This document shows positions 1-64,000 of a stretch of DNA of 64,000 nt, piece by piece. Source of the stretch: a virus; IMG/VR virus record IMGVR_UViG_3300045988_182790. One strand, written 5' to 3'. The notes under the pieces were generated by a model. That model searched no databases, was not told where the DNA came from, and was given only the letters and a program-made list of their open reading frames with translations. Positions within the stretch are counted from its first letter, which is position 1. Each line of letters starts with the position of its first letter. The position numbers and the translations under genes are program-made.

Positions 1-65
1 ATGAAATTCAAAATCAAATTAAGGCACAAAAAATACAGACCATAAAAATGGCCTGTATGAAAAGT

Positions 66-656
66 TTACGAGATGAAACCCCAGTACTCCGCATCGTACT
101 CTGATAGCTTCATCCTCTGTTTTTTCTTTTTGTGAACCTTGACCGCTTCACTAAAGTCGTAATTTGCGATTTGGCGAAGAGCTTCGTTCACTTTGCTTGA
201 TGGAGTGTCGAGCATTAATTTATGCTCATGGAATCCCTTCATTGCATGGCCATCCTGCCTTTGTCTTGCAGTCTGACAATAGTTATTGTGAAATAATCTG
301 ACCTCTCCTATAGAAAAATCAATATAGAAAGTATCGCCTTTCTTTTTCACATATAACTTCTCCCCATGCAATTCCAACTTACACTTGTTCTCCACGAGCA
401 ATTTGTGGAGTGTGGCATTAGTGATTTCGTAATCGTGTACAAGTCTTTCATATGACTTATAATTTTTCACAATATCACTCGCACTCTCCGTAATGAAAAC
501 CATCGCTGCGCACATCGGACAGGTTTTCATCTTTTTGGGATTAAATTTGTCTATAACTTCAAGTCCCTCAATATCCCAATCTTGAATTTTAGGACAAGTA
601 GGCATATGGACAATCCTTGCTCCGCCTATTGTACGAAGAATTTTAATGTCAGCCAT
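66..656 (-). CDS. hypothetical Cys-rich protein (196 aa)
   Basis: Intact ORF, minus strand like neighbours. Several CxxC-like pairs (CPKIQ...CPMC). No recognisable catalytic motifs. Confidence 0.45.
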   Translation of the reverse strand: MADIKILRTIGGARIVHMPTCPKIQDWDIEGLEVIDKFNPKKMKTCPMCAAMVFITESASDIVKNYKSYERLVHDYEITNATLHKLLVENKCKLELHGEKLYVKKKGDTFYIDFSIGEVRLFHNNYCQTARQRQDGHAMKGFHEHKLMLDTPSSKVNEALRQIANYDFSEAVKVHKKKKQRMKLSEYDAEYWGFIS

Positions 657-657
657 A

Positions 658-963
658 TTATTGCACCCCCTCTTTTAATTCAACAGGAAGTAGCAACTTT
701 ATGCGCTCCGATTCTGTGTCAGATAACCATGCAATAAATCCATCCTTGTTAGCATGATTACATTTGCTTGACACAGGACAATTAGCGCAACCTCCGTTTA
801 CTGACTGCTCCTTACACATAGCAAGTCCTGTAGCTATCTCACCAGAGGACTCAAAAGGTCTTGTTGTTAAATTAGCTGACAATTCTTTAACAGCCCTATC
901 TAACAACACCATTCCTAACGGAAACTGTTTCAGCTCCATTAGTTTTTGATAGTTTGTACTCAT
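658..963 (-). CDS. hypothetical small Cys-rich protein (101 aa)
   Basis: ORF with CANCP...C..C cluster. Class-A upstream motif (AATATGAGATTTG on + strand at 1006-1018) about 45 nt before its start. Confidence 0.45.
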   Translation of the reverse strand: MSTNYQKLMELKQFPLGMVLLDRAVKELSANLTTRPFESSGEIATGLAMCKEQSVNGGCANCPVSSKCNHANKDGFIAWLSDTESERIKLLLPVELKEGVQ

Positions 964-1056
964 ATCTTAGTACCTCCCTTTCGTAATTTTATAAAGTTCA
1001 AGTAAAATATGAGATTTGTAAAACAAATAAGACCACTCGTTTGAGTGGCCTATTAA

Positions 1057-3159
1057 CTATTGAAGCATTTCAACAAGTCTTGTATTTCGTTTTATGTCAG
1101 AAGTATTTGAAATGCATCTTGTAATGGCATTTCCAGTAAACACAATTACTACTAAGCATTTTGCTCTTGTAACTGCAGTATAAAATAATCTTCTTGTCAT
1201 CATATGACTCATAGTCTCTGGCAGATAAATAATGATTATAGGATTTTCACTTCCCTGAGATTTGTGAATGGTATATGAATAGGCAAGTTCCATGTCAGAT
1301 AAAACACTTCTCTCATAAACTTTTATCCCATCGTCCATTTGAACACAAACTTCTTCTCTGTCAATATAAGTAATAACACCCATATCTCCATTAACATAAT
1401 CTGCATCCTTATTATTGCTTTTAAAAATTATTTTATCTTTTACCATTGGAGCTGGAGAAATTTCATTATTTAAAGAATTATGAATGATTTTCTTATGAAC
1501 AAATTGGTTCATTGCATAAGTTCCAGCTGAACCTTTTCTTGATGGCTCAATTAATTGAGTCTTAAAAGGATTATTAACGTCATAATATTTTTCCATTAAT
1601 GCACTGAGAGCTTTATATGCGTCATCATCATCTTTTGCTCTATACATTATGAAATCATCATGCAGTTCAGGTATCTCGCCTTTTAAAATTCTTTTGCTAT
1701 TTTCATAAATTGAGCCACCATTACCTTGACGAAAATTCTCTTCCAAACGATACACATTAAATTTTCCGCTTGTTATCAAGTCATGAAGAACATTGCCTGC
1801 ACCGATTGATGGCAACTGATTTTCATCACCCACAATGATGATTTGTGTTTTGTTAGAAGTTGCTTTGAAAAGGGTTCCAGCGAGAGCCGCGGAAACCATT
1901 GAAAATTCATCAATTATCATTAAGTCTGCATCAACTTCATCAAACTGATACGAAATGGAAAATTCATCATCTGCATTGTCTGGCTGAATTCCAATTGTTT
2001 TATGAATTGTCCGAGCTTTCATCCCTGTTGATTCAGACATTCGCTTTGCGGCTCGTCCAGTTGGGGCACACAAAACAATAGTCGCATCAGGGTATTCTTT
2101 CATGAATTTAATGATAATTCCATTAATTGTTGTAGTTTTTCCTGTACCTGGCCCTCCAGTAATGATACTTACTCCGTCTTTTAATGCTCCAAACGATTTT
2201 TTCTGGTCATTTCCATATTTGATTTGTAATTCATTTTCAATCTCTGTAATATCAGTATCAGTTATTTCAATATCATTTTTTTTATCATTTATCTCAGCTA
2301 ATCTCTTAGCGATAGTTTTTTCTGCAATAAACAGTGATTTTAAAGAGATTGTTTTGCCTATTGTGATAAAATCTTCTGAGTTTTCAAGTTCGTTTGCAAC
2401 AAGAACTCTTGATATTGGAGCTTTGTACAATGAATTTCTTGATGTCATATCAATATGTTTTATAAGCACTTTAGGTTTTACCCATGTATGTCCCTGTCTT
2501 GCTGCACAAATAAGTGCCCATTTGATAAGACCGTGAATTCTTATATTGTCGTAATAATCCATTTCGACATCATAGGCAATTGCATCTGCGGTTTTAAAAT
2601 CTAATCCAAAGGAATAACAAATATTGTATGGAGACTTTTTTATTATCTCGATGGCATCTTCTTTATATACTGAATATATGCTCATTATAGATTTTGAATC
2701 CATATATTGTTCTAAAAAAGACTTTACTTTGATAAGATTTTCGTCAATGCAGAAAATGGCATTAATTATTGTTATCACTTTCTTTTCAGTGAGTTTTGGA
2801 AAATCTGATTTTAATTGTTCTTCCAATCCTTGTTTTGTCATTGAAAAGAGATTTTCTTTGTACTTTCTTACGATTGGAGCAATCGTTGACTGTCCAATAC
2901 CTTTACAATTTGATGTCAAATATTTTATTGTTGCAGTTTCGTTCACCCAAGTGGGAATAACTGATGTACAAATAAAAGTTTTGCCTATATAATCGCCATG
3001 ACATTCTACAGTAAGGTTTTCAGATAGTCCTTCCAAATCGGACTGGCACCATACTCTTCCAGCCTTGTCTCTTTTTGCATATCTATCTGTGGTTCCGAGG
3101 AGGAACTTGTCTGGTTCATCATTTGGTTCTAATTTCTTAATAATTCCTTTTAAAATCAT
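1057..3159 (-). CDS. RecD/Dda-like SF1 DNA helicase
   Basis: Walker A GGPGTGKTT; motif Ia LCAPTGRAAKRM; motif II IIDEFSMV; motif III IVGDENQLPSIGAG; motif V HKSQGSE; motif VI YTAVTRAK. Confidence 0.85.
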   Translation of the reverse strand: MILKGIIKKLEPNDEPDKFLLGTTDRYAKRDKAGRVWCQSDLEGLSENLTVECHGDYIGKTFICTSVIPTWVNETATIKYLTSNCKGIGQSTIAPIVRKYKENLFSMTKQGLEEQLKSDFPKLTEKKVITIINAIFCIDENLIKVKSFLEQYMDSKSIMSIYSVYKEDAIEIIKKSPYNICYSFGLDFKTADAIAYDVEMDYYDNIRIHGLIKWALICAARQGHTWVKPKVLIKHIDMTSRNSLYKAPISRVLVANELENSEDFITIGKTISLKSLFIAEKTIAKRLAEINDKKNDIEITDTDITEIENELQIKYGNDQKKSFGALKDGVSIITGGPGTGKTTTINGIIIKFMKEYPDATIVLCAPTGRAAKRMSESTGMKARTIHKTIGIQPDNADDEFSISYQFDEVDADLMIIDEFSMVSAALAGTLFKATSNKTQIIIVGDENQLPSIGAGNVLHDLITSGKFNVYRLEENFRQGNGGSIYENSKRILKGEIPELHDDFIMYRAKDDDDAYKALSALMEKYYDVNNPFKTQLIEPSRKGSAGTYAMNQFVHKKIIHNSLNNEISPAPMVKDKIIFKSNNKDADYVNGDMGVITYIDREEVCVQMDDGIKVYERSVLSDMELAYSYTIHKSQGSENPIIIIYLPETMSHMMTRRLFYTAVTRAKCLVVIVFTGNAITRCISNTSDIKRNTRLVEMLQ

Positions 3160-3395
3160 AGTTACCGCCTCTTTTTATTAAAATGAGGGGCAAAATGCCC
3201 CTCGGCTTTGGTAATTGTGGGAGTTTAGTCTTTTTCGCCAATCACTCCCAACTGTTCCAACACAGCAAGTGCTGTAGGAACGATAATACAGAAAAAGGTA
3301 CAATAGCAAATTCCCCAAGTATTCATGGTTTTTGCTCCTTTCATTGTAAAAACTGTATTATTGGTTACAGTCATATAGTGGGTGGAAATAAAGAT

Positions 3396-3431
3396 TTGTT
3401 CAAAAAAAGAGGAAAATTATTTTCCTCTTTT
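3396..3431. terminator. bidirectional rho-independent terminator
   Basis: Hairpin AGAGGAAAATtATTTTCCTCT flanked by an A-run and a T-run, directly after the stop of the 3431-5083 gene. Confidence 0.55.
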
Positions 3432-5083
3432 TAGCAAGCATTTTTTCTCTTTTTAGCGATTTCGTATTTAAGTCTTTCAATGATAATAGATGCTTCCTGT
3501 TTGCTGATATTCAGCATACTGTCGTCAATTTCTCGGCCTGCCTGCTCTGCAAGATTTTTTATAAACTGAATCTGTTTAATTGATGCAAATTGATTGCTCC
3601 AGCTATTCTTTTTGCTCCATAATGGTCTTGCTGCAGCATGATATGTTTCAAGATATTCTTTCACATGGTTAATGTTTGTTTGAATATCTGCTGGCTGATG
3701 CTGGTGTAATACAGCGTTGCCTTTCTTAATTACTGCTGACGTTATTCCTCTGGCATCTGTTTGAGGAATGGTGATTGATATTCCATCTCCAATTGATAGC
3801 CTAAGAGATTGGTCTGGCATTAGGATGAAATTCAAATCGTTTAGGTCAAAATTTTCATCCTCGGCAAAAAGATTGACCTTTTTTGCACCACGAATCCAGC
3901 TAACAGGGGTATCTGTGAGAACCTCAATAAGTTCACCTATTTCTGTAAGTTTACCGCGCAACTTAGTCTTATCTTTTACAAGGTCAGTTCCAAGGCCAAA
4001 TAATGTTGGAGCTGTACATATATCCAATCGCCCTGTAACACCCACACAATCAATTAATGTAAGTGTTTCCTTGCCAGGATATAGTCTTAATCCTCGCCCC
4101 ACTGCCTGATTATAAAGAGACTGATTGTTTGTAGGTCTTGCCATAATAACTGTTTCAATGAGAGGAATATCTGTACCCTCAGTAAAAACCATACAATTAA
4201 CAAGGCAAGGTATCTCTCTGTTCGTAAATCTCTCGATAATTTCAGCCCTATTTGGAGTATCTCCTGTAACTACTATAGAATTAGGAATATGGTCTGCAAT
4301 ACTATTGGCATGAGCAACGTTTGCCGCAAAAATGAGTGTTTGTCCTTTTGCGTACTGATGATATGCGTCGGCAACAGCTTCTACAACTTCTGGACGGTTG
4401 ATTGCATCACACAATTCATTAACTTTGAAATCGCCCATTTGTTTATGAACCTTTCTGAGGTCAAAGCCAACATCTACCTGAATACAATCAATATCAGTTA
4501 AAAATCCGTTTTTAATTGCCCACTTTATGTCTTTGGTATAAATAATGTCATCAAAAATTTTGTTTAAGTCAGCTTTATCGGCTCTATCTGGTGTAGCCGT
4601 AAAGCCAAGATGAACCCTTGGTTTGAAATAATCGTAAATCTTCCTATATGAATTAGCTGTTGCATGATGAGCTTCATCCGTAATAATGGTATCAAAATCG
4701 TATGGGTCAAACTTATCCAGTCTTCTGACAAGTGTTTGCACTGACGCAGACACCACCTCTTCGCCATTTGAATGTTCTTTCCCCTGCTCTATTCCAAATG
4801 AGCAGTCAAAATATTTCTCTGGCTGATGAACAAGCTCTTCTCTATGAGAAAGAATTAAGACTCTGCCTCTTCTTGGTAAATGAGAAAAAATAAATGTCTT
4901 GCCCAGTCCAGTCGCTAATACACACAAATAACTTCCAGCACCAGCATTTTCAATCGCATCAATGCACTCTTTTTGATAAGGTCTTAGTGTACTCTGGTCT
5001 GGAATATGTGGTGGGTCAAATATGATAGTTGATTTTTCCTTTGCGGTTTTGTTTTCACTTCTATTTTTCTTATTCTTTGCCAT
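3431..5083 (-). CDS. SF2 DEAH-box helicase (type III Res/UvsW-like)
   Basis: Motif I ATGLGKTF; motif II ITDEAHHA; motif III FTATP; motif VI QAVGRGLR. Confidence 0.8.
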   Translation of the reverse strand: MAKNKKNRSENKTAKEKSTIIFDPPHIPDQSTLRPYQKECIDAIENAGAGSYLCVLATGLGKTFIFSHLPRRGRVLILSHREELVHQPEKYFDCSFGIEQGKEHSNGEEVVSASVQTLVRRLDKFDPYDFDTIITDEAHHATANSYRKIYDYFKPRVHLGFTATPDRADKADLNKIFDDIIYTKDIKWAIKNGFLTDIDCIQVDVGFDLRKVHKQMGDFKVNELCDAINRPEVVEAVADAYHQYAKGQTLIFAANVAHANSIADHIPNSIVVTGDTPNRAEIIERFTNREIPCLVNCMVFTEGTDIPLIETVIMARPTNNQSLYNQAVGRGLRLYPGKETLTLIDCVGVTGRLDICTAPTLFGLGTDLVKDKTKLRGKLTEIGELIEVLTDTPVSWIRGAKKVNLFAEDENFDLNDLNFILMPDQSLRLSIGDGISITIPQTDARGITSAVIKKGNAVLHQHQPADIQTNINHVKEYLETYHAAARPLWSKKNSWSNQFASIKQIQFIKNLAEQAGREIDDSMLNISKQEASIIIERLKYEIAKKRKNAC

Positions 5084-5400
5084 TATTTTTTCATCCTTTT
5101 TGCTTTATGTATACTGATGTATTTGTTAGCACTTTGAGATTTTAAGAAAGTGCATTTGTAATACACAGCATTCTTTTTTATTGTCATTTCCTGAGGTTCG
5201 CCTGCAATCATAAGCCTTGCTAATCCATCCACAAAAAACACATCTATAGCGTATAATTGCTCAGGATTAATTTTGTATCTTGATTTAACAATCATATTTT
5301 TGTCAGACAGTTCAGTAATAACAGCATCATAATCCTGTTTTACATTCTGCTTTTTGCTAACAAAAGTTGCCATACATTCTATATTTTTCTTTTCTTCCAT
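5083..5400 (-). CDS. hypothetical protein (105 aa)
   Basis: Intact ORF with a class-B-like upstream motif (CATAGTGGATATTTTT at 5433-5448 on the + strand). Confidence 0.45.
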   Translation of the reverse strand: MEEKKNIECMATFVSKKQNVKQDYDAVITELSDKNMIVKSRYKINPEQLYAIDVFFVDGLARLMIAGEPQEMTIKKNAVYYKCTFLKSQSANKYISIHKAKRMKK

Positions 5401-5550
5401 TTAAAAACCTCGATTTACATTCTTTATGCAGACATAGTGGATATTTTTGGAAATTTGTTTTATAAAAATTTGATTTTTCATAAAATATTTTCAAAAAAGT
5501 ACCTACTATGTGAATAGAACAATAATTATAAGAAAGGAAGATTATATTTT

Positions 5551-6405
5551 ATGACTAATCAGCGATGTTACAAAGCAATTAAAGATACATCTTTTATAAA
5601 TACTGTAAATAAAATGCGTTCAACTGGTTCGCCTGCTTATGTTTGTTCTATAGAAACGACAGGACTTAATTCATATGACAATGAAATAATCTGCATTGAT
5701 GTTATAAAATGTCATTTTGAAGGAGCTGACTTAATAAAAGATGGCGAAAAGCGTTTTTTATGTAAACCAGAAACTCCATTATCAGAAGAAATTGAAAATA
5801 TTTCTGGAATTACCAATGAAATGTTAAGTACAGCTTTAGATGTTGAGACAATGATGAGCGAATTTGTTTCTGCCATAGGAAGTTCTCCTAACATTGTTGG
5901 GTTTAATATCATTGATTTCTGTTCTCCATTCTTCAAAATGGCTGGATTTAACAGTGGATATATGCCTGATTTATCTTCTGCCATTGATTTAATGTCGATT
6001 GCAAAAGCAACTCTTCCACTAGGAAGTTATAAGCTTAAAACAATTTGTAAAGCGCTGGGAATTAACGAAGCTGATTGCTTATCATCTGTTGTTTCTAGCA
6101 AGGCAAATATGAAATTTGAAGTATTTAAACAAATTTGTTCTCTTGTTCCTGCAGGAACCGAAGTTGCAGAGATTTTGGATATGAAATACTGGAAGAAATC
6201 ATATAATTGCAGATTTATTTATGTGTATACCAATTTTGGCAAAGTTGCTTTTAATTGCAAAACATTATACTGGCAGGAATGTGATGACGGATTTTTTGAT
6301 GTTGTAGACCTTGATAAGTTGTCATTAACCATTTGCCAGACATATAATTGCGCAAATATGTTTGAATTTGTAAAAAAGTTTGAAGCTAAACAGGGGGTAA
6401 AATAA
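5551..6405 (+). CDS. DnaQ-like (DEDD) 3'-5' exonuclease-fold protein, possibly inactive
   Basis: Exo I-like VCSIETTGL, but the first Asp is replaced by Ser. Exo II-like GFNIIDF. Exo III region NEADCLSS has no His. RBS AAAGGAAG 8 nt before the ATG. One of the few plus-strand genes. Confidence 0.5.
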   Translation: MTNQRCYKAIKDTSFINTVNKMRSTGSPAYVCSIETTGLNSYDNEIICIDVIKCHFEGADLIKDGEKRFLCKPETPLSEEIENISGITNEMLSTALDVETMMSEFVSAIGSSPNIVGFNIIDFCSPFFKMAGFNSGYMPDLSSAIDLMSIAKATLPLGSYKLKTICKALGINEADCLSSVVSSKANMKFEVFKQICSLVPAGTEVAEILDMKYWKKSYNCRFIYVYTNFGKVAFNCKTLYWQECDDGFFDVVDLDKLSLTICQTYNCANMFEFVKKFEAKQGVK

Positions 6406-6440
6406 GAGAGGCTGTTAATTAGCCTCTCTCTTTTTTTTTG
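6406..6440. terminator. bidirectional terminator
   Basis: Hairpin GAGAGGCTgttaattAGCCTCTC followed by T9. Confidence 0.55.
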
Positions 6441-6761
6441 CTAGATGACCTTAATTATCAGCCAGCATATATCAATCATAATCAGCATAAATACAAACAT
6501 AAACGATATTGGGCCATCCGTCGCTGCAAGCTTATTTTCTTCACCCTGTTCATTAAAGCGATTGTTTATTTTCCGACTCTCTTTTTTCTGCTTTCTCCAT
6601 TTGACGATAGATGATAAAATTACTGCAATCGCAATAATATTTATTGCAATAAAAAGCTTATCGAGAGATTTAACTTTGGTAATGAAAGTTTGCATGAAGC
6701 TTATCATTTGTGGACTAAGATATGTAAGTGTTATCATAAAATTCATAGAGGGGAAACCCAC
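6441..6761 (-). CDS. small membrane protein (about 100 aa)
   Basis: Two hydrophobic helices. Preferred over the overlapping + ORF 6445-6900 because of strand context. Start may be the internal ATG (MNFMITL). Confidence 0.35.
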   Translation of the reverse strand: MGFPSMNFMITLTYLSPQMISFMQTFITKVKSLDKLFIAINIIAIAVILSSIVKWRKQKKESRKINNRFNEQGEENKLAATDGPISFMFVFMLIMIDICWLIIKVI

Positions 6762-6850
6762 AGGCTTGCCTATGGGAGGAACCGCCTTTAACCTACCTTT
6801 CTTTGTTCTGTTAAATAATTTTTATGCATCTCTATTTAGTAGTGGGTTGC

Positions 6851-8116
6851 TCACTTTTTCTCAATGCCTCTCTTTGCGTAGCAATGTGGACATTCAATAA
6901 AATGAACCCCTTCTGGCAGGAAAGTTATATCTTCATCACTTTCTTCGCCACAAATTGGGCACGTCATATGTTCTATCTGATGAACAACCGCTGTATGAAA
7001 CTCTTTTGTTTTTTCATCTACGTCATATAACTTGGCGTATAATTCGCTTGTAACATCATCCGAGATTTTAAGATACATTACGCACCATTGCTGATTAAAT
7101 TTGTTGGTTTTTAAGCAATCTCTCATCTTGTTGAGCATAACATTCCATCTTGCGTTCTTTAAACCAGCAATATAGTCTATAGTCTCTTTATAAAGAACTT
7201 TGATTTTATCAAGCTCCTTTTTATTGTTTTCCTTCTCTTCTTTTGACAATCCTCTTTTCTTCTTTTTATCAGAGGTCTTTTCTTCTGATACGTTAGAGGC
7301 TTTTTCTTTTGCAGGCTTTGGAACATCCTGAGGCTTTGGAATTTCTTTATCAGGTTTTATTTTTACTGGTTTATCCAATTTATTTTCCAATTCGACTGGT
7401 TCAACTGCTTTATCTCTAATAGATGAATGTTCTGCTGATTTATTGATAGCATCAGAAACCTTTTCTAATGCTTTTTCGGTTTCAATAACTACATCAGAGG
7501 TTAATTTGAACTCATCTTTTTCTTTGTTTTCGGTTTCTGGTATTGCATCTTTTACAATCTCTTTTGCTGTTACATTTTCTGCAACTGTGTCTTCTGTGAT
7601 ATTGTCTTCTGAGACTATATTTTCTGGCACAGTATCCTTTTCCACCCAAAGGAAATCTTTTTCTGTTAAGACATCATCATCACTGTTTGAGTAATGAGAA
7701 AGTAACACATTGTTAACAATTGTTTCATTATCAATATCCTGTAAATGATACTGTTTATAAATTTCATCTTTGTTAATTTTTGAACAGTCAAGACCTATAG
7801 CATCAAATAAAGTCTCGATTGCAGGATTTTTGAATCCTGAAACATCAAAAGAGTTAACTTTGTTATGACTGCATTCATTTGTATGAATATAAATTGTATT
7901 CGGCTCCTCTGCCATATTTTCTTTATCTGCAGTAAGAATACAGTTTATATCTTTGTCAGAAAATAATTCCATCTCATTTTCTATCACACATTCAATACTT
8001 TCAGGTTCGCCTATGAACTTTATGTGTGAAAAAAGACCTTTACCTTTACGGTTTATGTAAATTTTGTTAAATACTGCCAACTCTGGACAAAAATCTTTAC
8101 ACCAATCTGTTTGCAT
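6851..8116 (-). CDS. hypothetical acidic/K-E-rich protein with C-terminal zinc ribbon
   Basis: C-terminus CPICGEE...CPHC. Long low-complexity K/E/D central region. Class-A motif at 8148-8160. Confidence 0.5.
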   Translation of the reverse strand: MQTDWCKDFCPELAVFNKIYINRKGKGLFSHIKFIGEPESIECVIENEMELFSDKDINCILTADKENMAEEPNTIYIHTNECSHNKVNSFDVSGFKNPAIETLFDAIGLDCSKINKDEIYKQYHLQDIDNETIVNNVLLSHYSNSDDDVLTEKDFLWVEKDTVPENIVSEDNITEDTVAENVTAKEIVKDAIPETENKEKDEFKLTSDVVIETEKALEKVSDAINKSAEHSSIRDKAVEPVELENKLDKPVKIKPDKEIPKPQDVPKPAKEKASNVSEEKTSDKKKKRGLSKEEKENNKKELDKIKVLYKETIDYIAGLKNARWNVMLNKMRDCLKTNKFNQQWCVMYLKISDDVTSELYAKLYDVDEKTKEFHTAVVHQIEHMTCPICGEESDEDITFLPEGVHFIECPHCYAKRGIEKK

Positions 8117-8245
8117 TGAATTACTTCCTTTCTTTTGTATTTATACTAAATATGAAATGTCTAAAAATAAGTTAATTGCGTATAGACATATGAAGAAAAA
8201 TATCTACAATATAAGTAGAGATATTTTACGAAAGGAAGATGAAAA

Positions 8246-9061
8246 ATGGATTTTTGGGATATATTGGGAGAAATTCGAATGTATTTGTCACAAACTTATG
8301 CAAGAGGAATTTTCAGATTTAGGCGCTTTTCATCAAGTGATGAAGAAGCTACAAGAAAAAGATTTGAACATTCACGTGCAATGGAAGCTGGTTCGAGAAA
8401 TCTTATAGTTGGTGATGATATATTTGAACAGGACGAATCTGATAAATTAGATAATGCTTATCGAAATACAGTGATGGGACATTTGCTTAGAGAAAATACT
8501 GTTTTTGAGTTTGTATTCATGTTTTGGCTTACAATATTTATGTTTGTAACTTTTAAATATCCTTACAAAAACAATATTTTTGTTACCGCGAGCTCTCTTG
8601 AAAAATATGTTCTTGCTGGAATAATATCTTTTCTTGGAGCAATGTGTGCAGCAATTATTCTTGAATCTGACAGAGATACAGCAAGCAGAGTTGTTCTTAC
8701 AGATGTATATGTTTTAGCTCCTAGACAAAGAGGTTGGCATTCGCCTATTATGTTTTTATTACCTTCTATTGGGCCTGTTACAGCAATATTTGTTACAAAA
8801 GCGCTTGGTTTTACGACTGTATCTGGCTGGCTAAAACTATTTACTATTTCTTGGTTTATTGGAGCGTTTTTAGATTTACTTGCAAATACTTTTACTGTGT
8901 ATGGAGTTATGTGGCTGTTTCCGCTTACAAAAAAGCGTTTTCATTTCCCAAGAGTGATTTGTGTTAAAGATTTGGCAGAAGAATGGATTTTTAAAGTTAC
9001 ATTTTTCATTATAAACCTTGTTATAGAAATTGTTCTTGCGAGAATGATGTTTCGTTTTTAA
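8246..9061 (+). CDS. polytopic membrane protein (271 aa)
   Basis: At least five hydrophobic helices. Plus-strand gene ending at the shared terminator at 9066-9104. Confidence 0.5.
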   Translation: MDFWDILGEIRMYLSQTYARGIFRFRRFSSSDEEATRKRFEHSRAMEAGSRNLIVGDDIFEQDESDKLDNAYRNTVMGHLLRENTVFEFVFMFWLTIFMFVTFKYPYKNNIFVTASSLEKYVLAGIISFLGAMCAAIILESDRDTASRVVLTDVYVLAPRQRGWHSPIMFLLPSIGPVTAIFVTKALGFTTVSGWLKLFTISWFIGAFLDLLANTFTVYGVMWLFPLTKKRFHFPRVICVKDLAEEWIFKVTFFIINLVIEIVLARMMFRF

Positions 9062-9065
9062 TATA

Positions 9066-9104
9066 AAAAAAGACCTGTCCGAAAAATGGATAGGTCTTTT
9101 TTTT
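9066..9104. terminator. bidirectional terminator
   Basis: AGACCTGTCCgaaaaatGGATAGGTCT flanked by A- and T-runs, between convergent genes. Confidence 0.6.
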
Positions 9105-9108
9105 TAGA

Positions 9109-10401
9109 TTATGCTGAAAATTCAATCAAATATTCAATTGTTGCCTGCTCTTCCCTATAAACGATAACTTCATCATTTACAAGGCGGCTCATTGAAGCTT
9201 TTTTTGAACTCATCGCCCACAGACAATCATGGTCTGGAACATTCTGCTCAAAATCAACTACGGTATTTGGCACATAATTGTTGTACTCTGTATCATTATA
9301 TACATCATACACCTTTCCAGTAGCGACTTTGAAAACAGCGAGATACCCTTTCGAACAATCTCCATGTGCCCAGTAAGAGCCGTATGAAGATGTATAACCA
9401 ATGGATTTTCTTGAGTATGGAGCAAAGTAAAGTCCATATCCAAACATCTTACCATGGATAGTTACACCATCTGGATTAAGATATAATCCATTAGTGATGA
9501 TTGACCACCAGTTAGGTGTTCCTGAACCATGAAATAGTCTTGTAACTCCATCACCATTAAGGTCAATTTTCCTGTTTTTACAGTATTCATTAAACCTTTC
9601 TTCTGTGGCAATGTTTTTAACTTTCCATGCTCTTAAGAACCTGCTTCTCTGGTCAGTCATCATTTCTTTAAGCATAGCAACCTCTTCGTCTGAACAAGAG
9701 GTCATTTCAATGCCATTTGTTTCAAGAATTGTCTTACCAGCCTCCTGTTTGTCAGAAGAACGAAGCATTGATTTTAAGAAATCAAGCAAATCCTGTTCCG
9801 CCTGAATAGTGTCACTAAACTGTTCTTTCGACAAACATTTATGCTTGTTCATATTCCTCATAACACGAGGTATAACAGTCCACAGTTCAAGCAGGTATCT
9901 GTTAAACTCTGGAACAGAAAGTTTATCTTTCTTATCCTGCAAGAGCTTAATGATTTCCTGAGCCTTCTGCAAATCTGCATCAGGAATATCAGTGATTTTT
10001 ACCGACGAGTACTGTTCTTCAATTACCTTATTGCAGGCATCAAGAAGAATCTGCACTATATCAGCAACATCTGGGTCATCAATAGGCTTTGTATTAGACG
10101 TAACAACCTCTTTTTCCTCAGCCTCTTCCGTTGCTACGACTTTGTAACCATGGTCAATCTGGCACCAAAAGGTATCATCCCATGTTTCTATAGGACATTT
10201 TCTCGCCTTAGGCGCTTTCCTACCATATTTGCGGCCAATATCACCGCTTATGAGCTGAAAGGTCTTTCCGTCTGAATCAGCCTTCATGGTGACTGTTTTG
10301 TTAACACCGTTCGTGGCATTAAACTTAACCAGCCTCATCTGGATATAGGTCTGGTTTGGAACAGCAATGACTGTTCCGTTTTCATCTTCGTACTGTTTCA
10401 T
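9109..10401 (-). CDS. PARP-like ADP-ribosyltransferase (WGR-like + helical + ART catalytic domain)
   Basis: C-terminal domain aligns with PARP1 catalytic motifs: LFHGSG (H-G-S), GKMFGYGLYFA (GxGxYFA), YSRKSIGY, and C-terminal NDEVIVY...IEYLIEF (compare PARP1 YNEYIVY...LKYLLKL with the catalytic Glu). Confidence 0.75.
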   Translation of the reverse strand: MKQYEDENGTVIAVPNQTYIQMRLVKFNATNGVNKTVTMKADSDGKTFQLISGDIGRKYGRKAPKARKCPIETWDDTFWCQIDHGYKVVATEEAEEKEVVTSNTKPIDDPDVADIVQILLDACNKVIEEQYSSVKITDIPDADLQKAQEIIKLLQDKKDKLSVPEFNRYLLELWTVIPRVMRNMNKHKCLSKEQFSDTIQAEQDLLDFLKSMLRSSDKQEAGKTILETNGIEMTSCSDEEVAMLKEMMTDQRSRFLRAWKVKNIATEERFNEYCKNRKIDLNGDGVTRLFHGSGTPNWWSIITNGLYLNPDGVTIHGKMFGYGLYFAPYSRKSIGYTSSYGSYWAHGDCSKGYLAVFKVATGKVYDVYNDTEYNNYVPNTVVDFEQNVPDHDCLWAMSSKKASMSRLVNDEVIVYREEQATIEYLIEFSA

Positions 10402-10442
10402 ATTTCTTCTCTCCTTTTAATACAAAAATTTGTTGTATAAGG

Positions 10443-10455
10443 AATATGAGATTTG
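10443..10455 (-). promoter_or_regulatory. class-A conserved upstream motif (example)
   Basis: CAAATCTCATATT on the gene strand about 40 nt before the ATG of the 9109-10401 gene. The same 10-13-mer recurs before more than 20 genes. Confidence 0.5.
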
Positions 10456-10505
10456 AGTACAAAAAAAAAGAGACACCGCTTAATGCGGTGTCTTTTTTGG
10501 TGTTA

Positions 10506-11567
10506 CTACAGAATTGTGACAATATCTCCTCTGTCGTAAGTCTTCTTACGAAGAAGAGTTTTTGTCTCGTAGCTCTCATTTGCCATAACATATGTCTCCT
10601 GAGAATTACGAATGTCACAATCGACAAGGTATGGGTAGCCTGCCAGTTCTGTAACAGCTGGAGCCTTTACCATCCTGTAGTTGTGTCCTCTGTTCTGGAA
10701 ATACAATGTATCACCAGCAAGGGCTACAACACTTCCGTCCTTGTCGAAAGTGATGCTGTCGGCAGGTGCCTTTGTGACAAAGCTGTATACTTCGTATCCA
10801 TCAGCATCCAAAATTGCCGTTGTGACATCATCCTTTGAAACAAGGATTCTGTTGTCGTAATCATCATAGCCGATGTAGTTTGTAGCGGTTGCTACAAGGA
10901 ACGACCTTGTTCCATTCTTCACTTCCTTAAGACTCTCAGGGTCAAAATTCATCGAACGGAACTGGATGTCACCATTCTCATATAAAGCCAGAGTGATGTC
11001 TTTTACAACATTTGCTGTGACTTTATTTCCGTCACCGTCAACAACATCTTCGCCGTCCTCATCAACAACAACCTCAGGGTCGATTGTGCGAAGAACCATT
11101 GCAAGTCTGTCGTCGGATAATGAAGTAACAGATACTCTACCAACTTCTCTCACAAGCTTTGTAAACTTGTCTGTAAGAGGCTTATAAGCAAACACCTCAA
11201 TGCGGTCATCCTTTGCATCTCTTGTCTTTGCTGACAGAATAATTTCGCCAGGCAATGTTGCAAGAATGTCAATGAACGACAGCTGGCCCTGCTCTGTTGC
11301 TGGCTCGCCACCACAAAGAAGCTCTCCATTGTAAATAGAGTAGCCAATTGGCTTATCCTGCTTGCCGTACTCGATGACGTCAAAGCAAGATTCTACAGAC
11401 TTGAGTGGAAGAACTACTTCGCTCTCTAAGTCGATGACCTCTTTGCCGTCAATGACATCGATTTTCTGGAGAGTTACCTCATCCTTGTCACTAACGTCTG
11501 CGACAAGCATAACCTCCTTTGTTATTTTGTTCAAAACTTTACTAGAAACTACGACTGTATTCTTCAT
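10506..11567 (-). CDS. hypothetical protein (353 aa)
   Basis: Intact ORF with class-A motif at 11610-11622. No motifs recognised. Sliding-clamp-like size but unsupported. Confidence 0.45.
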   Translation of the reverse strand: MKNTVVVSSKVLNKITKEVMLVADVSDKDEVTLQKIDVIDGKEVIDLESEVVLPLKSVESCFDVIEYGKQDKPIGYSIYNGELLCGGEPATEQGQLSFIDILATLPGEIILSAKTRDAKDDRIEVFAYKPLTDKFTKLVREVGRVSVTSLSDDRLAMVLRTIDPEVVVDEDGEDVVDGDGNKVTANVVKDITLALYENGDIQFRSMNFDPESLKEVKNGTRSFLVATATNYIGYDDYDNRILVSKDDVTTAILDADGYEVYSFVTKAPADSITFDKDGSVVALAGDTLYFQNRGHNYRMVKAPAVTELAGYPYLVDCDIRNSQETYVMANESYETKTLLRKKTYDRGDIVTIL

Positions 11568-11695
11568 ACGTCTTTCCTCCTTTTAAAAAATGTTTTATAG
11601 ATACATTACTAATATGAAATACGAAAATGCATTAACAAGACAAAATAAAAAGCGCCCACAGCCAAGGATATACCTTAGACATGAACGCTTTTCTT

Positions 11696-11812
11696 TTTTA
11701 CTTCTGAGACTGAGTTTCAGCAATCTGTTGACACTGCTGACACACCTCTGCAAGTGTCATTCCAGCTGGAACACCTTCGATAATATACTCCCCATTCTCA
11801 ATTCTTACTGAC
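11696..11812 (-). CDS. small ORF (38 aa) not in ORF track
   Basis: ATG preceded by GGGAGGAAAAAAAT and a class-A motif at 11868-11880. Sequence MSVRIENGEYIIEGVPAGMTLAEVCQQCQQIAETQSQK. Confidence 0.3.
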
Positions 11813-11878
11813 ATATTTTTTTCCTCCCTTTAAAAATGATTTTATTAATACATTTTTAATATGAGATTTGAAGGTGAA

Positions 11879-13972
11879 TTAACGAACATTAAACAAATAC
11901 TCGCAGAAAATCCGCCTGCAATCTACATATGACGGACAATATTTTCTTTTGTGGATAAATCTGGCCACTTTATTAATGATTTTGCAAATAGCATATTCGT
12001 TTGCATGGAGTAGTTTATTGATAAACTCGTCTCTGCAAACAATATGTCCATTACAAGAAAAGTATTCCCAGCCTTTTGTTGTGCGAAGCTTGTCATACAT
12101 AGTACGAACATGGTCAATTGCTGTCAGCATCTCCTTATCGTATGAGCATAGTTCAAAGTCATTGGTTAACTCAGCATAAATTTCATCTATATTCTTGGTT
12201 GGTGTAAATGTGTCAGGGTATTCTGTATCATTTTTTTCTAAAGATGCTTTCATTCCGCGTATAATGAACGAAAAATGTCCATTTGTTACAGCTTTTGCAA
12301 TGTGCATGATATCGAAATATGCAGCATTAACAGACGTATCTATCTCATATGCTTTTGCAATCTGATTTAAGGCTTTACACACCTTTTCCTGCATATCTGC
12401 ATCAGCATAATCATATATATACGTCTTCATTTGTTTCATATTGTTAGCTCTGTTTTCTGGCAGCATTGTACGAAGATACTCAAGAAATGACAAACCATAG
12501 CCATATTTATCTTCATCTACTACTGGACTGTTAGAAAAATCTTCTTCTATAATGTCAAAGTCTATGCCATCTACATTGAATGTTGTAGGTTCACTTGCTG
12601 TTTTATTTGGCAAGTTAGTTTCATTTACATCCACATAGCTTTTTTTGGCACTTTTTTTATTTTTTAAAAACAGCTCACTTTCATAAGCTGCATTCCAGTC
12701 GATTTCTGAGAAATCTTTGATACTTCCCTTTGTATGTCCACAATCGTATTTCTTGGCAATTCTTTTTACGGTTCTAAGTGGAACTTTTGTAAGAAGAACT
12801 ACCTCATTATATGTATCACACTTTAAGATTGCCTGAACAACTACTTTGTCCCTATCAATTCTTTCACTGACAACCTTTTTGTGTTTTGCTTCCTTGCTTT
12901 CTTTTGATTCAAAGAAAAACGCGAATGTCTCATCCTTAGACAAATCAAGTCTGTCAATAATATACTGATTTGTCATCTTATAAGCATAGTTTCCGTTCTT
13001 TGCACTTGCAATAATGCCTCTTATCTCGTTATTGCTGATGCTGTAATCGGCAAATCCGTTATTAAATTCCTCAAGGGCGATAATTGCATCTTCCAATGGC
13101 ATAACAAGAATTGCTGTATGGAAGAAAATAAAACACAATGTATGATGTTTTGTAGACCAGTTTGTCCTACTATCACGCAAAGCAATAAGGTTCTCCAGTC
13201 TCTTTACAGCAAATTCTTCTATTGATTTTTTATTATGCTTTTTTGTCTTCTTTCCAGCATAAACAAACCCACAAATATCAGCTATTTCCGTGAGTGTGTA
13301 TTTTGCATCCTTGTTAAGCTCCAAGAGTCTACAGTATGTATGGGCTTCATAATTGTATGTACCAGGCAGTCTACAAAGTCTTGTTCCGTCCAGAACGCTT
13401 TTATCAACATCGAGAGTATCTTTGTCTCTTAAGATGTTTGCAATCTTGTTAGCAAGCTTTTTGTAAATAGCCTTGAAAAATCTTATCTGTTTTTCAGTAT
13501 CGCCAAATCCAGCAATAGATTTTGGCATGACAAAATACAGACCAAGGCCCCTGCCACTGTCTGTAAGCATTGTATAATTACATATTTCGTTGTTACTTAT
13601 AGCTTCTTTCAGCAAAGCTATTGTATTTTTCTTTCTCTTGGCAATCTCTTCGTCAGAGCTATTATGCGCATCCAAGTCAATGAAAAATCCATTGTAGCAG
13701 AATATCTTGTTCGATAATCTTCTATTTCCTGCAAATCTGTTAACAGTAATGTATGTATTTCCATTGTTTTCTGCAGAAATAAGTTTTTTAGGAACGCATG
13801 ATGCCAGAGGTTTTACTGACGGCTGTTTGTCCTTAAAACTGCACTTAATAATGGAACCCATATGATGAGTGCCATGCAATGTTTCTATGAAGTTTTTCTG
13901 CTCATTAAACAAAACATCTATTTCCATGCGTCTTGTCCTTTCGTATTTATTAGAAATATGAATTATGTACAA
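11879..13972 (-). CDS. primase-polymerase (AEP/PrimPol) domain protein with C-terminal extension
   Basis: Motif I FFIDLDAHN (hhhDhD); motif II TDSGRGLGLYFV; motif III RLCRLPGTYN. True start probably the internal MEIDVLF (ATG at 13929), which carries RBS AAAGGACAAGACGC and a class-A motif. Confidence 0.65.
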   Translation of the reverse strand: MYIIHISNKYERTRRMEIDVLFNEQKNFIETLHGTHHMGSIIKCSFKDKQPSVKPLASCVPKKLISAENNGNTYITVNRFAGNRRLSNKIFCYNGFFIDLDAHNSSDEEIAKRKKNTIALLKEAISNNEICNYTMLTDSGRGLGLYFVMPKSIAGFGDTEKQIRFFKAIYKKLANKIANILRDKDTLDVDKSVLDGTRLCRLPGTYNYEAHTYCRLLELNKDAKYTLTEIADICGFVYAGKKTKKHNKKSIEEFAVKRLENLIALRDSRTNWSTKHHTLCFIFFHTAILVMPLEDAIIALEEFNNGFADYSISNNEIRGIIASAKNGNYAYKMTNQYIIDRLDLSKDETFAFFFESKESKEAKHKKVVSERIDRDKVVVQAILKCDTYNEVVLLTKVPLRTVKRIAKKYDCGHTKGSIKDFSEIDWNAAYESELFLKNKKSAKKSYVDVNETNLPNKTASEPTTFNVDGIDFDIIEEDFSNSPVVDEDKYGYGLSFLEYLRTMLPENRANNMKQMKTYIYDYADADMQEKVCKALNQIAKAYEIDTSVNAAYFDIMHIAKAVTNGHFSFIIRGMKASLEKNDTEYPDTFTPTKNIDEIYAELTNDFELCSYDKEMLTAIDHVRTMYDKLRTTKGWEYFSCNGHIVCRDEFINKLLHANEYAICKIINKVARFIHKRKYCPSYVDCRRIFCEYLFNVR

Positions 13973-14187
13973 AAAGGTTAATAATCCTTTTCACAATCAA
14001 ATTTCCCTACTGATATGGTGGGCATTTTGCAGGATTTGTTTTATAAAAAAAGCCAGTCAGCTTTTGCTGGCTGGTTGCAAAAATTCATTTCAATTTTTTG
14101 TTTTTTATGATATACTCTTGCCAAGGTATTTGCCTTATTATCTACTGATGGGTGGCTGTTTGTTGCCGAACAGTCATCCACCTTCAC

Positions 14188-15468
14188 TTAGAAATTGACA
14201 GGAATTATTCTGTATGTGAACAGATTGTCTAAAAAGTCTCCCACCTCAGATGCAATTGTTACACAAATTGTTCTTCCGATAAGATTTCCATAACCATCTT
14301 TTGCAAAACAAGCATTATGATTTTTGGCATAGCCTGTTTGAGATGCATCTATTACTGTTTCTATTTGCCAACTTAAAACGGGTAATTCTTTAAATGAACT
14401 GCTCCACGCAGCTTTGTAAACCGTTTGTTTGTCAGAAATAAAATTCAATACCCCTTCTGAAAAAGGATGTGTGTCACACGTCATATACAAATATCCATCC
14501 GCGTAACCAAAATCGGCATTGCTTATAAAATCATATGGTGTTGTAATTTCCACTTGTCCTAGATTTTGAATATTATTCAAATCTCTGCAATCTAAATATT
14601 GTGCGTATGTTGTTGTTTTTGCGGCTGTTCCGCTTGTATAAAAAAGATATACCATTCCATCATTTTTCAAATTCATTAGTGCTGGTTGTCCAACTCCCCA
14701 AAATCCATCATTTACGCAGGAAACAATTTTGCCAACTTTTGTCCAATTATATAAATCGTTTGATACGGCAAAGCCAATTTCATTGTTTGTGCAATCATTT
14801 GTTGCGCACCCAAGATATGCCATTAAATATGTATAAGAACTACCATTGAAAGCGAAATTTCCACTGATGACTGATGGGTCACATACCTGCGCACTATCCC
14901 ATGCACCAGAAGTTGTTGCTAGTACTTGAGTTCCGTTTAGGTATATACCGTCTTTCACTTCGCCCTTATTATTTTCGTTTGAACAATAAAGGATTGCTCC
15001 GTTCACATTTGTTGGGCAATATTGGTAGATTTGTGATTGTTCTCCTACAGAATTAGCATCTTCTTGCTTTGTGTCAGGTTTAGTGTTATCAGGAATTTTA
15101 GTCAGTTTTTCTGTTGTTTTTGTCAGTTTTTCTGTTGTTTCTGTCAGTCCTTCTGTTGTTTCAGTCAGTTCATTAATGTCATTATTCTTTTGTGGTTCAA
15201 GGTTTGCTTCTTTATTTTCAATATCAATTGTTTCAGTATCAATTGTTTCGGTGTCAATTGTTTCAGTATCAGTTGTTTTCTTGGGTATTATCGTTTCACA
15301 AATATTATCAGATTTGTTAGTTTTGTCTGTTTGTGTTACTATTTGTTCACCTATATCAGGCGAAACAGATTTGTTTGTGGTTTCTATTTGCTGTGTGTTT
15401 GGTACCTCACAGTGCATTCCAACCAATAATGCTAGAATTAAAACACTTTGTATTATTCTTTTTCTCAA
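14188..15468 (-). CDS. secreted beta-rich protein (glycoside-hydrolase/propeller-like) with tandem repeats
   Basis: Signal peptide MRKRIIQSVLILALLVG. In-frame tandem repeats TETID x3 and LTETTEKLTK x3. C-terminal W/Y/G-rich region. Catalytic family not identifiable by eye. Confidence 0.5.
   Translation of the reverse strand: MRKRIIQSVLILALLVGMHCEVPNTQQIETTNKSVSPDIGEQIVTQTDKTNKSDNICETIIPKKTTDTETIDTETIDTETIDIENKEANLEPQKNNDINELTETTEGLTETTEKLTKTTEKLTKIPDNTKPDTKQEDANSVGEQSQIYQYCPTNVNGAILYCSNENNKGEVKDGIYLNGTQVLATTSGAWDSAQVCDPSVISGNFAFNGSSYTYLMAYLGCATNDCTNNEIGFAVSNDLYNWTKVGKIVSCVNDGFWGVGQPALMNLKNDGMVYLFYTSGTAAKTTTYAQYLDCRDLNNIQNLGQVEITTPYDFISNADFGYADGYLYMTCDTHPFSEGVLNFISDKQTVYKAAWSSSFKELPVLSWQIETVIDASQTGYAKNHNACFAKDGYGNLIGRTICVTIASEVGDFLDNLFTYRIIPVNF
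15095..15300. repeat. in-frame tandem nucleotide repeats (21-nt and 15-nt units)
   Basis: gtcagtttttctgttgttttt-like units x3-4 and caattgtttcagtat units x4 inside the CDS. Confidence 0.7.
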
Positions 15469-15564
15469 TTTTCTAAGCCCTTTCTTTTTGCTCTTAGAAA
15501 TATGAAATAAAGAAAAGTAGTGTAATAAAAAAGCCCATTTATAAAAATGGACTTTTCTTTGTGT

Positions 15565-17583
15565 TTAATCAAAGAGTGATGCCTGAACAGCGCCTCTTAC
15601 GAGTCTGTCATACTCTTCTCTTTCAGCCTTCGTCATCGGACGAGACTTTGCCGTCATGTCGATGTTTTCATCATCTATAGCGGCGGCTTTTGCAGCGGCT
15701 CTCTTTTCTCTCGCTTTTGCATTACGAGCTAAACGTCTTTCCTCCTTACGGATTGCTTCCATAGGGTCATTTGGCACATAACTCTTCATGCTTGGGTCGA
15801 AGATTTCATACAACTCTTTGATGAACTGGTTATAAACCTTTCCATCAAATTCGTTCTGATAAAGAACATACTGTCCTGTAACGAAGAGTTTCTCTTTTGC
15901 TCTTGTCATAGATACAAACAAAAGTCTTCTCTTCTCTTCAACCTCATCCTGATGACGAGAATTATGAAGAATTTTACTGTCGTAACCAGAAATGGAGTTA
16001 ATGATAACTTTCCACTCAAGCCCCTTTGAAGAGTGAGCGGTTGTTAATGCAACTCCCTTGTACTTCATATCCATCTTAAGTTCAGTGTTTGCACCAAATC
16101 TTCTGAATTTCTGGATGAAGTCAAGTTCTGATACCAAATCTCCATTCTCGTATACCTGCTCAAGCCACTTAACATACAGTTCATCCTCCATATTAAGTGC
16201 TTCGAGATATTCATGGAAAATTTTCTGTTGCATACCGAGATTTAAGGAATCCATGTTTGAGAACTGACTTCTCATCTTATTGATTTCCTCGTTAATTTCA
16301 TCATCGGTAAGCTCTTCCAGAAGCTTTCCATCATATTTTGCCACTAAGTAGTTGAAGTATGACTGAGTTGCGTCGGCATCATAGAATGCATCCGCAAGAG
16401 AGATTGCAGCAGAAATTCTTGAGTTATCGATAAGCTTTACAGGAGCCATCATAACCCAGTCAATGCCAGCCTTTGACAGTGCGGCGGAAATTTTACCAAG
16501 TTCCTTCTTGGTCATTGCTATTACAGCAATGTCTTCTGGTTCATAACCCTCTTCAAGGAGCTTCTTAATCGTATTAACGATATAAGTCTGCTCATCTTCT
16601 TCATTGTAAAAGCCTCGGACTGAAGCACTTCCGCCTTTGCCCTTTGCCGCAACAAGAGTTTTATCAACCTTGTTTACATTGAGGGAAACCAACGCATTTG
16701 CTGGCTCTATGATTTCTTCGTAAGAGCGGTAATTTTCTGTCATGTAAAGTGATGTGACAGGCAATCCCATTTTCTCCTCGAATTTAATCATATTGTCAGG
16801 GTTTGCGTCTCTAAATCCATAAATTGACTGGTTATCGTCTCCAATAACCATAATGTCTTTAGGATTTGTTGCTGCAAGCCTACGTAGGAATTCCATCTGC
16901 ATATTTGACGAATCCTGAAATTCATCAACGACGATATGTTCAAATCCGTAAGAGGCAAGCTCTGTTGGAATCATATCGAGAACCTTTAACATTAAAGGCT
17001 CCTGGTCTGCAAATGTAATTAATCCATTTGCTTGTAGCAAGTCATTGTACTCCTGATACAAGTCAATGAGCATATCAACAGACTGATTGCTCATGTGCTT
17101 GTACAATCCTGCTGGGCGAAGCTGTTCGTCAATCAATTTCTGAGCCGCACCTGGTTCTGACAAATCAATGCCAGACTTTTTGATGAGCTTAAACGTTTTG
17201 ATTGCAATAGTCAGTGCCCCATACTGAGACTCAACCGCAACATTGTAATTAAGTCCATCAACCTTATCACGAGTAACCAAAGGTAAAATACCCATAGCCT
17301 CACGAGTCTGATTCGTGTCAACGACTGTAGGGACTTTCTGATAGCCAAGTTCTTTTGCATATTTCTTGACTATCTCCATCGCGAAAGCATTAAAGGTTAC
17401 AATCGGCATTTTATCAATGTCTATCTCGTAACCCTCTGACAGAAATGCTCCAGCAAGACGAGTTCTCATCTCGTTTGCAGCCGCGTCTGTAAATGTGATG
17501 AGCAAGAATTTCGATAAAATCTGCTCCAACCATGCAGTCTTCATTGCCTTTGTTGCTTCTCTTTTTTTATTGTTCTTTGCCAT
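15565..17583 (-). CDS. UvrD/PcrA-family helicase, C-terminal portion (motifs Ia-VI) lacking the P-loop
   Basis: Motif Ia ITFTDAAANEM; II VVDEFQDSS; III VIGDDNQSIYGFRDA; IV ENYRSYEEI; V TAHSSKGLEW; VI LLFVSMTRAKEKL. No GxGKT anywhere. Strong RBS plus class-A motif directly before its ATG. Confidence 0.8.
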   Translation of the reverse strand: MAKNNKKREATKAMKTAWLEQILSKFLLITFTDAAANEMRTRLAGAFLSEGYEIDIDKMPIVTFNAFAMEIVKKYAKELGYQKVPTVVDTNQTREAMGILPLVTRDKVDGLNYNVAVESQYGALTIAIKTFKLIKKSGIDLSEPGAAQKLIDEQLRPAGLYKHMSNQSVDMLIDLYQEYNDLLQANGLITFADQEPLMLKVLDMIPTELASYGFEHIVVDEFQDSSNMQMEFLRRLAATNPKDIMVIGDDNQSIYGFRDANPDNMIKFEEKMGLPVTSLYMTENYRSYEEIIEPANALVSLNVNKVDKTLVAAKGKGGSASVRGFYNEEDEQTYIVNTIKKLLEEGYEPEDIAVIAMTKKELGKISAALSKAGIDWVMMAPVKLIDNSRISAAISLADAFYDADATQSYFNYLVAKYDGKLLEELTDDEINEEINKMRSQFSNMDSLNLGMQQKIFHEYLEALNMEDELYVKWLEQVYENGDLVSELDFIQKFRRFGANTELKMDMKYKGVALTTAHSSKGLEWKVIINSISGYDSKILHNSRHQDEVEEKRRLLFVSMTRAKEKLFVTGQYVLYQNEFDGKVYNQFIKELYEIFDPSMKSYVPNDPMEAIRKEERRLARNAKAREKRAAAKAAAIDDENIDMTAKSRPMTKAEREEYDRLVRGAVQASLFD

Positions 17584-17683
17584 ATTCTTTTCCTCCTTTA
17601 ATATGTTTTTGTTTATATGACGATATAAATATGAAATTCAGACATAAAAATAAGGAGAGCTTATTACCCTCCTTATCGTTGTT

Positions 17684-17875
17684 CTAATCAGCAAGCATTT
17701 CTGCAACTTCTTTGCTAACACAAAGTACGTTATCAGAGATTGCTAAATTTCCTGTTCTGATTTTTGATTTTACATCTGTTTCTGAGATTTTATTTTCATT
17801 AAACAGAATAATAATGTCATCTTCGGGCTTCTTTTTTACCGCTACGGCCCTAAGGCGAGAATATGTTTTTGCCAT
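17684..17875 (-). CDS. hypothetical protein (63 aa)
   Basis: Small ORF inside the inserted segment. Begins MAK like several neighbouring genes. Confidence 0.3.
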   Translation of the reverse strand: MAKTYSRLRAVAVKKKPEDDIIILFNENKISETDVKSKIRTGNLAISDNVLCVSKEVAEMLAD

Positions 17876-17889
17876 AATATTTTTCCTTT

Positions 17890-19479
17890 CTACTCGTCTT
17901 CACCTACTGGTTTGCTTGTCTTATTTCCGAATAACTGTCTTGATGTGCTTGATGAAGCGTCATCAGCGTCAACAGCTTCATCGGTTTCATCGACTTCACT
18001 TTCTGCAGTCTCGGTTGTTTCGTCTGTTGTTTCATTCGTTGTTTCGCCTGTGATTTCTTCTGTGTTTTCTTCTGTTGTTTCATCTGATATCTCAGTTTCA
18101 TCTGTAACTTCTGGCACAGATTTTTCAACAATTTCCGTTATCATCCATGGATAATCCTCAGAAATTTCAAAATACGAGCCATCATCTTTTGTATAAACAA
18201 CACTATAAATTCCACCTTCAACAGGAATAACATCATATGTCGAATTATCTGGCAAGTAATATCTGATGTTTAAGAATTTTGTTGTGTCTACAACATTTGC
18301 TTCCATTTCATAGTAAACACCACTTGTTGTCTCGCTTGCGTATGATTTGGCTTCATTAAGATGCATGATTTTAATATCTTTGCTAAAAATGGTTAAATCG
18401 TCATCTGTTACAATGCCTTCTTCTAATTCACTCATGGCGTTGCTGCTCTCATCTGTTTCAGAAGCATGAATTAAAAATCCGTTTTCGTCAAACACATATC
18501 CAATCTTAGTTCCTTCTAGCTGACCATCTTTGTTATATGTGTAAATTGTTTCATTATAATAATCTGCATCCAGTTTTTCAGCTTCTTTTTCGGTTTTTAC
18601 ATTTGGCAAATATCTGTAGAAACCACCACCATTCATATTGTAATATCCGGCCGTAACATATTCAGGAATATTTAATTCCGCAATATGTTCTGTGATGAAA
18701 GTAAATGTGCCAAACATATATGTTTCAGCAGATGAAAAACAATGAATATTTGATGTTAAAACTGCATCAACTTTTTCTGTACCAGTTCTGATATCACATT
18801 GGTATTGCGTTAAAGGTTTTAAGTCCATAACAGTTCCCGATGGAGAAACATTTGCCGTCTCAACTTTTGTCCAGCCATCAGAATTATTGTTTTCTGCATT
18901 TTCTGTACTCTCTACCTGCTCAGTTTCTTGATTGTTGGTTAACTCTCTGAATGAAACAAAATAAATAGAGTCTGCATCCAGTGTATCAAATCCAATTGCA
19001 TCACTCGACGGCATTACATATCCACCTGATTCAGGGTCATATTTGTAATTTTTTGATATATCCTGCATTAATCCTGACACACCAAAACTGTAGCCATCAT
19101 CATAAAATTTTTCCAATGCATATTTTGTTGGGATAACAGTAGATGATTTATAAATCATCTTGTCACCTTCATAAAATGTTGGGATATAACCTTCATCAAT
19201 ATTGTAATTAACCCACGTAATTCTGTTTGGAAGTTCGCCTTTCGCAGAATCGTTTGCGTCTTCAAAAGTGTGGGGCGCCTGATATAATGGGTAGTATCTT
19301 GTCTCATTCTTTGTCTGATGTACTATGTAATAAGCATCATCTGGTAATTCTTCTTCTGAGACATAATAAGGCAACTCAATATCGTTTGGTGCGGTTTCGG
19401 CTGTTTGTGTTGTTCCGCATCCAGCAAAAGTGACTATTGTTGAAACACTCAGTAATAGAGCTAAAAGTTTTTTCTTCAT
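17890..19479 (-). CDS. lipoprotein with acidic T/E-rich C-terminal tail
   Basis: Lipobox LLSVSTIVTFAGC. C-terminal ETTEENTEEITGETTNETTDETTE low-complexity tail. Confidence 0.6.
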   Translation of the reverse strand: MKKKLLALLLSVSTIVTFAGCGTTQTAETAPNDIELPYYVSEEELPDDAYYIVHQTKNETRYYPLYQAPHTFEDANDSAKGELPNRITWVNYNIDEGYIPTFYEGDKMIYKSSTVIPTKYALEKFYDDGYSFGVSGLMQDISKNYKYDPESGGYVMPSSDAIGFDTLDADSIYFVSFRELTNNQETEQVESTENAENNNSDGWTKVETANVSPSGTVMDLKPLTQYQCDIRTGTEKVDAVLTSNIHCFSSAETYMFGTFTFITEHIAELNIPEYVTAGYYNMNGGGFYRYLPNVKTEKEAEKLDADYYNETIYTYNKDGQLEGTKIGYVFDENGFLIHASETDESSNAMSELEEGIVTDDDLTIFSKDIKIMHLNEAKSYASETTSGVYYEMEANVVDTTKFLNIRYYLPDNSTYDVIPVEGGIYSVVYTKDDGSYFEISEDYPWMITEIVEKSVPEVTDETEISDETTEENTEEITGETTNETTDETTETAESEVDETDEAVDADDASSSTSRQLFGNKTSKPVGEDE

Positions 19480-19581
19480 AGAATTATCCTTTCCATTTTT
19501 ATTTACAAATAATATGAAATATACAGAAATAAGTCTTTTGCATAAAGAAAAGAGCCTTTATTGGCTCTTCTCTATCTCATT

Positions 19582-20739
19582 TTACTCTGCGTCAGAAACG
19601 TATTCTTCACCATCAGAATCATCTTCTTCTGGAATTGGAATATCTTCACCGCTTTCGTATCTTCGCACCATATCTTCAAGTTCGCCTAAGCAAATCTGAA
19701 CAGTACGTTCTTTGATAGCGGTTTCGGTCTTGCCACTGCCAGCACCAGCATTTACAATGAAGATTTTCATTTCTTCATCACTGCCTCTGGCGTTGATGAT
19801 TGCCTGCTGTTCATCTGTCGGAGTGAGCTTTTCACGTTTTTTTACAACCATTTCCTCTGATTTTGTAGGAACTGGCTTGTAATAGCAAATTGCTCTCTTC
19901 GGACAGTATTTGCAATCCTTTTCCTCATCCATCTCCGATTTTTCATAGCCTGTAGCAAACTTATCGAGCTGTTCAAGGAAAATCTGGTCAAGGTGACTTA
20001 ATGGCTGCGGTATTGGGTTGCCATCATTATCTACAAGATTTGTATAATCCTCAGACAATTCCCTGATTGGAGCATTGTTAAAGTAATCATCATTGATGAT
20101 TAAATCCGTGGACTTGTCTGATGGTTTTTTCATATAATAATATGAAGCAACCACTTTTCTTTTCTCGCCAGCTGGAACAAGCTCTCGAAGTGCCCTGAGC
20201 ATAAGATATAACGGAATTTCGTTTTCCGCATTTCTCTTAGCTCTTGTTGTTGTTCCAAGCTGAGGTAAGCCTTTCTTCGCAACTATGCCTTCGAGTGTTT
20301 TACCATCGTCAAAGATGGCAAGAAAACGCACGGAGATATCGTCTGCTCCCTCAAAGTCGGTTTTTACAAAGTCAGATATATCCAACTTAATTGGATTTTC
20401 TGCTTCCATAACGGCGACTTTTACACCTCTGTTATTACCGACAATTCGCTTCTCCGACTTCATGTAACGAAGAAGGCACTTTGCAAATGCTCTTTCATAG
20501 CTTTGCTGAGTTACATCAATATCATCAATTTCAACGTAACTTTCAGCGATGATTTTTTGCAAATCATCAAGGTCTTTTACCTGAAAGTCGCTCTTAAGAA
20601 AATCTCTTAAAATGCCATTCATTATAACAGCTTCATCGAGATGGCGATTTGCCCTTGTAGCTGTTTTCTGAATGCCTTCTCCTTTCTGATGTTCTACACA
20701 GGCAGCTTCTCTATCGAAGCTTGATAATGTCATCCCCAT
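19582..20739 (-). CDS. PD-(D/E)xK/Cas4-like nuclease domain fused to UvrD helicase N-terminal motifs (Q + Walker A)
   Basis: C-terminal FIVNAGAGSGKTETAI matches UvrD motif I, preceded by TDEQQAIIN (Q-motif-like). Upstream Cys cluster CKYCPKRAICYY resembles the RecB/Cas4 Fe-S motif. The ORF ends about 35 aa after the P-loop. Confidence 0.6.
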   Translation of the reverse strand: MGMTLSSFDREAACVEHQKGEGIQKTATRANRHLDEAVIMNGILRDFLKSDFQVKDLDDLQKIIAESYVEIDDIDVTQQSYERAFAKCLLRYMKSEKRIVGNNRGVKVAVMEAENPIKLDISDFVKTDFEGADDISVRFLAIFDDGKTLEGIVAKKGLPQLGTTTRAKRNAENEIPLYLMLRALRELVPAGEKRKVVASYYYMKKPSDKSTDLIINDDYFNNAPIRELSEDYTNLVDNDGNPIPQPLSHLDQIFLEQLDKFATGYEKSEMDEEKDCKYCPKRAICYYKPVPTKSEEMVVKKREKLTPTDEQQAIINARGSDEEMKIFIVNAGAGSGKTETAIKERTVQICLGELEDMVRRYESGEDIPIPEEDDSDGEEYVSDAE

Positions 20740-20936
20740 ATCTTTTTCCTGCTACTCAAAATGTGATTAAATATACTCATCACATCGAGAAATTGTAAGT
20801 TCTCACGAACATTACTTACTGCTTCATCGTGTATGTTCTCGATTGGATAAATCCATATCTACTAACAGGTTCTTGTACACTCCACAGTCGTTAATTCCTG
20901 CGATAGCCCGCAGTACATACTTACGTTTGCGTTTAA

Positions 20937-22115
20937 TTATGCAACTTCGTAAGTTATAGCGTCTCTCAAATTAAGACTTGCATTGAAATCCCTATCTTCA
21001 ACATAGCCACATTTACATCTGTAAACTCTATCTGAAAGCTTTAAATCTTTCTTGATACAGCCACAGCAATGACAAGTTTTTGAAGATGGATAAAATCTAT
21101 CTACAATTCTTAATTCAATACCATTATCATCGCATTTAGCTTTAAGCTTTGTTCTAAACTCATAGAATTTCTGCGATGCAACAGCTTTTGAAAGATGTCT
21201 GTTCTTCATCATTCCTGATACATTCAAATCTTCAATCGTTATGTAAGATGGCTTGGTTTTCACTATCTCAGCGATTGTTTTATTGATATAATCGGTACGG
21301 ATATTATCCATTTTATGATGAAGTTTCTGTACTTTGAGCTTTTGTTTCTGTATATTCGCTCTTTGAGTAGTCTCTCCTTTCTTTAAATTTTCATATTTAC
21401 GAGAAAGACTTCTCTGTTCTCGAATTAATTGTTTTTCCAGTTTCTTAACTTTGCCAGACTTGTTAATGTTCTTGTATTTTTTGCCATCAGAAATGATAGC
21501 AAAGTCCTTCAATCCAAGGTCAATTCCAATTCCTTCATTCGAATTATTGGCAATTTCAGGATTAGGTATTTCTACAAGAACAGATACATAATATCTACCA
21601 GCTTTTATTGAAACTGAACCGCTTTTTATCACATAACCATCTTTTGTCGTTGGGATGTATCCTTTTTCTTTGATACGCACCCAGCCAAGCGTTGGTATGT
21701 TAATTCTATGTCTTTCGCAATAACAATCTTTTGGATTATTTTTGACGAAATACATTTTCACATCGGACTTGTCTTTCTTTTTAAATTTTGGAAAGGCTGC
21801 TTGATGCTTAAAAAATTTTGTAAAAGCGGTACACCCATTTTCGATTGAGCGTTTTACAGACTTTGAGCTAACTTCTTTAATCCAAGAATATTCAGGATGA
21901 TTTGGAAGATATTCGTTGTTAAGCCAAACACTAAATGACTTACCACTCATAAACTTTTCACCTTTTGAGTAAAGCTCTTTGTTGTGAGCAAGATAGAAAT
22001 TGTAAACATATCTACAGGTTCCTATTGTCTTGTTAATTTTGACCTTTTGCTCTTCTGTTGGATTGATTTCTGTCTTGAAGCTCTTTAACTTTGTTGACTT
22101 GTTCATATTTTTCAC
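20937..22115 (-). CDS. tnpB: TnpB (OrfB_IS605, RuvC-like + zinc finger)
   Basis: C-terminal CHCCGC...CKCG zinc finger and DRDFNASLNL RuvC-III motif. Class-A motif at 22149-22161. Confidence 0.8.
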   Translation of the reverse strand: MKNMNKSTKLKSFKTEINPTEEQKVKINKTIGTCRYVYNFYLAHNKELYSKGEKFMSGKSFSVWLNNEYLPNHPEYSWIKEVSSKSVKRSIENGCTAFTKFFKHQAAFPKFKKKDKSDVKMYFVKNNPKDCYCERHRINIPTLGWVRIKEKGYIPTTKDGYVIKSGSVSIKAGRYYVSVLVEIPNPEIANNSNEGIGIDLGLKDFAIISDGKKYKNINKSGKVKKLEKQLIREQRSLSRKYENLKKGETTQRANIQKQKLKVQKLHHKMDNIRTDYINKTIAEIVKTKPSYITIEDLNVSGMMKNRHLSKAVASQKFYEFRTKLKAKCDDNGIELRIVDRFYPSSKTCHCCGCIKKDLKLSDRVYRCKCGYVEDRDFNASLNLRDAITYEVA

Positions 22116-22237
22116 CTCCTTTGATTATTTTTTTATCAACACATTTTTAATATGAGATTTGAAAATAAAATAAGGCTACTAAAAAACAATGTCATTAAGT
22201 ATTTTTTGGTAATCGACTGCCTGATATGTCTAAAATT

Positions 22238-22330
22238 ATTATAAATACTATGTTCTATATAATTTAGACATCCCGACGCTGTAATGTTTTGACGGAAACA
22301 CCTAGTAATTCAGCAAAATCTTTTGGTTTA
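22238..22330 (-). pseudogene. IS607-type tnpA (serine recombinase) 5' remnant, 30 codons
   Basis: MNTSNIINYKPKDFAELLGVSVKTLQRRDV* is a MerR-like HTH typical of IS607 TnpA N-termini and stops prematurely. Confidence 0.5.
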
Positions 22331-22560
22331 TAATTTATGATATTTGATGTATTCATATATATACCTCCATGAGTATGTGTGAACACATTTAGTCACATCT
22401 GACAATATTTTTAATTACTTAGCGTTTCCTCCTTTATTATTTTGTTCAATATGGTCTAAAAGAATATGAGATTTGCAAATAAAAATGGCTCAAAACGCTC
22501 TAGAAACGCTTTAAGCCACTTTTTTATTGTTTAGTCCTCCAAGCAAAACTAAACAATTGT

Positions 22561-22637
22561 GAGTACCAGTCGGACTCGAACCGACATCTGCAAAGGGAAT
22601 GAACCTTTATACCCTACCATTGGATGATGGATACTCT
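22561..22637 (-). tRNA. tRNA-like element (CAT anticodon, Met/Ile2-like), imperfect cloverleaf
   Basis: Acceptor GAGTATC/GGTACTC (7 bp). T-arm GTCGG-TTCGAGT-CCGAC. Anticodon arm AAAGG-TTCATTC-CCTTT. D-arm ATCC-AATGGTA-GGGT. There are 1-2 extra nt at several junctions and T at position 37, so it may be a pseudo-tRNA. Confidence 0.35.
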
Positions 22638-22639
22638 GA

Positions 22640-22795
22640 AAGTTATGAAAAGATTTGTTCGAGAGCTATCCGACCTTTAGCTCTCGAAAGGTGCTATTCG
22701 GGTGTGAGCCGATGTTGTGTAAGCCTTATGTCCATCTTAGCACCTAAAGTAAGGAAATTATTATGAAACTATAATATATATGAAATATGAAAAAT
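22640..22795 (-). ncRNA. putative structured leader/ncRNA upstream of the tRNA-like element
   Basis: Class-A-like motif TTTCATATTTCATATAT at about 22780 followed by two hairpins (AGGTGCTA...TAGCACCT and GAGAGCT...AGCTCTC). No ORF longer than 13 codons. Confidence 0.25.
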
Positions 22796-22799
22796 AAGA

Positions 22800-23615
22800 C
22801 TAATACATTGTGTGTTCGGCAAGCATTGCATTTGAAATCGTGCTATGTTCAAATCCAAATTCTTCTAACATATTTTGTACATATGTATTATTCGTCTCGA
22901 TAACATATTTGTTGTTTATCTTATGGTATCTACACGTTTTTTCAAAATCATCCATTGAGATTGCATCAAACCATTTATGAAATATGGTTTTTGATTTAGT
23001 TTCGTATAACTGAGGCAGATTTTTAGCGAGTTCATCTAACTCTTTAAAAGAATCAGTTATGATTTCATCTAAAGTTTCCCTATCAGTTTTTAATACATCA
23101 TTGGTAATTTCTTTGATTATATCGCTTAATTGAGTAGGTACTTCTAAGTTTTGTTCAGTAAAATAACTGAAACAAGCGAATAATTGCGCAGCAAGAATGC
23201 TCTTTGTAAAAGTGTCGTCACAATTTTCTCTGTAATCTTTTATTAAATACATAGAGTCACTCTTTACTGCGCCAGGACTTGTCTGTCCGTATGCAAAAGC
23301 GATATTAAGTGCCCATTGGTTTGATTCATTTTCATCATAGTCTTCTTCAAAGAAATTAAAGTCATCTTCAAAATCATCTTCAAAATAATCATTGAAATAC
23401 TTTGCGTCCTGAATAAAAGTGAACGTTTGGAGACTTGAATATAATTTGTCTGCCATTCTAAGCATTGGCGAACAATCATATATTGAATCAATAATTGCTC
23501 CAACAGGGAAGTTGTTAAATTGGTTAATATCAATTTGCCTAACTAATTCTTCTGGAAGTTCGTCTTGATTAATTATGCAGTTGTAATGTCTTACATCCAA
23601 TTTACAAACGTTCAT
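22800..23615 (-). CDS. hypothetical acidic protein (271 aa)
   Basis: Intact ORF with D/E/F-rich segment FEDDFEDDFNFFEEDYDE. Confidence 0.45.
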   Translation of the reverse strand: MNVCKLDVRHYNCIINQDELPEELVRQIDINQFNNFPVGAIIDSIYDCSPMLRMADKLYSSLQTFTFIQDAKYFNDYFEDDFEDDFNFFEEDYDENESNQWALNIAFAYGQTSPGAVKSDSMYLIKDYRENCDDTFTKSILAAQLFACFSYFTEQNLEVPTQLSDIIKEITNDVLKTDRETLDEIITDSFKELDELAKNLPQLYETKSKTIFHKWFDAISMDDFEKTCRYHKINNKYVIETNNTYVQNMLEEFGFEHSTISNAMLAEHTMY

Positions 23616-23632
23616 AGGCGTCCTTTCTGCTT

Positions 23633-24367
23633 CTAATAGATGATTTTATCAACCTTTTTGTTGTAGCCATCCTTTATAGAAGCCATTAATAGATTTGCAT
23701 TCTGTGCAATGCCATCTGCAACTTCTGTTCCATATATAGCCTTGATTTTCTTAAGACCTTCGTTTACATCATTGCTTTCTGCAAATATCTTTGCTGTCTT
23801 AGGAAGGATTTCGTCTCTATCCTCGCCCTTATACTTACACATAGTCATGTAAAAGCTTTCGCTACTATCATCCATCCAGATAACTGTTGGTTCAGGTTTC
23901 TTTTCTGGCATTTTTACAGCCTTTGATGGTTCCTTAGCTAATTTCTCAACTGGCTCATCAATTGGCTTTTTAATTGGTTCCTTAACCACCTTTTCAACCA
24001 CATTTTCTTTCTGTTTATCCATTTTTACTTTTGTCTGCTTAGTTGCAGTTACCCTTGGTGTACGTGGTTTCTTCGGTTTCTCCTGAGGAGATATAAGTTT
24101 CTTTACTGTTGCTGGAATACTGACTGCAGAAATGAATTCTACTTTTTCAGATACGTGCCTGCCTAAATAAAAACACATCTCTTCTGGAGAGTCAGCGATG
24201 ATAATATCCATATTTACTTTTTTATCTGAGATAGCTTTGCATAACTCAATTGAAACGTTCTCACCCTTCTTACAAAAGATTAGCACATTGTCCTCATCTC
24301 CAACTTTTGTTAGCGCATCTATATCTTTAACTGCAAGTTTTGATAATTCACCGATATATGTTTTCAC
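23633..24367 (-). CDS. hypothetical protein with K/P/E-rich linker (244 aa)
   Basis: Intact ORF, probably a GTG start. Class-B motif CATATAGTGGGCAAAA at 24385-24400 upstream. Confidence 0.45.
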   Translation of the reverse strand: MKTYIGELSKLAVKDIDALTKVGDEDNVLIFCKKGENVSIELCKAISDKKVNMDIIIADSPEEMCFYLGRHVSEKVEFISAVSIPATVKKLISPQEKPKKPRTPRVTATKQTKVKMDKQKENVVEKVVKEPIKKPIDEPVEKLAKEPSKAVKMPEKKPEPTVIWMDDSSESFYMTMCKYKGEDRDEILPKTAKIFAESNDVNEGLKKIKAIYGTEVADGIAQNANLLMASIKDGYNKKVDKIIY

Positions 24368-24502
24368 GTTTATCCCTCACTTTCTTCTTTTACTCATATA
24401 GTGGGCAAAAAGTGAGATTTATACAACGAAAATTGCTTATTTTTCTTCCAAATTTCATATTCCTTATATCTAAAAAATTTAATATTGAATGGAGGAAAAA
24501 TT

Positions 24503-24709
24503 ATGATATTTTATAACAAAATTGAGAACTCTACACCACTTATAAAAATGGCGTTAAAAGTTAATCTAGTAGATGAATACAACAAATTAAATGCGCCAAC
24601 GGATATTGTTAGTGGAAAAATAACAAAAGTACTTATAAGCCATGGTTTTGCTGACAATAATTATGGTATTACAAAAAGTGATTTAGAGCAAATTATTAAA
24701 ATTCTTTAA
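24503..24709 (+). CDS. small protein, paralog family S (68 aa)
   Basis: ATG at 24503 after GGAGGAAAAATT. C-terminus HGFADNNYGITKSDLEQIIKIL is paralogous to 37221-37439 (WGFADKNFAVTRKDLEQILKMIG). Confidence 0.5.
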   Translation: MIFYNKIENSTPLIKMALKVNLVDEYNKLNAPTDIVSGKITKVLISHGFADNNYGITKSDLEQIIKIL

Positions 24710-24738
24710 TCAAAAATGGGAGATGTTATTCTCCCATT
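24710..24738. terminator. bidirectional terminator between convergent paralog-module genes
   Basis: AATGGGAGAtgttaTTCTCCCATT followed by T6. Confidence 0.5.
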
Positions 24739-25334
24739 TTTTCATAAATAAAATCAATTGTATCAGCATTAACCATTATATTGCAAAAATAGCAAAGGCT
24801 AATAATGTACATCGAACAAACATCTTTTTGTTCAAACTTCTCCTTCATTAAAGTTAATACTGCAGCAAATGTTTTTACTAATTCCTCTTTGCACTCTATA
24901 ATGTCCGCATCTAATGAAAAGCTTAATAATGGTAGTATGGGAATTGTAGGGCCAGCTTTATTAATTCCATCCTCTGTTGCGCCAATTTTTCCCATATTAT
25001 CTGAAAAAATAAGAATTACTTCTGCGATTTCTTTTGATAAATAAGCAATTTTTTCTCTATCTGTTTCTTTGCTTAGTTGGGTGTTTAATTCTTCCAGTCT
25101 GTTTAAAGTATTTTCAATATCTTGAAATACATCACCTGTTGAAAATAATCCCTTTTTCCAACGTTCTATTCTAATATCTGTCTCTTCTACTGGCAAAGAT
25201 AAAACATCATGCAATGCATCTATAAAATCTGTGTCACCACTACCTTCTTTATTTAGGTCTTTTATTTCACTTTTTCTGAGCTTGTGTAAAATTTCTTTTC
25301 TCTTTTCGCGGACTTCTTTTTCACTATATTCCAT
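24726..25334 (-). CDS. paralog family L protein (about 200 aa; track ORF extends to 25547)
   Basis: Likely start MEYSEKEV (ATG at 25334) after GAGGTGGAGAT. Shares KSEIKDLNKEGSGDTDFIDALHD and RWKKGLFS blocks with the 37480-38049 and 57289-57867 proteins. Confidence 0.5.
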   Translation of the reverse strand: MEYSEKEVREKRKEILHKLRKSEIKDLNKEGSGDTDFIDALHDVLSLPVEETDIRIERWKKGLFSTGDVFQDIENTLNRLEELNTQLSKETDREKIAYLSKEIAEVILIFSDNMGKIGATEDGINKAGPTIPILPLLSFSLDADIIECKEELVKTFAAVLTLMKEKFEQKDVCSMYIISLCYFCNIMVNADTIDFIYEKMGE

Positions 25335-25463
25335 ATCTCCACCTCTTTTTGTGTTCCTATTAATATTGTGGGCATTTTTTCGCGATAATTCAATGCTTAT
25401 TTTTCTTCCAAATTTCATATTCCTTATATCTAAAAAATTTAATATTGAATGGAGGAAATTATT

Positions 25464-25985
25464 ATGAGAATTGACACAATTAAAGGTATTATTGATGGGT
25501 TTTGCTATGCATCTATCGAGATGGAAGGCGGACACATCTCTCGTCACATTAAGTGTGAGGATGGATTTCTTATTGACAGGATTTTGTCAGAAAGAAAAGA
25601 GTTGGCAACGACATTTGATTGCAGTTCTGATGAGGCGGTTGAGCTTATCAAAACAGCTTGTCTTGACGAAGAATGGCAAATGCCAGAATGCATTAAAGAA
25701 TGGTTGGATGATGAGTCTGACCGTGATGATTATGCTTTCGATTTTGATTTTGACCATGTAATAGGGCATGGCTTCTTCAAAAAGGGATGGCATGACTGGA
25801 ACTCAGGCGTCGCCTACTGTTCTCGACTCACCGTGGTGTTAAGAAAGGTTGAACTCCGCGACGGAAGTGACACTTTTCGTGTTTATTCTGCTTATCCGAC
25901 AGTTACAGAGGAAGATATAGAGCGAACAAAGGCTCAGTCTATTAATGCAATGAATGTCAGGGCTGTTAGATATGCAATAGCTTAA
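25464..25985 (+). CDS. hypothetical acidic protein (174 aa)
   Basis: ATG at 25464 after GGAGGAAATTATT. Its promoter/RBS region is a 65-nt copy of the one in front of 24503. Confidence 0.5.
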   Translation: MRIDTIKGIIDGFCYASIEMEGGHISRHIKCEDGFLIDRILSERKELATTFDCSSDEAVELIKTACLDEEWQMPECIKEWLDDESDRDDYAFDFDFDHVIGHGFFKKGWHDWNSGVAYCSRLTVVLRKVELRDGSDTFRVYSAYPTVTEEDIERTKAQSINAMNVRAVRYAIA

Positions 25986-26012
25986 TCACACTAGGAGGGG
26001 TTAATATCCCTC

Positions 26013-26297
26013 CTATTTTCTTGGGAAAAGCTGGAGCTTTGCAGGAATAATTTCCACATTATTTTTGTCAGCAACCTTTTTGTCAATCATCTCTTTTGGT
26101 GCACCATTTTCGAGGTCAAAGGATTTAATTGGTTTTGGGCTTCTATGAATTATCCAGCCATATCCATCTCTTGTTGTGTCTTTTTCTATAACAAGATTCC
26201 AGTTTGGATGAAGCTTTCTGTATTCCTCGATATTAATGCTTGGCTTTCTTGTTATTTTGAAATCGTTTTTACTCATTTTTCCATTTTCCTTTCTCAT
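26013..26297 (-). CDS. hypothetical protein (94 aa)
   Basis: Intact ORF in minus-strand array. Confidence 0.4.
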   Translation of the reverse strand: MRKENGKMSKNDFKITRKPSINIEEYRKLHPNWNLVIEKDTTRDGYGWIIHRSPKPIKSFDLENGAPKEMIDKKVADKNNVEIIPAKLQLFPRK

Positions 26298-26803
26298 AAT
26301 AAAGAATACGCTACAACAAATGCTCGTTCAAGCAAGTGTTATAGCGTGTCCTCTTGTTATGATATATATTTGTAAAGGAGGTTATGTCAGAAACAATTTA
26401 TTTGTTTCTATACCTATATAGTGGGCATGACGTGGAAAATATTCAACATTATTTATACCTTTAACTTCATTTGTCGAATTTAACAATTTATCACCATTAT
26501 TTGTTTTTACTAGATATATTATTTTATCTTCCGTTTCTTTGTAAAAAATATCTGTAGATATATTTTCTAAATGCTCTACGTTTGTTTGCTATTTAATTTT
26601 TATTTACAAAAGTTCAGTTTAACCCACAATGAACTTCTTCTATAATCGTATAATTCTTACTTGTTGTAGGAGTAAATTCGATTTTATAATCTTCCTTTTT
26701 ATTTGCTTTTGCTATCCATACACTACACTTTTTTTTATTTGCAAATTCTTGTGCATTGTGCTTTGCCAAAGAATAAAACTTCATTTTCTACCTCACTAAA
26801 AGC

Positions 26804-27061
26804 TTATTTTTTCCTTTCTGTTAAATCAGCTAAATCTTTATTTAGACTTTTCTTAATATATGTATCTGAATAATCTTTTCCAACTAATTTAACAACATAC
26901 TCTGATGTGTCAAATAATCTTTTTTGAACATCATCACATAACCATTGTCCTGGATATGCTGGGCAATTATTCCCTAAAATATCTTTTAATTTAAATGGCT
27001 TATCAGTTGCAATATTCTTGATATACTCACTCGCTGTTTTTTCAAAAGTTGATTTATCCAT
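26804..27061 (-). CDS. hypothetical protein (85 aa)
   Basis: Intact ORF. Confidence 0.4.
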   Translation of the reverse strand: MDKSTFEKTASEYIKNIATDKPFKLKDILGNNCPAYPGQWLCDDVQKRLFDTSEYVVKLVGKDYSDTYIKKSLNKDLADLTERKK

Positions 27062-27237
27062 AATAATCTCTCTTCCTGCTAGTCATAATCAAGCGTTACA
27101 TTTCCATACATATTTATAAATGGACATTCGATGTCTTTAACTTGATTATCAGGAACATCCACAAGAACTATTGCTTTCATTTCATTACCTTCACTTTCAC
27201 TATCTCACGTTTTTTATATGAAACCTATATTCAATGT

Positions 27238-27462
27238 CTATTTTACAAGTCTTACATCTTCCAATTCACTAAAGAAGAATCCAGCTTCACCAGTTCCATC
27301 CGTTAATGTACACGAAATACTATTTTCTGTCATGTCATAAATATCTCCAATATATCGTTCTCCGTTGTTTGCTATAAGTTCTACTCTATCACCGACAACG
27401 ACTGAAACTCCATTCGATAATACATAACAATGTTTTGCTTCTTTCATTTTTATTTCCTCCAA
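27238..27462 (-). CDS. hypothetical protein (74 aa)
   Basis: Intact ORF with RBS. Confidence 0.4.
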   Translation of the reverse strand: MEEIKMKEAKHCYVLSNGVSVVVGDRVELIANNGERYIGDIYDMTENSISCTLTDGTGEAGFFFSELEDVRLVK

Positions 27463-27476
27463 TTCATTCGTTGCTT

Positions 27477-27725
27477 CTATATTATAGTCATACTCACAAT
27501 TTTAGGATTTTTCATTGTTCTACAACTACCAATATTCATATCATAATATTCTTCATCCTCATTAAGAATTATGATTGCTCCGCTATCCCTACTATCGTTT
27601 TCCTGAACAATGATTTCATTAATATATTTATCAGTGGTCTTAATACCATCCTCTTCTTCAATTTGAATTTCCTTAATTGCATCCTCGTCAATTTCCACTT
27701 CTAAAACAATCTGTAATTTCTTCAT
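27477..27725 (-). CDS. hypothetical acidic protein (82 aa)
   Basis: Intact ORF, E/D-rich. Confidence 0.4.
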   Translation of the reverse strand: MKKLQIVLEVEIDEDAIKEIQIEEEDGIKTTDKYINEIIVQENDSRDSGAIIILNEDEEYYDMNIGSCRTMKNPKIVSMTII

Positions 27726-27756
27726 AATATCAATCTCCTTTTCTTATATAAAACTA

Positions 27757-28083
27757 TTACTTTATTGCCGTTAAATTATTATTGTAAATTTCTTTCCATC
27801 TATCGCCATCAGGAATATTGTTAAAATTGTCTGCATTTGCTTCAAATAATTTTTCTATAGTTCTGTATTCTGCACAATACATACATAAGATTGGTGCATA
27901 ATCATCTAATGTTTCAAAAGCATATGCATACGAATCTTCGTCATATACAATCATTCCTTTTAATTCTTCAACTTCCTCTTTCCTTTTAGGTCTTTGTAAC
28001 TTAATATCAAAGCTGCAAATATCACCGCACTGTAATTTATGCCCATATTTATCTGTTCCAATAATTAAATTAGGTATAATCAT
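27757..28083 (-). CDS. hypothetical protein (108 aa)
   Basis: Intact ORF. Class-B variant CCTACTATATTAA upstream (28153-28167 on the + strand). Confidence 0.45.
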   Translation of the reverse strand: MIIPNLIIGTDKYGHKLQCGDICSFDIKLQRPKRKEEVEELKGMIVYDEDSYAYAFETLDDYAPILCMYCAEYRTIEKLFEANADNFNNIPDGDRWKEIYNNNLTAIK

Positions 28084-28186
28084 AATATCAATCTCCTTTC
28101 AAAAAGCCCATAAATCAATCAATCAATAACTTTTTCCTTTTGTTTTTCTATTAATATAGTAGGCATATCATTACAAATATTCAATA

Positions 28187-28705
28187 TTATTTTGCCAATT
28201 TCTCTAAGCCATCAATATTGCAGAAAATATGTGCATTATCTTGAAGATATAAGCAAAATCTTCTATCTAATAATTCATAATCTTTATTTTTATCTGCATC
28301 ACGTAGCGCTTCAAGCTGAGTTTGCAAATAAGTAATGACAATATTCAATCGTGAAATCAAATCGGACATATTACAGACATCTTTATTGAGTGGTTCCAAC
28401 TCACAATGACCGATTGAGAAATTTCTATAACCTTTTCCTGTTGTGGCTAATATGTTAGCTATAACCATAGAAAAAGCCGACTGCCAGGCTAATATATTGG
28501 CCGCAATATCAAAGAATGTATTTATATCAACAGTATTGTTTTTGATGCAGTTCTTTAAGGAATAGATGATTTGTTCAAATTCATCTATTTCCTTTGTGAC
28601 CTTTTCTTCAATGGATAAATTGTTGTTGAGTAATTTGTTTTTCCATTCGTTTTCTTTGTCTGATGTTGCAACCATTTTTACCTCTTTATAAGCAAATAGT
28701 ATCAT
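28187..28705 (-). CDS. hypothetical protein (172 aa)
   Basis: Intact ORF. Confidence 0.45.
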   Translation of the reverse strand: MILFAYKEVKMVATSDKENEWKNKLLNNNLSIEEKVTKEIDEFEQIIYSLKNCIKNNTVDINTFFDIAANILAWQSAFSMVIANILATTGKGYRNFSIGHCELEPLNKDVCNMSDLISRLNIVITYLQTQLEALRDADKNKDYELLDRRFCLYLQDNAHIFCNIDGLEKLAK

Positions 28706-28820
28706 CTTTATGATACTACATTTTGTATCATCTTGGCGATACTATTTTGGAAAAGTGTTAATGAATAACGATAGCGAAAAAAAATAAGGCCCACAAGCAG
28801 ATACTTGCAGGCCTTTGAGT

Positions 28821-29519
28821 TTACTTCACGTCAATGTCTACTGGATTTTCAAGTTTCAATAAATCATCTCTGTGTTCGACGAGTGCAGCGCTCGCGATGG
28901 AATTTACTTTATTTTGGCAGAAAGCTTCAATTTCGCCTTTTGCTTCCATAACTGTTTTATCCATCTGCTCATTGAACTGGTCAGCAATAAAATCCATATT
29001 GCATCCAATATCCATACTCAGTTTTGATAATTTACTAAGTATTTCTTGTCTATCTGCTTTTGTTAAATTCTTTTTCTGTTCAAACATTTCAGATACAGAA
29101 TTAATAAGTTCCTGAGACTGCTCGGTGATTTTCTTACGTTTTTGCTTAAATTCATCAGTAAACTGTTCTCTCTTGCTCACAAAATCACAAGGAGGAATTT
29201 TACCATCCTTTTCTGTCCAGCGAATAGTAACAGGAACTCCACTTCCCATATTCATAGAAGTAATTGCTTCTGCGAACTGTGAATAACTCATTTCTACTTC
29301 TGCAATTACTTTGTTTCCACAAACATGGTCTTCATGCAACCCCCTTGTAACATTTGCATGATACAATGTCATTGCAATTGTATCTCTGTGTTCAATGCTA
29401 CTTCCAAATAAAGGTGTCGCTCCACCTGTCCTTCTACTAAAAGCCAATGTTCCATAACTCGGATGGCTTGTCTTTGTACCAAACTGTGTTTCTTCTGTTT
29501 TATAATTATTGTCTGCCAT
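28821..29519 (-). CDS. hypothetical protein (232 aa)
   Basis: Intact ORF. Its promoter/leader (29520-29585) and first codons (MADNN) are duplicated at 17584-17645 in front of the UvrD C-terminal part (MAKNN). Confidence 0.5.
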   Translation of the reverse strand: MADNNYKTEETQFGTKTSHPSYGTLAFSRRTGGATPLFGSSIEHRDTIAMTLYHANVTRGLHEDHVCGNKVIAEVEMSYSQFAEAITSMNMGSGVPVTIRWTEKDGKIPPCDFVSKREQFTDEFKQKRKKITEQSQELINSVSEMFEQKKNLTKADRQEILSKLSKLSMDIGCNMDFIADQFNEQMDKTVMEAKGEIEAFCQNKVNSIASAALVEHRDDLLKLENPVDIDVK

Positions 29520-29590
29520 ATTCTTTTCCTCCTTTAATGTATTTTTTATTTATATGACGATATAAATATGAAATTTGAATGTATGTGAAC

Positions 29591-30199
29591 TTATTTAACT
29601 AACATATCGCTAATATTTTTGGCATTTTCTAAACCAAGTTCAGATAATTTATTCATTTGCTCTTTAGTTAAAACATAATTACCACCAACATATACTGCAT
29701 ATTTATTATCTTTATTATAAGGACTATATATCTTGCACCAACCATGTTCTTCGAGATATTTTTCTGGATTATTAGTTTCAAATTGTCCAAAACAAATATC
29801 ATATGCTAATGAATGATGTCCTTGATAATCACAATGAAAATATCTGCCATCTGGAGAAATAAAACCAAATAGAGAATTATGCTTAAAATCTTCTTCCTTT
29901 TCAATTTTATGTGCAAGTTCAGTAGCTTCTTCGTGTTTTGGAAGTTCTGTTTGAGGTCTATTATATTCTTCAAAAAATTCCCAAATACTTTGACTAGCAT
30001 CATTATGAGCTTCTTGCCATATCCATATAACACCAAACATAAGACCTTCTGCTGGAATAGCAAATATGGATGCTTTGTCTACATTTTTATTCATAAGAAT
30101 ATTTAATAATACTTCTTTGTCATTATCTCTATCAGACATTATCCATTTTTGAATATCATTTTCTTTATAACAATAAAGTGTTTTTGGTCGTCTTTTCAT
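29591..30199 (-). CDS. hypothetical protein (202 aa)
   Basis: Intact ORF, preceded by the boundary motif TAAACTGAACTTTAA. Confidence 0.45.
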   Translation of the reverse strand: MKRRPKTLYCYKENDIQKWIMSDRDNDKEVLLNILMNKNVDKASIFAIPAEGLMFGVIWIWQEAHNDASQSIWEFFEEYNRPQTELPKHEEATELAHKIEKEEDFKHNSLFGFISPDGRYFHCDYQGHHSLAYDICFGQFETNNPEKYLEEHGWCKIYSPYNKDNKYAVYVGGNYVLTKEQMNKLSELGLENAKNISDMLVK

Positions 30200-30229
30200 A
30201 TTTTTTTACCTTTTTCATTAAAGTTCAGT

Positions 30230-30421
30230 TTACCTATGTAATTCTTTTGCTCTTTCTTCGATATCTTTTCTTATTCCTAAATCGCCTATATCGTAAAGCA
30301 ATTTTTCTTCAAAATCATCAATAGCTTGATTGTATGCCTGTATTCTCGCATTACATTCATCACTAGCATAATCACATATGCATTTATTATTCATAGTACA
30401 CTGTTTGCATATAACTAGCAT
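30230..30421 (-). CDS. small Cys-rich protein (63 aa)
   Basis: CKQC...CICDYASDEC cluster. Confidence 0.4.
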   Translation of the reverse strand: MLVICKQCTMNNKCICDYASDECNARIQAYNQAIDDFEEKLLYDIGDLGIRKDIEERAKELHR

Positions 30422-30464
30422 TTATATACACCACCTTTTATCTATCATCTAATTTACTAAATCC

Positions 30465-30848
30465 TTAGTTTACCTGCTTTGCACAAATCTGCTCTGTCTG
30501 TTCTCGTGTGAGGAATACTGTTTTTCCGAAATCTGCAATATCAGGCTCAATTTCATCTAAACATTCACTCGGACAATCTCCAATAGGTACAGAATATGCA
30601 CTGCATTGATATGTGATATGTTCGTCTATGACAATACTATCTACTGTATATGACAAAATACCGAACTCACTACAATATGCATATACCGTATCTCCAACCT
30701 TACACGGAAGCTTAAGTAATAAACCCTGCTCTTCTGCATCCTCGTATTCAGCTAATTTTTTTGCTATATCATTCATTCCAAGTGTCTGTATTTTTTCGTT
30801 TGGAATAAACGGTGTTCCATCAGAATAATTTTGAGTTATTCTATTCAT
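30465..30848 (-). CDS. hypothetical protein (127 aa)
   Basis: Intact ORF whose stop lies inside GTAAACTAAGGATTTA. Confidence 0.45.
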   Translation of the reverse strand: MNRITQNYSDGTPFIPNEKIQTLGMNDIAKKLAEYEDAEEQGLLLKLPCKVGDTVYAYCSEFGILSYTVDSIVIDEHITYQCSAYSVPIGDCPSECLDEIEPDIADFGKTVFLTREQTEQICAKQVN

Positions 30849-31205
30849 GTTTTGTCTCCTAACGTCTAATTTAGCATTTATAAGTTTATATATTTTTATC
30901 CATCAATGTATCGTATTCAGATGGACTCATTTCTGATAGAATACTTTTTAAAAAATTGCATTTTTCGGTAAAAGGGCAAACTTCGCAATCCTTTTGGTTG
31001 GTCTATTTTTACACTCTTCAACTAAATTCTTTACTTTCATGTAATTCCTTTCTGCCCAAGTGGGCTAAATCCTAATTTTAGAGTTATTTTAATTTTCTGC
31101 TACTTTTATAATTTCAATTTATTTATACATTAATATAGTAGATATATATAAAAATTTATCCAATAAAAAACAGAGATAGTTTTATCTACCTCTGCTTTTT
31201 TGTTC

Positions 31206-32786
31206 TTAGGAGAAATCTTCTTTATTATCGGTATTCTTTTTTGATACTGCTGGCTGTTTTGCTTCTGGCAGTTCAACCTTTACTTCATCAGGAATGCCAT
31301 TTACAGTGATGTTTTTGTTTACCTTGGCATCATATGTATTGGCTTTCATAATCTCTGTAAAATCAACACCTGTCGCCTCGGACATTGTATCGAAAATCTG
31401 TTTCATTACAACTGGAACGTTGTTTGAGATACCAGTAACCCCGCCGTCTCCAGTTCCACCACCATAAATTGATACATTATCAATAGATGCAAGTGGTTTT
31501 GCAATTTCTGCCGCCATTTGTGGCATGATGTTTACAATCATTTCTACCATAGCCGCGCCTGTATACTTCTTGTAAGCTTCGGCCTTCTTTTCCATCGCCT
31601 CTGCCTCAGCAAGTCCCTTCGCCTCGATAGCTTTAGCTTCTGCTTCACCGACTGCAGCAATACCTTCTGCCTCGGCACGTTTTACAGCAAGGATTCCTTC
31701 GGCTTCTTTTTTCTTTGCCTCTTTTTCAGCATCAGCCTTGATTTTTCTCACTTCGGCATCTTTTTGCTGTTCGTACTTATCGGCATCTGCCTGTCTCTGC
31801 TTCTCGATAAGTTCAGCTTCGGCTTCCTGCTGACGACGATATTTTTCAGCATCAGCTTTCTTTTTAATCTCCGCATTAAGAGTCTGCTCCATAACTTCTG
31901 CCTCTTTCTGGCGAAGCTCTACGGTACGTTCCTGCTGAGCAATATCAGCATTTACTCTTGTTGCTTCGATAGTTTTTCTCTGTTCCTCTTCCTGAATCTG
32001 ATAAGCCGCATCTGCAATAGCTTTCTTTGTATCAGATTCCTGCTTTAATTCTGCCTGTTTTATAGCGAGTTCATTCTGTTTTGCAGCAATCTCTGTTTCA
32101 GCCGCAACTCTCGCATCATTTGCCTCTTTTTCAGCCTGTGCTCTTGCAATAGCGACGTCTCTGTCAGCATTTGCTTTTGCGATGGAAGCATTTTTGCTAA
32201 TCTGAGCAACATTATCAATACCCATATTAACAATGACATCATCATTGTCTGAGAAATTCTGAACATTGAAAGATTTTATACTAAGACCCATTCGTTTTAA
32301 ATCTGGTTCTGCATTCTGAGTGACCAATTCACCGAATTTCTGACGGTCAGTAACCATTTCCTGTAGGTGCATTCTACCGACAATCTCTCTCATGTTGCCT
32401 TCAAGCACTTCTCTTGCAATGTTTCCAATTGCCTGAGGTGGTAAATTAAGGAAATTTCGTGCAGCGGTTTCAAGCATTGCTGGGTCATCAGCTTCTACTT
32501 GTACATTGACGTTTGCATCAACCATAATATTAATATAATCAGCTGTTGGTACTGGTGAAGATGTTGTAACTTCAACTGGAATAAGTTTCAATGACAGCTT
32601 GTCTTTCTTTTCCAGAAATGGAATTTTAACTCCAGCTCTTCCGATTAACACCTTGGGCTTTTTTCTTAATCCAGTAATAATAAATGCTTCATCTGTTGAA
32701 GCTTTTACATACCCACTTGCAAGAATAATTGCTAATAAAATTACCGCGACGGCGATAATAAAAACTACAGGACTAATAAAATTCAT
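31206..32786 (-). CDS. flotillin-like SPFH/band-7 membrane protein
   Basis: N-terminal TM helix, SPFH-like core, and a long A/E/K-rich coiled-coil (AEKEA...KAIEAKGLAEAEA) typical of YqiK/FloT flotillins. Confidence 0.75.
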   Translation of the reverse strand: MNFISPVVFIIAVAVILLAIILASGYVKASTDEAFIITGLRKKPKVLIGRAGVKIPFLEKKDKLSLKLIPVEVTTSSPVPTADYINIMVDANVNVQVEADDPAMLETAARNFLNLPPQAIGNIAREVLEGNMREIVGRMHLQEMVTDRQKFGELVTQNAEPDLKRMGLSIKSFNVQNFSDNDDVIVNMGIDNVAQISKNASIAKANADRDVAIARAQAEKEANDARVAAETEIAAKQNELAIKQAELKQESDTKKAIADAAYQIQEEEQRKTIEATRVNADIAQQERTVELRQKEAEVMEQTLNAEIKKKADAEKYRRQQEAEAELIEKQRQADADKYEQQKDAEVRKIKADAEKEAKKKEAEGILAVKRAEAEGIAAVGEAEAKAIEAKGLAEAEAMEKKAEAYKKYTGAAMVEMIVNIMPQMAAEIAKPLASIDNVSIYGGGTGDGGVTGISNNVPVVMKQIFDTMSEATGVDFTEIMKANTYDAKVNKNITVNGIPDEVKVELPEAKQPAVSKKNTDNKEDFS

Positions 32787-33016
32787 GTTTTTTTATTCCT
32801 CTCTTTTTTACTTTAATCGGTGTTATTTATTTTTTATTTTTATTTTTTGCTCAGCTCTTGGGCGACTTGCAGACAGCCATTCAAGGCTAGAATATATGTT
32901 TTTACCCATATAAAATCCTTTCATTTTGTTTGTTATGTTATGATAGTGGGCAAAAATTGGATTTTGTTTTAAAAAAAATAGCAAGAAATGTAAAAACATC
33001 TCTTGCTATTTTCGTT

Positions 33017-34372
33017 TTACACTAATCTATTGATGCCCTCTTTTGCAAGCGGACTTCTTACCGACTCAGAATTATCAAATGTAATCTGAGCACACAATTT
33101 GGAACCCTTCATCTTTTCTGCCGCAAAAACTAATCCATTATTCCATTTATCCAGTACTGGATTATCTATCTGATTAGGGTCTCCGCAGATAACAACTTTT
33201 GTTCCCTGTCCAGCTCTTGTAATAATATCTCTTATCTGAGAGCGTGTTGCATTCTGAGTTTCATCTACTATCAAATAACTGTTTGTAATAGAACGTCCCC
33301 TCATGTATGCTAAAGGACAGATTTCGATAATGCCAGTTTCAAACATATCCTCTATTTGCATCTGTATTTCTCGATTGTCTATATCCTTATTTTTACTACG
33401 AATAATTGATTGTAAATTATCGTAGAACGGAGCCATTAATGGGTTCATCTTCTCTTCCAAATCGCCTGGCAAATAACCAAAATCTGCATCGGCCATAACA
33501 TTATTTCGAGAAATAAGTATTCTGTCGTAAGAACGTTCCTTTTTACTGTTGTATACTTGGTCTAGTCCGCCAACCAATGAGAGGAAAGTTTTTGAAGTAC
33601 CTGCATTTCCCCTTAAAATAACAAAAGGTATTTCATCAACTGGAGCTAATAATGCGTGTAATGCAAAGTGTTGTGCAACATTTTTAGGTGTAATTCCGAA
33701 GGAATGAGTTTTCTTTGAGTCGATTAAGTTGATATTTCCGTTTTGATATATTCCTAAAAGCGACTGGTTGCCACATTTTATAGTAAGAAATTCATTCTCA
33801 ATGAAAGGTGGCTTCACATCATCAAACTCTCTAAGCTCAAGTGTTTTTTCTTTTACCAATTTTTCCATTGCAGCATAATTGTTTGTCTCAACAATTCTTC
33901 TGCCAAGATATGTTTCTTTATCAGAGGCTATTCTGTCATTTTTGTATGCCTGAACATTTTGATTTAATCCGCAGGCAGAAGCGTTTATTCGCATTGAAAT
34001 ATCGTTTGTTACTAAGATAACATTTTCGTCAGGATTATTTGCTTTTGCAAAAAGTGTTGTTCCAATAATTTGATTATCTGGCTTTTCTTTGCTATAGCTT
34101 GCTGGGAGAATTGATGTATCAGACTGTAAAATCATAAACTTTCCACCATTATCAAGCTCAACACCAGTGGTTAAATCTCCCTTTTCTCTTATTGCCTCAA
34201 GTAGTCTACAAGTCTCTCTTGCATTAAAACCAATATCATTGTGCAAATTCTTTTTTGAATCAAGTTCCTGCAGAGTTGTTGTTGTGATTGCAACGGTATT
34301 GTCTGCAAAACCAAAGATTGCATTTGGTGACTCTAGCAAAATGTTTGTGTCAAGAATGTAAGTTTTCTTCAT
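33017..34372 (-). CDS. PhoH2-type protein (N-terminal PIN domain + PhoH-like ATPase)
   Basis: PIN-like N-terminus (YILDTNILLE). Walker A RGNAGTSKT, Walker B LIVDETQN, and C-terminal KH-like region. Confidence 0.8.
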   Translation of the reverse strand: MKKTYILDTNILLESPNAIFGFADNTVAITTTTLQELDSKKNLHNDIGFNARETCRLLEAIREKGDLTTGVELDNGGKFMILQSDTSILPASYSKEKPDNQIIGTTLFAKANNPDENVILVTNDISMRINASACGLNQNVQAYKNDRIASDKETYLGRRIVETNNYAAMEKLVKEKTLELREFDDVKPPFIENEFLTIKCGNQSLLGIYQNGNINLIDSKKTHSFGITPKNVAQHFALHALLAPVDEIPFVILRGNAGTSKTFLSLVGGLDQVYNSKKERSYDRILISRNNVMADADFGYLPGDLEEKMNPLMAPFYDNLQSIIRSKNKDIDNREIQMQIEDMFETGIIEICPLAYMRGRSITNSYLIVDETQNATRSQIRDIITRAGQGTKVVICGDPNQIDNPVLDKWNNGLVFAAEKMKGSKLCAQITFDNSESVRSPLAKEGINRLV

Positions 34373-34388
34373 AAAGTGTGTCCTTTCT

Positions 34389-34595
34389 TTAGTCTATATC
34401 TTCCACGTCTTTATCGTAGTAAGGGTTCCAATCGCTTTCGTCTTCTGACTGCGAAAAAATATCATCGAGCGTGGCTTCGATTATCTTTTTGTGGATTTTG
34501 TATGCTAAAACTCCGACAACAGTTCCGCCGATTAAGGAACCAGTTAACAATGCGACAGATTTCTTCATAAAATGTCTCCTTTCTTTTTGTCCCAA
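34389..34595 (-). CDS. small membrane protein (68 aa)
   Basis: Single TM helix LLTGSLIGGTVVGVLAY with an acidic tail. Confidence 0.35.
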   Translation of the reverse strand: MGQKERRHFMKKSVALLTGSLIGGTVVGVLAYKIHKKIIEATLDDIFSQSEDESDWNPYYDKDVEDID

Positions 34596-34852
34596 TAATC
34601 TTTCATCCTTTTTGCGGCATCTTCTCTTTGTTCATCTGTCATCTCATGTGAATTTGTAAAGAGATGTAAATACTTGAGAGGCATATGTGCAACAATACAT
34701 TTGCCGCCATTGTCAGCAAGAATATCAATATCCTCTGGATGTTCTTTTTGTAGATTAATAACTTTATTTCTCCATTTTTCCTGAGAAAAGGTTACTGTTA
34801 TAGTTTGAGTGCCTGTAATCCACTCGATGACATTCTCTTTTATATCTGTCAT
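34565..34852 (-). CDS. hypothetical protein (95 aa)
   Basis: Intact ORF overlapping its neighbours by a few codons. Confidence 0.4.
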   Translation of the reverse strand: MTDIKENVIEWITGTQTITVTFSQEKWRNKVINLQKEHPEDIDILADNGGKCIVAHMPLKYLHLFTNSHEMTDEQREDAAKRMKDYWDKKKGDIL

Positions 34853-35091
34853 GTACCAAACTCCTTTCGTAATTTTTCTATTAGTTCTTCTGCTTCATCT
34901 CCGTAGGCAACAATCTTTACAGGGTTCATAAGGTTTAGACTATATATCCCAAGAATGGAATGGCCATCTACAACATACTTGCCCTGAGATGCGTCTATGG
35001 AGCAGGTAAATTTGTTTACTATGTTTATGAACTCAGCTACTTTTTCAAATTGGTTGATGTAAATAACTGTTTCTGTATTTTTGTGTGTCAT
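34849..35091 (-). CDS. HPr/Crh-like phosphocarrier-fold protein lacking the His15 equivalent
   Basis: KYVVDGHSILGIYSL compares to HPr KSVNLKSIMGVMSLG (Ser46 region). VKIVAYGDEAEELIEKL compares to VTITVDGADEAEGMAAI. No His in the N-terminal loop. Class-B motif CTATAGTGGGTAAA 17 nt upstream. Confidence 0.4.
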   Translation of the reverse strand: MTHKNTETVIYINQFEKVAEFINIVNKFTCSIDASQGKYVVDGHSILGIYSLNLMNPVKIVAYGDEAEELIEKLRKEFGT

Positions 35092-35129
35092 AAAAGTTCC
35101 TTTCTACTATAGTGGGTAAATTGGTTGTT

Positions 35130-36341
35130 CTATCTAACAGAAATTGACGGTATATCGCAAGAACAAATACAATACCGCTTATCTTCTGAAATAGTTCCAT
35201 TTGCAACATTCACTGCGTGTTTATCTATTGTTTTTTCATAAATGTTTCTTACTGTTCTTGCGTTGCCAAAATTTCTTTGCCTTTGTTCGTATTTCATTCT
35301 CTCAACAAATTCTTTTAGGTAATCCGTTGACACCTTATATCCGTTTGTATGAGCCAGCTTCAAAAACATTTCTTGGAAGTTTTTCATCGAATAATTTCCA
35401 AACCACAAATAATGTTTAATTCGAGAGGCGATGCCTGGATTGGAATTAATGAAATTTTTCATTTCCGTCTCATAGCCAGCAAAAATGAATACAATATCAT
35501 CTCTATGGTCTTCCATTTCTTTGATAAGTGTTGCTATTGCTTCATCTCCGCCACTTCCTGTAAGCAATGCGTAGGCCTCGTCAATAAACAAAACGCCCCC
35601 CATACTCTTTTGAATGAGCATAGATGTTTTCTTTGCGCTTTCGCCTACATACCTCCCCTTAAGAAAGTTTCCATCGACTTCAACACACTGATTTTTCCTA
35701 ATATATCCATTCTGATACAAAAATCCTGCCATAATACGAGCAACAGTTGTTTTTCCTGTGCCTGCTGGCCCCATAAAAATCATGCTCATCGAATCTGTTG
35801 GATGAAATTGTCCTTTACCGCCGTCATCTTTCCATTTTTGTTTTTCAAACTGCATCTTTGCAATCAGCTCATTCATCATTGTTTTGGTTTCTTCCAAACC
35901 GATTAATTTATCCAATTCTTCCTGCGGATTTTTAACACCTTCATGGGTGATTTTTCGCATTGTTGCAGAGTCTAATGTTTTTTCTGACTCCATCATGCGT
36001 TGACGCTCTATTACATCCCTATCTTTACCAGACATTTTTTTTAAGCTGTTGTACTTTTTACTGTTTCCATTTTCGTCATATTCAACTTCATCTCTAAGGC
36101 TTTGTCTTGACTTGGTTAATATTGGGTATAAAACTATTCCAGCAATGGCAAGCATTGAGAATAAGACAATATACAGTGTTGAAAAATCTCTTTGAATTTC
36201 TCCACTTGATGTAGTAAATCCGCCTAGTGTTCTTTCAGTTAGCAAAAAATACAGTGCTCCAACAATGCCGCCGATAATTGCAAGAATATCAAGAACTGAG
36301 CCAAGAATTACTGCGTAGTATTTAAGTTCTTTATTTGTCAT
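35130..36341 (-). CDS. membrane-anchored AAA+ ATPase of the SpoVK/CbbX family
   Basis: Two N-terminal TM helices. Walker A GPAGTGKTT, Walker B VLFIDEAYAL, and the SpoVK/CbbX-type C-terminal helical lid. Confidence 0.8.
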   Translation of the reverse strand: MTNKELKYYAVILGSVLDILAIIGGIVGALYFLLTERTLGGFTTSSGEIQRDFSTLYIVLFSMLAIAGIVLYPILTKSRQSLRDEVEYDENGNSKKYNSLKKMSGKDRDVIERQRMMESEKTLDSATMRKITHEGVKNPQEELDKLIGLEETKTMMNELIAKMQFEKQKWKDDGGKGQFHPTDSMSMIFMGPAGTGKTTVARIMAGFLYQNGYIRKNQCVEVDGNFLKGRYVGESAKKTSMLIQKSMGGVLFIDEAYALLTGSGGDEAIATLIKEMEDHRDDIVFIFAGYETEMKNFINSNPGIASRIKHYLWFGNYSMKNFQEMFLKLAHTNGYKVSTDYLKEFVERMKYEQRQRNFGNARTVRNIYEKTIDKHAVNVANGTISEDKRYCICSCDIPSISVR

Positions 36342-36356
36342 AAAAATATTCCTTTC

Positions 36357-36998
36357 TTAGAATGACAAACCGTCATATTCCTTTTGCATGGCAATAAATG
36401 ATTTTTCATCTCCGCAACCCATATCTGGATGAAAAGCTTTTGCAAGGGCTTTATATCTCCTATCAGCCTCTTCCTTTGTTTTGCATCCAGAAAAATAAGC
36501 GGAAGTAGGATTTGATTTAGAGGAATAGTTTTCAGTAAAGGTTTTTCTTTCTTCGTTTCCTTCATTTCTTTGGTATTCTGGAAAGATTTCATCCAGACTT
36601 TTTGTAAGATTTTTCATGGAAGACAACGCAACGGAAAGACTTTTCAGAGAATCCATGCAGTAAAAGTTATGTTCTATTTCAGATTTTGCATTGATGATTG
36701 TGTTTTCAGCGATTACTCTAAGGCGTTCATATTCTTCTTCTATATCTCCCAGCATTGACAAGGAATTAGAGTCACACATTCGTATACACTCATTTTTCTT
36801 GTTATTAAATTTGATTTCAAAAGTTTGAATAATATTGTTGTATTTATCTATGCAGTGATTTAGTTCATCAATATTTCTTTTTGCGTTCATATACTCTTCG
36901 TTTGAAGAGATATTTTTCTTTTGTTTTGGTTTTGTTGCAGTTAACAAAAATAATGCAGACATGACACAAATGACAATAAAAATATAAATTCCAACCAA
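36357..36998 (-). CDS. membrane-anchored J-domain (DnaJ-like) protein
   Basis: N-terminal TM helix (TTG start). C-terminal J-domain YKALAKAFHPDMG containing the HPD tripeptide. Confidence 0.65.
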   Translation of the reverse strand: MVGIYIFIVICVMSALFLLTATKPKQKKNISSNEEYMNAKRNIDELNHCIDKYNNIIQTFEIKFNNKKNECIRMCDSNSLSMLGDIEEEYERLRVIAENTIINAKSEIEHNFYCMDSLKSLSVALSSMKNLTKSLDEIFPEYQRNEGNEERKTFTENYSSKSNPTSAYFSGCKTKEEADRRYKALAKAFHPDMGCGDEKSFIAMQKEYDGLSF

Positions 36999-37074
36999 AA
37001 TAAATTCCTCACTTTTTTTATTTACAAAAAATATGAGATACAGAAAAACAGGATAAGAAATTTGCTATTTATTA

Positions 37075-37112
37075 CACAACATAATACAGTGCAATTTTCG
37101 TGCACTTTTTTG
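37075..37112. repeat. copy 1 (diverged) of 36-bp promoter-region repeat
   Basis: CACAACATAATACAGTGCA + hairpin AGTGCAattttcgTGCACT + T-run. Shares 19 nt with the copies at 38118 and 55791. Confidence 0.6.
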
Positions 37113-37220
37113 TTTGGTTTACATCCACATAGCATTTTTTGGCACTTTTTGTACTTAATTTGTTCTTAAATTTCATATTCCTTATACTGAACAATTTAAT
37201 ATTAAAAGGAGGAATTTATT

Positions 37221-37439
37221 ATGGTATTTTTCAAAAAGATTGAACAGGAAATTTCAAAGCCGCACATAAGGGCTGGGCTAAAACCTACAATTGAGCACGA
37301 ACTTCGCAAGATGACGGACACGAAAACTGATGCCGCCAGTGAACAATTCAAGAATCTTCTTATCACTTGGGGTTTTGCTGACAAGAATTTTGCTGTTACA
37401 AGGAAAGATTTGGAGCAAATACTCAAAATGATTGGATAA
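37221..37439 (+). CDS. small protein, paralog family S (72 aa)
   Basis: Paralog of 24503-24709. Promoter region AAATTTCATATTCCTTATA is shared. Confidence 0.5.
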   Translation: MVFFKKIEQEISKPHIRAGLKPTIEHELRKMTDTKTDAASEQFKNLLITWGFADKNFAVTRKDLEQILKMIG

Positions 37440-37440
37440 A

Positions 37441-37478
37441 CAAAAAGCGGAGGAGCATCGCCCTTCCGCTTTCTTTTT
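37441..37478. terminator. bidirectional terminator
   Basis: GCGGAGGagcatcgCCCTTCCGC followed by a T-run, between convergent genes. Confidence 0.5.
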
Positions 37479-37479
37479 G

Positions 37480-38049
37480 CTATTTATCACACATTTCTTT
37501 TATTGTTCCAGCATTTACAGATATATTTGTATAATATACAAGAGAATAAACAAGTATATTGTCATAATTTTCATTTTTTATTGCTTGCTTAGTTACCTCA
37601 AGAACATTTTTTGTAAATGCTATAAATTCTGCTATTGCATCCAACAAAGGAGTATTGTCCATTATATCAATAGGCACTAAGGTTAAATTTGTTTCTTCGT
37701 CTGTGTAACACTCAATTGTTGTTAATGTGTTTGCCAGAATAAGAATTGTATCAATAATGTTTTGCATTATTGTCACAATAATATTTTTATCTTGCACGTT
37801 TGACAAATCATTGTTAAGGCACTCTATTTTGCTTACAATAGAAGCTATATCTTCTAGCTTATCTTCTTTTTCTGGCAATCCTTGTTGCCAACGAAGCTTT
37901 TTCTCAGATGGTATATTTTCTGTATCTGTATCAGAAATCATTAATTTGATTCCATCAATAAAGTCTTCACCTGCTCCAGAAATATTGTTTATATCTTTTA
38001 GTTCGCTTTTGTGAAACTTTCTTTTAATTTCTTTTATCTTATCAGTCAT
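37480..38049 (-). CDS. paralog family L protein (189 aa)
   Basis: Shares KSELKDINNISGAGEDFIDGIKL and RWQQGLPE blocks with the 24726 and 57289 proteins. Confidence 0.5.
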   Translation of the reverse strand: MTDKIKEIKRKFHKSELKDINNISGAGEDFIDGIKLMISDTDTENIPSEKKLRWQQGLPEKEDKLEDIASIVSKIECLNNDLSNVQDKNIIVTIMQNIIDTILILANTLTTIECYTDEETNLTLVPIDIMDNTPLLDAIAEFIAFTKNVLEVTKQAIKNENYDNILVYSLVYYTNISVNAGTIKEMCDK

Positions 38050-38117
38050 ATTTTTGACACTCCTTTTATCATATCGTAGATAAAATTTGAAAAATATTCA
38101 AGAATTTTCATTTATAC

Positions 38118-38153
38118 ACACAACATAATACAGTGCAGATTTTTTGCGCTTTC
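38118..38153. repeat. copy 2 of 36-bp promoter-region repeat
   Basis: CACAACATAATACAGTGCAGATTTTTTGCGCTTTCT, identical over 36 nt to 55791-55826. Confidence 0.7.
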
Positions 38154-38164
38154 TTTTGTAAAAA

Positions 38165-38202
38165 AAATGGAGCTGTCTAAATGACAACTCCACTCCTTTT
38201 TG
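38165..38202. terminator. terminator after dnaE
   Basis: GGAGCTGTCtaaatGACAACTCC with T-runs on both strands. Confidence 0.5.
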
Positions 38203-40479
38203 TTACATGGCTACGATTTTTACGTCGTACCCATTCTCTGTTAATCTACCAACGACATCTGTAGATACTGTGAACTCTGTCTGACTTATATCAGACATTT
38301 CCTGCGTGTAAATTCTAAAGAAAAGTCCTGTTGTAAGGTCTGTTTCTTTATATCCCTGCGCAAAATTATAGATATTACACATATCTTCAATAGTTGGCGC
38401 AACAGCAAGAATTATTTTTGCCTGCTTATCAAGGACATTAAAGCTGTCAATAACAATCTGGTCTTCACCATTATTATCTGTGTCTTTATGTCCAATGATT
38501 TTTGTGATTGTTCCTGACTGAATGAGATTTTGATATTTCTCATAGGTTTTAGGAAAGCAAACGCCACTGATACTCTCTCCATCTTTGTCAGTGATTGTTA
38601 CAAATGCCATTTTGTCACCTTTTTTGGTTTTAATAACCTTTGCATCAGTGATGATTGCTGCCATTTTGACATTCGCTTTTTCATCTGCATTAACAATATC
38701 ATTGATAATCATGAGATTTGCGGTATCATAATCCTCTAAAGGATTTCCAGTAACCCACATTCCAAGAGCATCTACTTCTAAAAGAAGTCTTTTTTCTGTA
38801 GATAATGGGGCAACGTGTTTCTTTATAATACCTTTCATCTCATCACGAAGAATACTAAGTTCTCCCTGATATTTTCTAAGGTCAAGAACACGTTTGTTTT
38901 CCGCTTTCTCGTTTGTATATGACTGGTTTTCAAGCAAAGATATTTTTTCAATCTTCGTTTTAGCTTTTTTCCATACATCATCATAAGCCACAACATCAGT
39001 TGCACTTATTTCTCTGTTGATTGTGAAATCATCGCAAGCTCCAGAGTTAATAAGTTTTGCCACACAAGAAGCTCCGATTGTTGTTTTTTCAACAATCTCT
39101 TCGATTGAACGGAAATTGCCAGCTTTTTCTCTGTCTGCAACCAATACTTCTGCCGCACTCTTTAACCCTTTGATTGCTTTAAATCCTATTATGATGCCAT
39201 CTTTATATGGGTAATAATCTGCTTTGGATTCATTAATGTCTGGTCTATAAAGAGTGATGTTTGAAGCTTTACAATCAGCAACAAGCTGAGCTGTTTTGTC
39301 TGGTTGCCAGCCTATTATTGCGCACAAATATTCGCGCTTATAATGATATTTAAGCCATGCTGTAATATAAGATACAAGCGCATATGCTGCAGCGTGGGAT
39401 TTATTGAAACCATATTTAGCGAAAGGCATTAACTGGTCAAATAACCAATTTGCATCCTCTTCTGAAATATTTTGAGTTTCTTTACATCCTGTTACGAAAT
39501 CTGGTCTGACAGCGGCCAACTCTTCCTCATGTTTTTTGCTCATATGTCTTCTAACATTATCAGCATCACCCATGTCAAAGCCTGCCGCAGTTGTCATAAT
39601 GCTCATTACCTGCTCCTGATATACTGGGAACCCATATGTTTCAGACAAAATTGGTTCAAGAAAAGGGAATTTCTCCACAAATGGAGATTTTCTTCCAGTA
39701 TTCTTACAGTCAATAATGTCATCAATAAAATCCATTGGGCCAGGTCTGTATACAGAGATAGCAAGGATAATATCTTCGAAACAAGTAGGGTTAAGTCTTG
39801 TTAGCATCCCCTTCATTCCATCAGATTCTACCTGAAATACAAAGTTTGTATCTCCTTTAGCGTAAATATTCTGGAACACTTCTGTTTCAAAAGGAAGATT
39901 ATATGGCTCAATCTTTATGCCCTTTGTTTCGGTGATAATATGCATTGCATCAGTAATAGCATTAAGGTTTTTAAGCCCTAAGAAGTCCATTTTGATAAAT
40001 CCTAACTGGCCTTCGCACTGAACCATATCTGCTTGAACAGCAAATACTTCATTTCCATCATCATCGTTTGATTTCATAAGAGGTATATAATTCTCTACGT
40101 CAGTTCCATCAGAAATAATAATTCCTGCGGCGTGTGTTCCGTATGATGTTATATAGTTCTCAATCATCATTGCATAATCAATGATTGTCAGCGCTGTTTC
40201 ATTGCCGCTAAATTCAGCTTTCAACTCGTTTTCGTAATTAACGAGTTTTGCATTTGGTTCATCACCGATTAATTTACGCATTGACTTGTAAATGGAAATA
40301 TATTTCTTTTTATCTCCGCTCTCTTCAAGTCCAAGAAGCTTTGGTGCGTACTCAAGCGCGCTTTTTGCAGCAAGACGATTTTTTGTCATAATGTTTGCCA
40401 CAGAACGTTCACCGTATTTTTCCTTGACATATTTGATAGTGATTTCTCTTGCATGAGCTGAGAAATCTGTGTCAATATC
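38203..40479 (-). CDS. dnaE: DNA polymerase III alpha (DnaE-type) exon 2
   Basis: Begins DIDTDF (DnaE consensus DIDIDF). Contains GFNKSHAAAYALVSY (DnaE FNKSHSAAYA motif), fingers/thumb regions, and a C-terminal OB-like region. Confidence 0.85.
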   Translation of the reverse strand, partial: DIDTDFSAHAREITIKYVKEKYGERSVANIMTKNRLAAKSALEYAPKLLGLEESGDKKKYISIYKSMRKLIGDEPNAKLVNYENELKAEFSGNETALTIIDYAMMIENYITSYGTHAAGIIISDGTDVENYIPLMKSNDDDGNEVFAVQADMVQCEGQLGFIKMDFLGLKNLNAITDAMHIITETKGIKIEPYNLPFETEVFQNIYAKGDTNFVFQVESDGMKGMLTRLNPTCFEDIILAISVYRPGPMDFIDDIIDCKNTGRKSPFVEKFPFLEPILSETYGFPVYQEQVMSIMTTAAGFDMGDADNVRRHMSKKHEEELAAVRPDFVTGCKETQNISEEDANWLFDQLMPFAKYGFNKSHAAAYALVSYITAWLKYHYKREYLCAIIGWQPDKTAQLVADCKASNITLYRPDINESKADYYPYKDGIIIGFKAIKGLKSAAEVLVADREKAGNFRSIEEIVEKTTIGASCVAKLINSGACDDFTINREISATDVVAYDDVWKKAKTKIEKISLLENQSYTNEKAENKRVLDLRKYQGELSILRDEMKGIIKKHVAPLSTEKRLLLEVDALGMWVTGNPLEDYDTANLMIINDIVNADEKANVKMAAIITDAKVIKTKKGDKMAFVTITDKDGESISGVCFPKTYEKYQNLIQSGTITKIIGHKDTDNNGEDQIVIDSFNVLDKQAKIILAVAPTIEDMCNIYNFAQGYKETDLTTGLFFRIYTQEMSDISQTEFTVSTDVVGRLTENGYDVKIVAM

Positions 40480-40886
40480 CATTCATACCCTCGGTTTCCC
40501 GATATTTTGACTTTTAGGGGACTAGACTATATCTCGCTATTTAAAATAGCATGATGCACTTCGGTTAAGTATTCATCTCTTAACCTACTCTACTCGATTC
40601 GTCCTTAATAGGCTTATTCTCTTATTACTAAGAGTTACATTTATTAGTTCTTTCGATAGTCGTTACACTTTTGTTTATAATGTAATAAACACTTAGCACG
40701 GTATCACCTGCTATCTGTTTCCAGACCGTAGGCTCTCTTACGAAGCGGATTCGTCTATGGATTAAGCTGTATATCTCGTTGTGACGCTTCATACAGCAGT
40801 CTTATCTAGCTTCTACCGTTAGCACGTAACTCTTAGGCTACGCACACCCTTGAAAAAAGGTTCACATCATACGCCCAATATAGTTT
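40480..40886 (-). other. group I self-splicing intron (ORF-less, about 407 nt) in dnaE
   Basis: Exon 1 ends ...RVSMP (cct) and exon 2 starts DIDTDF, restoring the conserved RVSMPDIDxDF. Intron GGGCGT 11 nt in can pair with exon AUGCCU to form P1 with a U·G at the splice site. The last intron nt is G. AGATATAGTC is present (group I S-element-like). Confidence 0.65.
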
Positions 40887-42533
40887 AGGCATACTAACAC
40901 GATGAGGATTAAGAAATCGCTCAAACAAAAGATTGTATTTCATTGGGTCTATTTCTGAAATATCACTTAAATAACAAGCAAGCGAACCTCCCGCACTGCC
41001 TCGGCCTGGCCCGATTTCAGTTGAATTATCTCCATGACTTTTTGCATACTGAATGAAGTCAGCAACCTCGCAGAAATAATCATTAAAGCCCATCTGGTCA
41101 ATGATACTTAACTCGTATTCAAGTCTTTCCCTGTATTCCTTTGAAAATCCGTTTGGATAACGTTTAGGAATACCATCCTCACAAAGCTTACGAAGTCTTT
41201 CCTTTGCATTTTCAAACTTCGGATAATGTTTTGCGTCAGAAAGTTCTGGATTACACATTTTGGCGATAACTTCAATGTTTCCCATCGCTTCATCAACAAC
41301 ATCTTCTGGATAAAGCTGTAATAACATTTCAGCTAATTCATCGCCTGTTTTGAAATACAATTCATCATCGCCTGTAATAGCTTCTCGCCAAGGTCTATCC
41401 TGAGAAATTGACGCCAGATTTTCAAGAAGAAGTCTCTTCTTTGCATCTGTCTTATTTGCCATGTGGACATCATTTGTGGCCACAAGCGGAATATTCATTT
41501 CTCTTGCAAGTTTGACTATTACTGGATATATCATGGCTTCTGTATCTATGCCATGGTACTGAATTTCACAATAAAAGTCTGACTCAAAAACATCTACGAA
41601 AAACTTTGCGTACTTTTTACCCACAATGTAAAGTTCATCATCGTTTTTCTTTCTGGCCTCTAACAATGCAATTGCATCTTTATTCTTCTGAATAGTTTCC
41701 AATTTGGTCTTGTTCTTCGAAATAAGATTTTTGTTTGCTTTGTTATTGTTTTTTATTTCTTGTATTTGAGCCTTAAGAGATGAAATCTCATCCTTTGCTT
41801 CTTGTGCCTGAGCTTTTTCAATCTCAAGCGCTGCAAGCTTGAATTCTCTTTCTTCACTATCTTTGATTTTCTTGATTGCATTTTGTGTGGCACCAAATTT
41901 CTTTGATGCAATCGGAGTTAATTCTGCAATCTTTTCATTGATAGCTAGGATTTGCTTTTCTGCGACAGCATTGGATTCAAGAGCCTGTTGCAATCCGTCT
42001 GACAAATTGGATTTCGAAGATTCAATTCGATTTTGGATTTTTCTAATCTCTTTATCAATAAACAGATTGTAAGATAATGGTGTTGCTAATACTCCGCCAA
42101 CGCAGGCACTTGTTGCAACAACGTGTCCATACCCTAACGAGCCTTTACCGAAAAATTTCTTCAAATCCTTTAATTCGCCTACTGGTCTGCCAGAAATAAA
42201 ATTTCGATTTGTTTCTGATACAAACCTTGAGATTGCCTGAATACCTTCATAATCTTTTGCTAAAAGAACTAGATGTGCTCTCTTTTTTATTATGAAAGTT
42301 TCAGTTACAGGGATTTCAGTGTTGATATAAGCTTCAACACCAAGAATTGGTTTAATGTCATTCTCTTTGGCTGCATTATAAAAATCAAGCCAATTCCAAC
42401 AGCCTCCATGGTCTGTTATGGCTATAGCAGGCATTTTTAATTCTTTAGCCTTGCTGATACATTCTGATACAGTCATAGCTCCGTCATTGAGCGACGCATC
42501 AGTATGTACGTGTAGATTGATATTTGTTTTCAT
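40887..42533 (-). CDS. dnaE: DNA polymerase III alpha (DnaE-type) exon 1 (PHP domain with coiled-coil insertion)
   Basis: PHP motifs HVHTDASLNDGA and ITDHGG. Ends GGSLACYLSDISEIDPMKYNLLFERFLNPHRVSMP. K/E-rich insertion of about 130 aa inside the PHP domain. The track ORF continues into the intron to 40833. Confidence 0.85.
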
Positions 42534-42574
42534 ATTTTCCCTCCTTGATTATTCTTTTTATAAAGTTCACAAAG

Positions 42575-42587
42575 AATATGAGATTTG
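42575..42587 (-). promoter_or_regulatory. class-A conserved upstream motif (example)
   Basis: CAAATCTCATATT about 40 nt before the dnaE exon-1 ATG. Confidence 0.5.
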
Positions 42588-42686
42588 AAAAGTGAAGTAA
42601 GCGATGTGATATATACAAATAGAGGGCATATTTGAGAAAATATTCAAAAAAAAGAACCACAATTTCTTGCGGTTCTAATTTTTTGT

Positions 42687-43412
42687 TTACCAATTTGCAA
42701 AAGCTATGATTTCACGTTCCTTTTTTATGTTTGCTATCGCATTTTCATAGAAAACTCGGTCAACCATTGTTTTTGCAATTTTTTCTTGCTCGTCCAAAGC
42801 TTCCTTTGCTTCCTGCATTTTGCTAGAAACTAAGTAATTATAAGCTTCTGGGTCTTCCGCTTTCAGCTGGAGCGGAGTTATTTTGATACGTTCCATTTTT
42901 TGATAATTCGGTTCATCAGCCTCATCAATAGAACGCTTGATGTACGTGCCAACAGGAGGGTTTGTTGGAATATCGCATTCATATCCATATTCCTGCGTGA
43001 CAAATTCTGTTGGTAAGTGGGTTCCTAGTCCAATAACCTCGAAAAACGGTTTAAGGTAACTAGCTTCTTTTACTACCTCACTTCTTTCTTCGGACATTGC
43101 AATGCTTTCTTTGTCAATACCGAACGAGTCAATTATCCAGTTGAGAGCATCCACAAAAGATAATGACAAATAATTCATTACCATTGTGAAAATATCTCCG
43201 CCAGACCGACAACCAAAGCAATAATAACTTTTGTTGTCCTGCGAAACAACGCAGTTGGTGAGGTTTTTATCAACCTTACCAAGGTTTTTCATGTGATTTG
43301 GACACTCCAACCACATTTTTCCGCTTTTGTACTTGGTTCTAAGACCAAGTTGATTTGCGACCTCTTCTACGGAAACCATCTCTTTCAGTAGGTCTTTGTC
43401 TATCATACTCAT
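42687..43412 (-). CDS. DnaG-like primase zinc-binding (CHC2) domain protein
   Basis: CPNHMKNLGKVDKNLTNC...CFGCRSGGDIFT matches the primase CHC2 zinc-finger pattern. No TOPRIM region seen. Confidence 0.65.
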   Translation of the reverse strand: MSMIDKDLLKEMVSVEEVANQLGLRTKYKSGKMWLECPNHMKNLGKVDKNLTNCVVSQDNKSYYCFGCRSGGDIFTMVMNYLSLSFVDALNWIIDSFGIDKESIAMSEERSEVVKEASYLKPFFEVIGLGTHLPTEFVTQEYGYECDIPTNPPVGTYIKRSIDEADEPNYQKMERIKITPLQLKAEDPEAYNYLVSSKMQEAKEALDEQEKIAKTMVDRVFYENAIANIKKEREIIAFANW

Positions 43413-43502
43413 AGTTTTTACTCCCTTACATGAAGATTTTTTATAGTATGAATATGAGTTTTAGACATAAAAAAACCACTCTCTTTTGAGAGTGGTGATA
43501 AA

Positions 43503-43691
43503 CTACAATGTGAAAATATAATAAAAGCAGAGGATTATTATGCCAATGTCTACTAAATAGCCAACGCCATAAGCAAATATTTCTGCTCTCGAATTATAAA
43601 TGCTTCTTACTTGCTCTGCTAATGGTTTTGTCATTCTGATACCAAAAACAATAATTGCAAGTAGTATTAATTTTATAACTGGTGTGGTCAT
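43503..43691 (-). CDS. small membrane protein (62 aa)
   Basis: Two hydrophobic helices. Confidence 0.35.
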   Translation of the reverse strand: MTTPVIKLILLAIIVFGIRMTKPLAEQVRSIYNSRAEIFAYGVGYLVDIGIIILCFYYIFTL

Positions 43692-43911
43692 TTTTATCCC
43701 CCCTTCTTTTATTATGAATATCTTATCATTCCTTATTTCTTTTTACAAGACTGACTTATGATATCATTGTTACCAAATGCTTGCTTAATCATCTAATTTA
43801 ATAGGACACTTTTCTAATATCTCATACCCATTGGCTTCTAAGCACTCTTTTACGCTTTCATCCATTACATAACAAATTTCCTGCACTGTCTGAACATCTT
43901 CAATAAATCTG

Positions 43912-44094
43912 TCAGCTTTGCACCATCCTTGTGTGTTGTTTTTCATCTGGATTAACATAATCCCATCCGCAAACTAATACAAGATTTAGTCTCAGCGAAT
44001 CATACCCATCATAAATTTCCATTGAATCTACCTTATATACAAGGTTATCTTCGTTTTTTACAAAAATTGCTTTGTTTTCTAATAGCGCTTTCAT
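43912..44094 (-). CDS. hypothetical small protein; possibly 5' part of a frameshifted gene
   Basis: A 48-codon open frame continues downstream (43768-43913) in another frame. Confidence 0.3.
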   Translation of the reverse strand: MKALLENKAIFVKNEDNLVYKVDSMEIYDGYDSLRLNLVLVCGWDYVNPDEKQHTRMVQS

Positions 44095-44115
44095 TTTTTT
44101 ACTCCTTTTGTGAAA

Positions 44116-44307
44116 CTATTTCAATTGTCTTAATGCTTCATTTGCCTTTTCCTCTGATGAGTAGTAATAACCTTTACTATCTATTCCTTCTATGTCTGAA
44201 ATTGTCAAATCTCTTATTGACTTAGACATTATCATTGCATATTTACTGTTTTTGTCAACTATTGTCCAAACATAATCGTTTGGATATTCAATTTTAATCC
44301 CTGCCAT
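44116..44307 (-). CDS. hypothetical protein (63 aa)
   Basis: Intact small ORF. Confidence 0.35.
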   Translation of the reverse strand: MAGIKIEYPNDYVWTIVDKNSKYAMIMSKSIRDLTISDIEGIDSKGYYYSSEEKANEALRQLK

Positions 44308-44535
44308 TATTTATTTTTAGTAGCAGACTGTATCGTATGTATGAAAGTATTGTAAAATAAACATTTATCACTTCCTTTGCATAAAATACTGTCCACTACG
44401 TTCTCCTTTCCTAAAATTATCCTTAATCCTTCGTTTAGGATATTGATAGCAGCATTTTTGTCACGGCTAATTATAAGACCACAATTTTATTCTTCTACTA
44501 CTTCGAAACTATTTGCCTGAGTTTCTTACATTGTT

Positions 44536-44829
44536 CTAAAACATCAATACTGCTTCTTTATTACGAAGTTTAATACAGATTGTTCTATCACTATTATTAA
44601 TCTCATAATCAACTAAGTCATATTCGTAAACATCAACTTCTGTATTCGATGATTTTGATTTCAGATATAACATTTCTGTTCCAATGGTTTCTGCAAATTT
44701 CTCGATGTTTATAAGGTCTGAAAATCCATATGTGGAAATTGGGCCATATACAATTCCTATAAGATTTTTGCTTGTTTTTGATATTTTATATGTGTCAACT
44801 ATTAGTTGTTTGAATTTTTCGTTTTTCAT
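44536..44829 (-). CDS. hypothetical protein (97 aa)
   Basis: Intact ORF with RBS. Confidence 0.4.
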   Translation of the reverse strand: MKNEKFKQLIVDTYKISKTSKNLIGIVYGPISTYGFSDLINIEKFAETIGTEMLYLKSKSSNTEVDVYEYDLVDYEINNSDRTICIKLRNKEAVLMF

Positions 44830-45140
44830 AATGACTCCTCTTTAATTTATTGCATTCAAAAGCAGTTCTTCTATATCATAATTATGCGCTTTTGCCATTC
44901 TTTTTGCAACGGCTTTGTCGTTACCATCTCCACTTTTATATATCCTACCAATAGCAAATCGTGTCCAGATTTGTTATTACCTCATCCAAAGTTCAGTTTA
45001 AATATCCATTGGGTCACATTCTGAATTAGGACATTCGCCATAATCTTCATAGCACTTACTGCAACAAAACTGGCATTCCATCCATCACCTATTTTGCAAT
45101 CATCACACACTGATGGTTCTCTGCAATCGTCTTCTATGGT

Positions 45141-45458
45141 TCATTCTCCTTCTAAATCCATAATCGCTCCACAATTAGGACAATATTTTGACTTTATTTT
45201 CTGGTTAGCATAATCAGTTTTATATACTTTCTTGCTACAAACAGAACAATATACACCTTCATTTGCACATTCATCTAATAGAAGCCAACTGCCATGTTTT
45301 CTAACTTCTGAATTTTTTATTAGATAATCATACATATTTTCAAGTCCAAGATTATAGATTCCCATAAACCCTTTCATTTGTCCTGTTTCTATGAGTTCTT
45401 CTTTGCTTATATTGCAAGCTTTAATCATTGCATCATATTTCTTACCATCTTCTGTCAT
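45141..45458 (-). CDS. zinc-ribbon protein (105 aa)
   Basis: CSVCSKK...CPNCG four-Cys ribbon. Confidence 0.45.
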   Translation of the reverse strand: MTEDGKKYDAMIKACNISKEELIETGQMKGFMGIYNLGLENMYDYLIKNSEVRKHGSWLLLDECANEGVYCSVCSKKVYKTDYANQKIKSKYCPNCGAIMDLEGE

Positions 45459-45504
45459 ATCTATTCTCCAATATAAAATGTTAGTTCAATGGTGGTTTTA
45501 CTTT

Positions 45505-45729
45505 CTATAATTTGCACCAATCATCTGTATGGTATTTATTCCAATCATCTATCGCCACTTGTGTCCCATGAGTAATATGTGATATACTGTTTCTACCGCA
45601 AATAGGACAAATTAGCTGAATCCATTCCAAATTACATTTCACTTGCGGAAGAACATTACATTTACGACATGGCTTTGCTTGTGTCCAATTTGTGCCTCTT
45701 TGAGAACGTGATTTCAATACCCCATACAT
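45505..45729 (-). CDS. zinc-finger small protein (74 aa)
   Basis: CRKCN...CPICG. Its start overlaps a 17-nt tandem duplication (GTATGGGGTATTGAAAT x2). Confidence 0.4.
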   Translation of the reverse strand: MYGVLKSRSQRGTNWTQAKPCRKCNVLPQVKCNLEWIQLICPICGRNSISHITHGTQVAIDDWNKYHTDDWCKL

Positions 45730-46081
45730 ATTTCAATACCCCATACTTCAATAGTATCAATAGGATAACCTAATTCAGTTGCCAAATTCTTTTTAGCTTC
45801 ATATTCAGACACGGCTTTTCTGTAATATGTTTCCTTAGTAACTGTACAAAATAACATAAACGTTAACATATTCTATCTCCTCCCTAAATCCTTATTTATT
45901 TCAATTTTATACGATTATATATCCTATCATTTTGAATTAAATTTTCGTGTTCACTTCGTAAAGTTTTTCTAAATTCAGAATATGACGTTACACGACCACA
46001 AATTGCTTCGCATTGCCATTCATAATTGAGTTTTTTCTTTACTTGTCTTTTGTTCATATTATTCTTTACCTCTCGAAATGC

Positions 46082-46450
46082 TTAAAAGTCTTTGCCCCAT
46101 TCGTTTTTTTTAATAGCTTCTTCGATTGAATGAGCTAATTTGTTTGAACCGTTTTCTATGTACGAAAATTGCCACTTTCCATCAAAGAATTTTACAACAT
46201 CGAAATATTCTTTTTTTTCTTCATTTCCAAAACAAAATACTTTCGGGTGCGGAATCTCTAATAACTCAAAACCAGATACATCATAACCATCATTAGCAAT
46301 TAACTCTGCAATTGTATCAAAATCGGTTTTTGGAATATCTTCATTCCAACTTATTAAGTGAATATAATCTTCTCCTATTTCTCCTACGTCGCACATAGGA
46401 AACCATCTGTCGAACTCCATAATATCTTTAACATCGCTGATATTGCTCAT
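46082..46450 (-). CDS. hypothetical protein (122 aa)
   Basis: Intact ORF preceded by CTAAGGATTTAAGAAAGAGAGG. Confidence 0.45.
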   Translation of the reverse strand: MSNISDVKDIMEFDRWFPMCDVGEIGEDYIHLISWNEDIPKTDFDTIAELIANDGYDVSGFELLEIPHPKVFCFGNEEKKEYFDVVKFFDGKWQFSYIENGSNKLAHSIEEAIKKNEWGKDF

Positions 46451-46478
46451 ATTATCCTCTCTTTCTTAAATCCTTAGT

Positions 46479-46832
46479 TTATGAATTATCTTTAACCCAT
46501 ATAACAGCACCTCTCGGATGTGAATATGGTATAGGAATTTGATATTTTTCTACCGAACCATATTCAAAAATCCATGCATAAGGTGTCTTATATCTTTCTA
46601 TCAACTCTTCCCATGAAATATCTACTTGATGATTTTTCTTATTGGTTTCCCATAATTGCTTTGTGAGAGGTATAGAGTCTGTAATATTTGCTGTTCCAAA
46701 TACACAACCTGTTCCACTTTTTGCAATTGCAATTTTCCCTCTTTTTGTAGTATTACTTCCACGGATTTCCCAAAGTTTGTTATAATCAAAAATTCTGTCA
46801 GCCCAATAAGGTTTTACAATTAAGATATCCAC
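46479..46832 (-). CDS. ASCH/PUA-like domain protein
   Basis: MDILIVKPYWADRIFDYNKLWEIRGSNTTKRGKIAIAKSG resembles the ASCH N-terminal beta-barrel pattern. Confidence 0.45.
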   Translation of the reverse strand: MDILIVKPYWADRIFDYNKLWEIRGSNTTKRGKIAIAKSGTGCVFGTANITDSIPLTKQLWETNKKNHQVDISWEELIERYKTPYAWIFEYGSVEKYQIPIPYSHPRGAVIWVKDNS

Positions 46833-46859
46833 AATTATTCCTTTCGACTAAAGTCTAAT

Positions 46860-47084
46860 CTACTTAAGTTTCTCTGCTATTTTTCTAATGTTATCAAGGA
46901 CAGTATCACAGTTTCTCCAAACTACCCAACTGCAATCTCCATCTTTTTCAGCACTCATTACTTGAGTTATTATATCCATACTTGCGTCAGACAATTTTTC
47001 AGCAATGTCATCCCATTTTTGAGATTCAATCCACCTTGAAAATCTTGGTTGATAGTATTTAACTTCCTCATTTTCAACTTTCAT
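46860..47084 (-). CDS. hypothetical protein (74 aa)
   Basis: Intact ORF preceded by TAAGGATTTACGGAGG. Confidence 0.4.
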   Translation of the reverse strand: MKVENEEVKYYQPRFSRWIESQKWDDIAEKLSDASMDIITQVMSAEKDGDCSWVVWRNCDTVLDNIRKIAEKLK

Positions 47085-47087
47085 TTG

Positions 47088-47315
47088 TCAACCTCCGTAA
47101 ATCCTTATAAAACTTGCATTTAAAGTTTCGTTGCAAATATCTATCCAACTAAAATCTGATTCTCCGCTCACAAGATATAGTCTTACATCCGACTCTCCAA
47201 TTTCATCTGAGACTTTCCATATCGAATCTTTCTTTGCAACCCCAAATTTATCAGTTATGCTACCATCATCATCTTCAAAAGGAATTGTAAGATTTTCTTT
47301 GCAAACATATTTATC
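47088..47315 (-). CDS. hypothetical protein (about 75 aa; track ORF extends to 47408)
   Basis: Likely start MDKYVCK with ATAAGGATTTAGCGGAGG immediately upstream. Confidence 0.35.
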   Translation of the reverse strand, partial: DKYVCKENLTIPFEDDDGSITDKFGVAKKDSIWKVSDEIGESDVRLYLVSGESDFSWIDICNETLNASFIRIYGG

Positions 47316-47352
47316 CATAGCTTCTACCTCCGCTAAATCCTTATTTATCATG

Positions 47353-47553
47353 CTAAAAAATAATCTTGTTTTTTTTGCTGCATCCCAGCTTCCAAAAACG
47401 TTGTTCACATCTTTTCACAATTCCATAACAATCATATGTCATATCTATCTCTAAATATGGTTCTTCTGGAATATATCCACAATGTTTTATAAATTCATTT
47501 GTTATGTCATTAACACTATGAACTTCGATAATATAATGCTCTAATAAATTCAT
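47353..47553 (-). CDS. hypothetical protein (66 aa)
   Basis: Class-B motif at 47592-47608 and RBS GGGAGGGGGA. Confidence 0.4.
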   Translation of the reverse strand: MNLLEHYIIEVHSVNDITNEFIKHCGYIPEEPYLEIDMTYDCYGIVKRCEQRFWKLGCSKKNKIIF

Positions 47554-47591
47554 TCCCCCTCCCAGTAATCACCCTAATCTTGTTTTATATT

Positions 47592-47608
47592 TATATAGTG
47601 GGTAAAAA
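47592..47608 (-). promoter_or_regulatory. class-B conserved upstream motif (example)
   Basis: TTTTTACCCACTATATA on the gene strand, preceded by TTTTTGTTAGATAAAAT. About 10 similar copies in the window. Confidence 0.5.
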
Positions 47609-47661
47609 GTATATTTTATCTAACAAAAATAGCAGAGAATTTCTTCCCTGCTATCGTGTTG

Positions 47662-47883
47662 TTAAGGTCTTATTCTTATAATTTCTTTACCACATTCTCT
47701 TGCATATTGTACGCAATTACACGTTCCGCCTTTGGAACCATCCCACACAGCAATAATTTTGTCAGCTATATCTATCATTTTCCTGCGGTTTCTTAATGAA
47801 AAAACTCTGTATTCAGCCTGTAAAACATTGTCTGAGTGCCAGTTATCTTCAACAATATGCCAGATAAAACCCTGAAAAAACAT
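47662..47883 (-). pseudogene. possible remnant of a YpsA/SLOG-like gene
   Basis: IIAVWDGSKGGTCNCVQYARECGKEII resembles the C-terminal core of SLOG/YpsA-type Rossmann proteins. Only about 40 codons are free of overlap with the upstream gene. Confidence 0.25.
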
Positions 47884-48821
47884 GATGCAATAAATATTAA
47901 GAGCATATCATCCAAAGATATGTTTCTGTGGCTGTATAATGTTAAAATTATAGTAGCCAATGCTGCAACAATAATGATACACATTTTGCATTTATCATAT
48001 TTTGAATAAGCGGAACAAATATAATCGAATATTGCAAATGTAAGATATACAGTACAGGTTATTATAATTGTTCCACTTTTTAAGTCCACACTATCCTCTC
48101 CACTGACTATCTGTTGCAAAGAAACAGTCCAGCTCTTATCCACTTTCCAGAGAAAATGAGAAACTTTTGACTCTGGATAGATACCGCAAAGATACAAAAC
48201 GCCTATCAACAATACATAATATGACAGAATGGTGGCTTGTGTTCTAAGTACATTTGCAGCATATTCTGAAATTATGCCAATATTTTTTACAATCTGAGTT
48301 TTATGCTTGCATTCTTTATCTAAAGTTTCTGTCTGTGAATTTATGAGTTGTTCTTCTTTTGATTTTTCAAGTTGTTCTTCTTTTGATTCTTCACAGCAGC
48401 TATAAAAACCATATGCATCACATACAATATTTATTGCGTGACAAATCATATTGTATGGTTCTTTAACACAATATAAAGAACTAAATTCATCCTTACACTC
48501 TTTATTTTTTTCAAATGTTTCTTGAAAAAATTCTGGTTCTGAAATTGCAAGAGTATTCGCCTCTTTAAGTCCTAATAATTTAAAATATTCCTTTAAAACT
48601 ACAGTATATAATGGGTCGTAGTATAATGCGCGCACACACTTTCTGGAATCATTGTATTTGTCTACAAGTTCAATATCGCTTAATTTAAGTGTCAAGCCAT
48701 ATCTCACTCGTTCCATATTGTTCACAGTAAATATATTTTCCTGCCCTTCCATAGTTTTTGTTTCTGTTATATCCCTATTATTTTTAATCTCATTTACAAT
48801 CTGAGTTTTATTTGTGTTCAT
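47793..48821 (-). CDS. membrane protein (342 aa)
   Basis: Soluble Cys-rich N-terminal half and 4-5 C-terminal TM helices. Confidence 0.5.
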   Translation of the reverse strand: MNTNKTQIVNEIKNNRDITETKTMEGQENIFTVNNMERVRYGLTLKLSDIELVDKYNDSRKCVRALYYDPLYTVVLKEYFKLLGLKEANTLAISEPEFFQETFEKNKECKDEFSSLYCVKEPYNMICHAINIVCDAYGFYSCCEESKEEQLEKSKEEQLINSQTETLDKECKHKTQIVKNIGIISEYAANVLRTQATILSYYVLLIGVLYLCGIYPESKVSHFLWKVDKSWTVSLQQIVSGEDSVDLKSGTIIITCTVYLTFAIFDYICSAYSKYDKCKMCIIIVAALATIILTLYSHRNISLDDMLLIFIASCFFRVLSGILLKITGTQTMFYRLNTEFFH

Positions 48822-48866
48822 GAAATAGTTCCTCCATTTTTTCTATGGTTTCTAGTCCGTATGTAA

Positions 48867-49358
48867 TTACTTCTGCTTTGCAGCTTCTTTATCCGCGTCT
48901 GTAAAATCGCTTTCTCCAAATACTGAAAATCTATATTCATGTATGCTTTTAGTTGCAATTTCTTCATTCTTATTACAATCTATATCACTTATAATCCCTT
49001 TTGCTCCTAAAATATTCAAATCAGTAATCATCTTTGATTTTTTATATTTTAGAATTGGCACTTCTGCATCCATTTTATAGACGGTTGTTGTGAAAGCATT
49101 ATTACCCTCACCAAAAAACTTATCGTAATCTGTTTTGGATAATTCAAAGCTCTCGCTGCAGTCATGGAAAAATTCATTTATTTGCCCATCATCCGTTGTG
49201 AAATGCAATTCATAATAAGTTTCGTTGTTGAGTGTGTATGTGTCCTCTATGACAATATGAGCTATAATGTTATATGCGCATGTGTTGATTGTAGCATCTG
49301 GGGATTTGTCGTTTGCTATATTATATGTCTGTTTATTGCATCCATTGAGTAACAGCAA
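48867..49358 (-). CDS. lipoprotein (163 aa)
   Basis: Lipobox MLLLNGC. Confidence 0.5.
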   Translation of the reverse strand: MLLLNGCNKQTYNIANDKSPDATINTCAYNIIAHIVIEDTYTLNNETYYELHFTTDDGQINEFFHDCSESFELSKTDYDKFFGEGNNAFTTTVYKMDAEVPILKYKKSKMITDLNILGAKGIISDIDCNKNEEIATKSIHEYRFSVFGESDFTDADKEAAKQK

Positions 49359-49453
49359 TATTACTACTGTTATAGCTATTGTTAAGAAAAATTCGTATTA
49401 CTTTTTCATCCACTATCTTTCCTTTTCCTGCGTTAAAACTGGTTCCCACCATT

Positions 49454-49813
49454 TCAAATCTTTTCGGCATCATTGTTGGCATCATTTTCTTTGCTGACAA
49501 CCAACGTGCGAACAAGTTTTTTCTTTGCCTCTTGTGGCTGTTCGGGTGTGAGTTCGGTCTTAATCTCTTTGTGAGAAGTAGTATTTTTTACAGCTTTTCC
49601 CTTTGACAGCTTGTTTACTGAGAGGCTTTTGTTAATGAGCATAGTTGTAAGCAAAAATGTTGTAAGCAAAGTTTTCTTGCAGGCTTCTCCTTCCTGTAGT
49701 TCGTTGTCTTTTGTTTTTAAAATATTTGCGTGTTTGAAGAGATGTTTGTATACATATTCTTCGTCTTCCGTAAAGTCTATATTTACCGACATTGCTTGAC
49801 TTATGTCCAGCAA
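49454..49813 (-). CDS. hypothetical protein (119 aa)
   Basis: Intact ORF. Confidence 0.35.
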   Translation of the reverse strand: MLDISQAMSVNIDFTEDEEYVYKHLFKHANILKTKDNELQEGEACKKTLLTTFLLTTMLINKSLSVNKLSKGKAVKNTTSHKEIKTELTPEQPQEAKKKLVRTLVVSKENDANNDAEKI

Positions 49814-50127
49814 CTAAATCTTCCTGCCTGCCATAATTCACAAATGATTGCAATTGGAACAAATACATATATATATCCAAAAGTTATCATATGTGTCTTA
49901 GTGTCTGTGACAGCTGAAATATGAAGAAATGTCATTGCTGCAGTAAGGAATATTGCTGTTTGCAATGATACAACTAATAGTAATAATGATGATGTTATAT
50001 ATGCCATCATAAGAGACAGGATTTCATTTGACGTTAATGAAATCCTATACTCTTTATCATGTTTGATATCATACACACCATAACAAAGCAATCCTGCGTA
50101 TACTGGGAGTAAAATACTGTTAATCAT
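49801..50127 (-). CDS. small polytopic membrane protein, possible TadV/CpaA-type prepilin peptidase
   Basis: Three TM helices with conserved-position Asp (YDIKHD, VTDTK). Sits in the Tad operon, but GGGD-type motif not seen. Confidence 0.35.
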   Translation of the reverse strand: MINSILLPVYAGLLCYGVYDIKHDKEYRISLTSNEILSLMMAYITSSLLLLVVSLQTAIFLTAAMTFLHISAVTDTKTHMITFGYIYVFVPIAIICELWQAGRFSCWT

Positions 50128-50815
50128 TTTTTACCCTTACCATTGTTACGTCATTATCTCCAGCCGCATCATAGAATTTAGCTACATCATCTCGTTCCAT
50201 TTCAATTACGAAATACAATGCTGTCGAAGTAGTATCATTGCTCTGAATTTCTAGGTATGAAGAGTCATAAGATGCAACAATATACACGTTTGAAAGTAAC
50301 AGTTTGTTTGTTTTATGAATTGTATCTTCTTCTGTACCTTCCGCAATATACAAATCTACAACATCTCCAGCTCTGATATAACCGTTTACAGCACTATCTG
50401 CTCTTGAGACTGCGAATGATACCTCTACAGGGTCTTTAATGTTGCTATTGATTGTTGAGGAATCTTTTACTTTTGTAGATGAAAGAATTTCTCCTTTTGA
50501 TACTGGAGTAATAAGTCTTCCTGTGATGTCATCAAGCGATGTATATGTGGTTGTTGTTATAAGAGCGGAATTGACTGACTCAATGCCAAAATAGTCTTTT
50601 ACATTTTTTGAGGAGATAATCGTTCCTTCCTCAATATCTTTTAGTGCATACACGGCTGGAGAAATGTCTTTATCCGTGAGGACATATGCTTGAGCGGCGG
50701 TTAAACCTACCCAAACAACAAGTCCAACCACAAGTGTTACAGCCCATTTTGTCAATGACTTGCTGACGGTATGTTCTTTCTTCTCTTTAGTTCTACTTTT
50801 GCCTTTTTTGAACAT
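50120..50815 (-). CDS. CpaB/RcpC-like pilus assembly protein
   Basis: N-terminal TM anchor plus SAF-like domain (ALKDIEEGTIIS). Confidence 0.5.
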   Translation of the reverse strand: MFKKGKSRTKEKKEHTVSKSLTKWAVTLVVGLVVWVGLTAAQAYVLTDKDISPAVYALKDIEEGTIISSKNVKDYFGIESVNSALITTTTYTSLDDITGRLITPVSKGEILSSTKVKDSSTINSNIKDPVEVSFAVSRADSAVNGYIRAGDVVDLYIAEGTEEDTIHKTNKLLLSNVYIVASYDSSYLEIQSNDTTSTALYFVIEMERDDVAKFYDAAGDNDVTMVRVKND

Positions 50816-50832
50816 ATCTTACACCTCTTTAT

Positions 50833-51105
50833 TTAGTTGAAAATTCCAAGAATTTTGCTACTAAGCTTTCCCATAAATGAATCGGCTCCTGGTGCGCCAC
50901 TCTCATAATCGCTGTTTCCAAAAATAATGTAGGTTAAAGCTTTTCCAAGTGCTAGGATTACGAGAATGATTACGAAGATAATTACAATTTTCCCAATCAA
51001 ATCAGACTCGCCAGCCTTTTTTGTTTTGATACTTTCAATGGCATCATCGACCATCATATTAGCTTTTGTTTTTGTTGAAATAATAAGGTTGTCCAGTTTC
51101 TTCAT
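50833..51105 (-). CDS. Flp-family pilin-like protein (90 aa)
   Basis: Short protein with central hydrophobic stretch GKIVIIFVIILVILALG after a Gly. Sits in a Tad operon. Atypical leader. Confidence 0.3.
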   Translation of the reverse strand: MKKLDNLIISTKTKANMMVDDAIESIKTKKAGESDLIGKIVIIFVIILVILALGKALTYIIFGNSDYESGAPGADSFMGKLSSKILGIFN

Positions 51106-51181
51106 GGTTGTTATAAAGTCCTTTCTATTATTGTTTTAAAATTGTTACATAATATATATGAAATATAAAAAATAGGGTTAA

Positions 51182-51901
51182 TCACGACGCAGGCTCGATT
51201 TGTGAAAAGCTTTCTATCTGTATTCGCCTTGAGAATACCTCATCACTTAAGGATATGAATGCTTTTGGCAAATCCAAGTCAAAAGAAAATACTGCGTATA
51301 CTGTAGGAAGATGCAAGTCACTTCTTCTATGTGTACTAAACGGTGAACCTGATAATGTTCCTGATGTGGAGGTTCTTTTCTGGATTGATACTGAACTGAA
51401 ATCTTTATGTTCAGAACCATTAACAATTTGCATCATATTGATATTGCTAACTCTGTATTCAACTAAAGTAGTACCTACATAATCATATATATAAAAATCA
51501 TCAACAGTAAAATCTCTTACATTCAACTGATTAGCGGCCCAGCCAACGTTTCCACCGCTAAAACCAGTTGGTGTAATTCCCATTGTTGTTGTGAGGGATG
51601 ACAAATATTTATGTAATCTGTCATACACCTCAGCTCGTTCTTCGTCTGAAACCGTTATGCTGGATGCGTCTGCGGAGCCTATTATTTGAAATTTTCTATT
51701 TGACCTATATTCATCCGCATTGATTACTGCAGCGGACATTGTTGCAGAATCAGCATCATTTCGTATATTCTCACTTAAAATTTCAGCCGCGCGAAGATAC
51801 AAGCCTAAACAAAGAAACATTATCATAAAAAAGACAAAGAACATGGATATTAACATGACTGCAAAGCCTTTTTTCTTCTGTTTTACAATTCTTTTTATCA
51901 T
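51182..51901 (-). CDS. TadE/TadF-like pseudopilin
   Basis: Basic N-terminus plus hydrophobic helix FAVMLISMFFVFFMIMFL, as in TadE-like proteins. Confidence 0.45.
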   Translation of the reverse strand: MIKRIVKQKKKGFAVMLISMFFVFFMIMFLCLGLYLRAAEILSENIRNDADSATMSAAVINADEYRSNRKFQIIGSADASSITVSDEERAEVYDRLHKYLSSLTTTMGITPTGFSGGNVGWAANQLNVRDFTVDDFYIYDYVGTTLVEYRVSNINMMQIVNGSEHKDFSSVSIQKRTSTSGTLSGSPFSTHRRSDLHLPTVYAVFSFDLDLPKAFISLSDEVFSRRIQIESFSQIEPAS

Positions 51902-51906
51902 AATTT

Positions 51907-52416
51907 TTACTCCTTTGAAGTCGTAGACAAATGAATTGTCATTACAGCATTTGATTTCTTAAACATTGGTATAAAGTCTGATGCGCCTTTGCCCATCTCA
52001 AAAAACGTCTCACAGCACACTGTTATATCCAGCTGAATTTCTTCTCCATAGCCAAGGTCTGATGTTGTGGTATTGTTTGTATATGAATTTCCTAATGCTG
52101 TAACTGTTCCTTTGATACAGCTGGAATCTACTGGCGCTGTACCGTCCTTTGTATAACCTGCATCATTCAACGCATCAATGAGATTTTGCATCTCATTTGC
52201 GCCACCAACAGTATTAGTCAAATATCCATCACTTTCCATTTTAAGAAGATACTCTCGCGCAATGGAATTTAATTTGTTTTTATTATTGATTGCAACATTC
52301 AAATTGAGATACAAAACAATTATGACTGAGGCTACTGCCATAAAAATCATCATAATCAGTAAATCTTCAAGGGAGCCTTTCTTCTTTTGTCTGTAAAAAA
52401 AATGTAGTTTTTTCAT
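51907..52416 (-). CDS. TadE-like pseudopilin
   Basis: Same architecture as 51182-51901. Confidence 0.45.
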   Translation of the reverse strand: MKKLHFFYRQKKKGSLEDLLIMMIFMAVASVIIVLYLNLNVAINNKNKLNSIAREYLLKMESDGYLTNTVGGANEMQNLIDALNDAGYTKDGTAPVDSSCIKGTVTALGNSYTNNTTTSDLGYGEEIQLDITVCCETFFEMGKGASDFIPMFKKSNAVMTIHLSTTSKE

Positions 52417-52438
52417 TTTCGTATGAAGCTCCTTTCTG

Positions 52439-53308
52439 TTACCATAGTGACATCAAACTTTCACCAAGTTGAAGACCTACTGTATAAAGCGCAAGAACGA
52501 TAATTCCAGAGAAAAATGCAATACTTAGCATTGTTGCCGACTTTTTGGCTTTTATCTTCTCATTTTCAAAACGAATTTTATTATTATCTTCTATCTGTCC
52601 ACTTATATCTTTAGTCATCTCAATAATTCTTCCTGTTCTGAATGACTGTTTGATTATGTCAGCCAGGTCATCTATCTGAGGATTATCAAAACGCATTTTG
52701 AAAACGGAAATGGCCTCTTCCATTGTCATTTTTCGAGACAGGATATTGTTATTAAGTTCTGTAAGCGCTTTTTTCAATCGTTTGTTAGTTACGGAACGCT
52801 GACAGTCAATCAATGAGTCGCCGATAAAAAGTCCAGCTCTCGCCTCTGTTTTTAATGTGCTGTAAATGGTGACAATATCGTCTTCCATCTCAAGATTATC
52901 TTTTCTGTTCTTCGATTTAGCATTAACATCTGGTAACATAAATCCTACGAAAAACATCAGTATTGCGCCAAGAATTTTTATAGTGAATGTTGGTGCTACA
53001 ATAAGTGTTGCAATAGATGTCAATGCGCCATAAATTATTTTTTCGAAGATGAATGTTACAGGGTCAAGTTCATAATCATTACGCCTGTACATAATTCCTG
53101 TCTGGGAAAGAAAAGCTTCTAATGAACTTTTGTTAAAATAAGATTTCTTCCCCTCGACTGAATCCATTTTGCTTTTTATTGCTTCTTTTGACAGTGCAAC
53201 AAATGTATCCGTTTTCCCTATTAATGTAAAAACTATCAATGCAGCACTTATGCAAGCAATAAGAGTTACTAAAATTTTTGCTATTGTAATAAGATTGAGT
53301 GCATCCAT
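52439..53308 (-). CDS. TadC-like (T2SS-F family) inner-membrane platform protein
   Basis: About 290 aa with 3 TM segments and a cytoplasmic helical domain. Paired with a second GspF-like gene. Confidence 0.55.
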   Translation of the reverse strand: MDALNLITIAKILVTLIACISAALIVFTLIGKTDTFVALSKEAIKSKMDSVEGKKSYFNKSSLEAFLSQTGIMYRRNDYELDPVTFIFEKIIYGALTSIATLIVAPTFTIKILGAILMFFVGFMLPDVNAKSKNRKDNLEMEDDIVTIYSTLKTEARAGLFIGDSLIDCQRSVTNKRLKKALTELNNNILSRKMTMEEAISVFKMRFDNPQIDDLADIIKQSFRTGRIIEMTKDISGQIEDNNKIRFENEKIKAKKSATMLSIAFFSGIIVLALYTVGLQLGESLMSLW

Positions 53309-53311
53309 ACG

Positions 53312-54313
53312 CTACTTCCTATCCTTTCTTATAGTGCTGATGATACCGACAAGAATAACTACTCCGAGATATACCAATATTGCTCGTCCCACAATCGTTC
53401 CGAAGATGGAATTCCAAATATCTTCTACAATCATTGATAAAACATACATAATTCCGCATCCAGCGACAGCAAGTATGCCAATCTCTCCGAGGAAATTTTT
53501 TCTGATGTTTCGCATTTGTCTTTTAAAGCTTACATATTCTTTTACATCAGTTTTGTTTTCCTCAATAACTTCTGCATAATTCTCATTGTGCATAGCACAT
53601 ATTCGTAAAGAATTGATGATTGCTCTGAATTTTTTATGATTCACTTTTGTTGACAATCGTTTTAGCGACTCATCTACTGGGACACCTGATTTTATTTCGT
53701 AATAGCACTGTTCTACTGGAACCCTGAGAGGTTCTGAAAGATAAGGTACTGTTCGTCCAAGCATTTCGCCAATTGTATTTTCAAGCGAACTCATGTTATC
53801 AAGGGCATTCATAAACTTAAGTAACTGATTTTCGATATTAATGTAGTTTTTAATAGCTTTTACTTCGAGGTAAATGAATGTAAAAGCGAGGATAACACAA
53901 AAGTTTACAAATCCAATTAATGAATTATGCATCCAAAATCCAATGATTGTGCTGAGAATAACGGTTATACCTACAATCAGAAATATAAAGTTTTCAGCAT
54001 TAAGCTCTGGGTATCTGTCTTTTAATCCTGCATCCAGAATAAGACTATCCACTTTGGACAAAACACCCTCTTGTTCAGTTTCTCCTTCTAGTAGATATCT
54101 TTGTTTGTATTCCTCTTCTCTTATTTTTCTCTGTTTATCAATGTTTGCTTGTAATTTTGCAAACTTCATTGAAAACCAATGATGGTTGAATAAATATGAT
54201 ACAAAGAAAAATGCAGAAATAATAAACACAATCGCTAAGGCAATCTGCAAATAAGCAAGTATGGGATTTGCAAGCCAAATTGATTCAAAGTACTGAATAA
54301 TTTTTTCTTTCAT
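53312..54313 (-). CDS. TadB-like (T2SS-F family) inner-membrane platform protein
   Basis: Same family architecture as 52439-53308. Confidence 0.55.
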   Translation of the reverse strand: MKEKIIQYFESIWLANPILAYLQIALAIVFIISAFFFVSYLFNHHWFSMKFAKLQANIDKQRKIREEEYKQRYLLEGETEQEGVLSKVDSLILDAGLKDRYPELNAENFIFLIVGITVILSTIIGFWMHNSLIGFVNFCVILAFTFIYLEVKAIKNYINIENQLLKFMNALDNMSSLENTIGEMLGRTVPYLSEPLRVPVEQCYYEIKSGVPVDESLKRLSTKVNHKKFRAIINSLRICAMHNENYAEVIEENKTDVKEYVSFKRQMRNIRKNFLGEIGILAVAGCGIMYVLSMIVEDIWNSIFGTIVGRAILVYLGVVILVGIISTIRKDRK

Positions 54314-54318
54314 AGTTC

Positions 54319-55710
54319 CTACTCCTTATCTGTATCTTCTACAATATCGCTTTCCTGAACTGGTTCTGATTTATCTTCTGGAACATTTTCGAGTTCTTCA
54401 AGTTCATGTTCTTTTGAGAGCTTGTATTCAATTTCAGCCAGTTCCTCTTTTTCAGCATCATTTGGTTTATAATTTAGGATTGTAGACTCCTCTGGATGGC
54501 GTCTATCATACACTGTGTCATAAATTATGGAGTAGGTATCACCTGATGTATCAAGGCCTCTAATTTCAGAAATTTCTTCTATTTTATAATTCTTCATAAA
54601 GATAACCACTTCCATAGCAGAAAGCATTGTGAGAACTTCATTCATTGTGTACCCTGTTGCCTGCATAATATAGTCAGCAAGCTTATACATAGCATCCTTT
54701 GAACTTTTACCGTGTACAGATGTCCAACATTTATGTCCTGTATATGCAGCCATGGCAAAGCTTTTTGCTTCCATACCCTTAATCTCACCAATCATGTAAT
54801 AATCGTTATCTGTGAGAAGACCATTTCTTGCAATATCTGCAAGTTCATAGCTGACTTTTCCCTCAGTACTTGCATTGACAGGTGATTGATACATAAAGTC
54901 TGGATGGTCACTAAATAACTCGGCACTTTCCTGAGCAATAAGTCCAGAATAAATAGTTGGAATATTATCAATCTCTGCATTCATTAAAGTAGATTTTCCT
55001 GATGCACCCTTTCCAGTGTAAATAATTCCACTTGAACACTTTGCTTTTATTTCCAAATATGGAACAAGCTCAGGTGGGAACATTTTTGCTTCTATCAGAT
55101 TATTCATATCCTTTTTGCGCTTAAGGATTTTTCTAATCTGGATTACTGGTAATTTACTTTCGTTGATGATACCGCCAGTAATATTAAAACGAAGTCTTGC
55201 GTGTTCATTATTATCAACGTCAGTAAATACACGAATAGCATTGGCATCAGTTAGTGATACTCCATTCTTCGAACAGACATTATCAATAAAACTGATATAA
55301 TCTGCTCTATCAATAAACTTAACGTTTGTAGCCTTTCGTTCGCCCTTTCGTTTAAGTCTGATATGCCCCTCGTCATAAATCTTGATATCAGAAATATCAT
55401 CATCGGCCAAAAAGTCTTCCAAAATGTAATAACCCCAAATTCGCTTGTCTAATCGCTTGAGGGTATCTTCAATTTGAGCTTCATCGCAAGTTACTGTTTG
55501 CAAATGTTTTCTCATCATTTTGAAGAATTCGTCTTTTGAGATGATATTCCTCTGAATGTTTGCGAGGTAATTACGGTCTGGCGCACTGGCATAATCAATT
55601 GCATACTTGAACAAGTCCCCTTCGTATCGTTCTACTGGTTCATTTTCAATTGTTACCTCTTTTTTCTGTTTCTTGAAAAAATTAAACATAAAACTTTTTT
55701 GTCCTTTCAT
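54319..55710 (-). CDS. CpaF/TadA-type secretion ATPase (VirB11/GspE superfamily)
   Basis: Walker A TGKGASGKST, Walker B-Asp box DNDYYMIGEIKGMEA, His box GHKCWTSVHG. Confidence 0.85.
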   Translation of the reverse strand: MKGQKSFMFNFFKKQKKEVTIENEPVERYEGDLFKYAIDYASAPDRNYLANIQRNIISKDEFFKMMRKHLQTVTCDEAQIEDTLKRLDKRIWGYYILEDFLADDDISDIKIYDEGHIRLKRKGERKATNVKFIDRADYISFIDNVCSKNGVSLTDANAIRVFTDVDNNEHARLRFNITGGIINESKLPVIQIRKILKRKKDMNNLIEAKMFPPELVPYLEIKAKCSSGIIYTGKGASGKSTLMNAEIDNIPTIYSGLIAQESAELFSDHPDFMYQSPVNASTEGKVSYELADIARNGLLTDNDYYMIGEIKGMEAKSFAMAAYTGHKCWTSVHGKSSKDAMYKLADYIMQATGYTMNEVLTMLSAMEVVIFMKNYKIEEISEIRGLDTSGDTYSIIYDTVYDRRHPEESTILNYKPNDAEKEELAEIEYKLSKEHELEELENVPEDKSEPVQESDIVEDTDKE

Positions 55711-55760
55711 TTTGTTTACGTTTAAAATGTGAAATACGGAAAAAGAGGTTAAAAAAAAGA

Positions 55761-55788
55761 ACTACCGTTGTCGGTAGTCCTTTTTATA
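55761..55788 (-). terminator. terminator between the 36-bp repeat and the Tad operon promoter
   Basis: GGACTACCGacaaCGGTAGTTC followed by T8 on the gene strand. Confidence 0.45.
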
Positions 55789-55790
55789 TC

Positions 55791-55826
55791 ACAACATAAT
55801 ACAGTGCAGATTTTTTGCGCTTTCTA
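55791..55826. repeat. copy 3 of 36-bp promoter-region repeat
   Basis: Identical to 38118-38153. Lies between the TnpB 3' region and the Tad operon start. Confidence 0.7.
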
Positions 55827-55974
55827 TATTATTATTCTTTTGCCTTATTTGTTTTGTTTGCGAATTCGCTTGTAATTATATCTGCATTTTGAAGAATATT
55901 TCCGTAAAATACTAGACTACTGTTGACACTCCCACGATGCTAAAGCATCGGGGATTCTTACCAAGTTTGTTGCC

Positions 55975-57246
55975 TTATGACAACCTTATTCGTAACGGAC
56001 TTGCCAATAGCCCACTAGACAGTTTTTCACAAGTGAAGCCCTGCTTACCTTTCCTTAATATGTTATATGCACCATTTACATCTGCATTGAGAATTATGCC
56101 ATTTTTGCTTTGATACAAACCTCTCTTGATTCGTTTACCACTAAATTCCTTTGTATATGGTTGTTCGAATTTGTACTCAGGTAATTCATCATTATCCAAG
56201 AAGCTGCTCTTACTTGTGTAGCTTTCCTCTACTTCTTTGTATTCAACCCCATACTTCCAACATAAGAATTGCAGCTGTTCTCTCAAAATACCAAATGGTA
56301 CCTGTGTAAAGTTTTGATTATTCTGCTTTCCTATGTTTACAAAACGTTTGAAGTCCTTATTATATCCTACAATTAAAGTTCCTATATCATTGGCTAAACA
56401 CTGGTTTATAATGTATCTAGCAGTCTTTTTAATACAGTCATTAACCTGATTATTTCTCTTAGTAGTAAGTCTTTGAATACGATTTGTAGTAACTTTAGAA
56501 GTCTTTTGTTGTTTCATAGCAATAGAGTTATATTTCGCTATCTGCTTATTCCAATACTGGTTGATTGATTTAATCCTACGACCATCCATAATGAATGGTG
56601 TCATTATATTAGAAACACAGGTAGCAAGATTTTCTACTCCTATATCTATAGCCATAACCTTATTAGTATCTAAAGTTCTGATTTCTTGTTCTACAACATA
56701 GATATACTGCACTTTAAAATACTTTCCATTACCACAAGGAAGTATTCTAACTTCTTTAATTGTCTTATTTTGTAATCTTTCAGGGAACGGTATCTTTATA
56801 TCATCTTTGTAATTCTTTAATTTTCGATACTCTCTGCTCATTGGTATTTTGAAATATCCATCTTTAATAGATATGGCATTAGTAGACAGCACAAGGTTAA
56901 AAAGTCCACCTTTCTTGCGATAATTTGGAATTTTAACATCATTGTAACGATATTCACCTTGCTTACACTTTTTAAGTAAGTTGAAGAATGACTTAAAAGA
57001 CCTATCTACTACTTTCATAGTCTGTTGCGCAACACCAGCTTGCAACAATCCGTAGTTTTCATTATCCTTACATTCGTGATAGTTGCTTTCATAAGTTAAA
57101 AACTTATTTTGAGCAAAGAAATATTGTCTAATGTTGTAAAGTGCTACATTGTAAAGGTTATTAGAATACTGGCATAATTCTGTAAGTATTTGATGTTGCT
57201 CTTTTGTTAGACCACGAATTACATTACTTTGTACTGCATATTCCAT
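55975..57246 (-). CDS. tnpB: TnpB-like RuvC-fold protein lacking zinc-finger cysteines
   Basis: OrfB_IS605-like N-terminus, RuvC-III-like ADVNGAYNILRKG. The usual CxxC...CxxC region is absent. Downstream hairpin CCCGATGCTTTAGCATCGTGGG. Confidence 0.65.
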   Translation of the reverse strand: MEYAVQSNVIRGLTKEQHQILTELCQYSNNLYNVALYNIRQYFFAQNKFLTYESNYHECKDNENYGLLQAGVAQQTMKVVDRSFKSFFNLLKKCKQGEYRYNDVKIPNYRKKGGLFNLVLSTNAISIKDGYFKIPMSREYRKLKNYKDDIKIPFPERLQNKTIKEVRILPCGNGKYFKVQYIYVVEQEIRTLDTNKVMAIDIGVENLATCVSNIMTPFIMDGRRIKSINQYWNKQIAKYNSIAMKQQKTSKVTTNRIQRLTTKRNNQVNDCIKKTARYIINQCLANDIGTLIVGYNKDFKRFVNIGKQNNQNFTQVPFGILREQLQFLCWKYGVEYKEVEESYTSKSSFLDNDELPEYKFEQPYTKEFSGKRIKRGLYQSKNGIILNADVNGAYNILRKGKQGFTCEKLSSGLLASPLRIRLS

Positions 57247-57288
57247 AAGATTTAAACCTCCTTTCTTTAATGTTTACTATACCCTAAT

Positions 57289-57867
57289 CTAAAGATTAGG
57301 GGTTTTCTGGCTTTGCCTTACAAAACGGTCAATAAGTGACAAAATAACCATTGTTTTGATAGTTATTTCTTCTGGAATTATTTTCTGATTTGAAGAGATT
57401 TTTTCCATCATTTCATCGGCAAATAAATTGCATATTTCACAAACAAAATCTTTATTTTCTTCTATGTTTTTACCAGCGTCGTATTCCTGCAAATACCGTT
57501 CGTCTATATCTTCTTCTATTATTGCATTTTCTTCAAAGAAATTTTCTGCGTCGGTATTTATTTCTACAATAATATTGCTTATTGTATCTGCTAACTGTTC
57601 GTAATTATCCTTTTTTGCAGCAAATAATTCGTCAACAAAATCTTTTAATCTGTTCAAGTCATGACCCATATCTGGCTTGTCAATTGAGCTTAAACCATTC
57701 TGCCAACGAAAGGCGCGTACATTTTTCTTTTCTGGTTCTGGCGCAATTGATATAGCTAAATCCAAGGCATTTAATAAATTTTCCATTCCATCTATGCCAT
57801 TAGCCTCTTTAATTTCACTTTTATGCAATTCTTTTTCTATTTGTTTAATTGTTTTATCTGAACTCAT
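57289..57867 (-). CDS. paralog family L protein (192 aa)
   Basis: Shares KSEIKEANGIDGMENLLNALDL and RWQNGLSS blocks with the 24726 and 37480 proteins. No small partner gene. Confidence 0.5.
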   Translation of the reverse strand: MSSDKTIKQIEKELHKSEIKEANGIDGMENLLNALDLAISIAPEPEKKNVRAFRWQNGLSSIDKPDMGHDLNRLKDFVDELFAAKKDNYEQLADTISNIIVEINTDAENFFEENAIIEEDIDERYLQEYDAGKNIEENKDFVCEICNLFADEMMEKISSNQKIIPEEITIKTMVILSLIDRFVRQSQKTPNL

Positions 57868-58009
57868 GAATTTACCTCTTAATATTATTCTTTTTATTTA
57901 TTGTAGGTATTTTTTGGTATTTATTCAACGCAATTAGTGTCCTTAATTTATTTACAGAACTCATATTTATTATATCTAAACAATTTCATATATTTAAAGG
58001 AGGGAATAC

Positions 58010-58170
58010 TAAGTAATTCAAAATATTGTCAAATGTGATTAAACGTGTCTAAATGTACTCATGGAGGTATACTTATGAATACATCAAATATCACAAATTA
58101 TAAACCAAAAGATTTTGCTGAATTACTAGGTGTTTCCGTCAAAACATTACAAATAATATCATTTATCTGA
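58010..58170 (+). mobile_element. IS607-family left-end fragment with a 31-codon tnpA remnant
   Basis: About 85% identical to 22238-22400 in reverse orientation. Encodes MNTSNITNYKPKDFAELLGVSVKTLQ... Overlaps and supplies the last codons of the collagen-like gene. Confidence 0.5.
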
Positions 58171-59561
58171 GTTTCAATATCTGAAATAATACCATCATAT
58201 GAAGTTGAAACGGCTGATAAAATATTAGTCTTTAATGTGTTTATTTCTTCATCAGTAAAATAATCAGTACCCTTTACTGGTGTATATCCATTTGCACCAT
58301 CCGTACCATGCAAAGAATTAAGCCATTCAGCTCTTGTGCCTGAAAATCCTTCTTCTACTGCGATTTCATATGCATCAAGTCCATCACTGCCATCTGCACC
58401 GTTTACTCCGTCTGTTCCATTAACAACTCTTGACTGTACAGTGCTTACGATTGATGCAATCTCATCATCGGTGAAATAATCCACACCTTTAACTGGTGTA
58501 TAACCGTCTGCCCCATCTGCACCATTTTGTACTGTTGCGGAAATTTGGTCAATGATTGCATTGATTTCGTCTGTAGTAAAGTAATCCACACCCTTTACTG
58601 GTGTATAACCATCCGCACCATTAGTACCGTCTACACCACTTTGTACTTGTGATGCGATTTCATCAATCATTGCATTAATTTCATCTGGCGTAAAGTAATC
58701 TACACCCTTTACTGGTGTATAACCGTCTGCACCTTTAACGATACTGTTTATCTGGTCTGATAGTGTAGCTGTTACGTTAGCCGCAATTTCTGTTTTGAGT
58801 GTTTCTGTATCAACAGTTGTTCCAGTATCAGTTGATGTGAAATACTTTGCAACTTCCTCTGAAATGTTAAGATTATTTTTCACATAATCATTTATTCTTA
58901 CCATTTCTTCATCAGATAATGTATAAGTTGTATCTGGTGTAGTTGTTGATGTCTCAGCACTGCTTAAAATAGTGGCAATCTGGCTTTCCAAAGATGATAC
59001 TCTGGTATTAAGGTCGGAAGTTACACTAGCTTTTTCTTCCTCGGATAATGTACAAGAGAAATTTGCCTCTGTAAGCTGAGCCTGCACAGCTGTTGCAACT
59101 TCATTTGTGATGTATGCTTTTGTATCTTCGGTAAGCGATGCAGTTGATGTAGATTGATAATTAGTAAAATCAATCTGAGCAATAGTGTCCGCAATCATAG
59201 CTTCAAATTCAGCTTTTGTTGAAGAGTCACCATCATCTGAAATAATAGTATTTGTCACTGATTGAGTAATATTATTAATTGTTTCCTCTGTAAAGTAATT
59301 TGATATATCATTCTGTTCAACGTACTGAACTATATAATCATCTACTTCATCTTTGATTTCAGATTTTACAGATGCAAGTGCTCCCTGCACATACTCTTCC
59401 TGTAGCTTCTGCTGTTCTTCTGGAGTGTTAACATATGCTATTGTGCCTGTAGAATTAGTTTTTAAATTGTCATATGCGATATATCCAGTTAAGACGCATG
59501 ATAATGTAATTATAGCAATCCATTGTTTAACAACTCTATTTTTCATTATTTTTCCTTCCAT
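58098..59561 (-). CDS. membrane-anchored collagen-like repeat protein (fibre/adhesin-like)
   Basis: N-terminal TM helix. Four tandem repeats GADGYTPVKGVDYFT(D/P)EI with GxDG collagen-like triplets. Class-A motif at 59587. Confidence 0.55.
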   Translation of the reverse strand: MEGKIMKNRVVKQWIAIITLSCVLTGYIAYDNLKTNSTGTIAYVNTPEEQQKLQEEYVQGALASVKSEIKDEVDDYIVQYVEQNDISNYFTEETINNITQSVTNTIISDDGDSSTKAEFEAMIADTIAQIDFTNYQSTSTASLTEDTKAYITNEVATAVQAQLTEANFSCTLSEEEKASVTSDLNTRVSSLESQIATILSSAETSTTTPDTTYTLSDEEMVRINDYVKNNLNISEEVAKYFTSTDTGTTVDTETLKTEIAANVTATLSDQINSIVKGADGYTPVKGVDYFTPDEINAMIDEIASQVQSGVDGTNGADGYTPVKGVDYFTTDEINAIIDQISATVQNGADGADGYTPVKGVDYFTDDEIASIVSTVQSRVVNGTDGVNGADGSDGLDAYEIAVEEGFSGTRAEWLNSLHGTDGANGYTPVKGTDYFTDEEINTLKTNILSAVSTSYDGIISDIETQINDIICNVLTETPSNSAKSFGL

Positions 59562-59651
59562 TTCTGTTTAACTTTTGCCTACAAAAAGAATATGAAATAC
59601 ACAAAAACAAATAAAAAAGAGAAGCTACAAAACTGCAGCCTCTCCTCTTTT

Positions 59652-62600
59652 TTAGTCTGGAGCAATGATGTGTGTATGGAACTTATCTGTTAACTTGGTT
59701 TCTCCGTTATCATTTGTTCCAACATAACATTTTGCTTTTGCCTGAGCTGTTGCTGTTGCAGTTCCAGACATAGTGTTTGTGTGTTTATAGCCTGTTTCAA
59801 AGGTAAGAAGTTCTGTCAAATCACAAACAGGATTTTCAGCTGTCCATGTAGACGCTTTTGTTAAAAATCCTATTGATTCATCACCTAAATACAATGGAAC
59901 CACAAATGGGTAATCATAATTTCGTTGACAATCGCCTGTAAGAGTGATTGTTGGGTCAAGTATTGCACCCTCAACATATTCTGTATTATCCTTTTGTGTC
60001 GTACCAAGTGGGTGTTCTCCCTGTGCTCTTTCTGCATCCAACAAAGATGCCTTAAGGAGTTTGCTTGGAAAATCAATATCAAGCTCATCTACATAACCAT
60101 AAGTTACAATATGAAGTGTTCCACCGTCTCCGCAAAGGAAATTATCAGAACCATCATCAAGGTCTTTAGCATCTCTTGTGATGTAAGCAAATATAGAAAT
60201 ATTTGAAATTGCTTCATCTTCTGCACTATAAACCTTATTCTCATTTCCTGCATTATCAACAGCAACAATGAAGTATTTCAAGCTTGCACTTGTTTTAAAA
60301 TCTTCATATAAATTGGTTGTTACAGCATACACAGCTTCATATATGGCCCCTGCGCTATTCTTCTCAATAGAATCGACTTCTGCTGTCATATCGTACTCTT
60401 TGTATTTAAGAGCTGATACTAACGCATCTTTCCCTGTGCCAGCTTTATAAATATTTGTGTACACATCTGAATCAGTTACATAATCACTATCGTATACAAC
60501 GAGTGTAACCTTTTTAATGCCTGATGTATCTGTACTGTCAGCAAGAGTTGAATTTTCATCAGACACCTCAACAGTTATTTTTGAGCTTAGCTCACTGATA
60601 TTAACATCACCTGTTTCAGTATCTACTACAACTCCGCCTGTCGTCATACCATGTGGTAAACTTCCATGCTTGATGCCTGTTGTTAACAGCTCTTCTTTGT
60701 ACACAGGTGCAGTCTTATCAATATGCACTGTAAGTTCAGCTGTACTGGTAATTTTGTTTGCAGGTGAACCATAAGTTGCGGATGCATTATCAGTTGCTTT
60801 ACCATAGTAAGTATACGAGCCTTCTTTTGAGTCTGTATAGGTAATTGACTGAGCTGTTGTTGCACCACTAAGTGTTTTTGAGCTTACTGCTTTCCAACCA
60901 CTTGTAATCTTCTCATATATGCCTAAACCACTTAAGCCACTTTCATTATCCTTTGATGTAAAGGTGAGAAGTACATTGTTATTTACCCACGGTGTATCAG
61001 CCTTTGATGTGCTTGCTGTCACACTTGCATATGTTGTTGTCTTTGTTGGATTTGTTGCTTTAAGAATGGTGTCGTTTCCAGCTGGTGCTGATGAATCCTG
61101 CCAGTTAGCAATAATCTTGACAGTAGGTACTGCCACATAGCTTTGATATTTATATGAGTTGTTATAACCCATTGTAAATGTATTACTTGACAACGATGAA
61201 TTTGTAGAATTGTTTGTTATTATTTGCCAGCCTTTAAAAGTCCAGCCGATTCTTGATGGTGTGCCTAAATTAATGGAAGTTCCATATTCCATATCATAGT
61301 TTCCATTAGTACCAGTTCCACCAGCCACATCCACATAAAGTCTGTATTTGTTTGGATAGTAGAATGAGTTTGTTGAAGCATTGCCTGTTACTGTCCAGCT
61401 ATTTTTGTCTATACTGCTCCAATGATAACCCGTCACATTTCCCCATGCAGCCTTATAGCCTAAAGCATTAAAGGTTGTTCCATACAACTGACTCCAAGTT
61501 TTGCTTCCTAAAGATGTTTTGGTGTGTGTTGGACTGTTGTATAAACCACTGGCTTTGTTGTAATAGTAGTTTATCGTTTGTTTGTAGCTGTTTCTATACA
61601 CGCTTACATACTTTGTATTTGCGCTAGTGACCGTGTACGATATTGATGCTACTTTGTAAGCACTATCTGCCGCTCTTGACCAACTAACTGTTGAACCATA
61701 GTCATAATTCTTATTTATAACTGGAGAATAACTTCCCCATGAACCATCAGCATTCTGATACCTTACATAAACTTTTTGCAAGTAAGTGTTTGGCTCCCAC
61801 TGCGCACAGAATGTAAATGTATCATTCAAAACATCACTTGAAGTATTAGCCCAAGCTTCGTCCATTGTCCATGTACTTCCTGCACTGTAAATTGTCCATT
61901 TTTCAGGATGTGCCCAGCCATATTCGCTTTGCCATCCTTTAGAGCCACAAAATATAGCATTATCTGAAGCACGAACAACTGCATAGCCCTTTAAATGATA
62001 CCCTGTTTTTGTAAATCCATCCCGCAGCGTCCAGTTGTTTCCGAAATCCACTGTCTGTGATGCTACTGAACCACCTGTCGCTCCATTGCCATTGTAATTG
62101 ATAGTGTAAGTATTTGGTGTTAAACCAAAAACAAATTCTGGAATATCACTCCATACACATAAGCTTCCATTTAATTCTTCATACCAATAAGTACCAAATG
62201 AATGCATAGGACTTACCTGTAGAGTAAAAGTCCCTGAATTACTATTTAAAGTTGATTCATTTATTGGAAAATATAAATCTGGTATTCTTTTATACTTATA
62301 AGTACTTTTATCATTACTATATTTCACACTGGTGTTATACCAAACATCCGCATAACCAAATACTAATTTATTAAAGTTAACGGAACTACGTTCTTCCCAA
62401 ACACGACCAAGATAATCGGCAACGTATGCATTTTCATTGGAAGTACCACCACCACCATTGGCATTAAGTGCTGTTACACCATTATCTTCGGAATGATAAC
62501 CAACTCTACGATTAATGTAGTTATTAAAGTTTATATGATACCCTATATAATATCCAGCATCGCCCCCAAAGTGCTTATCATAATCATAATTAGTTTCAGA

Positions 62601-64000
62601 GCGTACAAATGTTCCATCTTGAAGATAGTAGTCCTGATATCTAGCTCTAATGGTTGGTATATTAGCATAAAGACTTACAGGTATAGGGTGAGTAAATTCT
62701 CCTGAATAAGATAACCCATTATCTCTATAGGTAGAAACTGTTATGCCCATCCCAGTTCCGCAATTTGGTCCTGCCCCTGCTATTGAGTATTTTCCATACA
62801 TACCTGAAACTACATATTTGTATATTTTATTTCTATCTGGTGATGACATATAAAAAACACCGTTAGAAGTTTGACTATACCATTCAGATATAAACATCTG
62901 ATTATCTCGCTTTTTAAATTCACTTATACAATAATCAACATAAGAAGTAGTAGTTTCACTGCTAAGAACATATAAATTATCCTTATCTGAATAAGAATAA
63001 TCTCCGTGCCAAGCTTCGGTATTTAAAATCTCTACTTTACTTTTAATTTTTTCTAATTCTTCGGGGGATAATGAATTTAACAAAGCACCTACATATTCTA
63101 TATCTGTGTCTAATAGATAATGATTAAGTTCATCATTTTCCATATTCTCCCAATCTAAATCAAATATATTTGACTTAAGGTTGTAATCAGACTTAACAAC
63201 GCCTCCAAGATATTGGCTATTTTCTTTACCATTATCTTCTCCATGTTGCATATCTGCAATATCCAAATATTTACCATAATCACTTTTAGACATTGCATTT
63301 GAAAATTTATTTAACACGAGTTCTACATTCTTAGTTTCAGCACTCTCCAAATCAGCAATAATACTTGATACATAAGCGCAAGAGAATGATGTACCTATTG
63401 TATTATTGTAAGTACCAAAACAAGAATAATCTACTGTCTTACCATAGTTAGAATACTTGTAAGCTTCATTACTAGATACAGCTGCACCTACAACATAAGC
63501 AGACTTGAAATTTGCTGGGTATAAGTACTTAACATCGCTAGATGTATTACCTGCAGAAACTACTACCTTAATACCTTTTTCTTCTGCTTCTTTTACTAAT
63601 GTTTCTAGGTCACCTACATTAGAAGAATATACGTTAGTATTCATAGATAAGTTAATTATATCAACCCCCTGGTCTATAGCATAACGTAAACCCTTACAAA
63701 CATTTTCAATAGAAGTGTTTTCCTCTTCTCCTACAACCTTTATAGGTACAATTGATACTAAATCATTAGTATTGTTGCAAATAAGTTCTGCAATAATACT
63801 ACCGTGACCATTAATATCTTCTACATTTGTAGAGTCATCCAATACATTATAAGGATTTAAAACTCTATCTGAGTTTACTTTTTCAAGATTTAAACCCGTG
63901 TCAATAATCGCCACTGACACAGGTTTAACTTTCTCCAATGTACTTATGTATTCCTTAATTGTACCCTTGGGTGTATAGATGAAAGAATATACTACTAAAA
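59652..64000 (-). CDS. giant protein (more than 1,440 aa) with N-terminal subtilisin (S8) domain; 5' end outside window
   Basis: Catalytic triad motifs AIIDTG (Asp), HGSIIAELI (His), and GTSFSCAYVSS (Ser), followed by about 1,000 aa of Y/N/G/T-rich beta-type sequence. The frame stays open to the window edge. Confidence 0.75.
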   Translation of the reverse strand, partial: LVVYSFIYTPKGTIKEYISTLEKVKPVSVAIIDTGLNLEKVNSDRVLNPYNVLDDSTNVEDINGHGSIIAELICNNTNDLVSIVPIKVVGEEENTSIENVCKGLRYAIDQGVDIINLSMNTNVYSSNVGDLETLVKEAEEKGIKVVVSAGNTSSDVKYLYPANFKSAYVVGAAVSSNEAYKYSNYGKTVDYSCFGTYNNTIGTSFSCAYVSSIIADLESAETKNVELVLNKFSNAMSKSDYGKYLDIADMQHGEDNGKENSQYLGGVVKSDYNLKSNIFDLDWENMENDELNHYLLDTDIEYVGALLNSLSPEELEKIKSKVEILNTEAWHGDYSYSDKDNLYVLSSETTTSYVDYCISEFKKRDNQMFISEWYSQTSNGVFYMSSPDRNKIYKYVVSGMYGKYSIAGAGPNCGTGMGITVSTYRDNGLSYSGEFTHPIPVSLYANIPTIRARYQDYYLQDGTFVRSETNYDYDKHFGGDAGYYIGYHINFNNYINRRVGYHSEDNGVTALNANGGGGTSNENAYVADYLGRVWEERSSVNFNKLVFGYADVWYNTSVKYSNDKSTYKYKRIPDLYFPINESTLNSNSGTFTLQVSPMHSFGTYWYEELNGSLCVWSDIPEFVFGLTPNTYTINYNGNGATGGSVASQTVDFGNNWTLRDGFTKTGYHLKGYAVVRASDNAIFCGSKGWQSEYGWAHPEKWTIYSAGSTWTMDEAWANTSSDVLNDTFTFCAQWEPNTYLQKVYVRYQNADGSWGSYSPVINKNYDYGSTVSWSRAADSAYKVASISYTVTSANTKYVSVYRNSYKQTINYYYNKASGLYNSPTHTKTSLGSKTWSQLYGTTFNALGYKAAWGNVTGYHWSSIDKNSWTVTGNASTNSFYYPNKYRLYVDVAGGTGTNGNYDMEYGTSINLGTPSRIGWTFKGWQIITNNSTNSSLSSNTFTMGYNNSYKYQSYVAVPTVKIIANWQDSSAPAGNDTILKATNPTKTTTYASVTASTSKADTPWVNNNVLLTFTSKDNESGLSGLGIYEKITSGWKAVSSKTLSGATTAQSITYTDSKEGSYTYYGKATDNASATYGSPANKITSTAELTVHIDKTAPVYKEELLTTGIKHGSLPHGMTTGGVVVDTETGDVNISELSSKITVEVSDENSTLADSTDTSGIKKVTLVVYDSDYVTDSDVYTNIYKAGTGKDALVSALKYKEYDMTAEVDSIEKNSAGAIYEAVYAVTTNLYEDFKTSASLKYFIVAVDNAGNENKVYSAEDEAISNISIFAYITRDAKDLDDGSDNFLCGDGGTLHIVTYGYVDELDIDFPSKLLKASLLDAERAQGEHPLGTTQKDNTEYVEGAILDPTITLTGDCQRNYDYPFVVPLYLGDESIGFLTKASTWTAENPVCDLTELLTFETGYKHTNTMSGTATATAQAKAKCYVGTNDNGETKLTDKFHTHIIAPD

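What the first reader, a model, noticed from the sequence alone, without database searches (positions are those of the whole stretch)
15565..20739. UvrD-type nuclease-helicase split by a 2-kb insertion carrying a lipoprotein gene
The 19582-20739 ORF has a Cas4/RecB-like Cys motif and ends with the UvrD Q-motif and Walker A (FIVNAGAGSGKTETAI). It stops about 35 codons later.

The rest of the helicase (motifs Ia-VI) is in the 15565-17583 ORF, which has no P-loop at all. Between the halves lie a lipoprotein gene and a 63-codon ORF, each with its own class-A promoter motif.

Both halves keep a copy of the helix after motif I (TETAIKERTVQI versus TKAMKTAWLEQI). The downstream half acquired a promoter-RBS-MAKNN leader that is a near-copy of the one in front of the 28821-29519 gene.

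This could be a two-subunit helicase reconstituted in trans, or a helicase inactivated by cassette insertion.
Basis: partly seen in the sequence, partly recalled or inferred. Interest (0 to 1): 0.7.

Follow-up and report, generated by a model that had tools for sequence, protein, structure and literature searches.

The report
Helicase-nuclease permanently split into two genes
A plasmid-borne DNA helicase-nuclease has its ATP-binding loop on one gene and the rest of the motor on another; a whole lineage of gut-bacterial plasmids has kept this split under selection, so it is probably a working two-piece (in one lineage three-piece) enzyme, not a gene broken by an insertion.

Summary
The core observation is real. 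ORF 19582-20739 (-) encodes a Cas4/RecB-like four-cysteine nuclease domain plus the helicase Q motif and Walker A. ORF 15565-17583 (-) encodes UvrD/PcrA-type motifs Ia-VI and has no P-loop. A lipoprotein gene and a 63-codon ORF lie between them.

The split is not recent damage.
- About 25 C-half and about 16 N-half protein clusters share the same break point, at 36-87% identity to the window.
- Split C-halves form one clade (100/100 NJ bootstrap) nested inside an intact 930-1000-aa family.
- Every catalytic motif is invariant in both halves, and dN/dS is about 0.07.
- Split N-halves carry a conserved post-P-loop tail that intact relatives lack.
- The DNA between the halves differs by lineage: lipoprotein, DUF5688, or the halves are unlinked. 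One Rep_3 plasmid lineage has three scrambled pieces.

Best reading: an obligate heteromeric helicase-nuclease whose ATP site is built from two polypeptides. This is inferred from sequence and not shown biochemically.

- The 63-codon ORF has no promoter motif of its own.
- The "duplicated helix" is supported by position and predicted structure only.
- An IS607-type TnpB element abuts the N-half start codon.
- The window's apparent second split gene (dnaE) is probably interrupted by a ~407-nt intron.

The parts
19582..20739 (-). N-half (385 aa): Cas4/RecB-like four-cysteine nuclease domain, then Q motif (Q311), strand beta1 and Walker A (G334-T338), helix alpha1 and a conserved tail (about 339-367), then a variable acidic end.
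15565..17583 (-). C-half (672 aa): basic head plus a short helix (residues about 1-23), then motif Ia (LLITFTDAAANEM), motif II DEFQD (220-224), motif III GDDNQSIYGFR (248-258), motifs V and VI, a basic tail and a C-terminal QASLF motif. No Walker A.
17890..19479 (-). Gene between the halves: predicted lipoprotein (signal peptide ending in the lipobox FAGC), 529 aa, no family match. Conserved at 63% identity in the closest relative, with dN/dS 0.12.
17684..17875 (-). 63-codon ORF, 14 nt downstream of the lipoprotein stop codon. No promoter motif of its own and no family match.
19511..19519 (-). Promoter-like motif TTTCATATT in front of the lipoprotein gene.
19543..19568 (-). Terminator-like hairpin (AGAGCC-AATAAA-GGCTCT followed by a T-run) directly after the N-half stop codon.
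   Evidence: Read directly from the sequence. Not reported by the stricter scan.
17649..17677 (-). Intrinsic-terminator-like hairpin after the 63-codon ORF. It closes the inserted transcription unit.
17578..17638 (-). Promoter motif (17628-17636), AT-rich leader, RBS AAAGGAGG and the first codons of the C-half. A near-copy lies at 29514-29575.
   Evidence: 62 nt, 93.5% identity, E 7e-19.
29514..29575 (-). Second copy of the promoter/leader/start module, in front of the 232-aa ORF at 28821-29519.
20740..22115 (-). IS607/IS605-type TnpB gene (20937-22115), its RAGATH-18 RNA (20816-20888; taken to be the omega-RNA type, from my own knowledge) and the right end of the element, which abuts the N-half ATG.
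   Evidence: The DNA match to an Agathobacter rectalis plasmid IS ends at window position 20740, and in that plasmid the same end abuts the pflA start codon.
22149..22157 (-). Promoter-like motif upstream of TnpB. It may be the original N-half promoter, displaced by the IS insertion (inference).

Best explanation
The two ORFs are the two subunits of an anciently split nuclease-helicase carried by plasmid-like elements of gut Clostridia/Lachnospiraceae.

The ancestor was a single protein of about 950 aa: an N-terminal Cas4/RecB-type four-cysteine nuclease domain followed by a UvrD/PcrA-type SF1A motor. In one lineage the gene broke once, in the loop after the first helix of RecA-like domain 1A. 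The result is two subunits:
- Subunit N carries the nuclease domain, the Q motif, strand beta1, the Walker A loop and helix alpha1.
- Subunit C carries motif Ia, Walker B (DEFQD), motif III, the arginine-finger motifs and all DNA-binding domains.

Each subunit is now its own transcription unit, with a terminator, a plasmid-specific promoter and a strong RBS.

The proposed mechanism is inferred, not shown:
- The beta1/P-loop/alpha1 element of N docks into the incomplete domain 1A of C and rebuilds a composite ATP site, so ATPase and unwinding need both proteins.
- The tail conserved only in split N-halves (E-L-x3-V-x-R-Y-E-x-G-E-D-I, acidic) and the basic head plus short helix of C probably act as assembly elements. 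The precedent is the tails of the phage Aeh1 split NrdA.

The lipoprotein and 63-codon cassette is simply what occupies the gap between the halves in this sub-lineage.
For: Shown by tool results:
- Complementarity: the halves are complementary against Pfam, PADLOC and PDB profiles and against intact homologues.
- Shared break point: 28 of the 120 best C-half homologues lack Walker A, and about 25 of these start 20-30 residues before motif Ia. 17 N-half clusters of 329-429 aa end soon after the P-loop.
- Distinct N-half group: an exhaustive profile search of 1.84 billion representatives finds about 16 short N-halves that match through the tail. Scores then drop sharply to intact proteins of roughly 900-1070 aa that match only up to about profile position 345.
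- Single origin: split C-halves are monophyletic (100/100 NJ bootstrap) and nested inside the intact forms.
- Invariant catalytic residues: in N the four Cys, Q311 and GxGKT; in C motifs Ia, II, III, V and VI.
- Purifying selection against the closest relative: C-half dN 0.10, dS 1.6, ratio 0.065. N-half dN 0.15 with dS saturated.
- Retained despite rearrangement: N-DUF5688-C in L001-L004, L034 and L129-L135. C then N 5.9 kb downstream in L120. Three scrambled pieces in L125, with the first two pieces also seen in L126 and the first in L127.
- Co-divergence: identity to the window falls together for N and C (79/86, 56/71, 39/45, 40/44%).
- Independent expression signals: each half has its own promoter and RBS in every lineage examined.
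- Structure prediction: an AlphaFold2 model of N fused to C has pLDDT 86 and pTM 0.79, and matches PcrA/UvrD/Rep over about 720 alignment columns. The P-loop segment 320-334 has pLDDT below 50 when N is modelled alone and 79-93 in the fusion.
Against: - No biochemical evidence exists. Physical association and ATPase activity are inferred.
- The AlphaFold2 fusion model used intact homologues in its alignment, so correct placement of the P-loop was largely built in.
- In four lineages (L006, L113, L116, L119) no N-half lies within 10 kb of the C-half, and in L128 no C-half lies near the N-half. Co-occurrence on the same replicon is therefore unproven there.
- In this window a TnpB element sits between the likely N-half promoter and the N-half ATG, so expression of N here depends on read-through.
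- The nuclease catalytic motif is not a canonical D...ExK. The conserved residues are E150 and K155.
Confidence: 0.75

Rival explanations
1. The halves have become functionally independent. N is a stand-alone nuclease whose P-loop segment serves another role. C is an ATPase-dead DNA-binding scaffold (like AddB or RecC) or works with some other partner.
For: - The halves are often unlinked, more than 10 kb apart or in different order.
- In L167 an N-half is followed by ClpX/ClpP genes, with no C-half in the remaining 2.2 kb of the contig.
- Inactive SF1 folds used as scaffolds are well known in AddB and RecC (established knowledge).
Against: - Walker A GxGKT and Q311 are invariant in all 17 N-halves.
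- Walker B DEFQD, motif III and motifs V and VI (which include the arginine finger) are invariant in all 22 C-halves. Degenerate scaffolds such as AddB and RecC lose these motifs.
- The N-half P-loop segment is predicted disordered on its own.
- Divergence of N and C tracks together.
Confidence: 0.13
2. A recent insertion of the lipoprotein cassette inactivated the helicase gene, and the two ORFs are decaying pseudogene fragments.
For: - A 2-kb cassette with its own promoter and terminator lies exactly between the halves.
- Mobile DNA (TnpB) is adjacent.
Against: - The same split occurs in relatives down to 43% identity, with different or no adjacent cassette.
- The split forms are monophyletic.
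- dN/dS is about 0.07 with saturated dS.
- There are no frameshifts or internal stops, all catalytic motifs are invariant, and the tail is conserved.
Confidence: 0.03
3. An intact protein or gene is restored by splicing or rearrangement: a split intein, RNA trans-splicing, or site-specific excision of the intervening DNA as in the sigK skin element.
For: - Genes fractured by split inteins are known in metagenomes (PMC2677866).
- The same window seems to contain an intron-interrupted dnaE.
Against: - No intein blocks are present. The N tail is 47 aa with no conserved Cys/Ser1, and the C head has no terminal HN plus Cys/Ser/Thr.
- Rfam finds no intron RNA in the region.
- No Pfam domain of any kind, and so no recognisable recombinase, is encoded between the halves.
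- The halves overlap in alignment rather than abut.
- In relatives the halves are unlinked, reordered or in three pieces.
Confidence: 0.03

Closest known systems
Split ribonucleotide reductase NrdA-a/NrdA-b of Aeromonas phage Aeh1 ("genes in pieces"; Crona et al. 2011, PMC3045599)
   Same: - An essential-type enzyme gene is fragmented into two separately translated genes with foreign DNA between them.
- Function is kept by non-covalent assembly.
- New C- and N-terminal tails at the break are required for activity. Here the counterparts are a conserved tail on N and a basic head on C.
   Different: - There the intervening gene is a homing endonuclease (mobE) and the split is confined to one phage.
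- Here the gap holds ordinary cargo (lipoprotein or DUF5688). The split defines a whole diversified clade, the halves have become unlinked, and one lineage has a third fission.
- The enzyme is a different one, and the break lies inside a RecA-like ATPase domain.
Heterodimeric helicase-nucleases AdnAB, AddAB and RecBCD
   Same: - UvrD-like SF1A motor combined with a RecB-family nuclease, which in AddB carries an Fe-S cluster.
- They work as multi-subunit complexes.
   Different: - In those enzymes each subunit is a complete helicase-like polypeptide with the nuclease at its C-terminus.
- Here a single motor is divided between two chains, and the nuclease sits N-terminal, on the chain that carries only the P-loop.
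- All NCBIfam scores are far below the AddA, RecB, PcrA and UvrD cut-offs.
Dna2 (Fe-S nuclease N-terminal to an SF1 helicase)
   Same: - Same domain order in the intact ancestor: an N-terminal four-cysteine PD-(D/E)XK nuclease followed by an SF1 helicase.
   Different: - Dna2 has an SF1B (5'-3') motor. This family is SF1A, UvrD-like.
- Dna2 is a single chain.
Fractured genes with split inteins (Dassa et al. 2009, PMC2677866)
   Same: Replication and repair genes are found in two pieces with an inserted gene between them, in metagenomic mobile DNA.
   Different: No intein halves and no homing endonuclease are present here, so the product cannot be ligated.
UvrD-Cas4 fusions and unfused Cas4-like plus UvrD operons of Clostridiales (Hudaiberdiev et al. 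2017, PMC5704561)
   Same: A Cas4-family nuclease is associated with a UvrD-like helicase. The paper notes an unfused pair in Clostridiales that is not in a defence context.
   Different: - The described fusions are written UvrD-Cas4.
- In the passages I read, the paper does not mention the P-loop residing on the nuclease protein.
- I did not test whether their Clostridiales operon is this family.

Membership tests
SF1A UvrD/PcrA/Rep-like helicase | Q motif and motif I (Walker A GxGKT) | tested here: met
   Present only in the N-half (Q311, G334-T338). They align to PcrA residues 11-41 and AdnB residues 26-65.
SF1A UvrD/PcrA/Rep-like helicase | Motifs Ia, II (DExQD), III, V, VI and the 1A/1B/2A/2B domain architecture | tested here: met
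   Present only in the C-half. Pfam UvrD-helicase E 3e-39 (profile positions 47-269) and UvrD_C E 6e-30. PDB profile hits to UvrD1, PcrA and UvrD at 1e-45 to 1e-50. Foldseek match to PcrA/UvrD over about 720 alignment columns for the fused model.
SF1A UvrD/PcrA/Rep-like helicase | All motor motifs on one polypeptide | tested here: not met
   Motif I and motifs Ia-VI are on separate ORFs 2 kb apart, each with its own start, stop, promoter and terminator.
PcrA / UvrD / Rep / AddA / RecB equivalogs (NCBIfam) | Score above the curated equivalog cut-off | tested here: not met
   Best hit is pcrA at 197 bits against a cut-off of 911. All others are also far below cut-off, for intact homologues too.
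Cas4/RecB-family PD-(D/E)XK nuclease with Fe-S cluster | Four cysteines: one N-terminal plus C-x2-C-x5-C | tested here: met
   C14, C276, C279 and C285 are invariant in 17 N-halves and in intact homologues. Actual cluster binding is not testable here.
Cas4/RecB-family PD-(D/E)XK nuclease with Fe-S cluster | RecB-like nuclease fold | tested here: met
Cas4/RecB-family PD-(D/E)XK nuclease with Fe-S cluster | Canonical catalytic D...(D/E)xK and a Pfam PF12705 score above gathering | tested here: inconclusive
   PDDEXK_1 scores 17.7 bits against a cut-off of 22. The conserved residues are D120, E150 and K155, with E-x4-K spacing rather than ExK.
Split-intein "fractured gene" | N-intein (Cys/Ser1, blocks A and B) at the end of the first half; C-intein ending in HN followed by Cys/Ser/Thr at the start of the second half | tested here: not met
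   The 47-aa tail has no conserved first Cys/Ser. The head is 20-30 aa with no HN plus nucleophile (alignments).
Homing-endonuclease "genes in pieces" | A free-standing homing endonuclease gene between the halves | tested here: not met
   The intervening ORFs have no Pfam or NCBIfam hit (the lipoprotein was also scanned against PADLOC with no hit) and no HNH, GIY-YIG or LAGLIDADG domain. In L001 an HNH gene lies upstream of the N-half, not between the halves.
Gabija GajB | UvrD-like GajB encoded next to GajA (OLD-family ATPase-TOPRIM nuclease) | tested here: not met
   PADLOC hits to GajB models are generic UvrD similarity, and the intact homologues behave the same way. No OLD/TOPRIM-type gene appears among the neighbours scanned or in relatives' annotated contexts.
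Developmentally excised intervening element (skin-like) | A site-specific recombinase inside the insert, and halves that abut precisely | tested here: not met
   No recombinase domain lies between the halves. The halves overlap in alignment. No flanking repeats beyond the promoter motif. Relatives have unlinked halves.

The most novel reading that the evidence does not exclude
These Clostridial plasmids repeatedly fragment a single ATPase motor into separately promoted genes and keep it working. There are two pieces in most of the clade. In one Rep_3 lineage there are three scrambled pieces, with Walker A, Walker B and the arginine-finger half on three different polypeptides. On this reading the composite ATP site would act as an expression-level AND gate: the nuclease-helicase is active only when independently regulated cassettes are transcribed together. 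The conserved N tail and C head would be a newly evolved docking module for complementation inside a domain.
Probability: 0.2. Interest if true: 0.8.

Novelty: new variant of a known kind. Interest (0 to 1): 0.62.

Why it matters
Natural gene fissions usually fall between domains. Here the break lies inside the RecA-like core of an SF1 helicase, between the P-loop and motif Ia. It has been stably inherited through deep divergence (about 45% identity) with every catalytic residue intact.

If the pieces do assemble, three things follow:
- It would be a natural example of an ATP site shared between polypeptides in a motor that is normally one chain. I found no described case in the literature searches.
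- It would provide natural split points and candidate docking tails for engineering split helicases.
- It would be a tractable system for asking how gene fission is tolerated and then fixed in mobile elements.

The three-piece, scrambled version in a pig-gut plasmid lineage makes the case stronger. The finding also shows that annotation pipelines call these genes "hypothetical protein" and "PcrA-like helicase" without noticing that the latter lacks a P-loop.

Tried and rejected
- Megablast of the locus against phage and plasmid collections gave only a TnpB/IS match to an Agathobacter rectalis plasmid.
- tblastn against PLSDB found only intact, distant homologues. The best is on the 361-kb Butyrivibrio proteoclasticus B316 plasmid (NC_014389.1) at 35% identity. 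No complete plasmid with the split form is available there.
- The genome and IMG/VR scans returned almost only intact relatives.
- P0039 and P0064 looked like an independent split right after GKTEC. They are helicase genes truncated by an unrelated high-GC junction, so I rejected them.
- The 616-aa AAA_19 protein upstream of the C-half in L116 is an unrelated complete helicase-nuclease, not an N-half.
- P0013 is a chimera of a C-half with the homologue of the window's 697-aa ORF. I did not use it.
- The apparent second split gene, dnaE, was examined as possible evidence for general protein-level fragmentation. I rejected that reading because the exons join seamlessly at ...RVSMP|DIDTDF, which looks like an intron. 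Rfam does not recognise the intervening RNA.
- No long direct or inverted repeats flank the lipoprotein cassette.
An unpaired alignment was used instead.
- Literature searches for a split UvrD-type helicase found nothing. The Hodor megaplasmid preprint does not mention it.


Full report
**1. What is in the window**

- The 385-aa ORF (19582-20739) has one N-terminal cysteine and a C-x2-C-x5-C cluster, a weak PD-(D/E)XK match (17.7 bits against a cut-off of 22), a Q motif and GAGSGKT. It stops 47 codons after the P-loop threonine.
- The 672-aa ORF (15565-17583) matches Pfam UvrD-helicase only from profile position 47 onward, plus UvrD_C. It contains no Walker A.
- Against PDB and PADLOC profiles the N-half covers PcrA residues 11-41 and GajB-type profile positions 3-39. 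The C-half starts at profile position 48.
- When both are added to an alignment of intact 930-1000-aa homologues they tile it end to end. They meet at the helix that follows the P-loop.

Between the halves lie a 529-aa predicted lipoprotein gene and a 63-codon ORF. Neither has any family match.

**2. Transcription signals**

A motif TYTCATATT occurs 24 times in the window against 5.8 expected, and none of 100 shuffles reaches that count. It lies 35-50 nt upstream of 13 of the 40 ORF starts examined. These include the lipoprotein gene, the C-half and the TnpB gene.
- The N-half is followed by a hairpin and T-run (read).
- The 63-codon ORF is followed by a terminator at 17677-17649.
- The 63-codon ORF begins 14 nt after the lipoprotein stop codon and has no motif of its own.

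Upstream of the N-half there is no such motif. Instead there is a TnpB gene (20937-22115) with a RAGATH-18 RNA at 20816-20888. DNA homology to an IS607-family element of an Agathobacter rectalis plasmid ends at window position 20740, one base before the N-half ATG. In that plasmid the same IS end abuts the pflA start codon. I infer that the motif at 22149-22157 was the N-half promoter and that the IS landed between it and the gene.

**3. The split is old and conserved**

A search of 5.8 billion proteins with the C-half found intact homologues of 930-1000 aa with the nuclease domain in front. Among the 120 best hits, 28 lack Walker A. About 25 of those start 20-30 residues before motif Ia with a similar head (consensus ...T-K-x-x-K-x-x-W-x-E-x-L-L-S-K-F-L-L-I-T-F-T-D-A-A-A), at 43-87% identity to the window.

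The N-half search found 17 clusters of 329-429 aa (36-100% identity), all ending shortly after the P-loop.

An exhaustive profile search of 1.84 billion representatives found about 16 short proteins that match the whole profile including the tail (bits 545 to 229). Scores then drop to intact proteins of roughly 900-1070 aa that match only up to about profile position 345.

A neighbour-joining tree of the motor region places all split forms in one clade with 100/100 bootstrap support, nested among intact forms. That indicates one fission event followed by diversification.

**4. Both halves are under purifying selection**

- In the C-half alignment, motifs Ia, II (DEFQD), III (GDD-Q-SIY-FR), V (T-H-S-KGLE) and VI (RRLLFV-TRA) are invariant.
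- In the N-half alignment the four cysteines, Q311 and G-x-G-K-T-E are invariant.
- Against the closest relative (L123/L124): C-half dN 0.10, dS 1.6, ratio 0.065. N-half dN 0.15 with dS saturated. Lipoprotein ratio 0.12.
- Split N-halves share a conserved stretch after the P-loop, ETAIKQRTV-I-x3-EL-x3-V-x-RYE-x-GEDI. Intact homologues have nothing equivalent there.

**5. What lies between the halves varies**

| Lineage | Arrangement |
|---|---|
| Window and closest relative (L124) | N, lipoprotein; in the window then the 63-codon ORF and C (the L124 contig ends after the lipoprotein gene) |
| P0003 lineage (N 56%, C 71% identity); many human-gut samples, one MAG labelled uncultured Eubacterium sp. 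| N, DUF5688 gene, C |
| L120 | C first, N 5.9 kb downstream, eight genes between |
| L006, L113, L116, L119 | no N-half within 10 kb of C |
| L128, L167 | N-half present, no nearby C |
| L125 (with L126 and L127); pig-gut plasmid contigs carrying Rep_3 and ParA, L125 and L127 also Mob_Pre | three genes in scrambled order |

In L125 the three genes are:
- N at 10001-11254.
- A 442-aa piece at 16220-17548 that starts at motif III (MSIKSIMVIGDDAQSIYAFR).
- A 247-aa piece from 21018 that carries the head and motifs Ia-II.

L126 shows N and the motif III-VI piece before its contig ends. L127 shows N only.

In every lineage each piece has its own lineage-specific promoter-like motif and a strong RBS. 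Neighbouring genes in relatives include ParAB, Rep_3, Mob_Pre, TrbL/PrgI/VirB4-type conjugation genes, SSB, topoisomerase and sigma factors. These mark the elements as plasmids or conjugative elements of gut Clostridia. The window itself adds a RecD2-like helicase, PARP, PhoH-PIN, DnaE and Tad-like secretion genes.

**6. Structure**

An AlphaFold2 model of N fused to C has mean pLDDT 86 and pTM 0.79. The alignment combined intact homologues with unpaired N and C families. The model's features at the junction are:
- Strand beta1 at residues 325-331.
- One long helix at 337-362, which is alpha1 plus the conserved tail.
- A low-confidence linker.
- The C-half head helix at 397-408 (pLDDT 82-92), leading into strand 411-415 and motif Ia.

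Foldseek aligns the model to PcrA, UvrD and Rep over about 720 columns.

Caveats: the intact homologues in the alignment largely fix the position of the P-loop.

**7. Interpretation**

The data fit an obligate heteromeric nuclease-helicase. The ATP site would be assembled from the P-loop and Q motif of N and from Walker B, motif III and the arginine fingers of C. The acidic conserved tail of N and the basic head of C are candidate assembly elements. The precedent is the phage Aeh1 split NrdA, whose break-point tails are essential for activity (PMC3045599). This mechanism is inferred from conservation and has not been demonstrated.

The rivals fare as follows:
- Recent inactivation is excluded by sections 3-5.
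- Splicing or excision is excluded for four reasons. There are no intein blocks. No intron RNA and no recombinase are detected. The halves overlap in alignment. In relatives the halves are unlinked.
- Independent function of the halves remains possible. However, it does not explain why ATPase motifs that are each useless without the other stay invariant.

How the fission arose is open. One possibility is insertion of a promoter-bearing cassette into the alpha1-beta2 loop. The adjacent N-X-C order is kept in the sub-clade that is sister to all other split forms in the tree. The other possibility is duplication followed by complementary truncation.

**8. Comparison with known systems**

The motor is SF1A, UvrD/PcrA-like, but it is not an equivalog of PcrA, UvrD, Rep, AddA or RecB. 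The intact ancestor has Dna2-like domain order with a UvrD-like motor.

Gene fission and "genes in pieces" are known from T4-like phages, from fractured genes with split inteins (PMC2677866) and from Nanoarchaeum (the last from my own knowledge). This case differs in four ways:
- The break is inside the RecA-like domain.
- No homing endonuclease or intein is involved.
- The split persists across a whole clade, and the halves have become unlinked.
- One lineage has a further fission into three scrambled pieces.

Literature searches for a split UvrD-type helicase found nothing. The Cas4 phylogenomics paper mentions unfused Cas4-like plus UvrD operons in Clostridiales. The passages I read do not note a displaced P-loop.

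I rate it a new variant of a known kind, with moderately high interest.

**9. Side observations**

- **dnaE:** It appears as two ORFs, 40833-42533 and 38203-40482. The coding sequence joins seamlessly at ...RVSMP|DIDTDF if 407 nt (40886-40480) are removed. The upstream exon ends in U and the intervening sequence ends in G. Relatives L008 and L029 are uninterrupted. The RNA folds with z = -2.3. This looks like an ORF-less group I-type intron, although Rfam does not detect one.
- **C-terminal motif:** The C-half and many intact homologues end in a motif S-R-x-M-T...Q-x-[ST]-[LM]-F. It resembles the beta-clamp-binding pentapeptide QL[SD]LF, a resemblance recalled from my own knowledge and only a lead.

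Noticed in passing
window 38203-42533 (-); intervening sequence 40480-40886: The DNA polymerase III alpha (DnaE-like) gene appears as two ORFs that split at Pfam profile position 102/103. The exons join seamlessly at ...RVSMP|DIDTDF, in a highly conserved stretch of the polymerase, once 407 nt are removed. The 5' exon ends in U and the insert ends in G. Relatives L008 and L029 are uninterrupted, and the RNA folds with z = -2.3. This is probably an ORF-less group I-type intron, though Rfam finds nothing.
   Followed up: partly
L125 10001-21254 (also L126, L127): In a pig-gut plasmid lineage carrying Rep_3, ParA and Mob_Pre, the same helicase is in three separately promoted genes in scrambled order. 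N (nuclease plus Walker A) is first. A 442-aa piece with motifs III-VI comes 5 kb downstream. The 247-aa head plus motif Ia-II piece comes a further 3.5 kb downstream.
   Followed up: partly
window 20740-22157 (-): A TnpB-only IS607/IS605-type element with a RAGATH-18 RNA sits directly against the N-half start codon. The same IS end abuts the pflA ATG in an Agathobacter rectalis plasmid. A plasmid-type promoter motif lies just upstream of TnpB, so the IS may have landed between the N-half and its promoter. A second TnpB gene is at 55975-57246.
   Followed up: partly
window-wide, e.g. 8149, 10443, 11611, 15499, 17628, 19511, 22149, 29565, 37030, 42575, 59589: The element-specific promoter-like motif TYTCATATT occurs 24 times against 5.8 expected. 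It lies 35-50 nt upstream of many minus-strand genes, usually after a terminator hairpin and before the RBS AAAGGAGG. Relatives use lineage-specific variants (for example CCATATTTATTCTG in L001 and L006) and encode their own sigma factors.
   Followed up: partly
window 15571-15585 (C-half residues 667-671, QASLF): The C-terminus of the C-half and of many intact and split homologues carries S-R-x-M-T...Q-x-[ST]-[LM]-F. It resembles the beta sliding-clamp-binding motif QL[SD]LF, which would tie the enzyme to replication. 16 of 55 distinct C-termini fit a loose pattern. The resemblance is recalled from knowledge and was not tested.
   Followed up: no
P0013 (632 aa; contig of 105,622 bp): One relative encodes a chimera. 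The first ~440 residues are a P0003-type C-half. The rest is homologous to the window's 697-aa ORF at 11879-13972. This implies a deletion or recombination joining the two genes, or a misassembly.
   Followed up: no
window 18011-18095: Five overlapping copies of a 25-nt unit at 12-nt (once 24-nt) spacing, a 12-nt periodicity, lie in the 3' part of the lipoprotein gene. They encode an acidic, threonine-rich E/T/D tail.
   Followed up: no
window 28821-29575: The 232-aa ORF with no family match shares the 62-nt promoter/leader/start module with the helicase C-half at 93.5% identity. That looks closer than the partial orthologous leader visible in relative L123, judged by eye and not measured, which would suggest recent copying of the module within this element.
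   Followed up: partly

Follow-up and report, generated by a model that had tools for sequence, protein, structure and literature searches.

A conserved gene pair encoding a membrane-anchored AAA+ ATPase and a J-domain protein in plasmid-like elements of gut Lachnospiraceae

Gene content and transcription units

The 64,000-nt stretch analysed here, called the window, comes from IMG/VR virus record IMGVR_UViG_3300045988_182790. Positions 31206-36998 hold a run of seven ORFs, all on the minus strand and each preceded by a GGAGG-type ribosome-binding site; ORF list and profile searches confirmed both the run and the domains that an earlier sequence-only reading had assigned to it. In order of transcription, the two core components come first: a 213-aa J-domain protein (36357..36998), with a TM helix and a C-terminal HPD, and a 403-aa membrane-anchored AAA+ ATPase (35130..36341). 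These are followed by an 80-aa Crh/HPr-like protein (34849..35091), orf95 (34565..34852), to which no family was assigned, a small acidic membrane protein of 59 aa counted from its ATG (34389..34568), a 451-aa PIN-PhoH protein of PhoH2 type (33017..34372) and a 526-aa FloT-like flotillin (31206..32786).

Three intrinsic terminators were predicted on the same strand. The strongest, a hairpin followed by U8 at 32966..33016 (dG -22.1 kcal/mol, z -10.2), follows the PhoH2 gene; another lies 3' of the flotillin gene (31160..31205, dG -17.9 kcal/mol, z -7.3). The third, 3' of an upstream 189-aa gene (37434..37479, dG -18.3 kcal/mol, z -3.6), is the predicted upstream limit of the J-to-PhoH2 transcription unit. 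Because predicted terminators lie on either side, the six genes from the J protein through PIN-PhoH2 are delimited as a predicted operon. The proposal that all seven genes act as one unit is not supported: flotillin is terminated separately as a predicted monocistronic unit. A 72-aa ORF on the plus strand (37221..37439), diverging 222 bp upstream of the J gene, has a strong ribosome-binding site and no family match in profile searches, and is a possible regulator.

Spacing within the operon is tight. The gene for orf95 overlaps each of its neighbours by 4 bp (ATGA), and the true start of the small membrane protein is the ATG overlapping the upstream stop codon in this way. In that protein a Gly-rich TM helix is followed by a C-terminal tail of strongly acidic character; L006 and L002 have proteins of this kind too, of 66 and 113 aa respectively, encoded immediately before PIN-PhoH2. 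The Crh/HPr-like protein scored 28.2 bits against PF00381, over the cut-off of 23. No His occupies its His15 position (N13-Q14-F15, with Q14 placed by alignment extrapolation), Arg17 is absent, and Ser45 aligns with Ser46 of HPr (GHSILG).

The flotillin matches Band_7 (PF01145, 1e-20) and Flot (PF15975, 5e-9), which qualifies it as FloT-type, although at 291 bits it lies below the FloT equivalog cut-off of 700. Many Lachnospiraceae flotillins share 60-69% identity with it. Since its nearest homologue, at 80% identity, is a chromosomal gene with ordinary neighbours, it looks like cargo captured from the host, lying outside the conserved module. This bears on the idea of a single membrane raft system of seven genes, with flotillin scaffolding the AAA+ and J proteins much as HflK/C cages FtsH. 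SPFH proteins do cage FtsH, whose layout of two TM helices and an AAA+ module matches that of the ATPase here, and the flotillin gene lies just 230 bp downstream of the operon. Yet strong terminators flank it on both sides, its closest relative is chromosomal, and flotillin was missing from all nine other lineages in flanks of at most 10 kb. As a conserved system the raft is largely refuted, and we regard it as very improbable. Flotillin apart, the Crh-like gene and orf95 were confined to the window and L006, its closest relative, and PhoH2 is not universal; the seven genes are not one conserved system. The five genes other than the AAA+/J pair are variable add-ons.

A conserved AAA+/J gene pair

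The association of the two core genes is of a different order. In all 17 loci scanned that have the TM-type AAA+, a same-strand J-domain ORF with HPD lay within 1.3 kb, and such an ORF was also present in two later loci, L255 and L256. The two genes were adjacent, and often overlapped, in each of 10 diverged lineages, whose AAA+ proteins are 37-69% identical. By contrast, metagenome and viral scans gave 159 other SpoVK/CbbX-like loci, and at none of them was a J-domain gene found within 3 kb (Fisher p = 2.5e-16 for lineages with a J partner against these controls). The zero does not reflect a failure of sensitivity, because the same generic J-domain HMM picks up canonical DnaJ in host loci. 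In L007, L090 and L256 the stop and start codons of the pair abut or overlap. In L173 the partner is instead an unrelated J protein whose N-terminus is Zn-ribbon-like; it is encoded downstream of the AAA+ gene, apparently an independent recruitment of a J domain.

The TM-anchored pair noted from sequence is thus real, strongly conserved and specific, and the conserved core is this two-gene AAA+/J pair of Lachnospiraceae gut plasmid-like elements. The further claim, that the combination is not a described system, holds for the pair: no description was found in the literature, PLSDB, GenBank phage records or PADLOC. PADLOC profiles gave no system-level match, only weak matches at the level of the P-loop (IetA 3e-6, Nhi 2e-6). 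Neighbours of the pair vary, and include PhoH2, EAL/GGDEF genes (in three lineages) and a 146-aa protein.

The AAA+ ATPase

Two N-terminal TM helices precede AAA (PF00004) and AAA_lid_6 (PF17866) domains in the AAA+ protein. Its closest families in profile searches were spore_V_K (4e-62), CbbX (2e-53) and EccA (2e-46), and its best match among solved structures was CbbX by both sequence profile and fold. The AF2 model (pLDDT 86) has helices at 3-34 and 53-87 ahead of the AAA+ module; among fold matches CbbX ranked first (E = 6e-21), and FtsH and FtsHi motors came next. The motifs GPAGTGKT, VLFIDEAY, FAGY, NPGIASR and GNARTVRN are conserved across 102 homologues, among them Walker A, Walker B and the NPG..SR region. 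Judged by its Walker A/B, GY sensor-1, arginine finger, sensor-2 Arg and AAA_lid_6, the protein belongs to the SpoVK/CbbX/EccA clade of classical AAA+. The N-terminal module is rare: of 1.84 billion representative clusters, just 97 contain it, and a juxtamembrane motif, LRDEVEYDENG.SKK, is conserved between the TM helices and the AAA+ module.

The pore loop sets most of the family apart. The window copy has the CbbX-type aromatic of pore loop 1 (Y231, equivalent to CbbX Y114), but in ~90% of the family this position is Ser, Thr or Asn, so classical substrate threading is doubtful for most members.

Four named families were considered and rejected. Assignment to an ordinary sporulation SpoVK of the host, raised with the original proposal as the result that would undo it, was checked: the protein scored 209.6 bits against an equivalog cut-off of 422.95, a TM hairpin replaces the SpoVK N-terminal domain, and the gene sits in a plasmid backbone. 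Against CbbX proper it scored 181.8 bits (cut-off 459), and the window has no Rubisco genes; against EccA proper it scored 155.7 bits (cut-off 466), with no TPR domain in the protein and no ESX/Ess genes seen in the window. FtsH proper is rejected by the lack of a Peptidase_M41 match, the protein stopping after the lid domain at residue 403.

The J-domain protein

The J protein has an N-terminal TM helix, a helical hairpin and a C-terminal J domain comprising helices II and III, with HPD at 190-192; helix IV is absent from the window copy. The HPD tripeptide and its flanking residues are invariant in all 10 lineages, whereas outside the J domain the proteins are merely 12-45% identical. Against Pfam DnaJ the window J domain scored 16.2 bits, under the cut-off of 27.8; orthologues scored above it (36.7, 34.2 and 28.6 bits). 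A profile of six orthologues matched the E. coli DnaJ J-domain at E = 1.3e-5 (structures 1bqz and 5nro, ~1e-5). AF2 modelled helices at 175-189 and 198-209 with pLDDT 76-84, in a whole model that is poor (pLDDT 55.6).

We infer from these features a class-C J-domain protein, putatively a recruiter of host DnaK (Hsp70). An invariant HPD J domain is naturally read as recruiting Hsp70 to the membrane, as first proposed. The nearest J domain (~50% identity) belongs to a polytopic membrane J protein of the host chromosome, which fits use of host DnaK. J partners in L173 and L256 have no TM helix; therefore co-anchoring is not obligatory.

The carrier element

Carriers of the pair encode primase, DnaE (often split), ALP_N (ParM-like), HU, a T4SS coupling protein, PrgI and a VirB4-like protein. 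The primase, DnaE, ParM-like, coupling protein, PrgI and VirB4 genes identify them as conjugative plasmid-like elements rather than phages. The window's own element is likewise plasmid-like, and its conjugative nature is assigned by synteny with these relatives, no T4SS coupling protein having been found in the ~74 kb of its contig that were examined. GC content is ~34% in the window and 34-43% at related loci.

Could the pair nonetheless belong to a large phage, as a device for assembling virions or taking over the host? Relatives are found in IMG/VR (L173, L255), PHROG families include AAA+ and J-like members (phrog_4339, phrog_15863), and one phage-encoded J protein is known, Rki of RB43 (PMC3486835). 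However, none of the window's large ORFs matched capsid, terminase, portal or tail proteins, relatives carry T4SS coupling protein, PrgI, VirB4-like and ParM-like genes, and GenBank phage records contain no homologue of the TM-type AAA+. Similar gut megaplasmids have been misfiled in viral databases (PMC12934698). We find the phage reading hard to credit, and the virion assembly option raised earlier is unlikely given the plasmid-type backbone.

Position of the pair in the backbone suggests another role, as a chaperone for replication or maintenance. In the way that DnaK/DnaJ and Clp ATPases convert RepA/RepE/TrfA to monomers, the pair would remodel the initiator of the plasmid or its replisome and so free initiation from host co-chaperones, possibly at a membrane-attached replication site. 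DnaE is the gene immediately before the pair in the window, L002, L006, L007, L090 and L256, and in L010 a Rep_3 initiator gene is less than 2 kb away; ParM-like partition genes come after the pair; and Hsp70 splits dimers of RepA and RepE into monomers (PMC8215388). But the pair is not beside DnaE in L092 or L035, no Rep_3 gene was detected in the window, and adjacency within a one-strand plasmid backbone is weak functional evidence. Nor would a soluble DNA-binding client explain the membrane anchor of the AAA+ protein in every lineage. We consider this role unlikely.

PIN-PhoH2 as a recurrent companion

The PIN-PhoH protein matched PIN_4 (1e-25, residues 5-137) and PhoH (5e-51, residues 227-445) of Pfam, and phrog_2765 (4e-102). 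Its domain order, an N-terminal PIN fused to a PhoH NTPase, makes it a PhoH2 member, though it scored 216 bits against the NCBIfam PhoH2 equivalog cut-off of 680. It accompanies the pair in five lineages, frequent but not universal.

This recurrence raises the possibility that the locus is centred on PhoH2, as a module that acts on RNA or resembles a toxin-antitoxin system. The small acidic protein would play the part of PhoAT or VapB, holding or inhibiting the PIN-PhoH2 RNase/helicase, and J/DnaK and the AAA+ ATPase would control stability or release of the inhibitor in the style of toxin-antitoxin-chaperone systems, for plasmid addiction or conflict. PIN-PhoH2 is in or beside the pair's operon in those five lineages, in L092 it lies between J and AAA+ with overlapping codons, and a protein with a TM helix and acidic tail precedes it in three. 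In mycobacteria PhoH2 acts as an RNase and helicase, and its transcript also encodes a small protein, placed upstream, with which it interacts (PMC7390352); in eukaryotes, members of the SpoVK-EccA clade carry fused SF1 RNA helicase domains (PMC11513918). Against this, there is no PhoH2 within 10 kb of the pair in L007/L009, L035, L090, L173 and L256, the small acidic protein shares its position with PhoAT but no detectable homology, no PADLOC system was matched, and Walker A of these PhoH2 proteins, GxxGT[SA]KT, deviates from consensus. A PhoH2-centred module is improbable on this balance.

Proposed function

Our preferred reading, to which we assign a probability of about 0.5, is a chaperone pair of the plasmid backbone that serves plasmid maintenance or transfer through host DnaK and a narrow-client AAA+ ATPase. 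The two-helix N-terminal hairpin would hold the ATPase, which has no protease domain, at the cytoplasmic face of the membrane. Next to it, the J protein would usually be held by its own N-terminal TM helix, followed by a helical stalk, and host DnaK would be recruited, and its ATPase triggered, by the HPD J domain at the C-terminus. If the J and AAA+ proteins interact physically, they would make, with DnaK, a membrane-localised Hsp70/AAA+ remodelling station. Its client is expected to be narrow and to come from the element's own membrane-proximal machinery; candidates are the assembly or substrates of the T4SS or surface apparatus, and the replication/partition complex encoded either side of the pair. 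In the window the pair heads the predicted operon, with PhoH2 and the small acidic protein as recurrent accessories and the Crh-like protein and orf95 as lineage-specific ones.

More tentatively, this may be a new membrane chaperone machine, in which a protease-less, FtsH-like ring of the SpoVK clade works with its own J protein and host DnaK. If so, large Gram-positive conjugative plasmids would use it on clients at the membrane, such as T4SS substrates or components, which it would unfold, extract or load. In that role it would parallel EccA in T7SS, or Hsp70-coupled translocation motors, but be supplied by the plasmid, which it would help to function in a wide range of hosts.

Comparison with known systems

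Hodor megaplasmids (PMC12934698) are, like the elements here, large gut Bacillota replicons with ParM-like genes, a VirD4/VirB4 T4SS, TnpB insertions and surface-protein modules. Hodors are reported to have 44-47% GC, >300 kb, Rep_3/ParA/ParB and multiple sortases (PMC12934698), whereas the window has ~34% GC on a 100-kb contig, and its relatives carry their own primase and an often split DnaE. DnaJ, AAA, PhoH and flotillin are never mentioned in the Hodor paper (PMC12934698). PhoH2 with PhoAT (PMC7390352) shares the N-terminal PIN-PhoH fusion and a small upstream gene in the same operon; the window PhoH2 differs in its score (216 bits against 680) and Walker A (GNAGTSKT), and the likeness of its upstream protein, TM-anchored with an acidic tail, to PhoAT is positional.

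The SpoVK/CbbX/EccA clade, sister to FtsH, is described as a set of chaperones that have narrow client ranges and recruit through N-terminal domains that vary between members (PMC11513918); its known members each remodel one or few dedicated clients and feed no protease. The AAA+ here shares AAA_lid_6, the AGY sensor-1, the NPG..SR arginine-finger region, the sensor-2 Arg (GNARTVRN) and the lack of a protease partner, so it is probably a narrow-client remodeller. It differs in its N-terminus, a two-helix anchor and juxtamembrane motif where SpoVK has a small beta/alpha domain, EccA a TPR/beta-helix and CbbX none, in the loss of the pore-loop aromatic from most of its family, and in being plasmid-borne and far under the SpoVK, CbbX and EccA equivalog cut-offs. 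Its obligatory pairing with a J gene, a further difference, is unmentioned in the clade-defining paper (PMC11513918). With FtsH/FtsHi (Ycf2-FtsHi) it has in common an N-terminal two-TM hairpin that keeps a classical AAA+ ring on the cytoplasmic (or stromal) side of a membrane; it differs in having no M41 protease, a 20-residue extracytoplasmic loop, other clade signatures, and a J protein as partner rather than HflK/C.

The DnaK-DnaJ-ClpB system offers the same concept, a J protein and Hsp70 that target or cooperate with an AAA+ remodeller (PMC4598581, PMC8215388). ClpB is soluble, with two AAA+ rings, a DnaK-binding M-domain and aromatic pore-loop threading, whereas the AAA+ here is membrane-anchored and single-ringed, without an M-domain and, in most of the family, without the pore-loop aromatic. 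Closest in layout to the J protein are DjlA and DjlB/C (E. coli), Pam18 and Sec63, each anchored in the membrane at the N-terminus and ending, after a spacer, in a cytoplasmic J domain with HPD; membrane-anchored class-C J proteins are expected to place Hsp70 activity at a membrane site (PMC8215388, PMC10754441). There is no sequence relation beyond the J domain, which here is short and has no helix IV, and, unlike these proteins, the J protein here is plasmid-encoded and genetically coupled to an AAA+ ATPase.

A conserved J-domain/AAA+ gene pair

The seven minus-strand genes at 31206–36998, taken from sequence alone to form one membrane module, were all found, each preceded by a GGAGG-type ribosome-binding site. 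As a module they come apart: two genes form a conserved core, PhoH2 recurs as an accessory, others are lineage-specific, and flotillin looks like cargo. The core pairs the gene for a J-domain protein (36357–36998 (−), 213 aa) with that for a TM-anchored AAA+ ATPase (35130–36341 (−), 403 aa).

Full-length homologues of the ATPase (∼400 aa) were many, at 44–69% identity. Ten diverged lineages were compared, namely the window and comparison loci L006, L002/L089, L007-9/L255, L010, L035, L090/91, L092, L173 and L256, with AAA+ identities of 37–69% among them. In all ten, the AAA+ gene has beside it, on the same strand, an ORF ending in an HPD J domain; stop and start codons often overlapped, and the two genes are probably translationally coupled. 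For controls we used 159 other SpoVK/CbbX-like AAA+ loci; these came from scanning metagenome and viral sequences with the full AAA+ alignment, which had returned a flood of generic genes of this kind. None had an HPD J-domain ORF within 3 kb (10/10 lineages vs 0/159 loci, Fisher p = 2.5e-16). A generic J-domain HMM with an HPD filter was used here; a narrower J-domain HMM misses the divergent L173 J protein, and the generic one does pick up canonical DnaJ in host loci. The two genes form a specific, conserved pair.

The carrier element

The window lies inside a 100.3-kb gut-metagenome contig (ENA ERZ27229639 k119_147736), has a GC content of ∼34% and holds nearly all its genes on the minus strand. 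It is filed in IMG/VR as a virus record, which we do not uphold. Capsid, terminase, portal and tail families had no match among the window ORFs searched, and relatives hold transfer genes for a T4SS coupling protein (TraG/VirD4 type), PrgI and a VirB4-like ATPase. The relatives' backbone genes encode a primase (Zn-ribbon + DUF3854), DnaE, the J protein, the AAA+ ATPase, ALP_N (ParM-like) and HU, and one relative has a Rep_3 initiator. Judged by gene content, the carriers are large conjugative plasmid-like elements, not viruses. DNA similarity to GenBank phages was limited to short patches at 70%, a search of IMG/VR with the AAA+ protein alone found no close relatives, and the large unassigned window ORFs matched nothing in PHROGs or NCBIfam. 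Hosts named in the records are Lachnospiraceae, including isolate KHCPX20 and MGYG-HGUT-00136.

DnaE in the relatives is often encoded by two ORFs, sometimes with an HNH endonuclease gene between them. The window has such a split DnaE (Pol III alpha; 38203–40482 and 40833–42533 (−)), with a PHP/N-terminal ORF and a finger/HhH/OB ORF, and a 350-bp spacer (40483–40832) in which Rfam found no group I intron. The gap holds an HNH (NUMOD4/HNH_3) endonuclease ORF in L007 and L090, a group II intron RT lies nearby in L002, and DnaE is unsplit in L256 and in L074, a further comparison locus. The split could reflect an intron, what is left of an intein, or a polymerase that truly has two subunits.

The window also encodes RecD2-, UvrD- and SNF2-type helicases, a PARP-like protein, two TnpB proteins, a Tad-like pilus cluster and a giant S8 subtilase; a gene for a 1512-aa glucosaminidase-domain protein lies just outside. 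The PARP catalytic-domain protein (9109–10401 (−), 430 aa, 3.5e-20) is conserved at L092:16489–17784, and UvrD and the subtilase (59652–63938 in the window, at least 1941 aa in L092) are likewise common to these two. One TnpB (OrfB_IS605/Cas12f-like TNB, 20937–22115 (−)) has a RAGATH-18 RNA directly downstream (20816–20888 (−), 72.8 bits); the second is at 55975–57246 (−), and a tRNA-Met at 22559–22636 (−). The Tad/Flp-like pilus or secretion cluster (50120–55710 (−)) comprises a CpaB/RcpC-like protein (SAF + RcpC), a T2SSF-like membrane protein and a T2SSE/CpaF-like ATPase.

Companion genes and transcription units

Profile searches bore out the original domain calls for flotillin (Band_7 1e-20, and Flot), PIN-PhoH (PhoH 5e-51, PIN_4 1e-25), the AAA+ ATPase (AAA and AAA_lid_6) and the HPr-like protein (PF00381, 28.2 bits vs a cut-off of 23). 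The last has, as first noted, no histidine at the His15 position; it retains the Ser46 equivalent and is therefore termed Crh-like.

The PIN-PhoH2 gene (33017–34372 (−)) accompanies the pair in five lineages: the window, L006, the L002-type loci, L010 (3 kb off) and L092, where it sits between the J and AAA+ genes with overlapping codons. None was found within 10 kb of the pair in L007/L009, L035, L090, L173 or L256. A TM protein with an acidic tail is encoded directly before PhoH2 in three lineages; that of the window (34389–34568 (−)) is 59 aa long if started at the ATG overlapping the preceding stop codon, and combines a TM helix rich in glycine with a very acidic tail. The position recalls mycobacteria, where PhoAT, a small interacting partner of PhoH2, is encoded upstream of it (PMC7390352). 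The Crh-like gene (34849–35091 (−)) and orf95 (34565–34852 (−)), for which profile searches gave no assignment, occur in the window and L006 only.

Among the lineages compared, within flanks of at most 10 kb, only the window has flotillin (31206–32786 (−)). The homologue nearest to it, 80% identical, is on a chromosomal-looking contig with ABC-transporter, MatE and Na/H-exchanger genes as neighbours, and many Lachnospiraceae flotillins are 60–69% identical to it. By these similarities the flotillin appears to be host-derived cargo. We considered it as an HflK/C-like cage of the AAA+ ATPase and rejected this as a conserved feature, given a gene that is window-only and separately terminated and a nearest homologue that is chromosomal.

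Gaps between successive genes from J to PhoH2 are 15, 38, −4, −4 and 16 bp. Three hairpins with a trailing U-run, typical of intrinsic terminators, were located by reading the larger intergenic regions and then confirmed by folding; a consensus terminator scan had missed them owing to its loop-length limit. They follow the upstream 189-aa gene (∼37434–37479; dG −18.3 kcal/mol, z −3.6), PhoH2 (∼32966–33016; dG −22.1 kcal/mol, z −10.2) and flotillin (∼31160–31205; dG −17.9 kcal/mol, z −7.3). From these terminators and the short gaps we predict a six-gene operon (J, AAA+, Crh-like, orf95, small TM protein and PIN-PhoH2) and a separate, monocistronic flotillin gene. Transcription as unrelated units, which the sequence-only reading recognized as fatal to its module, is thus predicted for flotillin and not for the other six.

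An Rfam search found no leader RNA upstream of the operon. Divergent from it, 222 bp upstream, is a 72-aa ORF (37221–37439 (+)) with a very strong ribosome-binding site, which could encode its regulator. The terminator at 37434–37479 is bidirectional, common to this ORF and the convergent 189-aa gene (37480–38049 (−)). Neither ORF matched a PHROGs or NCBIfam family; the 189-aa gene has two paralogues in the window (24726–25547 and 57289–57867, both (−); E = 1e-16 and 7e-6).

The J protein

The J domain of the window copy is sub-threshold, at 16.2 bits against Pfam DnaJ (cut-off 27.8); orthologous J proteins scored above it, at 36.7, 34.2 and 28.6 bits. A profile built from six J sequences matched the E. 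coli DnaJ J-domain structure over helices II and III and the HPD between them (E = 1.3e-5). Overall identity of the J proteins across the ten lineages is 12–45%, and their final ∼45 residues are nearly invariant (F.GC.TK.E...RYK.LAK.FHPD..G....F..M..EY). In eight, the N-terminus forms a TM helix with Lys/Arg residues after it, from which a cytoplasmic J domain is predicted. The L256 protein has no TM helix; L173 has an unrelated J protein with a Zn-ribbon-like N-terminus, encoded downstream of the AAA+ gene. An AF2 model of the J protein was of low confidence, insufficient for a fold search.

A genome scan with the J alignment returned mostly a chromosomal polytopic membrane J protein of ∼420 aa, with no adjoining AAA+ gene. 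Its J domain, at ∼50% identity, is the nearest known to that of the plasmid protein and the likely source of it. This chromosomal protein (L014–L086, e.g. L014:8969–10231), found in Lachnospiraceae and Acetatifactor, is predicted to cross the membrane 6–7 times and ends in an HPD J domain, with no second domain found by Pfam; where seen, its gene directly adjoins canonical dnaJ on the opposite strand. A different, two-TM J-domain protein was noted in Lachnospiraceae bacterium MC2017 (L074:9473–10159), two genes upstream of a T4SS coupling protein and the unsplit DnaE, in a 20-kb locus with no TM-AAA+. Membrane J proteins may be a more general trait of these plasmid backbones.

The AAA+ ATPase

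The best curated families for the ATPase were spore_V_K, CbbX and EccA, each far below its equivalog cut-off. Across 102 homologues the Walker A and B motifs are conserved, as are AGY at sensor 1, NPG..SR and GNAR..R. In the AF2 model (pLDDT 86.3) two long N-terminal helices (3–34 and 53–87) and a short linker domain precede a canonical AAA+ module. Foldseek placed CbbX far in front (E = 6e-21, TM 0.75), followed by FtsHi and FtsH and by proteasomal and Vps4-type ATPases. The protein is membrane-anchored, with its ATPase on the cytoplasmic side. The N-terminal module, with its conserved LRDE.EYDENG.SK motif, was found in just 97 of 1.84 billion representative clusters. At the pore-loop-1 aromatic position (window Y231, CbbX Y114) ∼90% of the family have Ser, Thr or Asn, so classical threading may not be the mechanism.

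Some family members of 650–765 aa (P0003, P0004, P0276, P0287 and P0306) have two tandem SpoVK-like AAA+ modules behind the TM/juxtamembrane module; P0003 comes from an 817-kb contig of an Agathobacter MAG.

Proposed function and client

The motifs indicate an intact ATPase and an intact HPD J domain, in a pair resident in the plasmid backbone. The ∼50% identity to the hosts' own membrane J domain suggests that the J protein would recruit host DnaK. It and the AAA+ ring would work together at the membrane on a narrow client, by analogy with the ATPase's clade, in which SpoVK acts with MurG, CbbX with Rubisco and EccA with T7SS substrates (PMC11513918). Membrane anchoring of the ATPase and the clade's envelope and secretion links favour a transfer or surface apparatus as client, and gene position beside DnaE, Rep_3 and ParM favours replication or maintenance machinery. 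The recurrent PhoH2 association allows an RNA or toxin-antitoxin-like role. EAL genes were observed directly after TM-AAA+ at L090:11259–14815, L092:11214–13015 and L256:11174–12232, with GGDEF also in two; these neighbours hint that the pair may be connected with surface functions under c-di-GMP control.

The pair is a backbone trait of a large, poorly studied plasmid-like class of gut Lachnospiraceae, and is therefore probably needed for element maintenance or spread. Since the family is small and specific, its client should be identifiable. The pair is experimentally tractable, a simple two-gene system in which to ask how Hsp70 couples to a non-Hsp100 AAA+ remodeller, and at which membrane-proximal step Gram-positive plasmids depend on a chaperone.

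Comparison with known systems

By description, the carriers resemble the recently reported ‘Hodor’ megaplasmids of gut Bacillota, also misfiled as phages; the paper describing these does not mention the genes studied here (PMC12934698). With its two-TM hairpin and AAA+ layout the ATPase resembles FtsH, sister group of the SpoVK-EccA clade (PMC11513918), but it has no protease domain and an external loop of only ∼20 residues. Assignment to SpoVK, CbbX, EccA or FtsH proper was rejected, as the protein does not show the tested defining features of each. Nor is it an ordinary sporulation SpoVK of the host, a doubt raised at the outset, given its score far below the spore_V_K equivalog cut-off and its plasmid backbone.

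The first impression that the combination is not a described system stands for the J/TM-AAA+ pair, for which we found nothing in the literature searched, PLSDB, GenBank phages or PADLOC. PLSDB plasmids and GenBank phage records held no full-length TM-type AAA+, and PADLOC gave no system match for the pair. Matches in PLSDB were to the ATPase module only, with soluble N-termini (Finegoldia pFMC, L. mucosae), and to the J domains only of Bacillus plasmid proteins. As far as we found, no account exists of a membrane-anchored AAA+ of the SpoVK/CbbX/EccA clade that is obligatorily paired with its own dedicated J-domain protein. The pair extends the SpoVK-EccA clade, with its narrow clients, to a membrane-tethered form. 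Both protein families are well known, and the pair is best filed within them, under the SpoVK-EccA-clade AAA+ ATPases and under the class-C membrane J proteins, of which DjlA is one.

What the first reader, a model, noticed from the sequence alone, without database searches (positions are those of the whole stretch)
37075..55826. 36-bp near-identical element at three promoters (J-domain gene, paralog-L gene, Tad operon)
CACAACATAATACAGTGCAGATTTTTTGCGCTTTCT is identical at 38118-38153 and 55791-55826. A 19-nt core plus a hairpin is present at 37075-37112. Each copy sits 60-115 nt before a gene start: 36998 (J-domain protein), 38049 (paralog-L), 55710 (CpaF). At the Tad locus it is followed by a terminator hairpin and then the class-A motif. 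It could be an operator for a shared regulator linking the Tad pilus and the AAA+/J-domain membrane module. Alternatively it could be a miniature repeat derived from an IS right end, since the 55791 copy abuts the TnpB 3' region.
Basis: seen in the sequence. Interest (0 to 1): 0.55.

Follow-up and report, generated by a model that had tools for sequence, protein, structure and literature searches.

The report
Short repeat bracketing an accessory cassette
A 36-base sequence repeated three times in an uncultured gut plasmid- or phage-like genome is real, is not a transposon end, and most likely is a promoter-derived junction sequence left where small accessory gene cassettes were spliced between conserved operons, which is an ordinary kind of feature for mosaic mobile genomes.

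Summary
The repeat is real. A third copy at 37075-37110 shares a 19-nt exact core. No further copy occurs in about 75 kb of the source contig, and public DNA collections gave only chance hits.

It is not an IS end. Comparison with homologous TnpB elements puts the right end at about 55923, 97 nt from the repeat.

It is not one of the window's two abundant promoter motifs (class A, class B). Copy 2 does align in register with two terminator-proximal "B2" promoters.

Two relatives have dnaE followed directly by the J-domain gene. Copies 2 and 1 therefore bracket, as direct repeats 1,044 bp apart, a two-gene accessory cassette. Copy 3 lies at the edge of the conserved Tad promoter block. A paralogous cassette elsewhere is bracketed by a different perfect 65-nt repeat.

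Best reading (confidence about 0.5): a promoter/stem-loop junction module copied by cassette recombination, analogous to PeSLs of T4-type phages. A shared-regulator operator is not excluded, but the relatives do not support it.

Interest is low to moderate.

The parts
38119..38154 (-). Element copy 2 (36-mer; similarity to copy 3 extends to 38111-38154). It lies 10 nt after the T-run of the dnaE terminator and upstream of the class B promoter of L189. Its inverted repeat is at 38132-38150.
55790..55825 (-). Element copy 3 (identical 36-mer; extended similarity 55783-55825). It lies 97 nt beyond the right end of the TnpB IS and immediately upstream of the terminator and class A module of cpaF. 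Its inverted repeat is at 55803-55821.
37075..37110 (-). Element copy 1 (19-nt exact core 37075-37093; 6 substitutions over 36 nt). Perfect inverted repeat AGTGCA-N7-TGCACT at 37088-37106. It lies 34 nt upstream of the class A motif of the J-domain gene.
   Evidence: (D13)
37152..38101 (.). Accessory cassette bracketed by copies 1 and 2. Contents: class A(+) promoter and RBS (37152-37216), 72-aa gene (37221-37439, +), bidirectional terminator (about 37440-37480), L189 gene (37480-38049, -) and class B promoter TTGAAT-17-TACGAT (38073-38101, -). The cassette is absent from relatives L042 and L045/L046. It is paralogous to the cassette at 24434-25393.
38161..38202 (-). Intrinsic terminator of dnaE-C (-23 kcal/mol). 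This is the conserved left seam of the insertion.
36357..37040 (-). J-domain-like gene (36357-36998; HPD motif; ortholog in L042 at 43% and in L045 at 32% identity) with its class A motif TATCTCATATT (37030-37040). This is the conserved right seam of the insertion.
55726..55781 (-). Conserved promoter block of the Tad operon: terminator hairpin (about 55745-55781, -17 kcal/mol) and class A motif TATTTCACATT (55726-55736) before cpaF (54319-55710).
55923..57330 (-). TnpB-only IS200/IS605-type element, which is not part of the repeat. The tnpB ORF is 55975-57246. Homology to L019 runs 57281-55931. The right-end hairpin is CCCCGATGC-TTTA-GCATCGTGGG, followed by AGTGTCAA ending at about 55923. The left-end hairpin CCCTAATC-TTTA-GATTAGGG lies at about 57291-57310. 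The left boundary is approximate.
57289..57928 (-). L192, an L-family paralog (N-terminal 54 aa are 37% identical to L189), with its class B promoter TTGAAT-17-TACAAT (57900-57928). It is part of the variable region upstream of copy 3.
5424..5462 (-). B2-type promoter (T-run, TAAAAC, 17 nt, CACTAT-GT). It is one of the two closest in-register matches to copy 2 (27 of 44).
   Evidence: (D11)
14005..14043 (-). B2-type promoter (T-run, TAAAAC, 17 nt, CACCAT-AT). It matches copy 2 in register at 28 of 44.
   Evidence: (D11)

Best explanation
The element is a short intergenic module specific to this lineage. It derives from this replicon's own terminator-proximal sigma-70-like promoter type, here called B2: a T-run, an A-rich stretch, 17 nt, then CACyAT-AT. 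A 6+7+6 inverted repeat occupies the spacer position.

It does not belong to the TnpB insertion sequence. It sits at seams between conserved operon blocks and accessory cassettes of the 'L' family.
- Copies 2 and 1 are direct repeats 1,044 bp apart. They bracket a two-gene cassette (L189 and a convergent 72-aa gene, each with its own promoter) inserted between the dnaE terminator and the J-domain gene's promoter.
- Copy 3 lies at the edge of the conserved terminator/class A/cpaF block. Next to it is a variable region holding the L192 paralog and a TnpB IS.

Proposed mechanism. As with the promoter/stem-loop (PeSL) modules of T4-type phages, such promoter-bearing intergenic modules travel with cassettes. 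They also supply the short homology at which cassettes are swapped in or out by recombination. On this view the 36-44 nt identity between the L copy and the Tad copy is a trace of recent copying, not a sign of co-regulation.

Shown here: the repeat itself, its separation from the IS, its position at the insertion seams, its in-register similarity to B2 promoters, and a second cassette bracketed by another perfect repeat.

Inferred: that recombination at the repeat produced the arrangement. It is also only inferred that the module still acts as a weak promoter and/or a repressor-binding inverted repeat.
For: - The repeat is real and limited to three copies in about 75 kb.
- The IS boundary was mapped by homology with TnpB elements at 81% and 62-64% identity. 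Similarity ends at 55931, and the right end ...GTGTCAA lies at about 55923. TnpB guide RNA takes only about 16 nt of flank next to the right end (PMC8612924).
- The closest relative, L042 (DnaE-C 66%, AAA+ 69%, J 43% identity), has dnaE-C, terminator, class A motif and J gene within 94 nt. The more distant L045/L046 have the same order within 97 nt. Downstream synteny is kept: AAA+, three small ORFs, then PhoH/PIN.
- The window's extra 1.1 kb begins 10 nt after the terminator T-run with copy 2. It ends with copy 1 plus 34 nt before the class A motif.
- L189 has no homolog at E <= 0.001 other than itself in a word-indexed search of 5.8 billion proteins.
- The paralogous cassette at 24434-25393 (s74 with L203) is bracketed by a different 65-nt perfect direct repeat of promoter sequence (D2).
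- The 44-mer of copy 2, anchored on its hexamer, matches the B2 promoters at 5431 (27 of 44) and 14012 (28 of 44). Only 6 of about 128,000 positions reach 27 or more (also family D11).
- Like the B2 sites, copy 2 directly follows a terminator T-run.
- PeSLs are described as promoter plus stem-loop motifs, with the stem-loop often between -35 and -10. They flank orphan ORFs and mediate indels and mini-circles (PMC2839356; PMC4122927).
Against: - The element fails two positions that are invariant in 13 class B/B2 sites. It has G instead of C just before the hexamer, and G instead of A at hexamer position 5.
- It has no -35 hexamer and no correctly spaced extended -10. The consensus scan does not call it a promoter.
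- At cpaF a transcript starting at the element would meet a strong terminator within about 15-50 nt.
- There are only three copies, whereas PeSLs number about 50 per genome.
- The 19-nt core shared by copies 1 and 2 is at the lower limit for homologous recombination.
- The relatives are too diverged (about 66-73% protein identity) to map breakpoints to the base. They also lack the element altogether, so element gain and cassette gain cannot be ordered.
- Upstream of cpaF, the relative L015 carries an unrelated gene. 'Insertion' there means only loss of synteny.
- No recombination product was observed.
Confidence: 0.5

Rival explanations
1. Operator or upstream activator site for one DNA-binding regulator that coordinates the J-domain/AAA+ operon, the L189 gene and the Tad operon. 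A dimeric protein would bind the AGTGCA-N7-TGCRCT inverted repeat, centred about 65-85 nt upstream of each gene's own -10 element.
For: - The inverted-repeat arms are conserved at 11 of 12 positions, while the 7-nt spacer differs at 4 of 7 positions between copy 1 and copies 2/3.
- All copies have the same orientation and lie 70-80 nt before start codons.
- The perfectly conserved 19-nt stretch is longer than recombination alone would require.
Against: - The orthologous J-gene upstream regions in L042 and L045 are 94-97 nt long and contain only a terminator, the class A motif and the RBS. The Tad upstream regions of L015, L016 and L018 keep the class A motif, and alignment of the element against them found no significant match beyond terminator-like stretches.
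- The best-conserved part is the non-palindromic 13-mer, not the second half-site.
- No HTH regulator was found among the window ORFs scanned with Pfam.
- One of the three 'targets' is an orphan cassette gene.
- Three sites, two of them recent copies of each other, give effectively two independent observations.
Confidence: 0.2
2. An att-like core site for site-specific capture of promoter-bearing cassettes. The 19-bp identical core would be the crossover region. Copy 2 would correspond to attL and copy 1 to attR of an integrated circular cassette of 1,044 bp. Copy 3 would be a second, unoccupied or half-occupied site.
For: - The direct repeats bracket exactly the segment missing in relatives.
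- The core is perfect while the arms differ. The left arm of copy 2 equals that of copy 3 but not that of copy 1, and the right arms are all similar, TATAAA-like.
- An inverted repeat with a 7-bp spacer resembles a recombinase core site.
Against: - No integrase or resolvase gene was seen in the roughly 75 kb examined. The only serine-recombinase traces are truncated IS607 tnpA remnants.
- The second L cassette is bracketed by an unrelated 65-nt promoter repeat, which points to general rather than site-specific recombination.
- The element is not a dif/Xer site, because only one XerD-like half-arm is present (inspection).
Confidence: 0.12
3. A feature of the plus strand, antisense to the genes. 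It would be either a weak intrinsic terminator/insulator, or a roughly 40-nt antisense small RNA made of an invariant 13-nt 5' seed (CACAACAUAAUAC) followed by a terminator hairpin and U tract.
For: - The pattern scan calls all three copies terminator-like on the + strand: 4 found against 0.6 expected, and 2 found against 0.2 expected.
- The hairpin folds in all three + strand RNAs.
- Copy 2 is preceded on the + strand by a degenerate class A-like motif, AATTTTCATTTAT.
Against: - The hairpins are weak, at -6 to -8 kcal/mol. The replicon's real terminators are -15 to -23 kcal/mol.
- Copies 2 and 3 sit next to strong bidirectional terminators, so a + strand terminator there would be redundant.
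- No common + strand promoter precedes copies 1 and 3.
- The apparent + strand preference of the stem rests on one transition. A transition always gives G.U on one strand and C.A on the other, so it carries no information.
- There is no Rfam match and no trans target within 2 mismatches in the window.
Confidence: 0.08
4. A miniature repeat derived from an IS200/IS605/IS607 end.
For: Copy 3 lies within 150 nt of a tnpB stop codon. The element contains a small hairpin, as IS200/IS605 ends do.
Against: - The IS right end, mapped by homology, ends 97 nt away.
- The element does not resemble the IS left-end or right-end hairpins.
- Copies 1 and 2 have no IS next to them.
- The TnpB at 20937-22115 and the TnpB in L012 lack the element.
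- The 19-mer gave only chance hits in IMG/VR, GTDB genomes and JGI metagenomes.
Confidence: 0.03

Closest known systems
PeSL (promoter-early stem-loop) mobile regulatory cassettes of T4-type phages (Arbiol et al. 2010, PMC2839356; Comeau et al. 2014, PMC4122927)
   Same: Both are short repeated intergenic modules that combine promoter-like sequence with a stem-loop lying in or next to the -35/-10 spacer. Both sit after terminators or stop codons, flank orphan accessory ORFs in variable regions, and occur as direct repeats bracketing indels relative to close relatives.
   Different: - There are only 3 copies here, against about 50 per genome.
- There is no canonical -35/-10 pair.
- The stem-loop is weak.
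- The host replicon is an uncultured AT-rich plasmid- or phage-like element with Lachnospiraceae-like relatives, not a T4-like myovirus.
- Neither promoter activity nor recombination was demonstrated.
This replicon's own class B/B2 sigma-70-like promoters (TTGAAT-17-yACwAT-AT, 11 sites; B2 subclass at 5424-5462 and 14005-14043)
   Same: - The position is the same: directly after a terminator T-run.
- The layout is the same: A-rich stretch, 17 nt, then CACTxT-AT.
- Copy 2 matches them in register at 27-28 of 44 positions.
- The strand is the same as the genes.
   Different: - The C before the hexamer and the A at hexamer position 5 are invariant in class B and are both G in the element.
- There is no TTGAAT.
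- Copies 1 and 3 lack the upstream T-run and A-rich context.
- Each downstream gene already has another promoter.
Stoperators of cluster A mycobacteriophages (for example PMC9283540)
   Same: Both are asymmetric, orientation-biased short sites in intergenic DNA of a mobile genome. They could bind a repressor and block transcription.
   Different: Stoperators are 13-14 bp and number in the tens per genome. They share sequence with the operator of the early promoter and have a known cognate repressor. Here there are 3 copies, no candidate repressor and no operator counterpart.
IS200/IS605 right ends and TnpB guide-RNA flanks (Karvelis et al. 2021, PMC8612924)
   Same: The element is close to a TnpB gene and contains a hairpin.
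   Different: The element lies 97 nt outside the mapped right end. It is beyond the roughly 16-nt guide, is unrelated to the end hairpins, and is absent from the other TnpB loci.
Cassettes bounded by recombination sites (integron attC; pdif modules of Acinetobacter plasmids). This comparison rests on my own knowledge and was not checked in the literature here.
   Same: In both cases small gene modules are bracketed by copies of a short site containing an inverted repeat.
   Different: There is no integrase and no full Xer site. The repeats are direct rather than inverted, unlike pdif pairs. The cassettes carry their own promoters, unlike integron cassettes.

Membership tests
PeSL-type promoter/stem-loop regulatory cassette | Contains a sigma-70-type promoter (-35 and -10 at 16-18 nt) | tested here: not met
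   The consensus scan finds no promoter in any copy. The only partial matches are -10-like CACTGT or TATTAT with an A-rich region in place of a -35.
PeSL-type promoter/stem-loop regulatory cassette | Stem-loop within or next to the promoter that can attenuate transcription | tested here: inconclusive
   A 6-8 bp stem is present in all copies, but it is weak: -6 to -8 kcal/mol against -15 to -23 for real terminators here.
PeSL-type promoter/stem-loop regulatory cassette | Flanks orphan or accessory ORFs in variable regions and marks indels relative to close relatives | tested here: met
   Copies 1 and 2 bracket the L189/72-aa cassette, which is absent in L042 and L045/L046. L189 has no homolog at E <= 0.001 apart from itself.
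PeSL-type promoter/stem-loop regulatory cassette | Many copies per genome (tens) | tested here: not met
   There are 3 copies in about 75 kb. 25 kb of the contig was not seen.
Class B promoters of this replicon | TTRNAY, 16 nt, C, then yWCnAT-AT with invariant C at -13 and A at hexamer position 5 | tested here: not met
   The pattern gives 11 hits, all on the minus strand, against 0.8 expected. The element is not among them, and its PWM score is strongly negative.
Class B2 subclass (T-run, TAAAAC, 17 nt, CACyAT) | In-register similarity over the whole promoter, and position right after a terminator | tested here: inconclusive
   Copy 2 matches at 27 and 28 of 44, among only 6 of 128,000 positions reaching 27 or more. 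It follows the dnaE terminator T-run. Copies 1 and 3 lack the upstream part (19-24 of 44).
IS200/IS605 end or IS-derived miniature repeat | Lies inside the transposon end, or is homologous to its left-end or right-end hairpin | tested here: not met
   Homology with L019, L020, L022 and L023 ends at 55931. The right-end TCAA is at about 55923, and the element starts at 55825. The hairpin sequences are unrelated.
IS200/IS605 end or IS-derived miniature repeat | Recurs at other copies of the IS | tested here: not met
   No copy lies near TnpB 20937-22115 or the TnpB in L012. Public collections gave only chance hits.
TnpB guide (omega/reRNA) target | Sequence immediately 3' of the right end (about 16 nt) | tested here: not met
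   The guide position would be the reverse complement of 55903-55922, CAGTAGTCTAGTATTTTACG. The element is 97 nt further on.
Intrinsic terminator | Stable GC-rich hairpin followed by a U tract, downstream of a transcription unit on the same strand | tested here: inconclusive
   The pattern is matched on the + strand. However, the hairpin is weak, and no + strand gene ends there.
Operator of a dimeric regulator | Inverted repeat with conserved arms; a cognate regulator; conservation at orthologous promoters | tested here: inconclusive
   The inverted repeat is present (arms 11 of 12 conserved, spacer variable). No regulator was identified. The site is absent from the orthologous J-gene upstream regions, and no significant match to it was found upstream of cpaF in relatives.
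Sigma-54 promoter | GG at -24 and GC at -12 (TGGCAC-N5-TTGCA) | tested here: not met
   Copy 1 reads GTGCACGAAAATTGCA and copies 2/3 read GCGCAAAAAATCTGCA. The -24 GG is missing in all (inspection).
dif/Xer site | Two 11-bp arms with inner CATAA / TTATG symmetry around a 6-bp centre | tested here: not met
   Only one XerD-like arm, TTATGTTGTGT, is present. The opposite arm, AAAAAATCTGC, shows no symmetry (inspection sequence).

The most novel reading that the evidence does not exclude
The 19-bp core is the crossover site of a cassette-capture system that needs no recombinase encoded within the cassette. Small self-promoted two-gene cassettes (an L protein plus a convergent protein of about 72 aa) would circularise and integrate at copies of the element placed in front of core operons of a large uncultured gut replicon. 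This would be an integron-like or 'mini-circle' gene-shuffling mechanism in a plasmid- or phage-like element with Lachnospiraceae-like relatives.

An alternative novel reading is that the element encodes a roughly 40-nt antisense RNA with an invariant 13-nt seed.
Probability: 0.1. Interest if true: 0.6.

Novelty: new member of a known kind. Interest (0 to 1): 0.27.

Why it matters
If the reading is right, the repeat records how this uncultured 100-kb gut replicon gains small accessory cassettes between conserved operons. The replicon carries its own split DnaE, primase, several helicases and a Tad-like pilus operon. The repeat is not evidence that the pilus and the AAA+/J-domain module share a regulator.

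This bears on annotation, because short exact repeats near promoters should not be read as regulons without comparative support. It also offers a concrete, testable case of recombination mediated by regulatory modules outside the T4-like phages.

The feature is otherwise ordinary.

Tried and rejected
- **Public DNA searches.** The exact 19-mer core was searched in IMG/VR (0 hits), GTDB genomes (2 hits) and JGI metagenomes (4 hits). All hits were unrelated by context. No megablast match of the region was found in the phage or plasmid collections. tblastn with DnaE-C found nothing above 36% identity.
- **Identical fragments.** Fragments from other samples (L009-L011) are 100% identical to the window, so they offer no variation to exploit.
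- **Homolog search with L189.** It returned only L189 itself.
- **TnpB guide idea.** The element is 97 nt beyond the right end, so it is not the guide or its target.
- **Class B PWM.** The element fails at invariant positions.
- **Rfam.** Nothing at or near gathering score was found at any copy.
- **Alignment to relatives' intergenic regions.** Aligning the element to the cpaF and J-gene upstream regions of relatives gave only matches to terminator-like T/A runs. There was no significant match in L015.
- **Strand of the hairpin from the G.U pair.** Rejected as uninformative. One transition in a palindrome always favours one strand.
- **Motif resemblances checked by eye and rejected.** These were sigma-54 (-24 GG absent), dif/Xer (one arm only), the LexA/Cheo box, TcdR-type -35/-10 (spacing of 32 nt), the DnaA box, the integron core site GTTRRRY, and a tiny ORF (ATG TTG TG..) without an RBS.
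- **L015 as an 'empty site' for the Tad locus.** Its upstream gene is not orthologous to the window's 487-aa gene. Only loss of synteny can be claimed there.
- **A second large contig.** One other large contig shares the exact 196-aa protein, but it could not be displayed. Look-ups of CpaF, L189 and J and the AAA+ cluster record gave only the source contig among large contigs.

Full report
**1. Observation**

The 36-mer CACAACATAATACAGTGCAGATTTTTTGCGCTTTCT occurs exactly twice on the + strand, at 38119-38154 and 55790-55825. None of 100 shuffles gave a match. With one gap the similarity extends to 44 nt at 95% identity (38111-38154 / 55783-55825).

A third copy has the exact 19-nt core at 37075-37093. 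It differs at 6 positions over the rest of the 36-mer and carries a perfect inverted repeat AGTGCA-N7-TGCACT. Copies 2 and 3 have AGTGCA-N7-TGCGCT.

All copies are on the same strand. They lie 77, 70 and 80 nt upstream of the minus-strand start codons at 36998, 38049 and 55710.

**2. Source and spread**

Exact-protein look-ups place the window in a 100.3-kb metagenomic contig, ena:ERZ27229639:k119_147736. Short fragments 100% identical to it occur in five other ENA assemblies, one of them labelled as a gut metagenome.

I scanned the window plus 11 kb of flanking contig, allowing up to 4 mismatches in the core. Only the three copies appeared. The exact 19-mer gave nothing in IMG/VR. It gave six hits in GTDB genomes and JGI metagenomes, all unrelated by context.

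The replicon has no close relative among deposited phages or plasmids. It is 34% G+C, and nearly all its genes are on the minus strand. Its genes include:
- RecD2, UvrD-like and SF2 helicases, a PARP-like protein and a DnaG-like primase;
- a split DnaE;
- a SpoVK-like AAA+ protein next to a J-domain-like protein;
- a PhoH/PIN protein and a flotillin;
- a Tad-like operon (CpaF/TadA, two TadB/C-like proteins and a CpaB-like protein);
- several TnpB elements.

**3. Promoter landscape**

Read on the minus strand, the intergenic regions show two abundant motifs.
- Class A is AWWTYTCAYATT. It has 14 exact hits against 1.3 expected. It lies about 35-45 nt before ribosome-binding sites, usually right after a terminator. 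It is conserved in the relatives L015, L016, L018, L042 and L045.
- Class B is TTGAAT, 17 nt, then yACwAT-AT. It has 11 hits, all on the minus strand, against 0.8 expected.

Each gene downstream of the element has its own promoter of one of these classes between the element and its RBS.
- The J-domain gene has class A at 37030-37040.
- L189 has class B at 38073-38101.
- cpaF has class A at 55726-55736, preceded by a strong terminator.

The element itself is neither class. It fails two positions that are invariant in 13 class B sites. The consensus scan does not call it a promoter.

Copy 2 does, however, match two terminator-proximal 'B2' promoters when anchored on its hexamer CACTGT. These are at 5424-5462 and 14005-14043 and have the layout T-run, TAAAAC, 17 nt, CACyAT. 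The matches are 27 and 28 of 44 positions. Only six of about 128,000 positions in the window reach 27, and the other four include the three copies themselves (also family D11). Like the B2 sites, copy 2 starts about 10 nt after a terminator T-run. The element therefore looks like a diverged derivative of this promoter type, with an inverted repeat in the spacer position.

**4. Not an IS end**

The TnpB at 55975-57246 has homologs at 81% identity (L019) and 62-64% identity (L020-L023) in IMG/VR. DNA similarity to L019 runs from 57281 to 55931.

In the alignment of 3' flanks, all elements lose similarity after a hairpin followed by ...TCAA. In the window this is CCCCGATGC-TTTA-GCATCGTGGG-AGTGTCAA, ending at about 55923.

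TnpB guide RNAs take only about 16 nt of flank next to the right end (PMC8612924). The element begins 97 nt further on. It resembles neither end hairpin and is absent from the other TnpB loci.

**5. Comparative context**

The closest relative is L042 (DnaE-C 66%, AAA+ 69%, J protein 43% identity). It has the dnaE-C stop, a terminator, the class A motif, the RBS and the J gene within 94 nt. It then has the same downstream gene order as the window. The more distant L045/L046 have the same adjacency within 97 nt. An alignment with a reconstructed 'no insertion' junction of the window fits in length and order.

The window therefore carries about 1.1 kb extra. The extra segment begins with copy 2 and ends with copy 1 plus 34 nt. 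It contains, in order:
- the class B promoter;
- L189, which returned no homolog at E <= 0.001 other than itself in the protein-homolog search;
- a bidirectional terminator;
- a convergent 72-aa gene;
- that gene's class A(+) promoter.

Copies 2 and 1 are thus direct repeats, 1,044 bp apart, that bracket an accessory cassette.

The cassette has a paralog at 24434-25393 (s74 41% identical to the 72-aa protein; L203 about 28-30% identical to L189). That paralog is bracketed by a different direct repeat: a perfect 65-nt copy of class A(+) promoter plus RBS (D2). A third L paralog, L192, lies upstream of copy 3 together with the TnpB IS.

Upstream of cpaF the relatives are not syntenic with the window. 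L015 has an unrelated gene there, and L016 and L018 have other small ORFs. Copy 3 therefore sits at the edge of the conserved terminator/class A/cpaF block.

**6. Interpretation**

The most economical reading is a promoter-derived junction module that marks, and probably mediated, the splicing of L-family cassettes between conserved operons. The 36-44 nt identity between copies 2 and 3 would be a trace of recent copying.

This is what PeSL modules do in T4-type phages. PeSLs are promoter plus stem-loop motifs, often with the stem-loop between -35 and -10. They flank orphan ORFs, mediate indels between close relatives and can release mini-circles (PMC2839356; PMC4122927).

The element works like a PeSL in position and architecture. 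It is not a member of that family, for four reasons: it has no canonical promoter, its stem is weak (-6 to -8 kcal/mol against -15 to -23 for real terminators here), it has only three copies, and its replicon is unrelated.

Whether it still fires as a weak promoter, or binds a repressor at the inverted repeat, is inference only.

**7. Rivals**

- *Shared-regulator operator.* This remains possible. The inverted-repeat arms are conserved and the spacer is not, and orientation and distance are uniform. Nothing comparative supports it, though, and the three sites amount to only two independent sequences.
- *att-like crossover core.* This fits the pattern of a perfect core with differing arms. No recombinase was seen, and the other cassette uses a different repeat.
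- *Plus-strand terminator or antisense RNA.* This fits the pattern scan. The hairpin is weak, strong bidirectional terminators sit beside copies 2 and 3, and there is no common + strand promoter. The apparent strand preference of the stem comes from a single transition, which is uninformative.

**8. Verdict**

The repeat is real and well delimited. It is not IS-derived and not evidence for a Tad/J-domain regulon. Most likely it is an ordinary by-product and tool of mosaic cassette exchange. Confidence in that reading is about 0.5. Interest is low to moderate.

Noticed in passing
window 38203-42533 (spacer 40483-40832); L045 4166-4717: DnaE is split into a PHP/N-terminal ORF (40833-42533) and a C-terminal ORF (38203-40482), within the Pfam DNA_pol3_alpha domain. 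A 350-nt spacer without an ORF separates them and has no Rfam match. Relatives L045/L046 have an HNH_3 endonuclease ORF at the same split. This suggests a decayed intron or homing-endonuclease insertion, or a two-subunit polymerase.
   Followed up: partly
window 24434-24498 and 25394-25458: A perfect 65-nt direct repeat (class A(+) promoter plus RBS), 960 bp apart, brackets a second L-family cassette (s74 at 24503-24709 +, L203 at 24726-25334 -). The second copy drives a + strand gene (25464-25985) with a CdiA-CT RNase A-like toxin domain (Pfam E = 1.7e-10).
   Followed up: partly
window 20816-20888 (-): A RAGATH-18 RNA (RF03064, 72.8 bits, gathering score 44.9) lies directly downstream of TnpB 20937-22115. 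This is consistent with it being that element's guide-RNA scaffold.
   Followed up: no
window 22280-22436 (-) and 57995-58151 (+): Two copies, 90% identical over 157 nt and in inverted orientation, of an IS607-like left end plus a truncated MerR-type tnpA N-terminus (MNTSNI..KPKDFAELLGVSVKTLQR). The second copy overlaps the 3' end of the 487-aa gene.
   Followed up: no
window, intergenic regions throughout (e.g. 1006-1017, 10443-10454, 22149-22160, 42575-42586; class B e.g. 26418-26446, 47595-47623): There are two abundant promoter-like motif classes. Class A (AWWTYTCAYATT) has 14 hits against 1.3 expected and is conserved in relatives that encode their own sigma-70-family proteins. Class B (TTGAAT-17-yACwAT-AT) has 11 hits, all on the minus strand, against 0.8 expected. 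They may represent two temporal or sigma-specific promoter classes of this replicon family.
   Followed up: partly
window 57289-57330: The left-end hairpin of the TnpB IS (CCCTAATC-TTTA-GATTAGGG) contains the stop codon of the L192 ORF. The last roughly 14 codons of L192 are therefore IS sequence, which means the IS probably inserted into the 3' end of that gene.
   Followed up: no
window 17584-17683 and 29520-29590; 11570-11635 and 11817-11882: Further promoter/RBS modules are repeated at 76-84% identity in front of unrelated genes. One pair brackets a small ORF. This shows that duplicated regulatory modules are common in this genome.
   Followed up: no
L015 1536-1690: In the closest Tad relative, the space between two terminators upstream of cpaF holds a sigma-70-like promoter and a possible 29-codon hydrophobic ORF that overlaps the second terminator and the class A motif. 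This could be a leader or attenuator.
   Followed up: no
window 9109-10401 (-), 34849-35091 (-), 31206-32786 (-): Unusual cargo for a mobile replicon: a PARP catalytic-domain protein (Pfam E = 3.5e-20), an HPr-like protein (E = 2e-6) and a flotillin/Band_7 protein.
   Followed up: no
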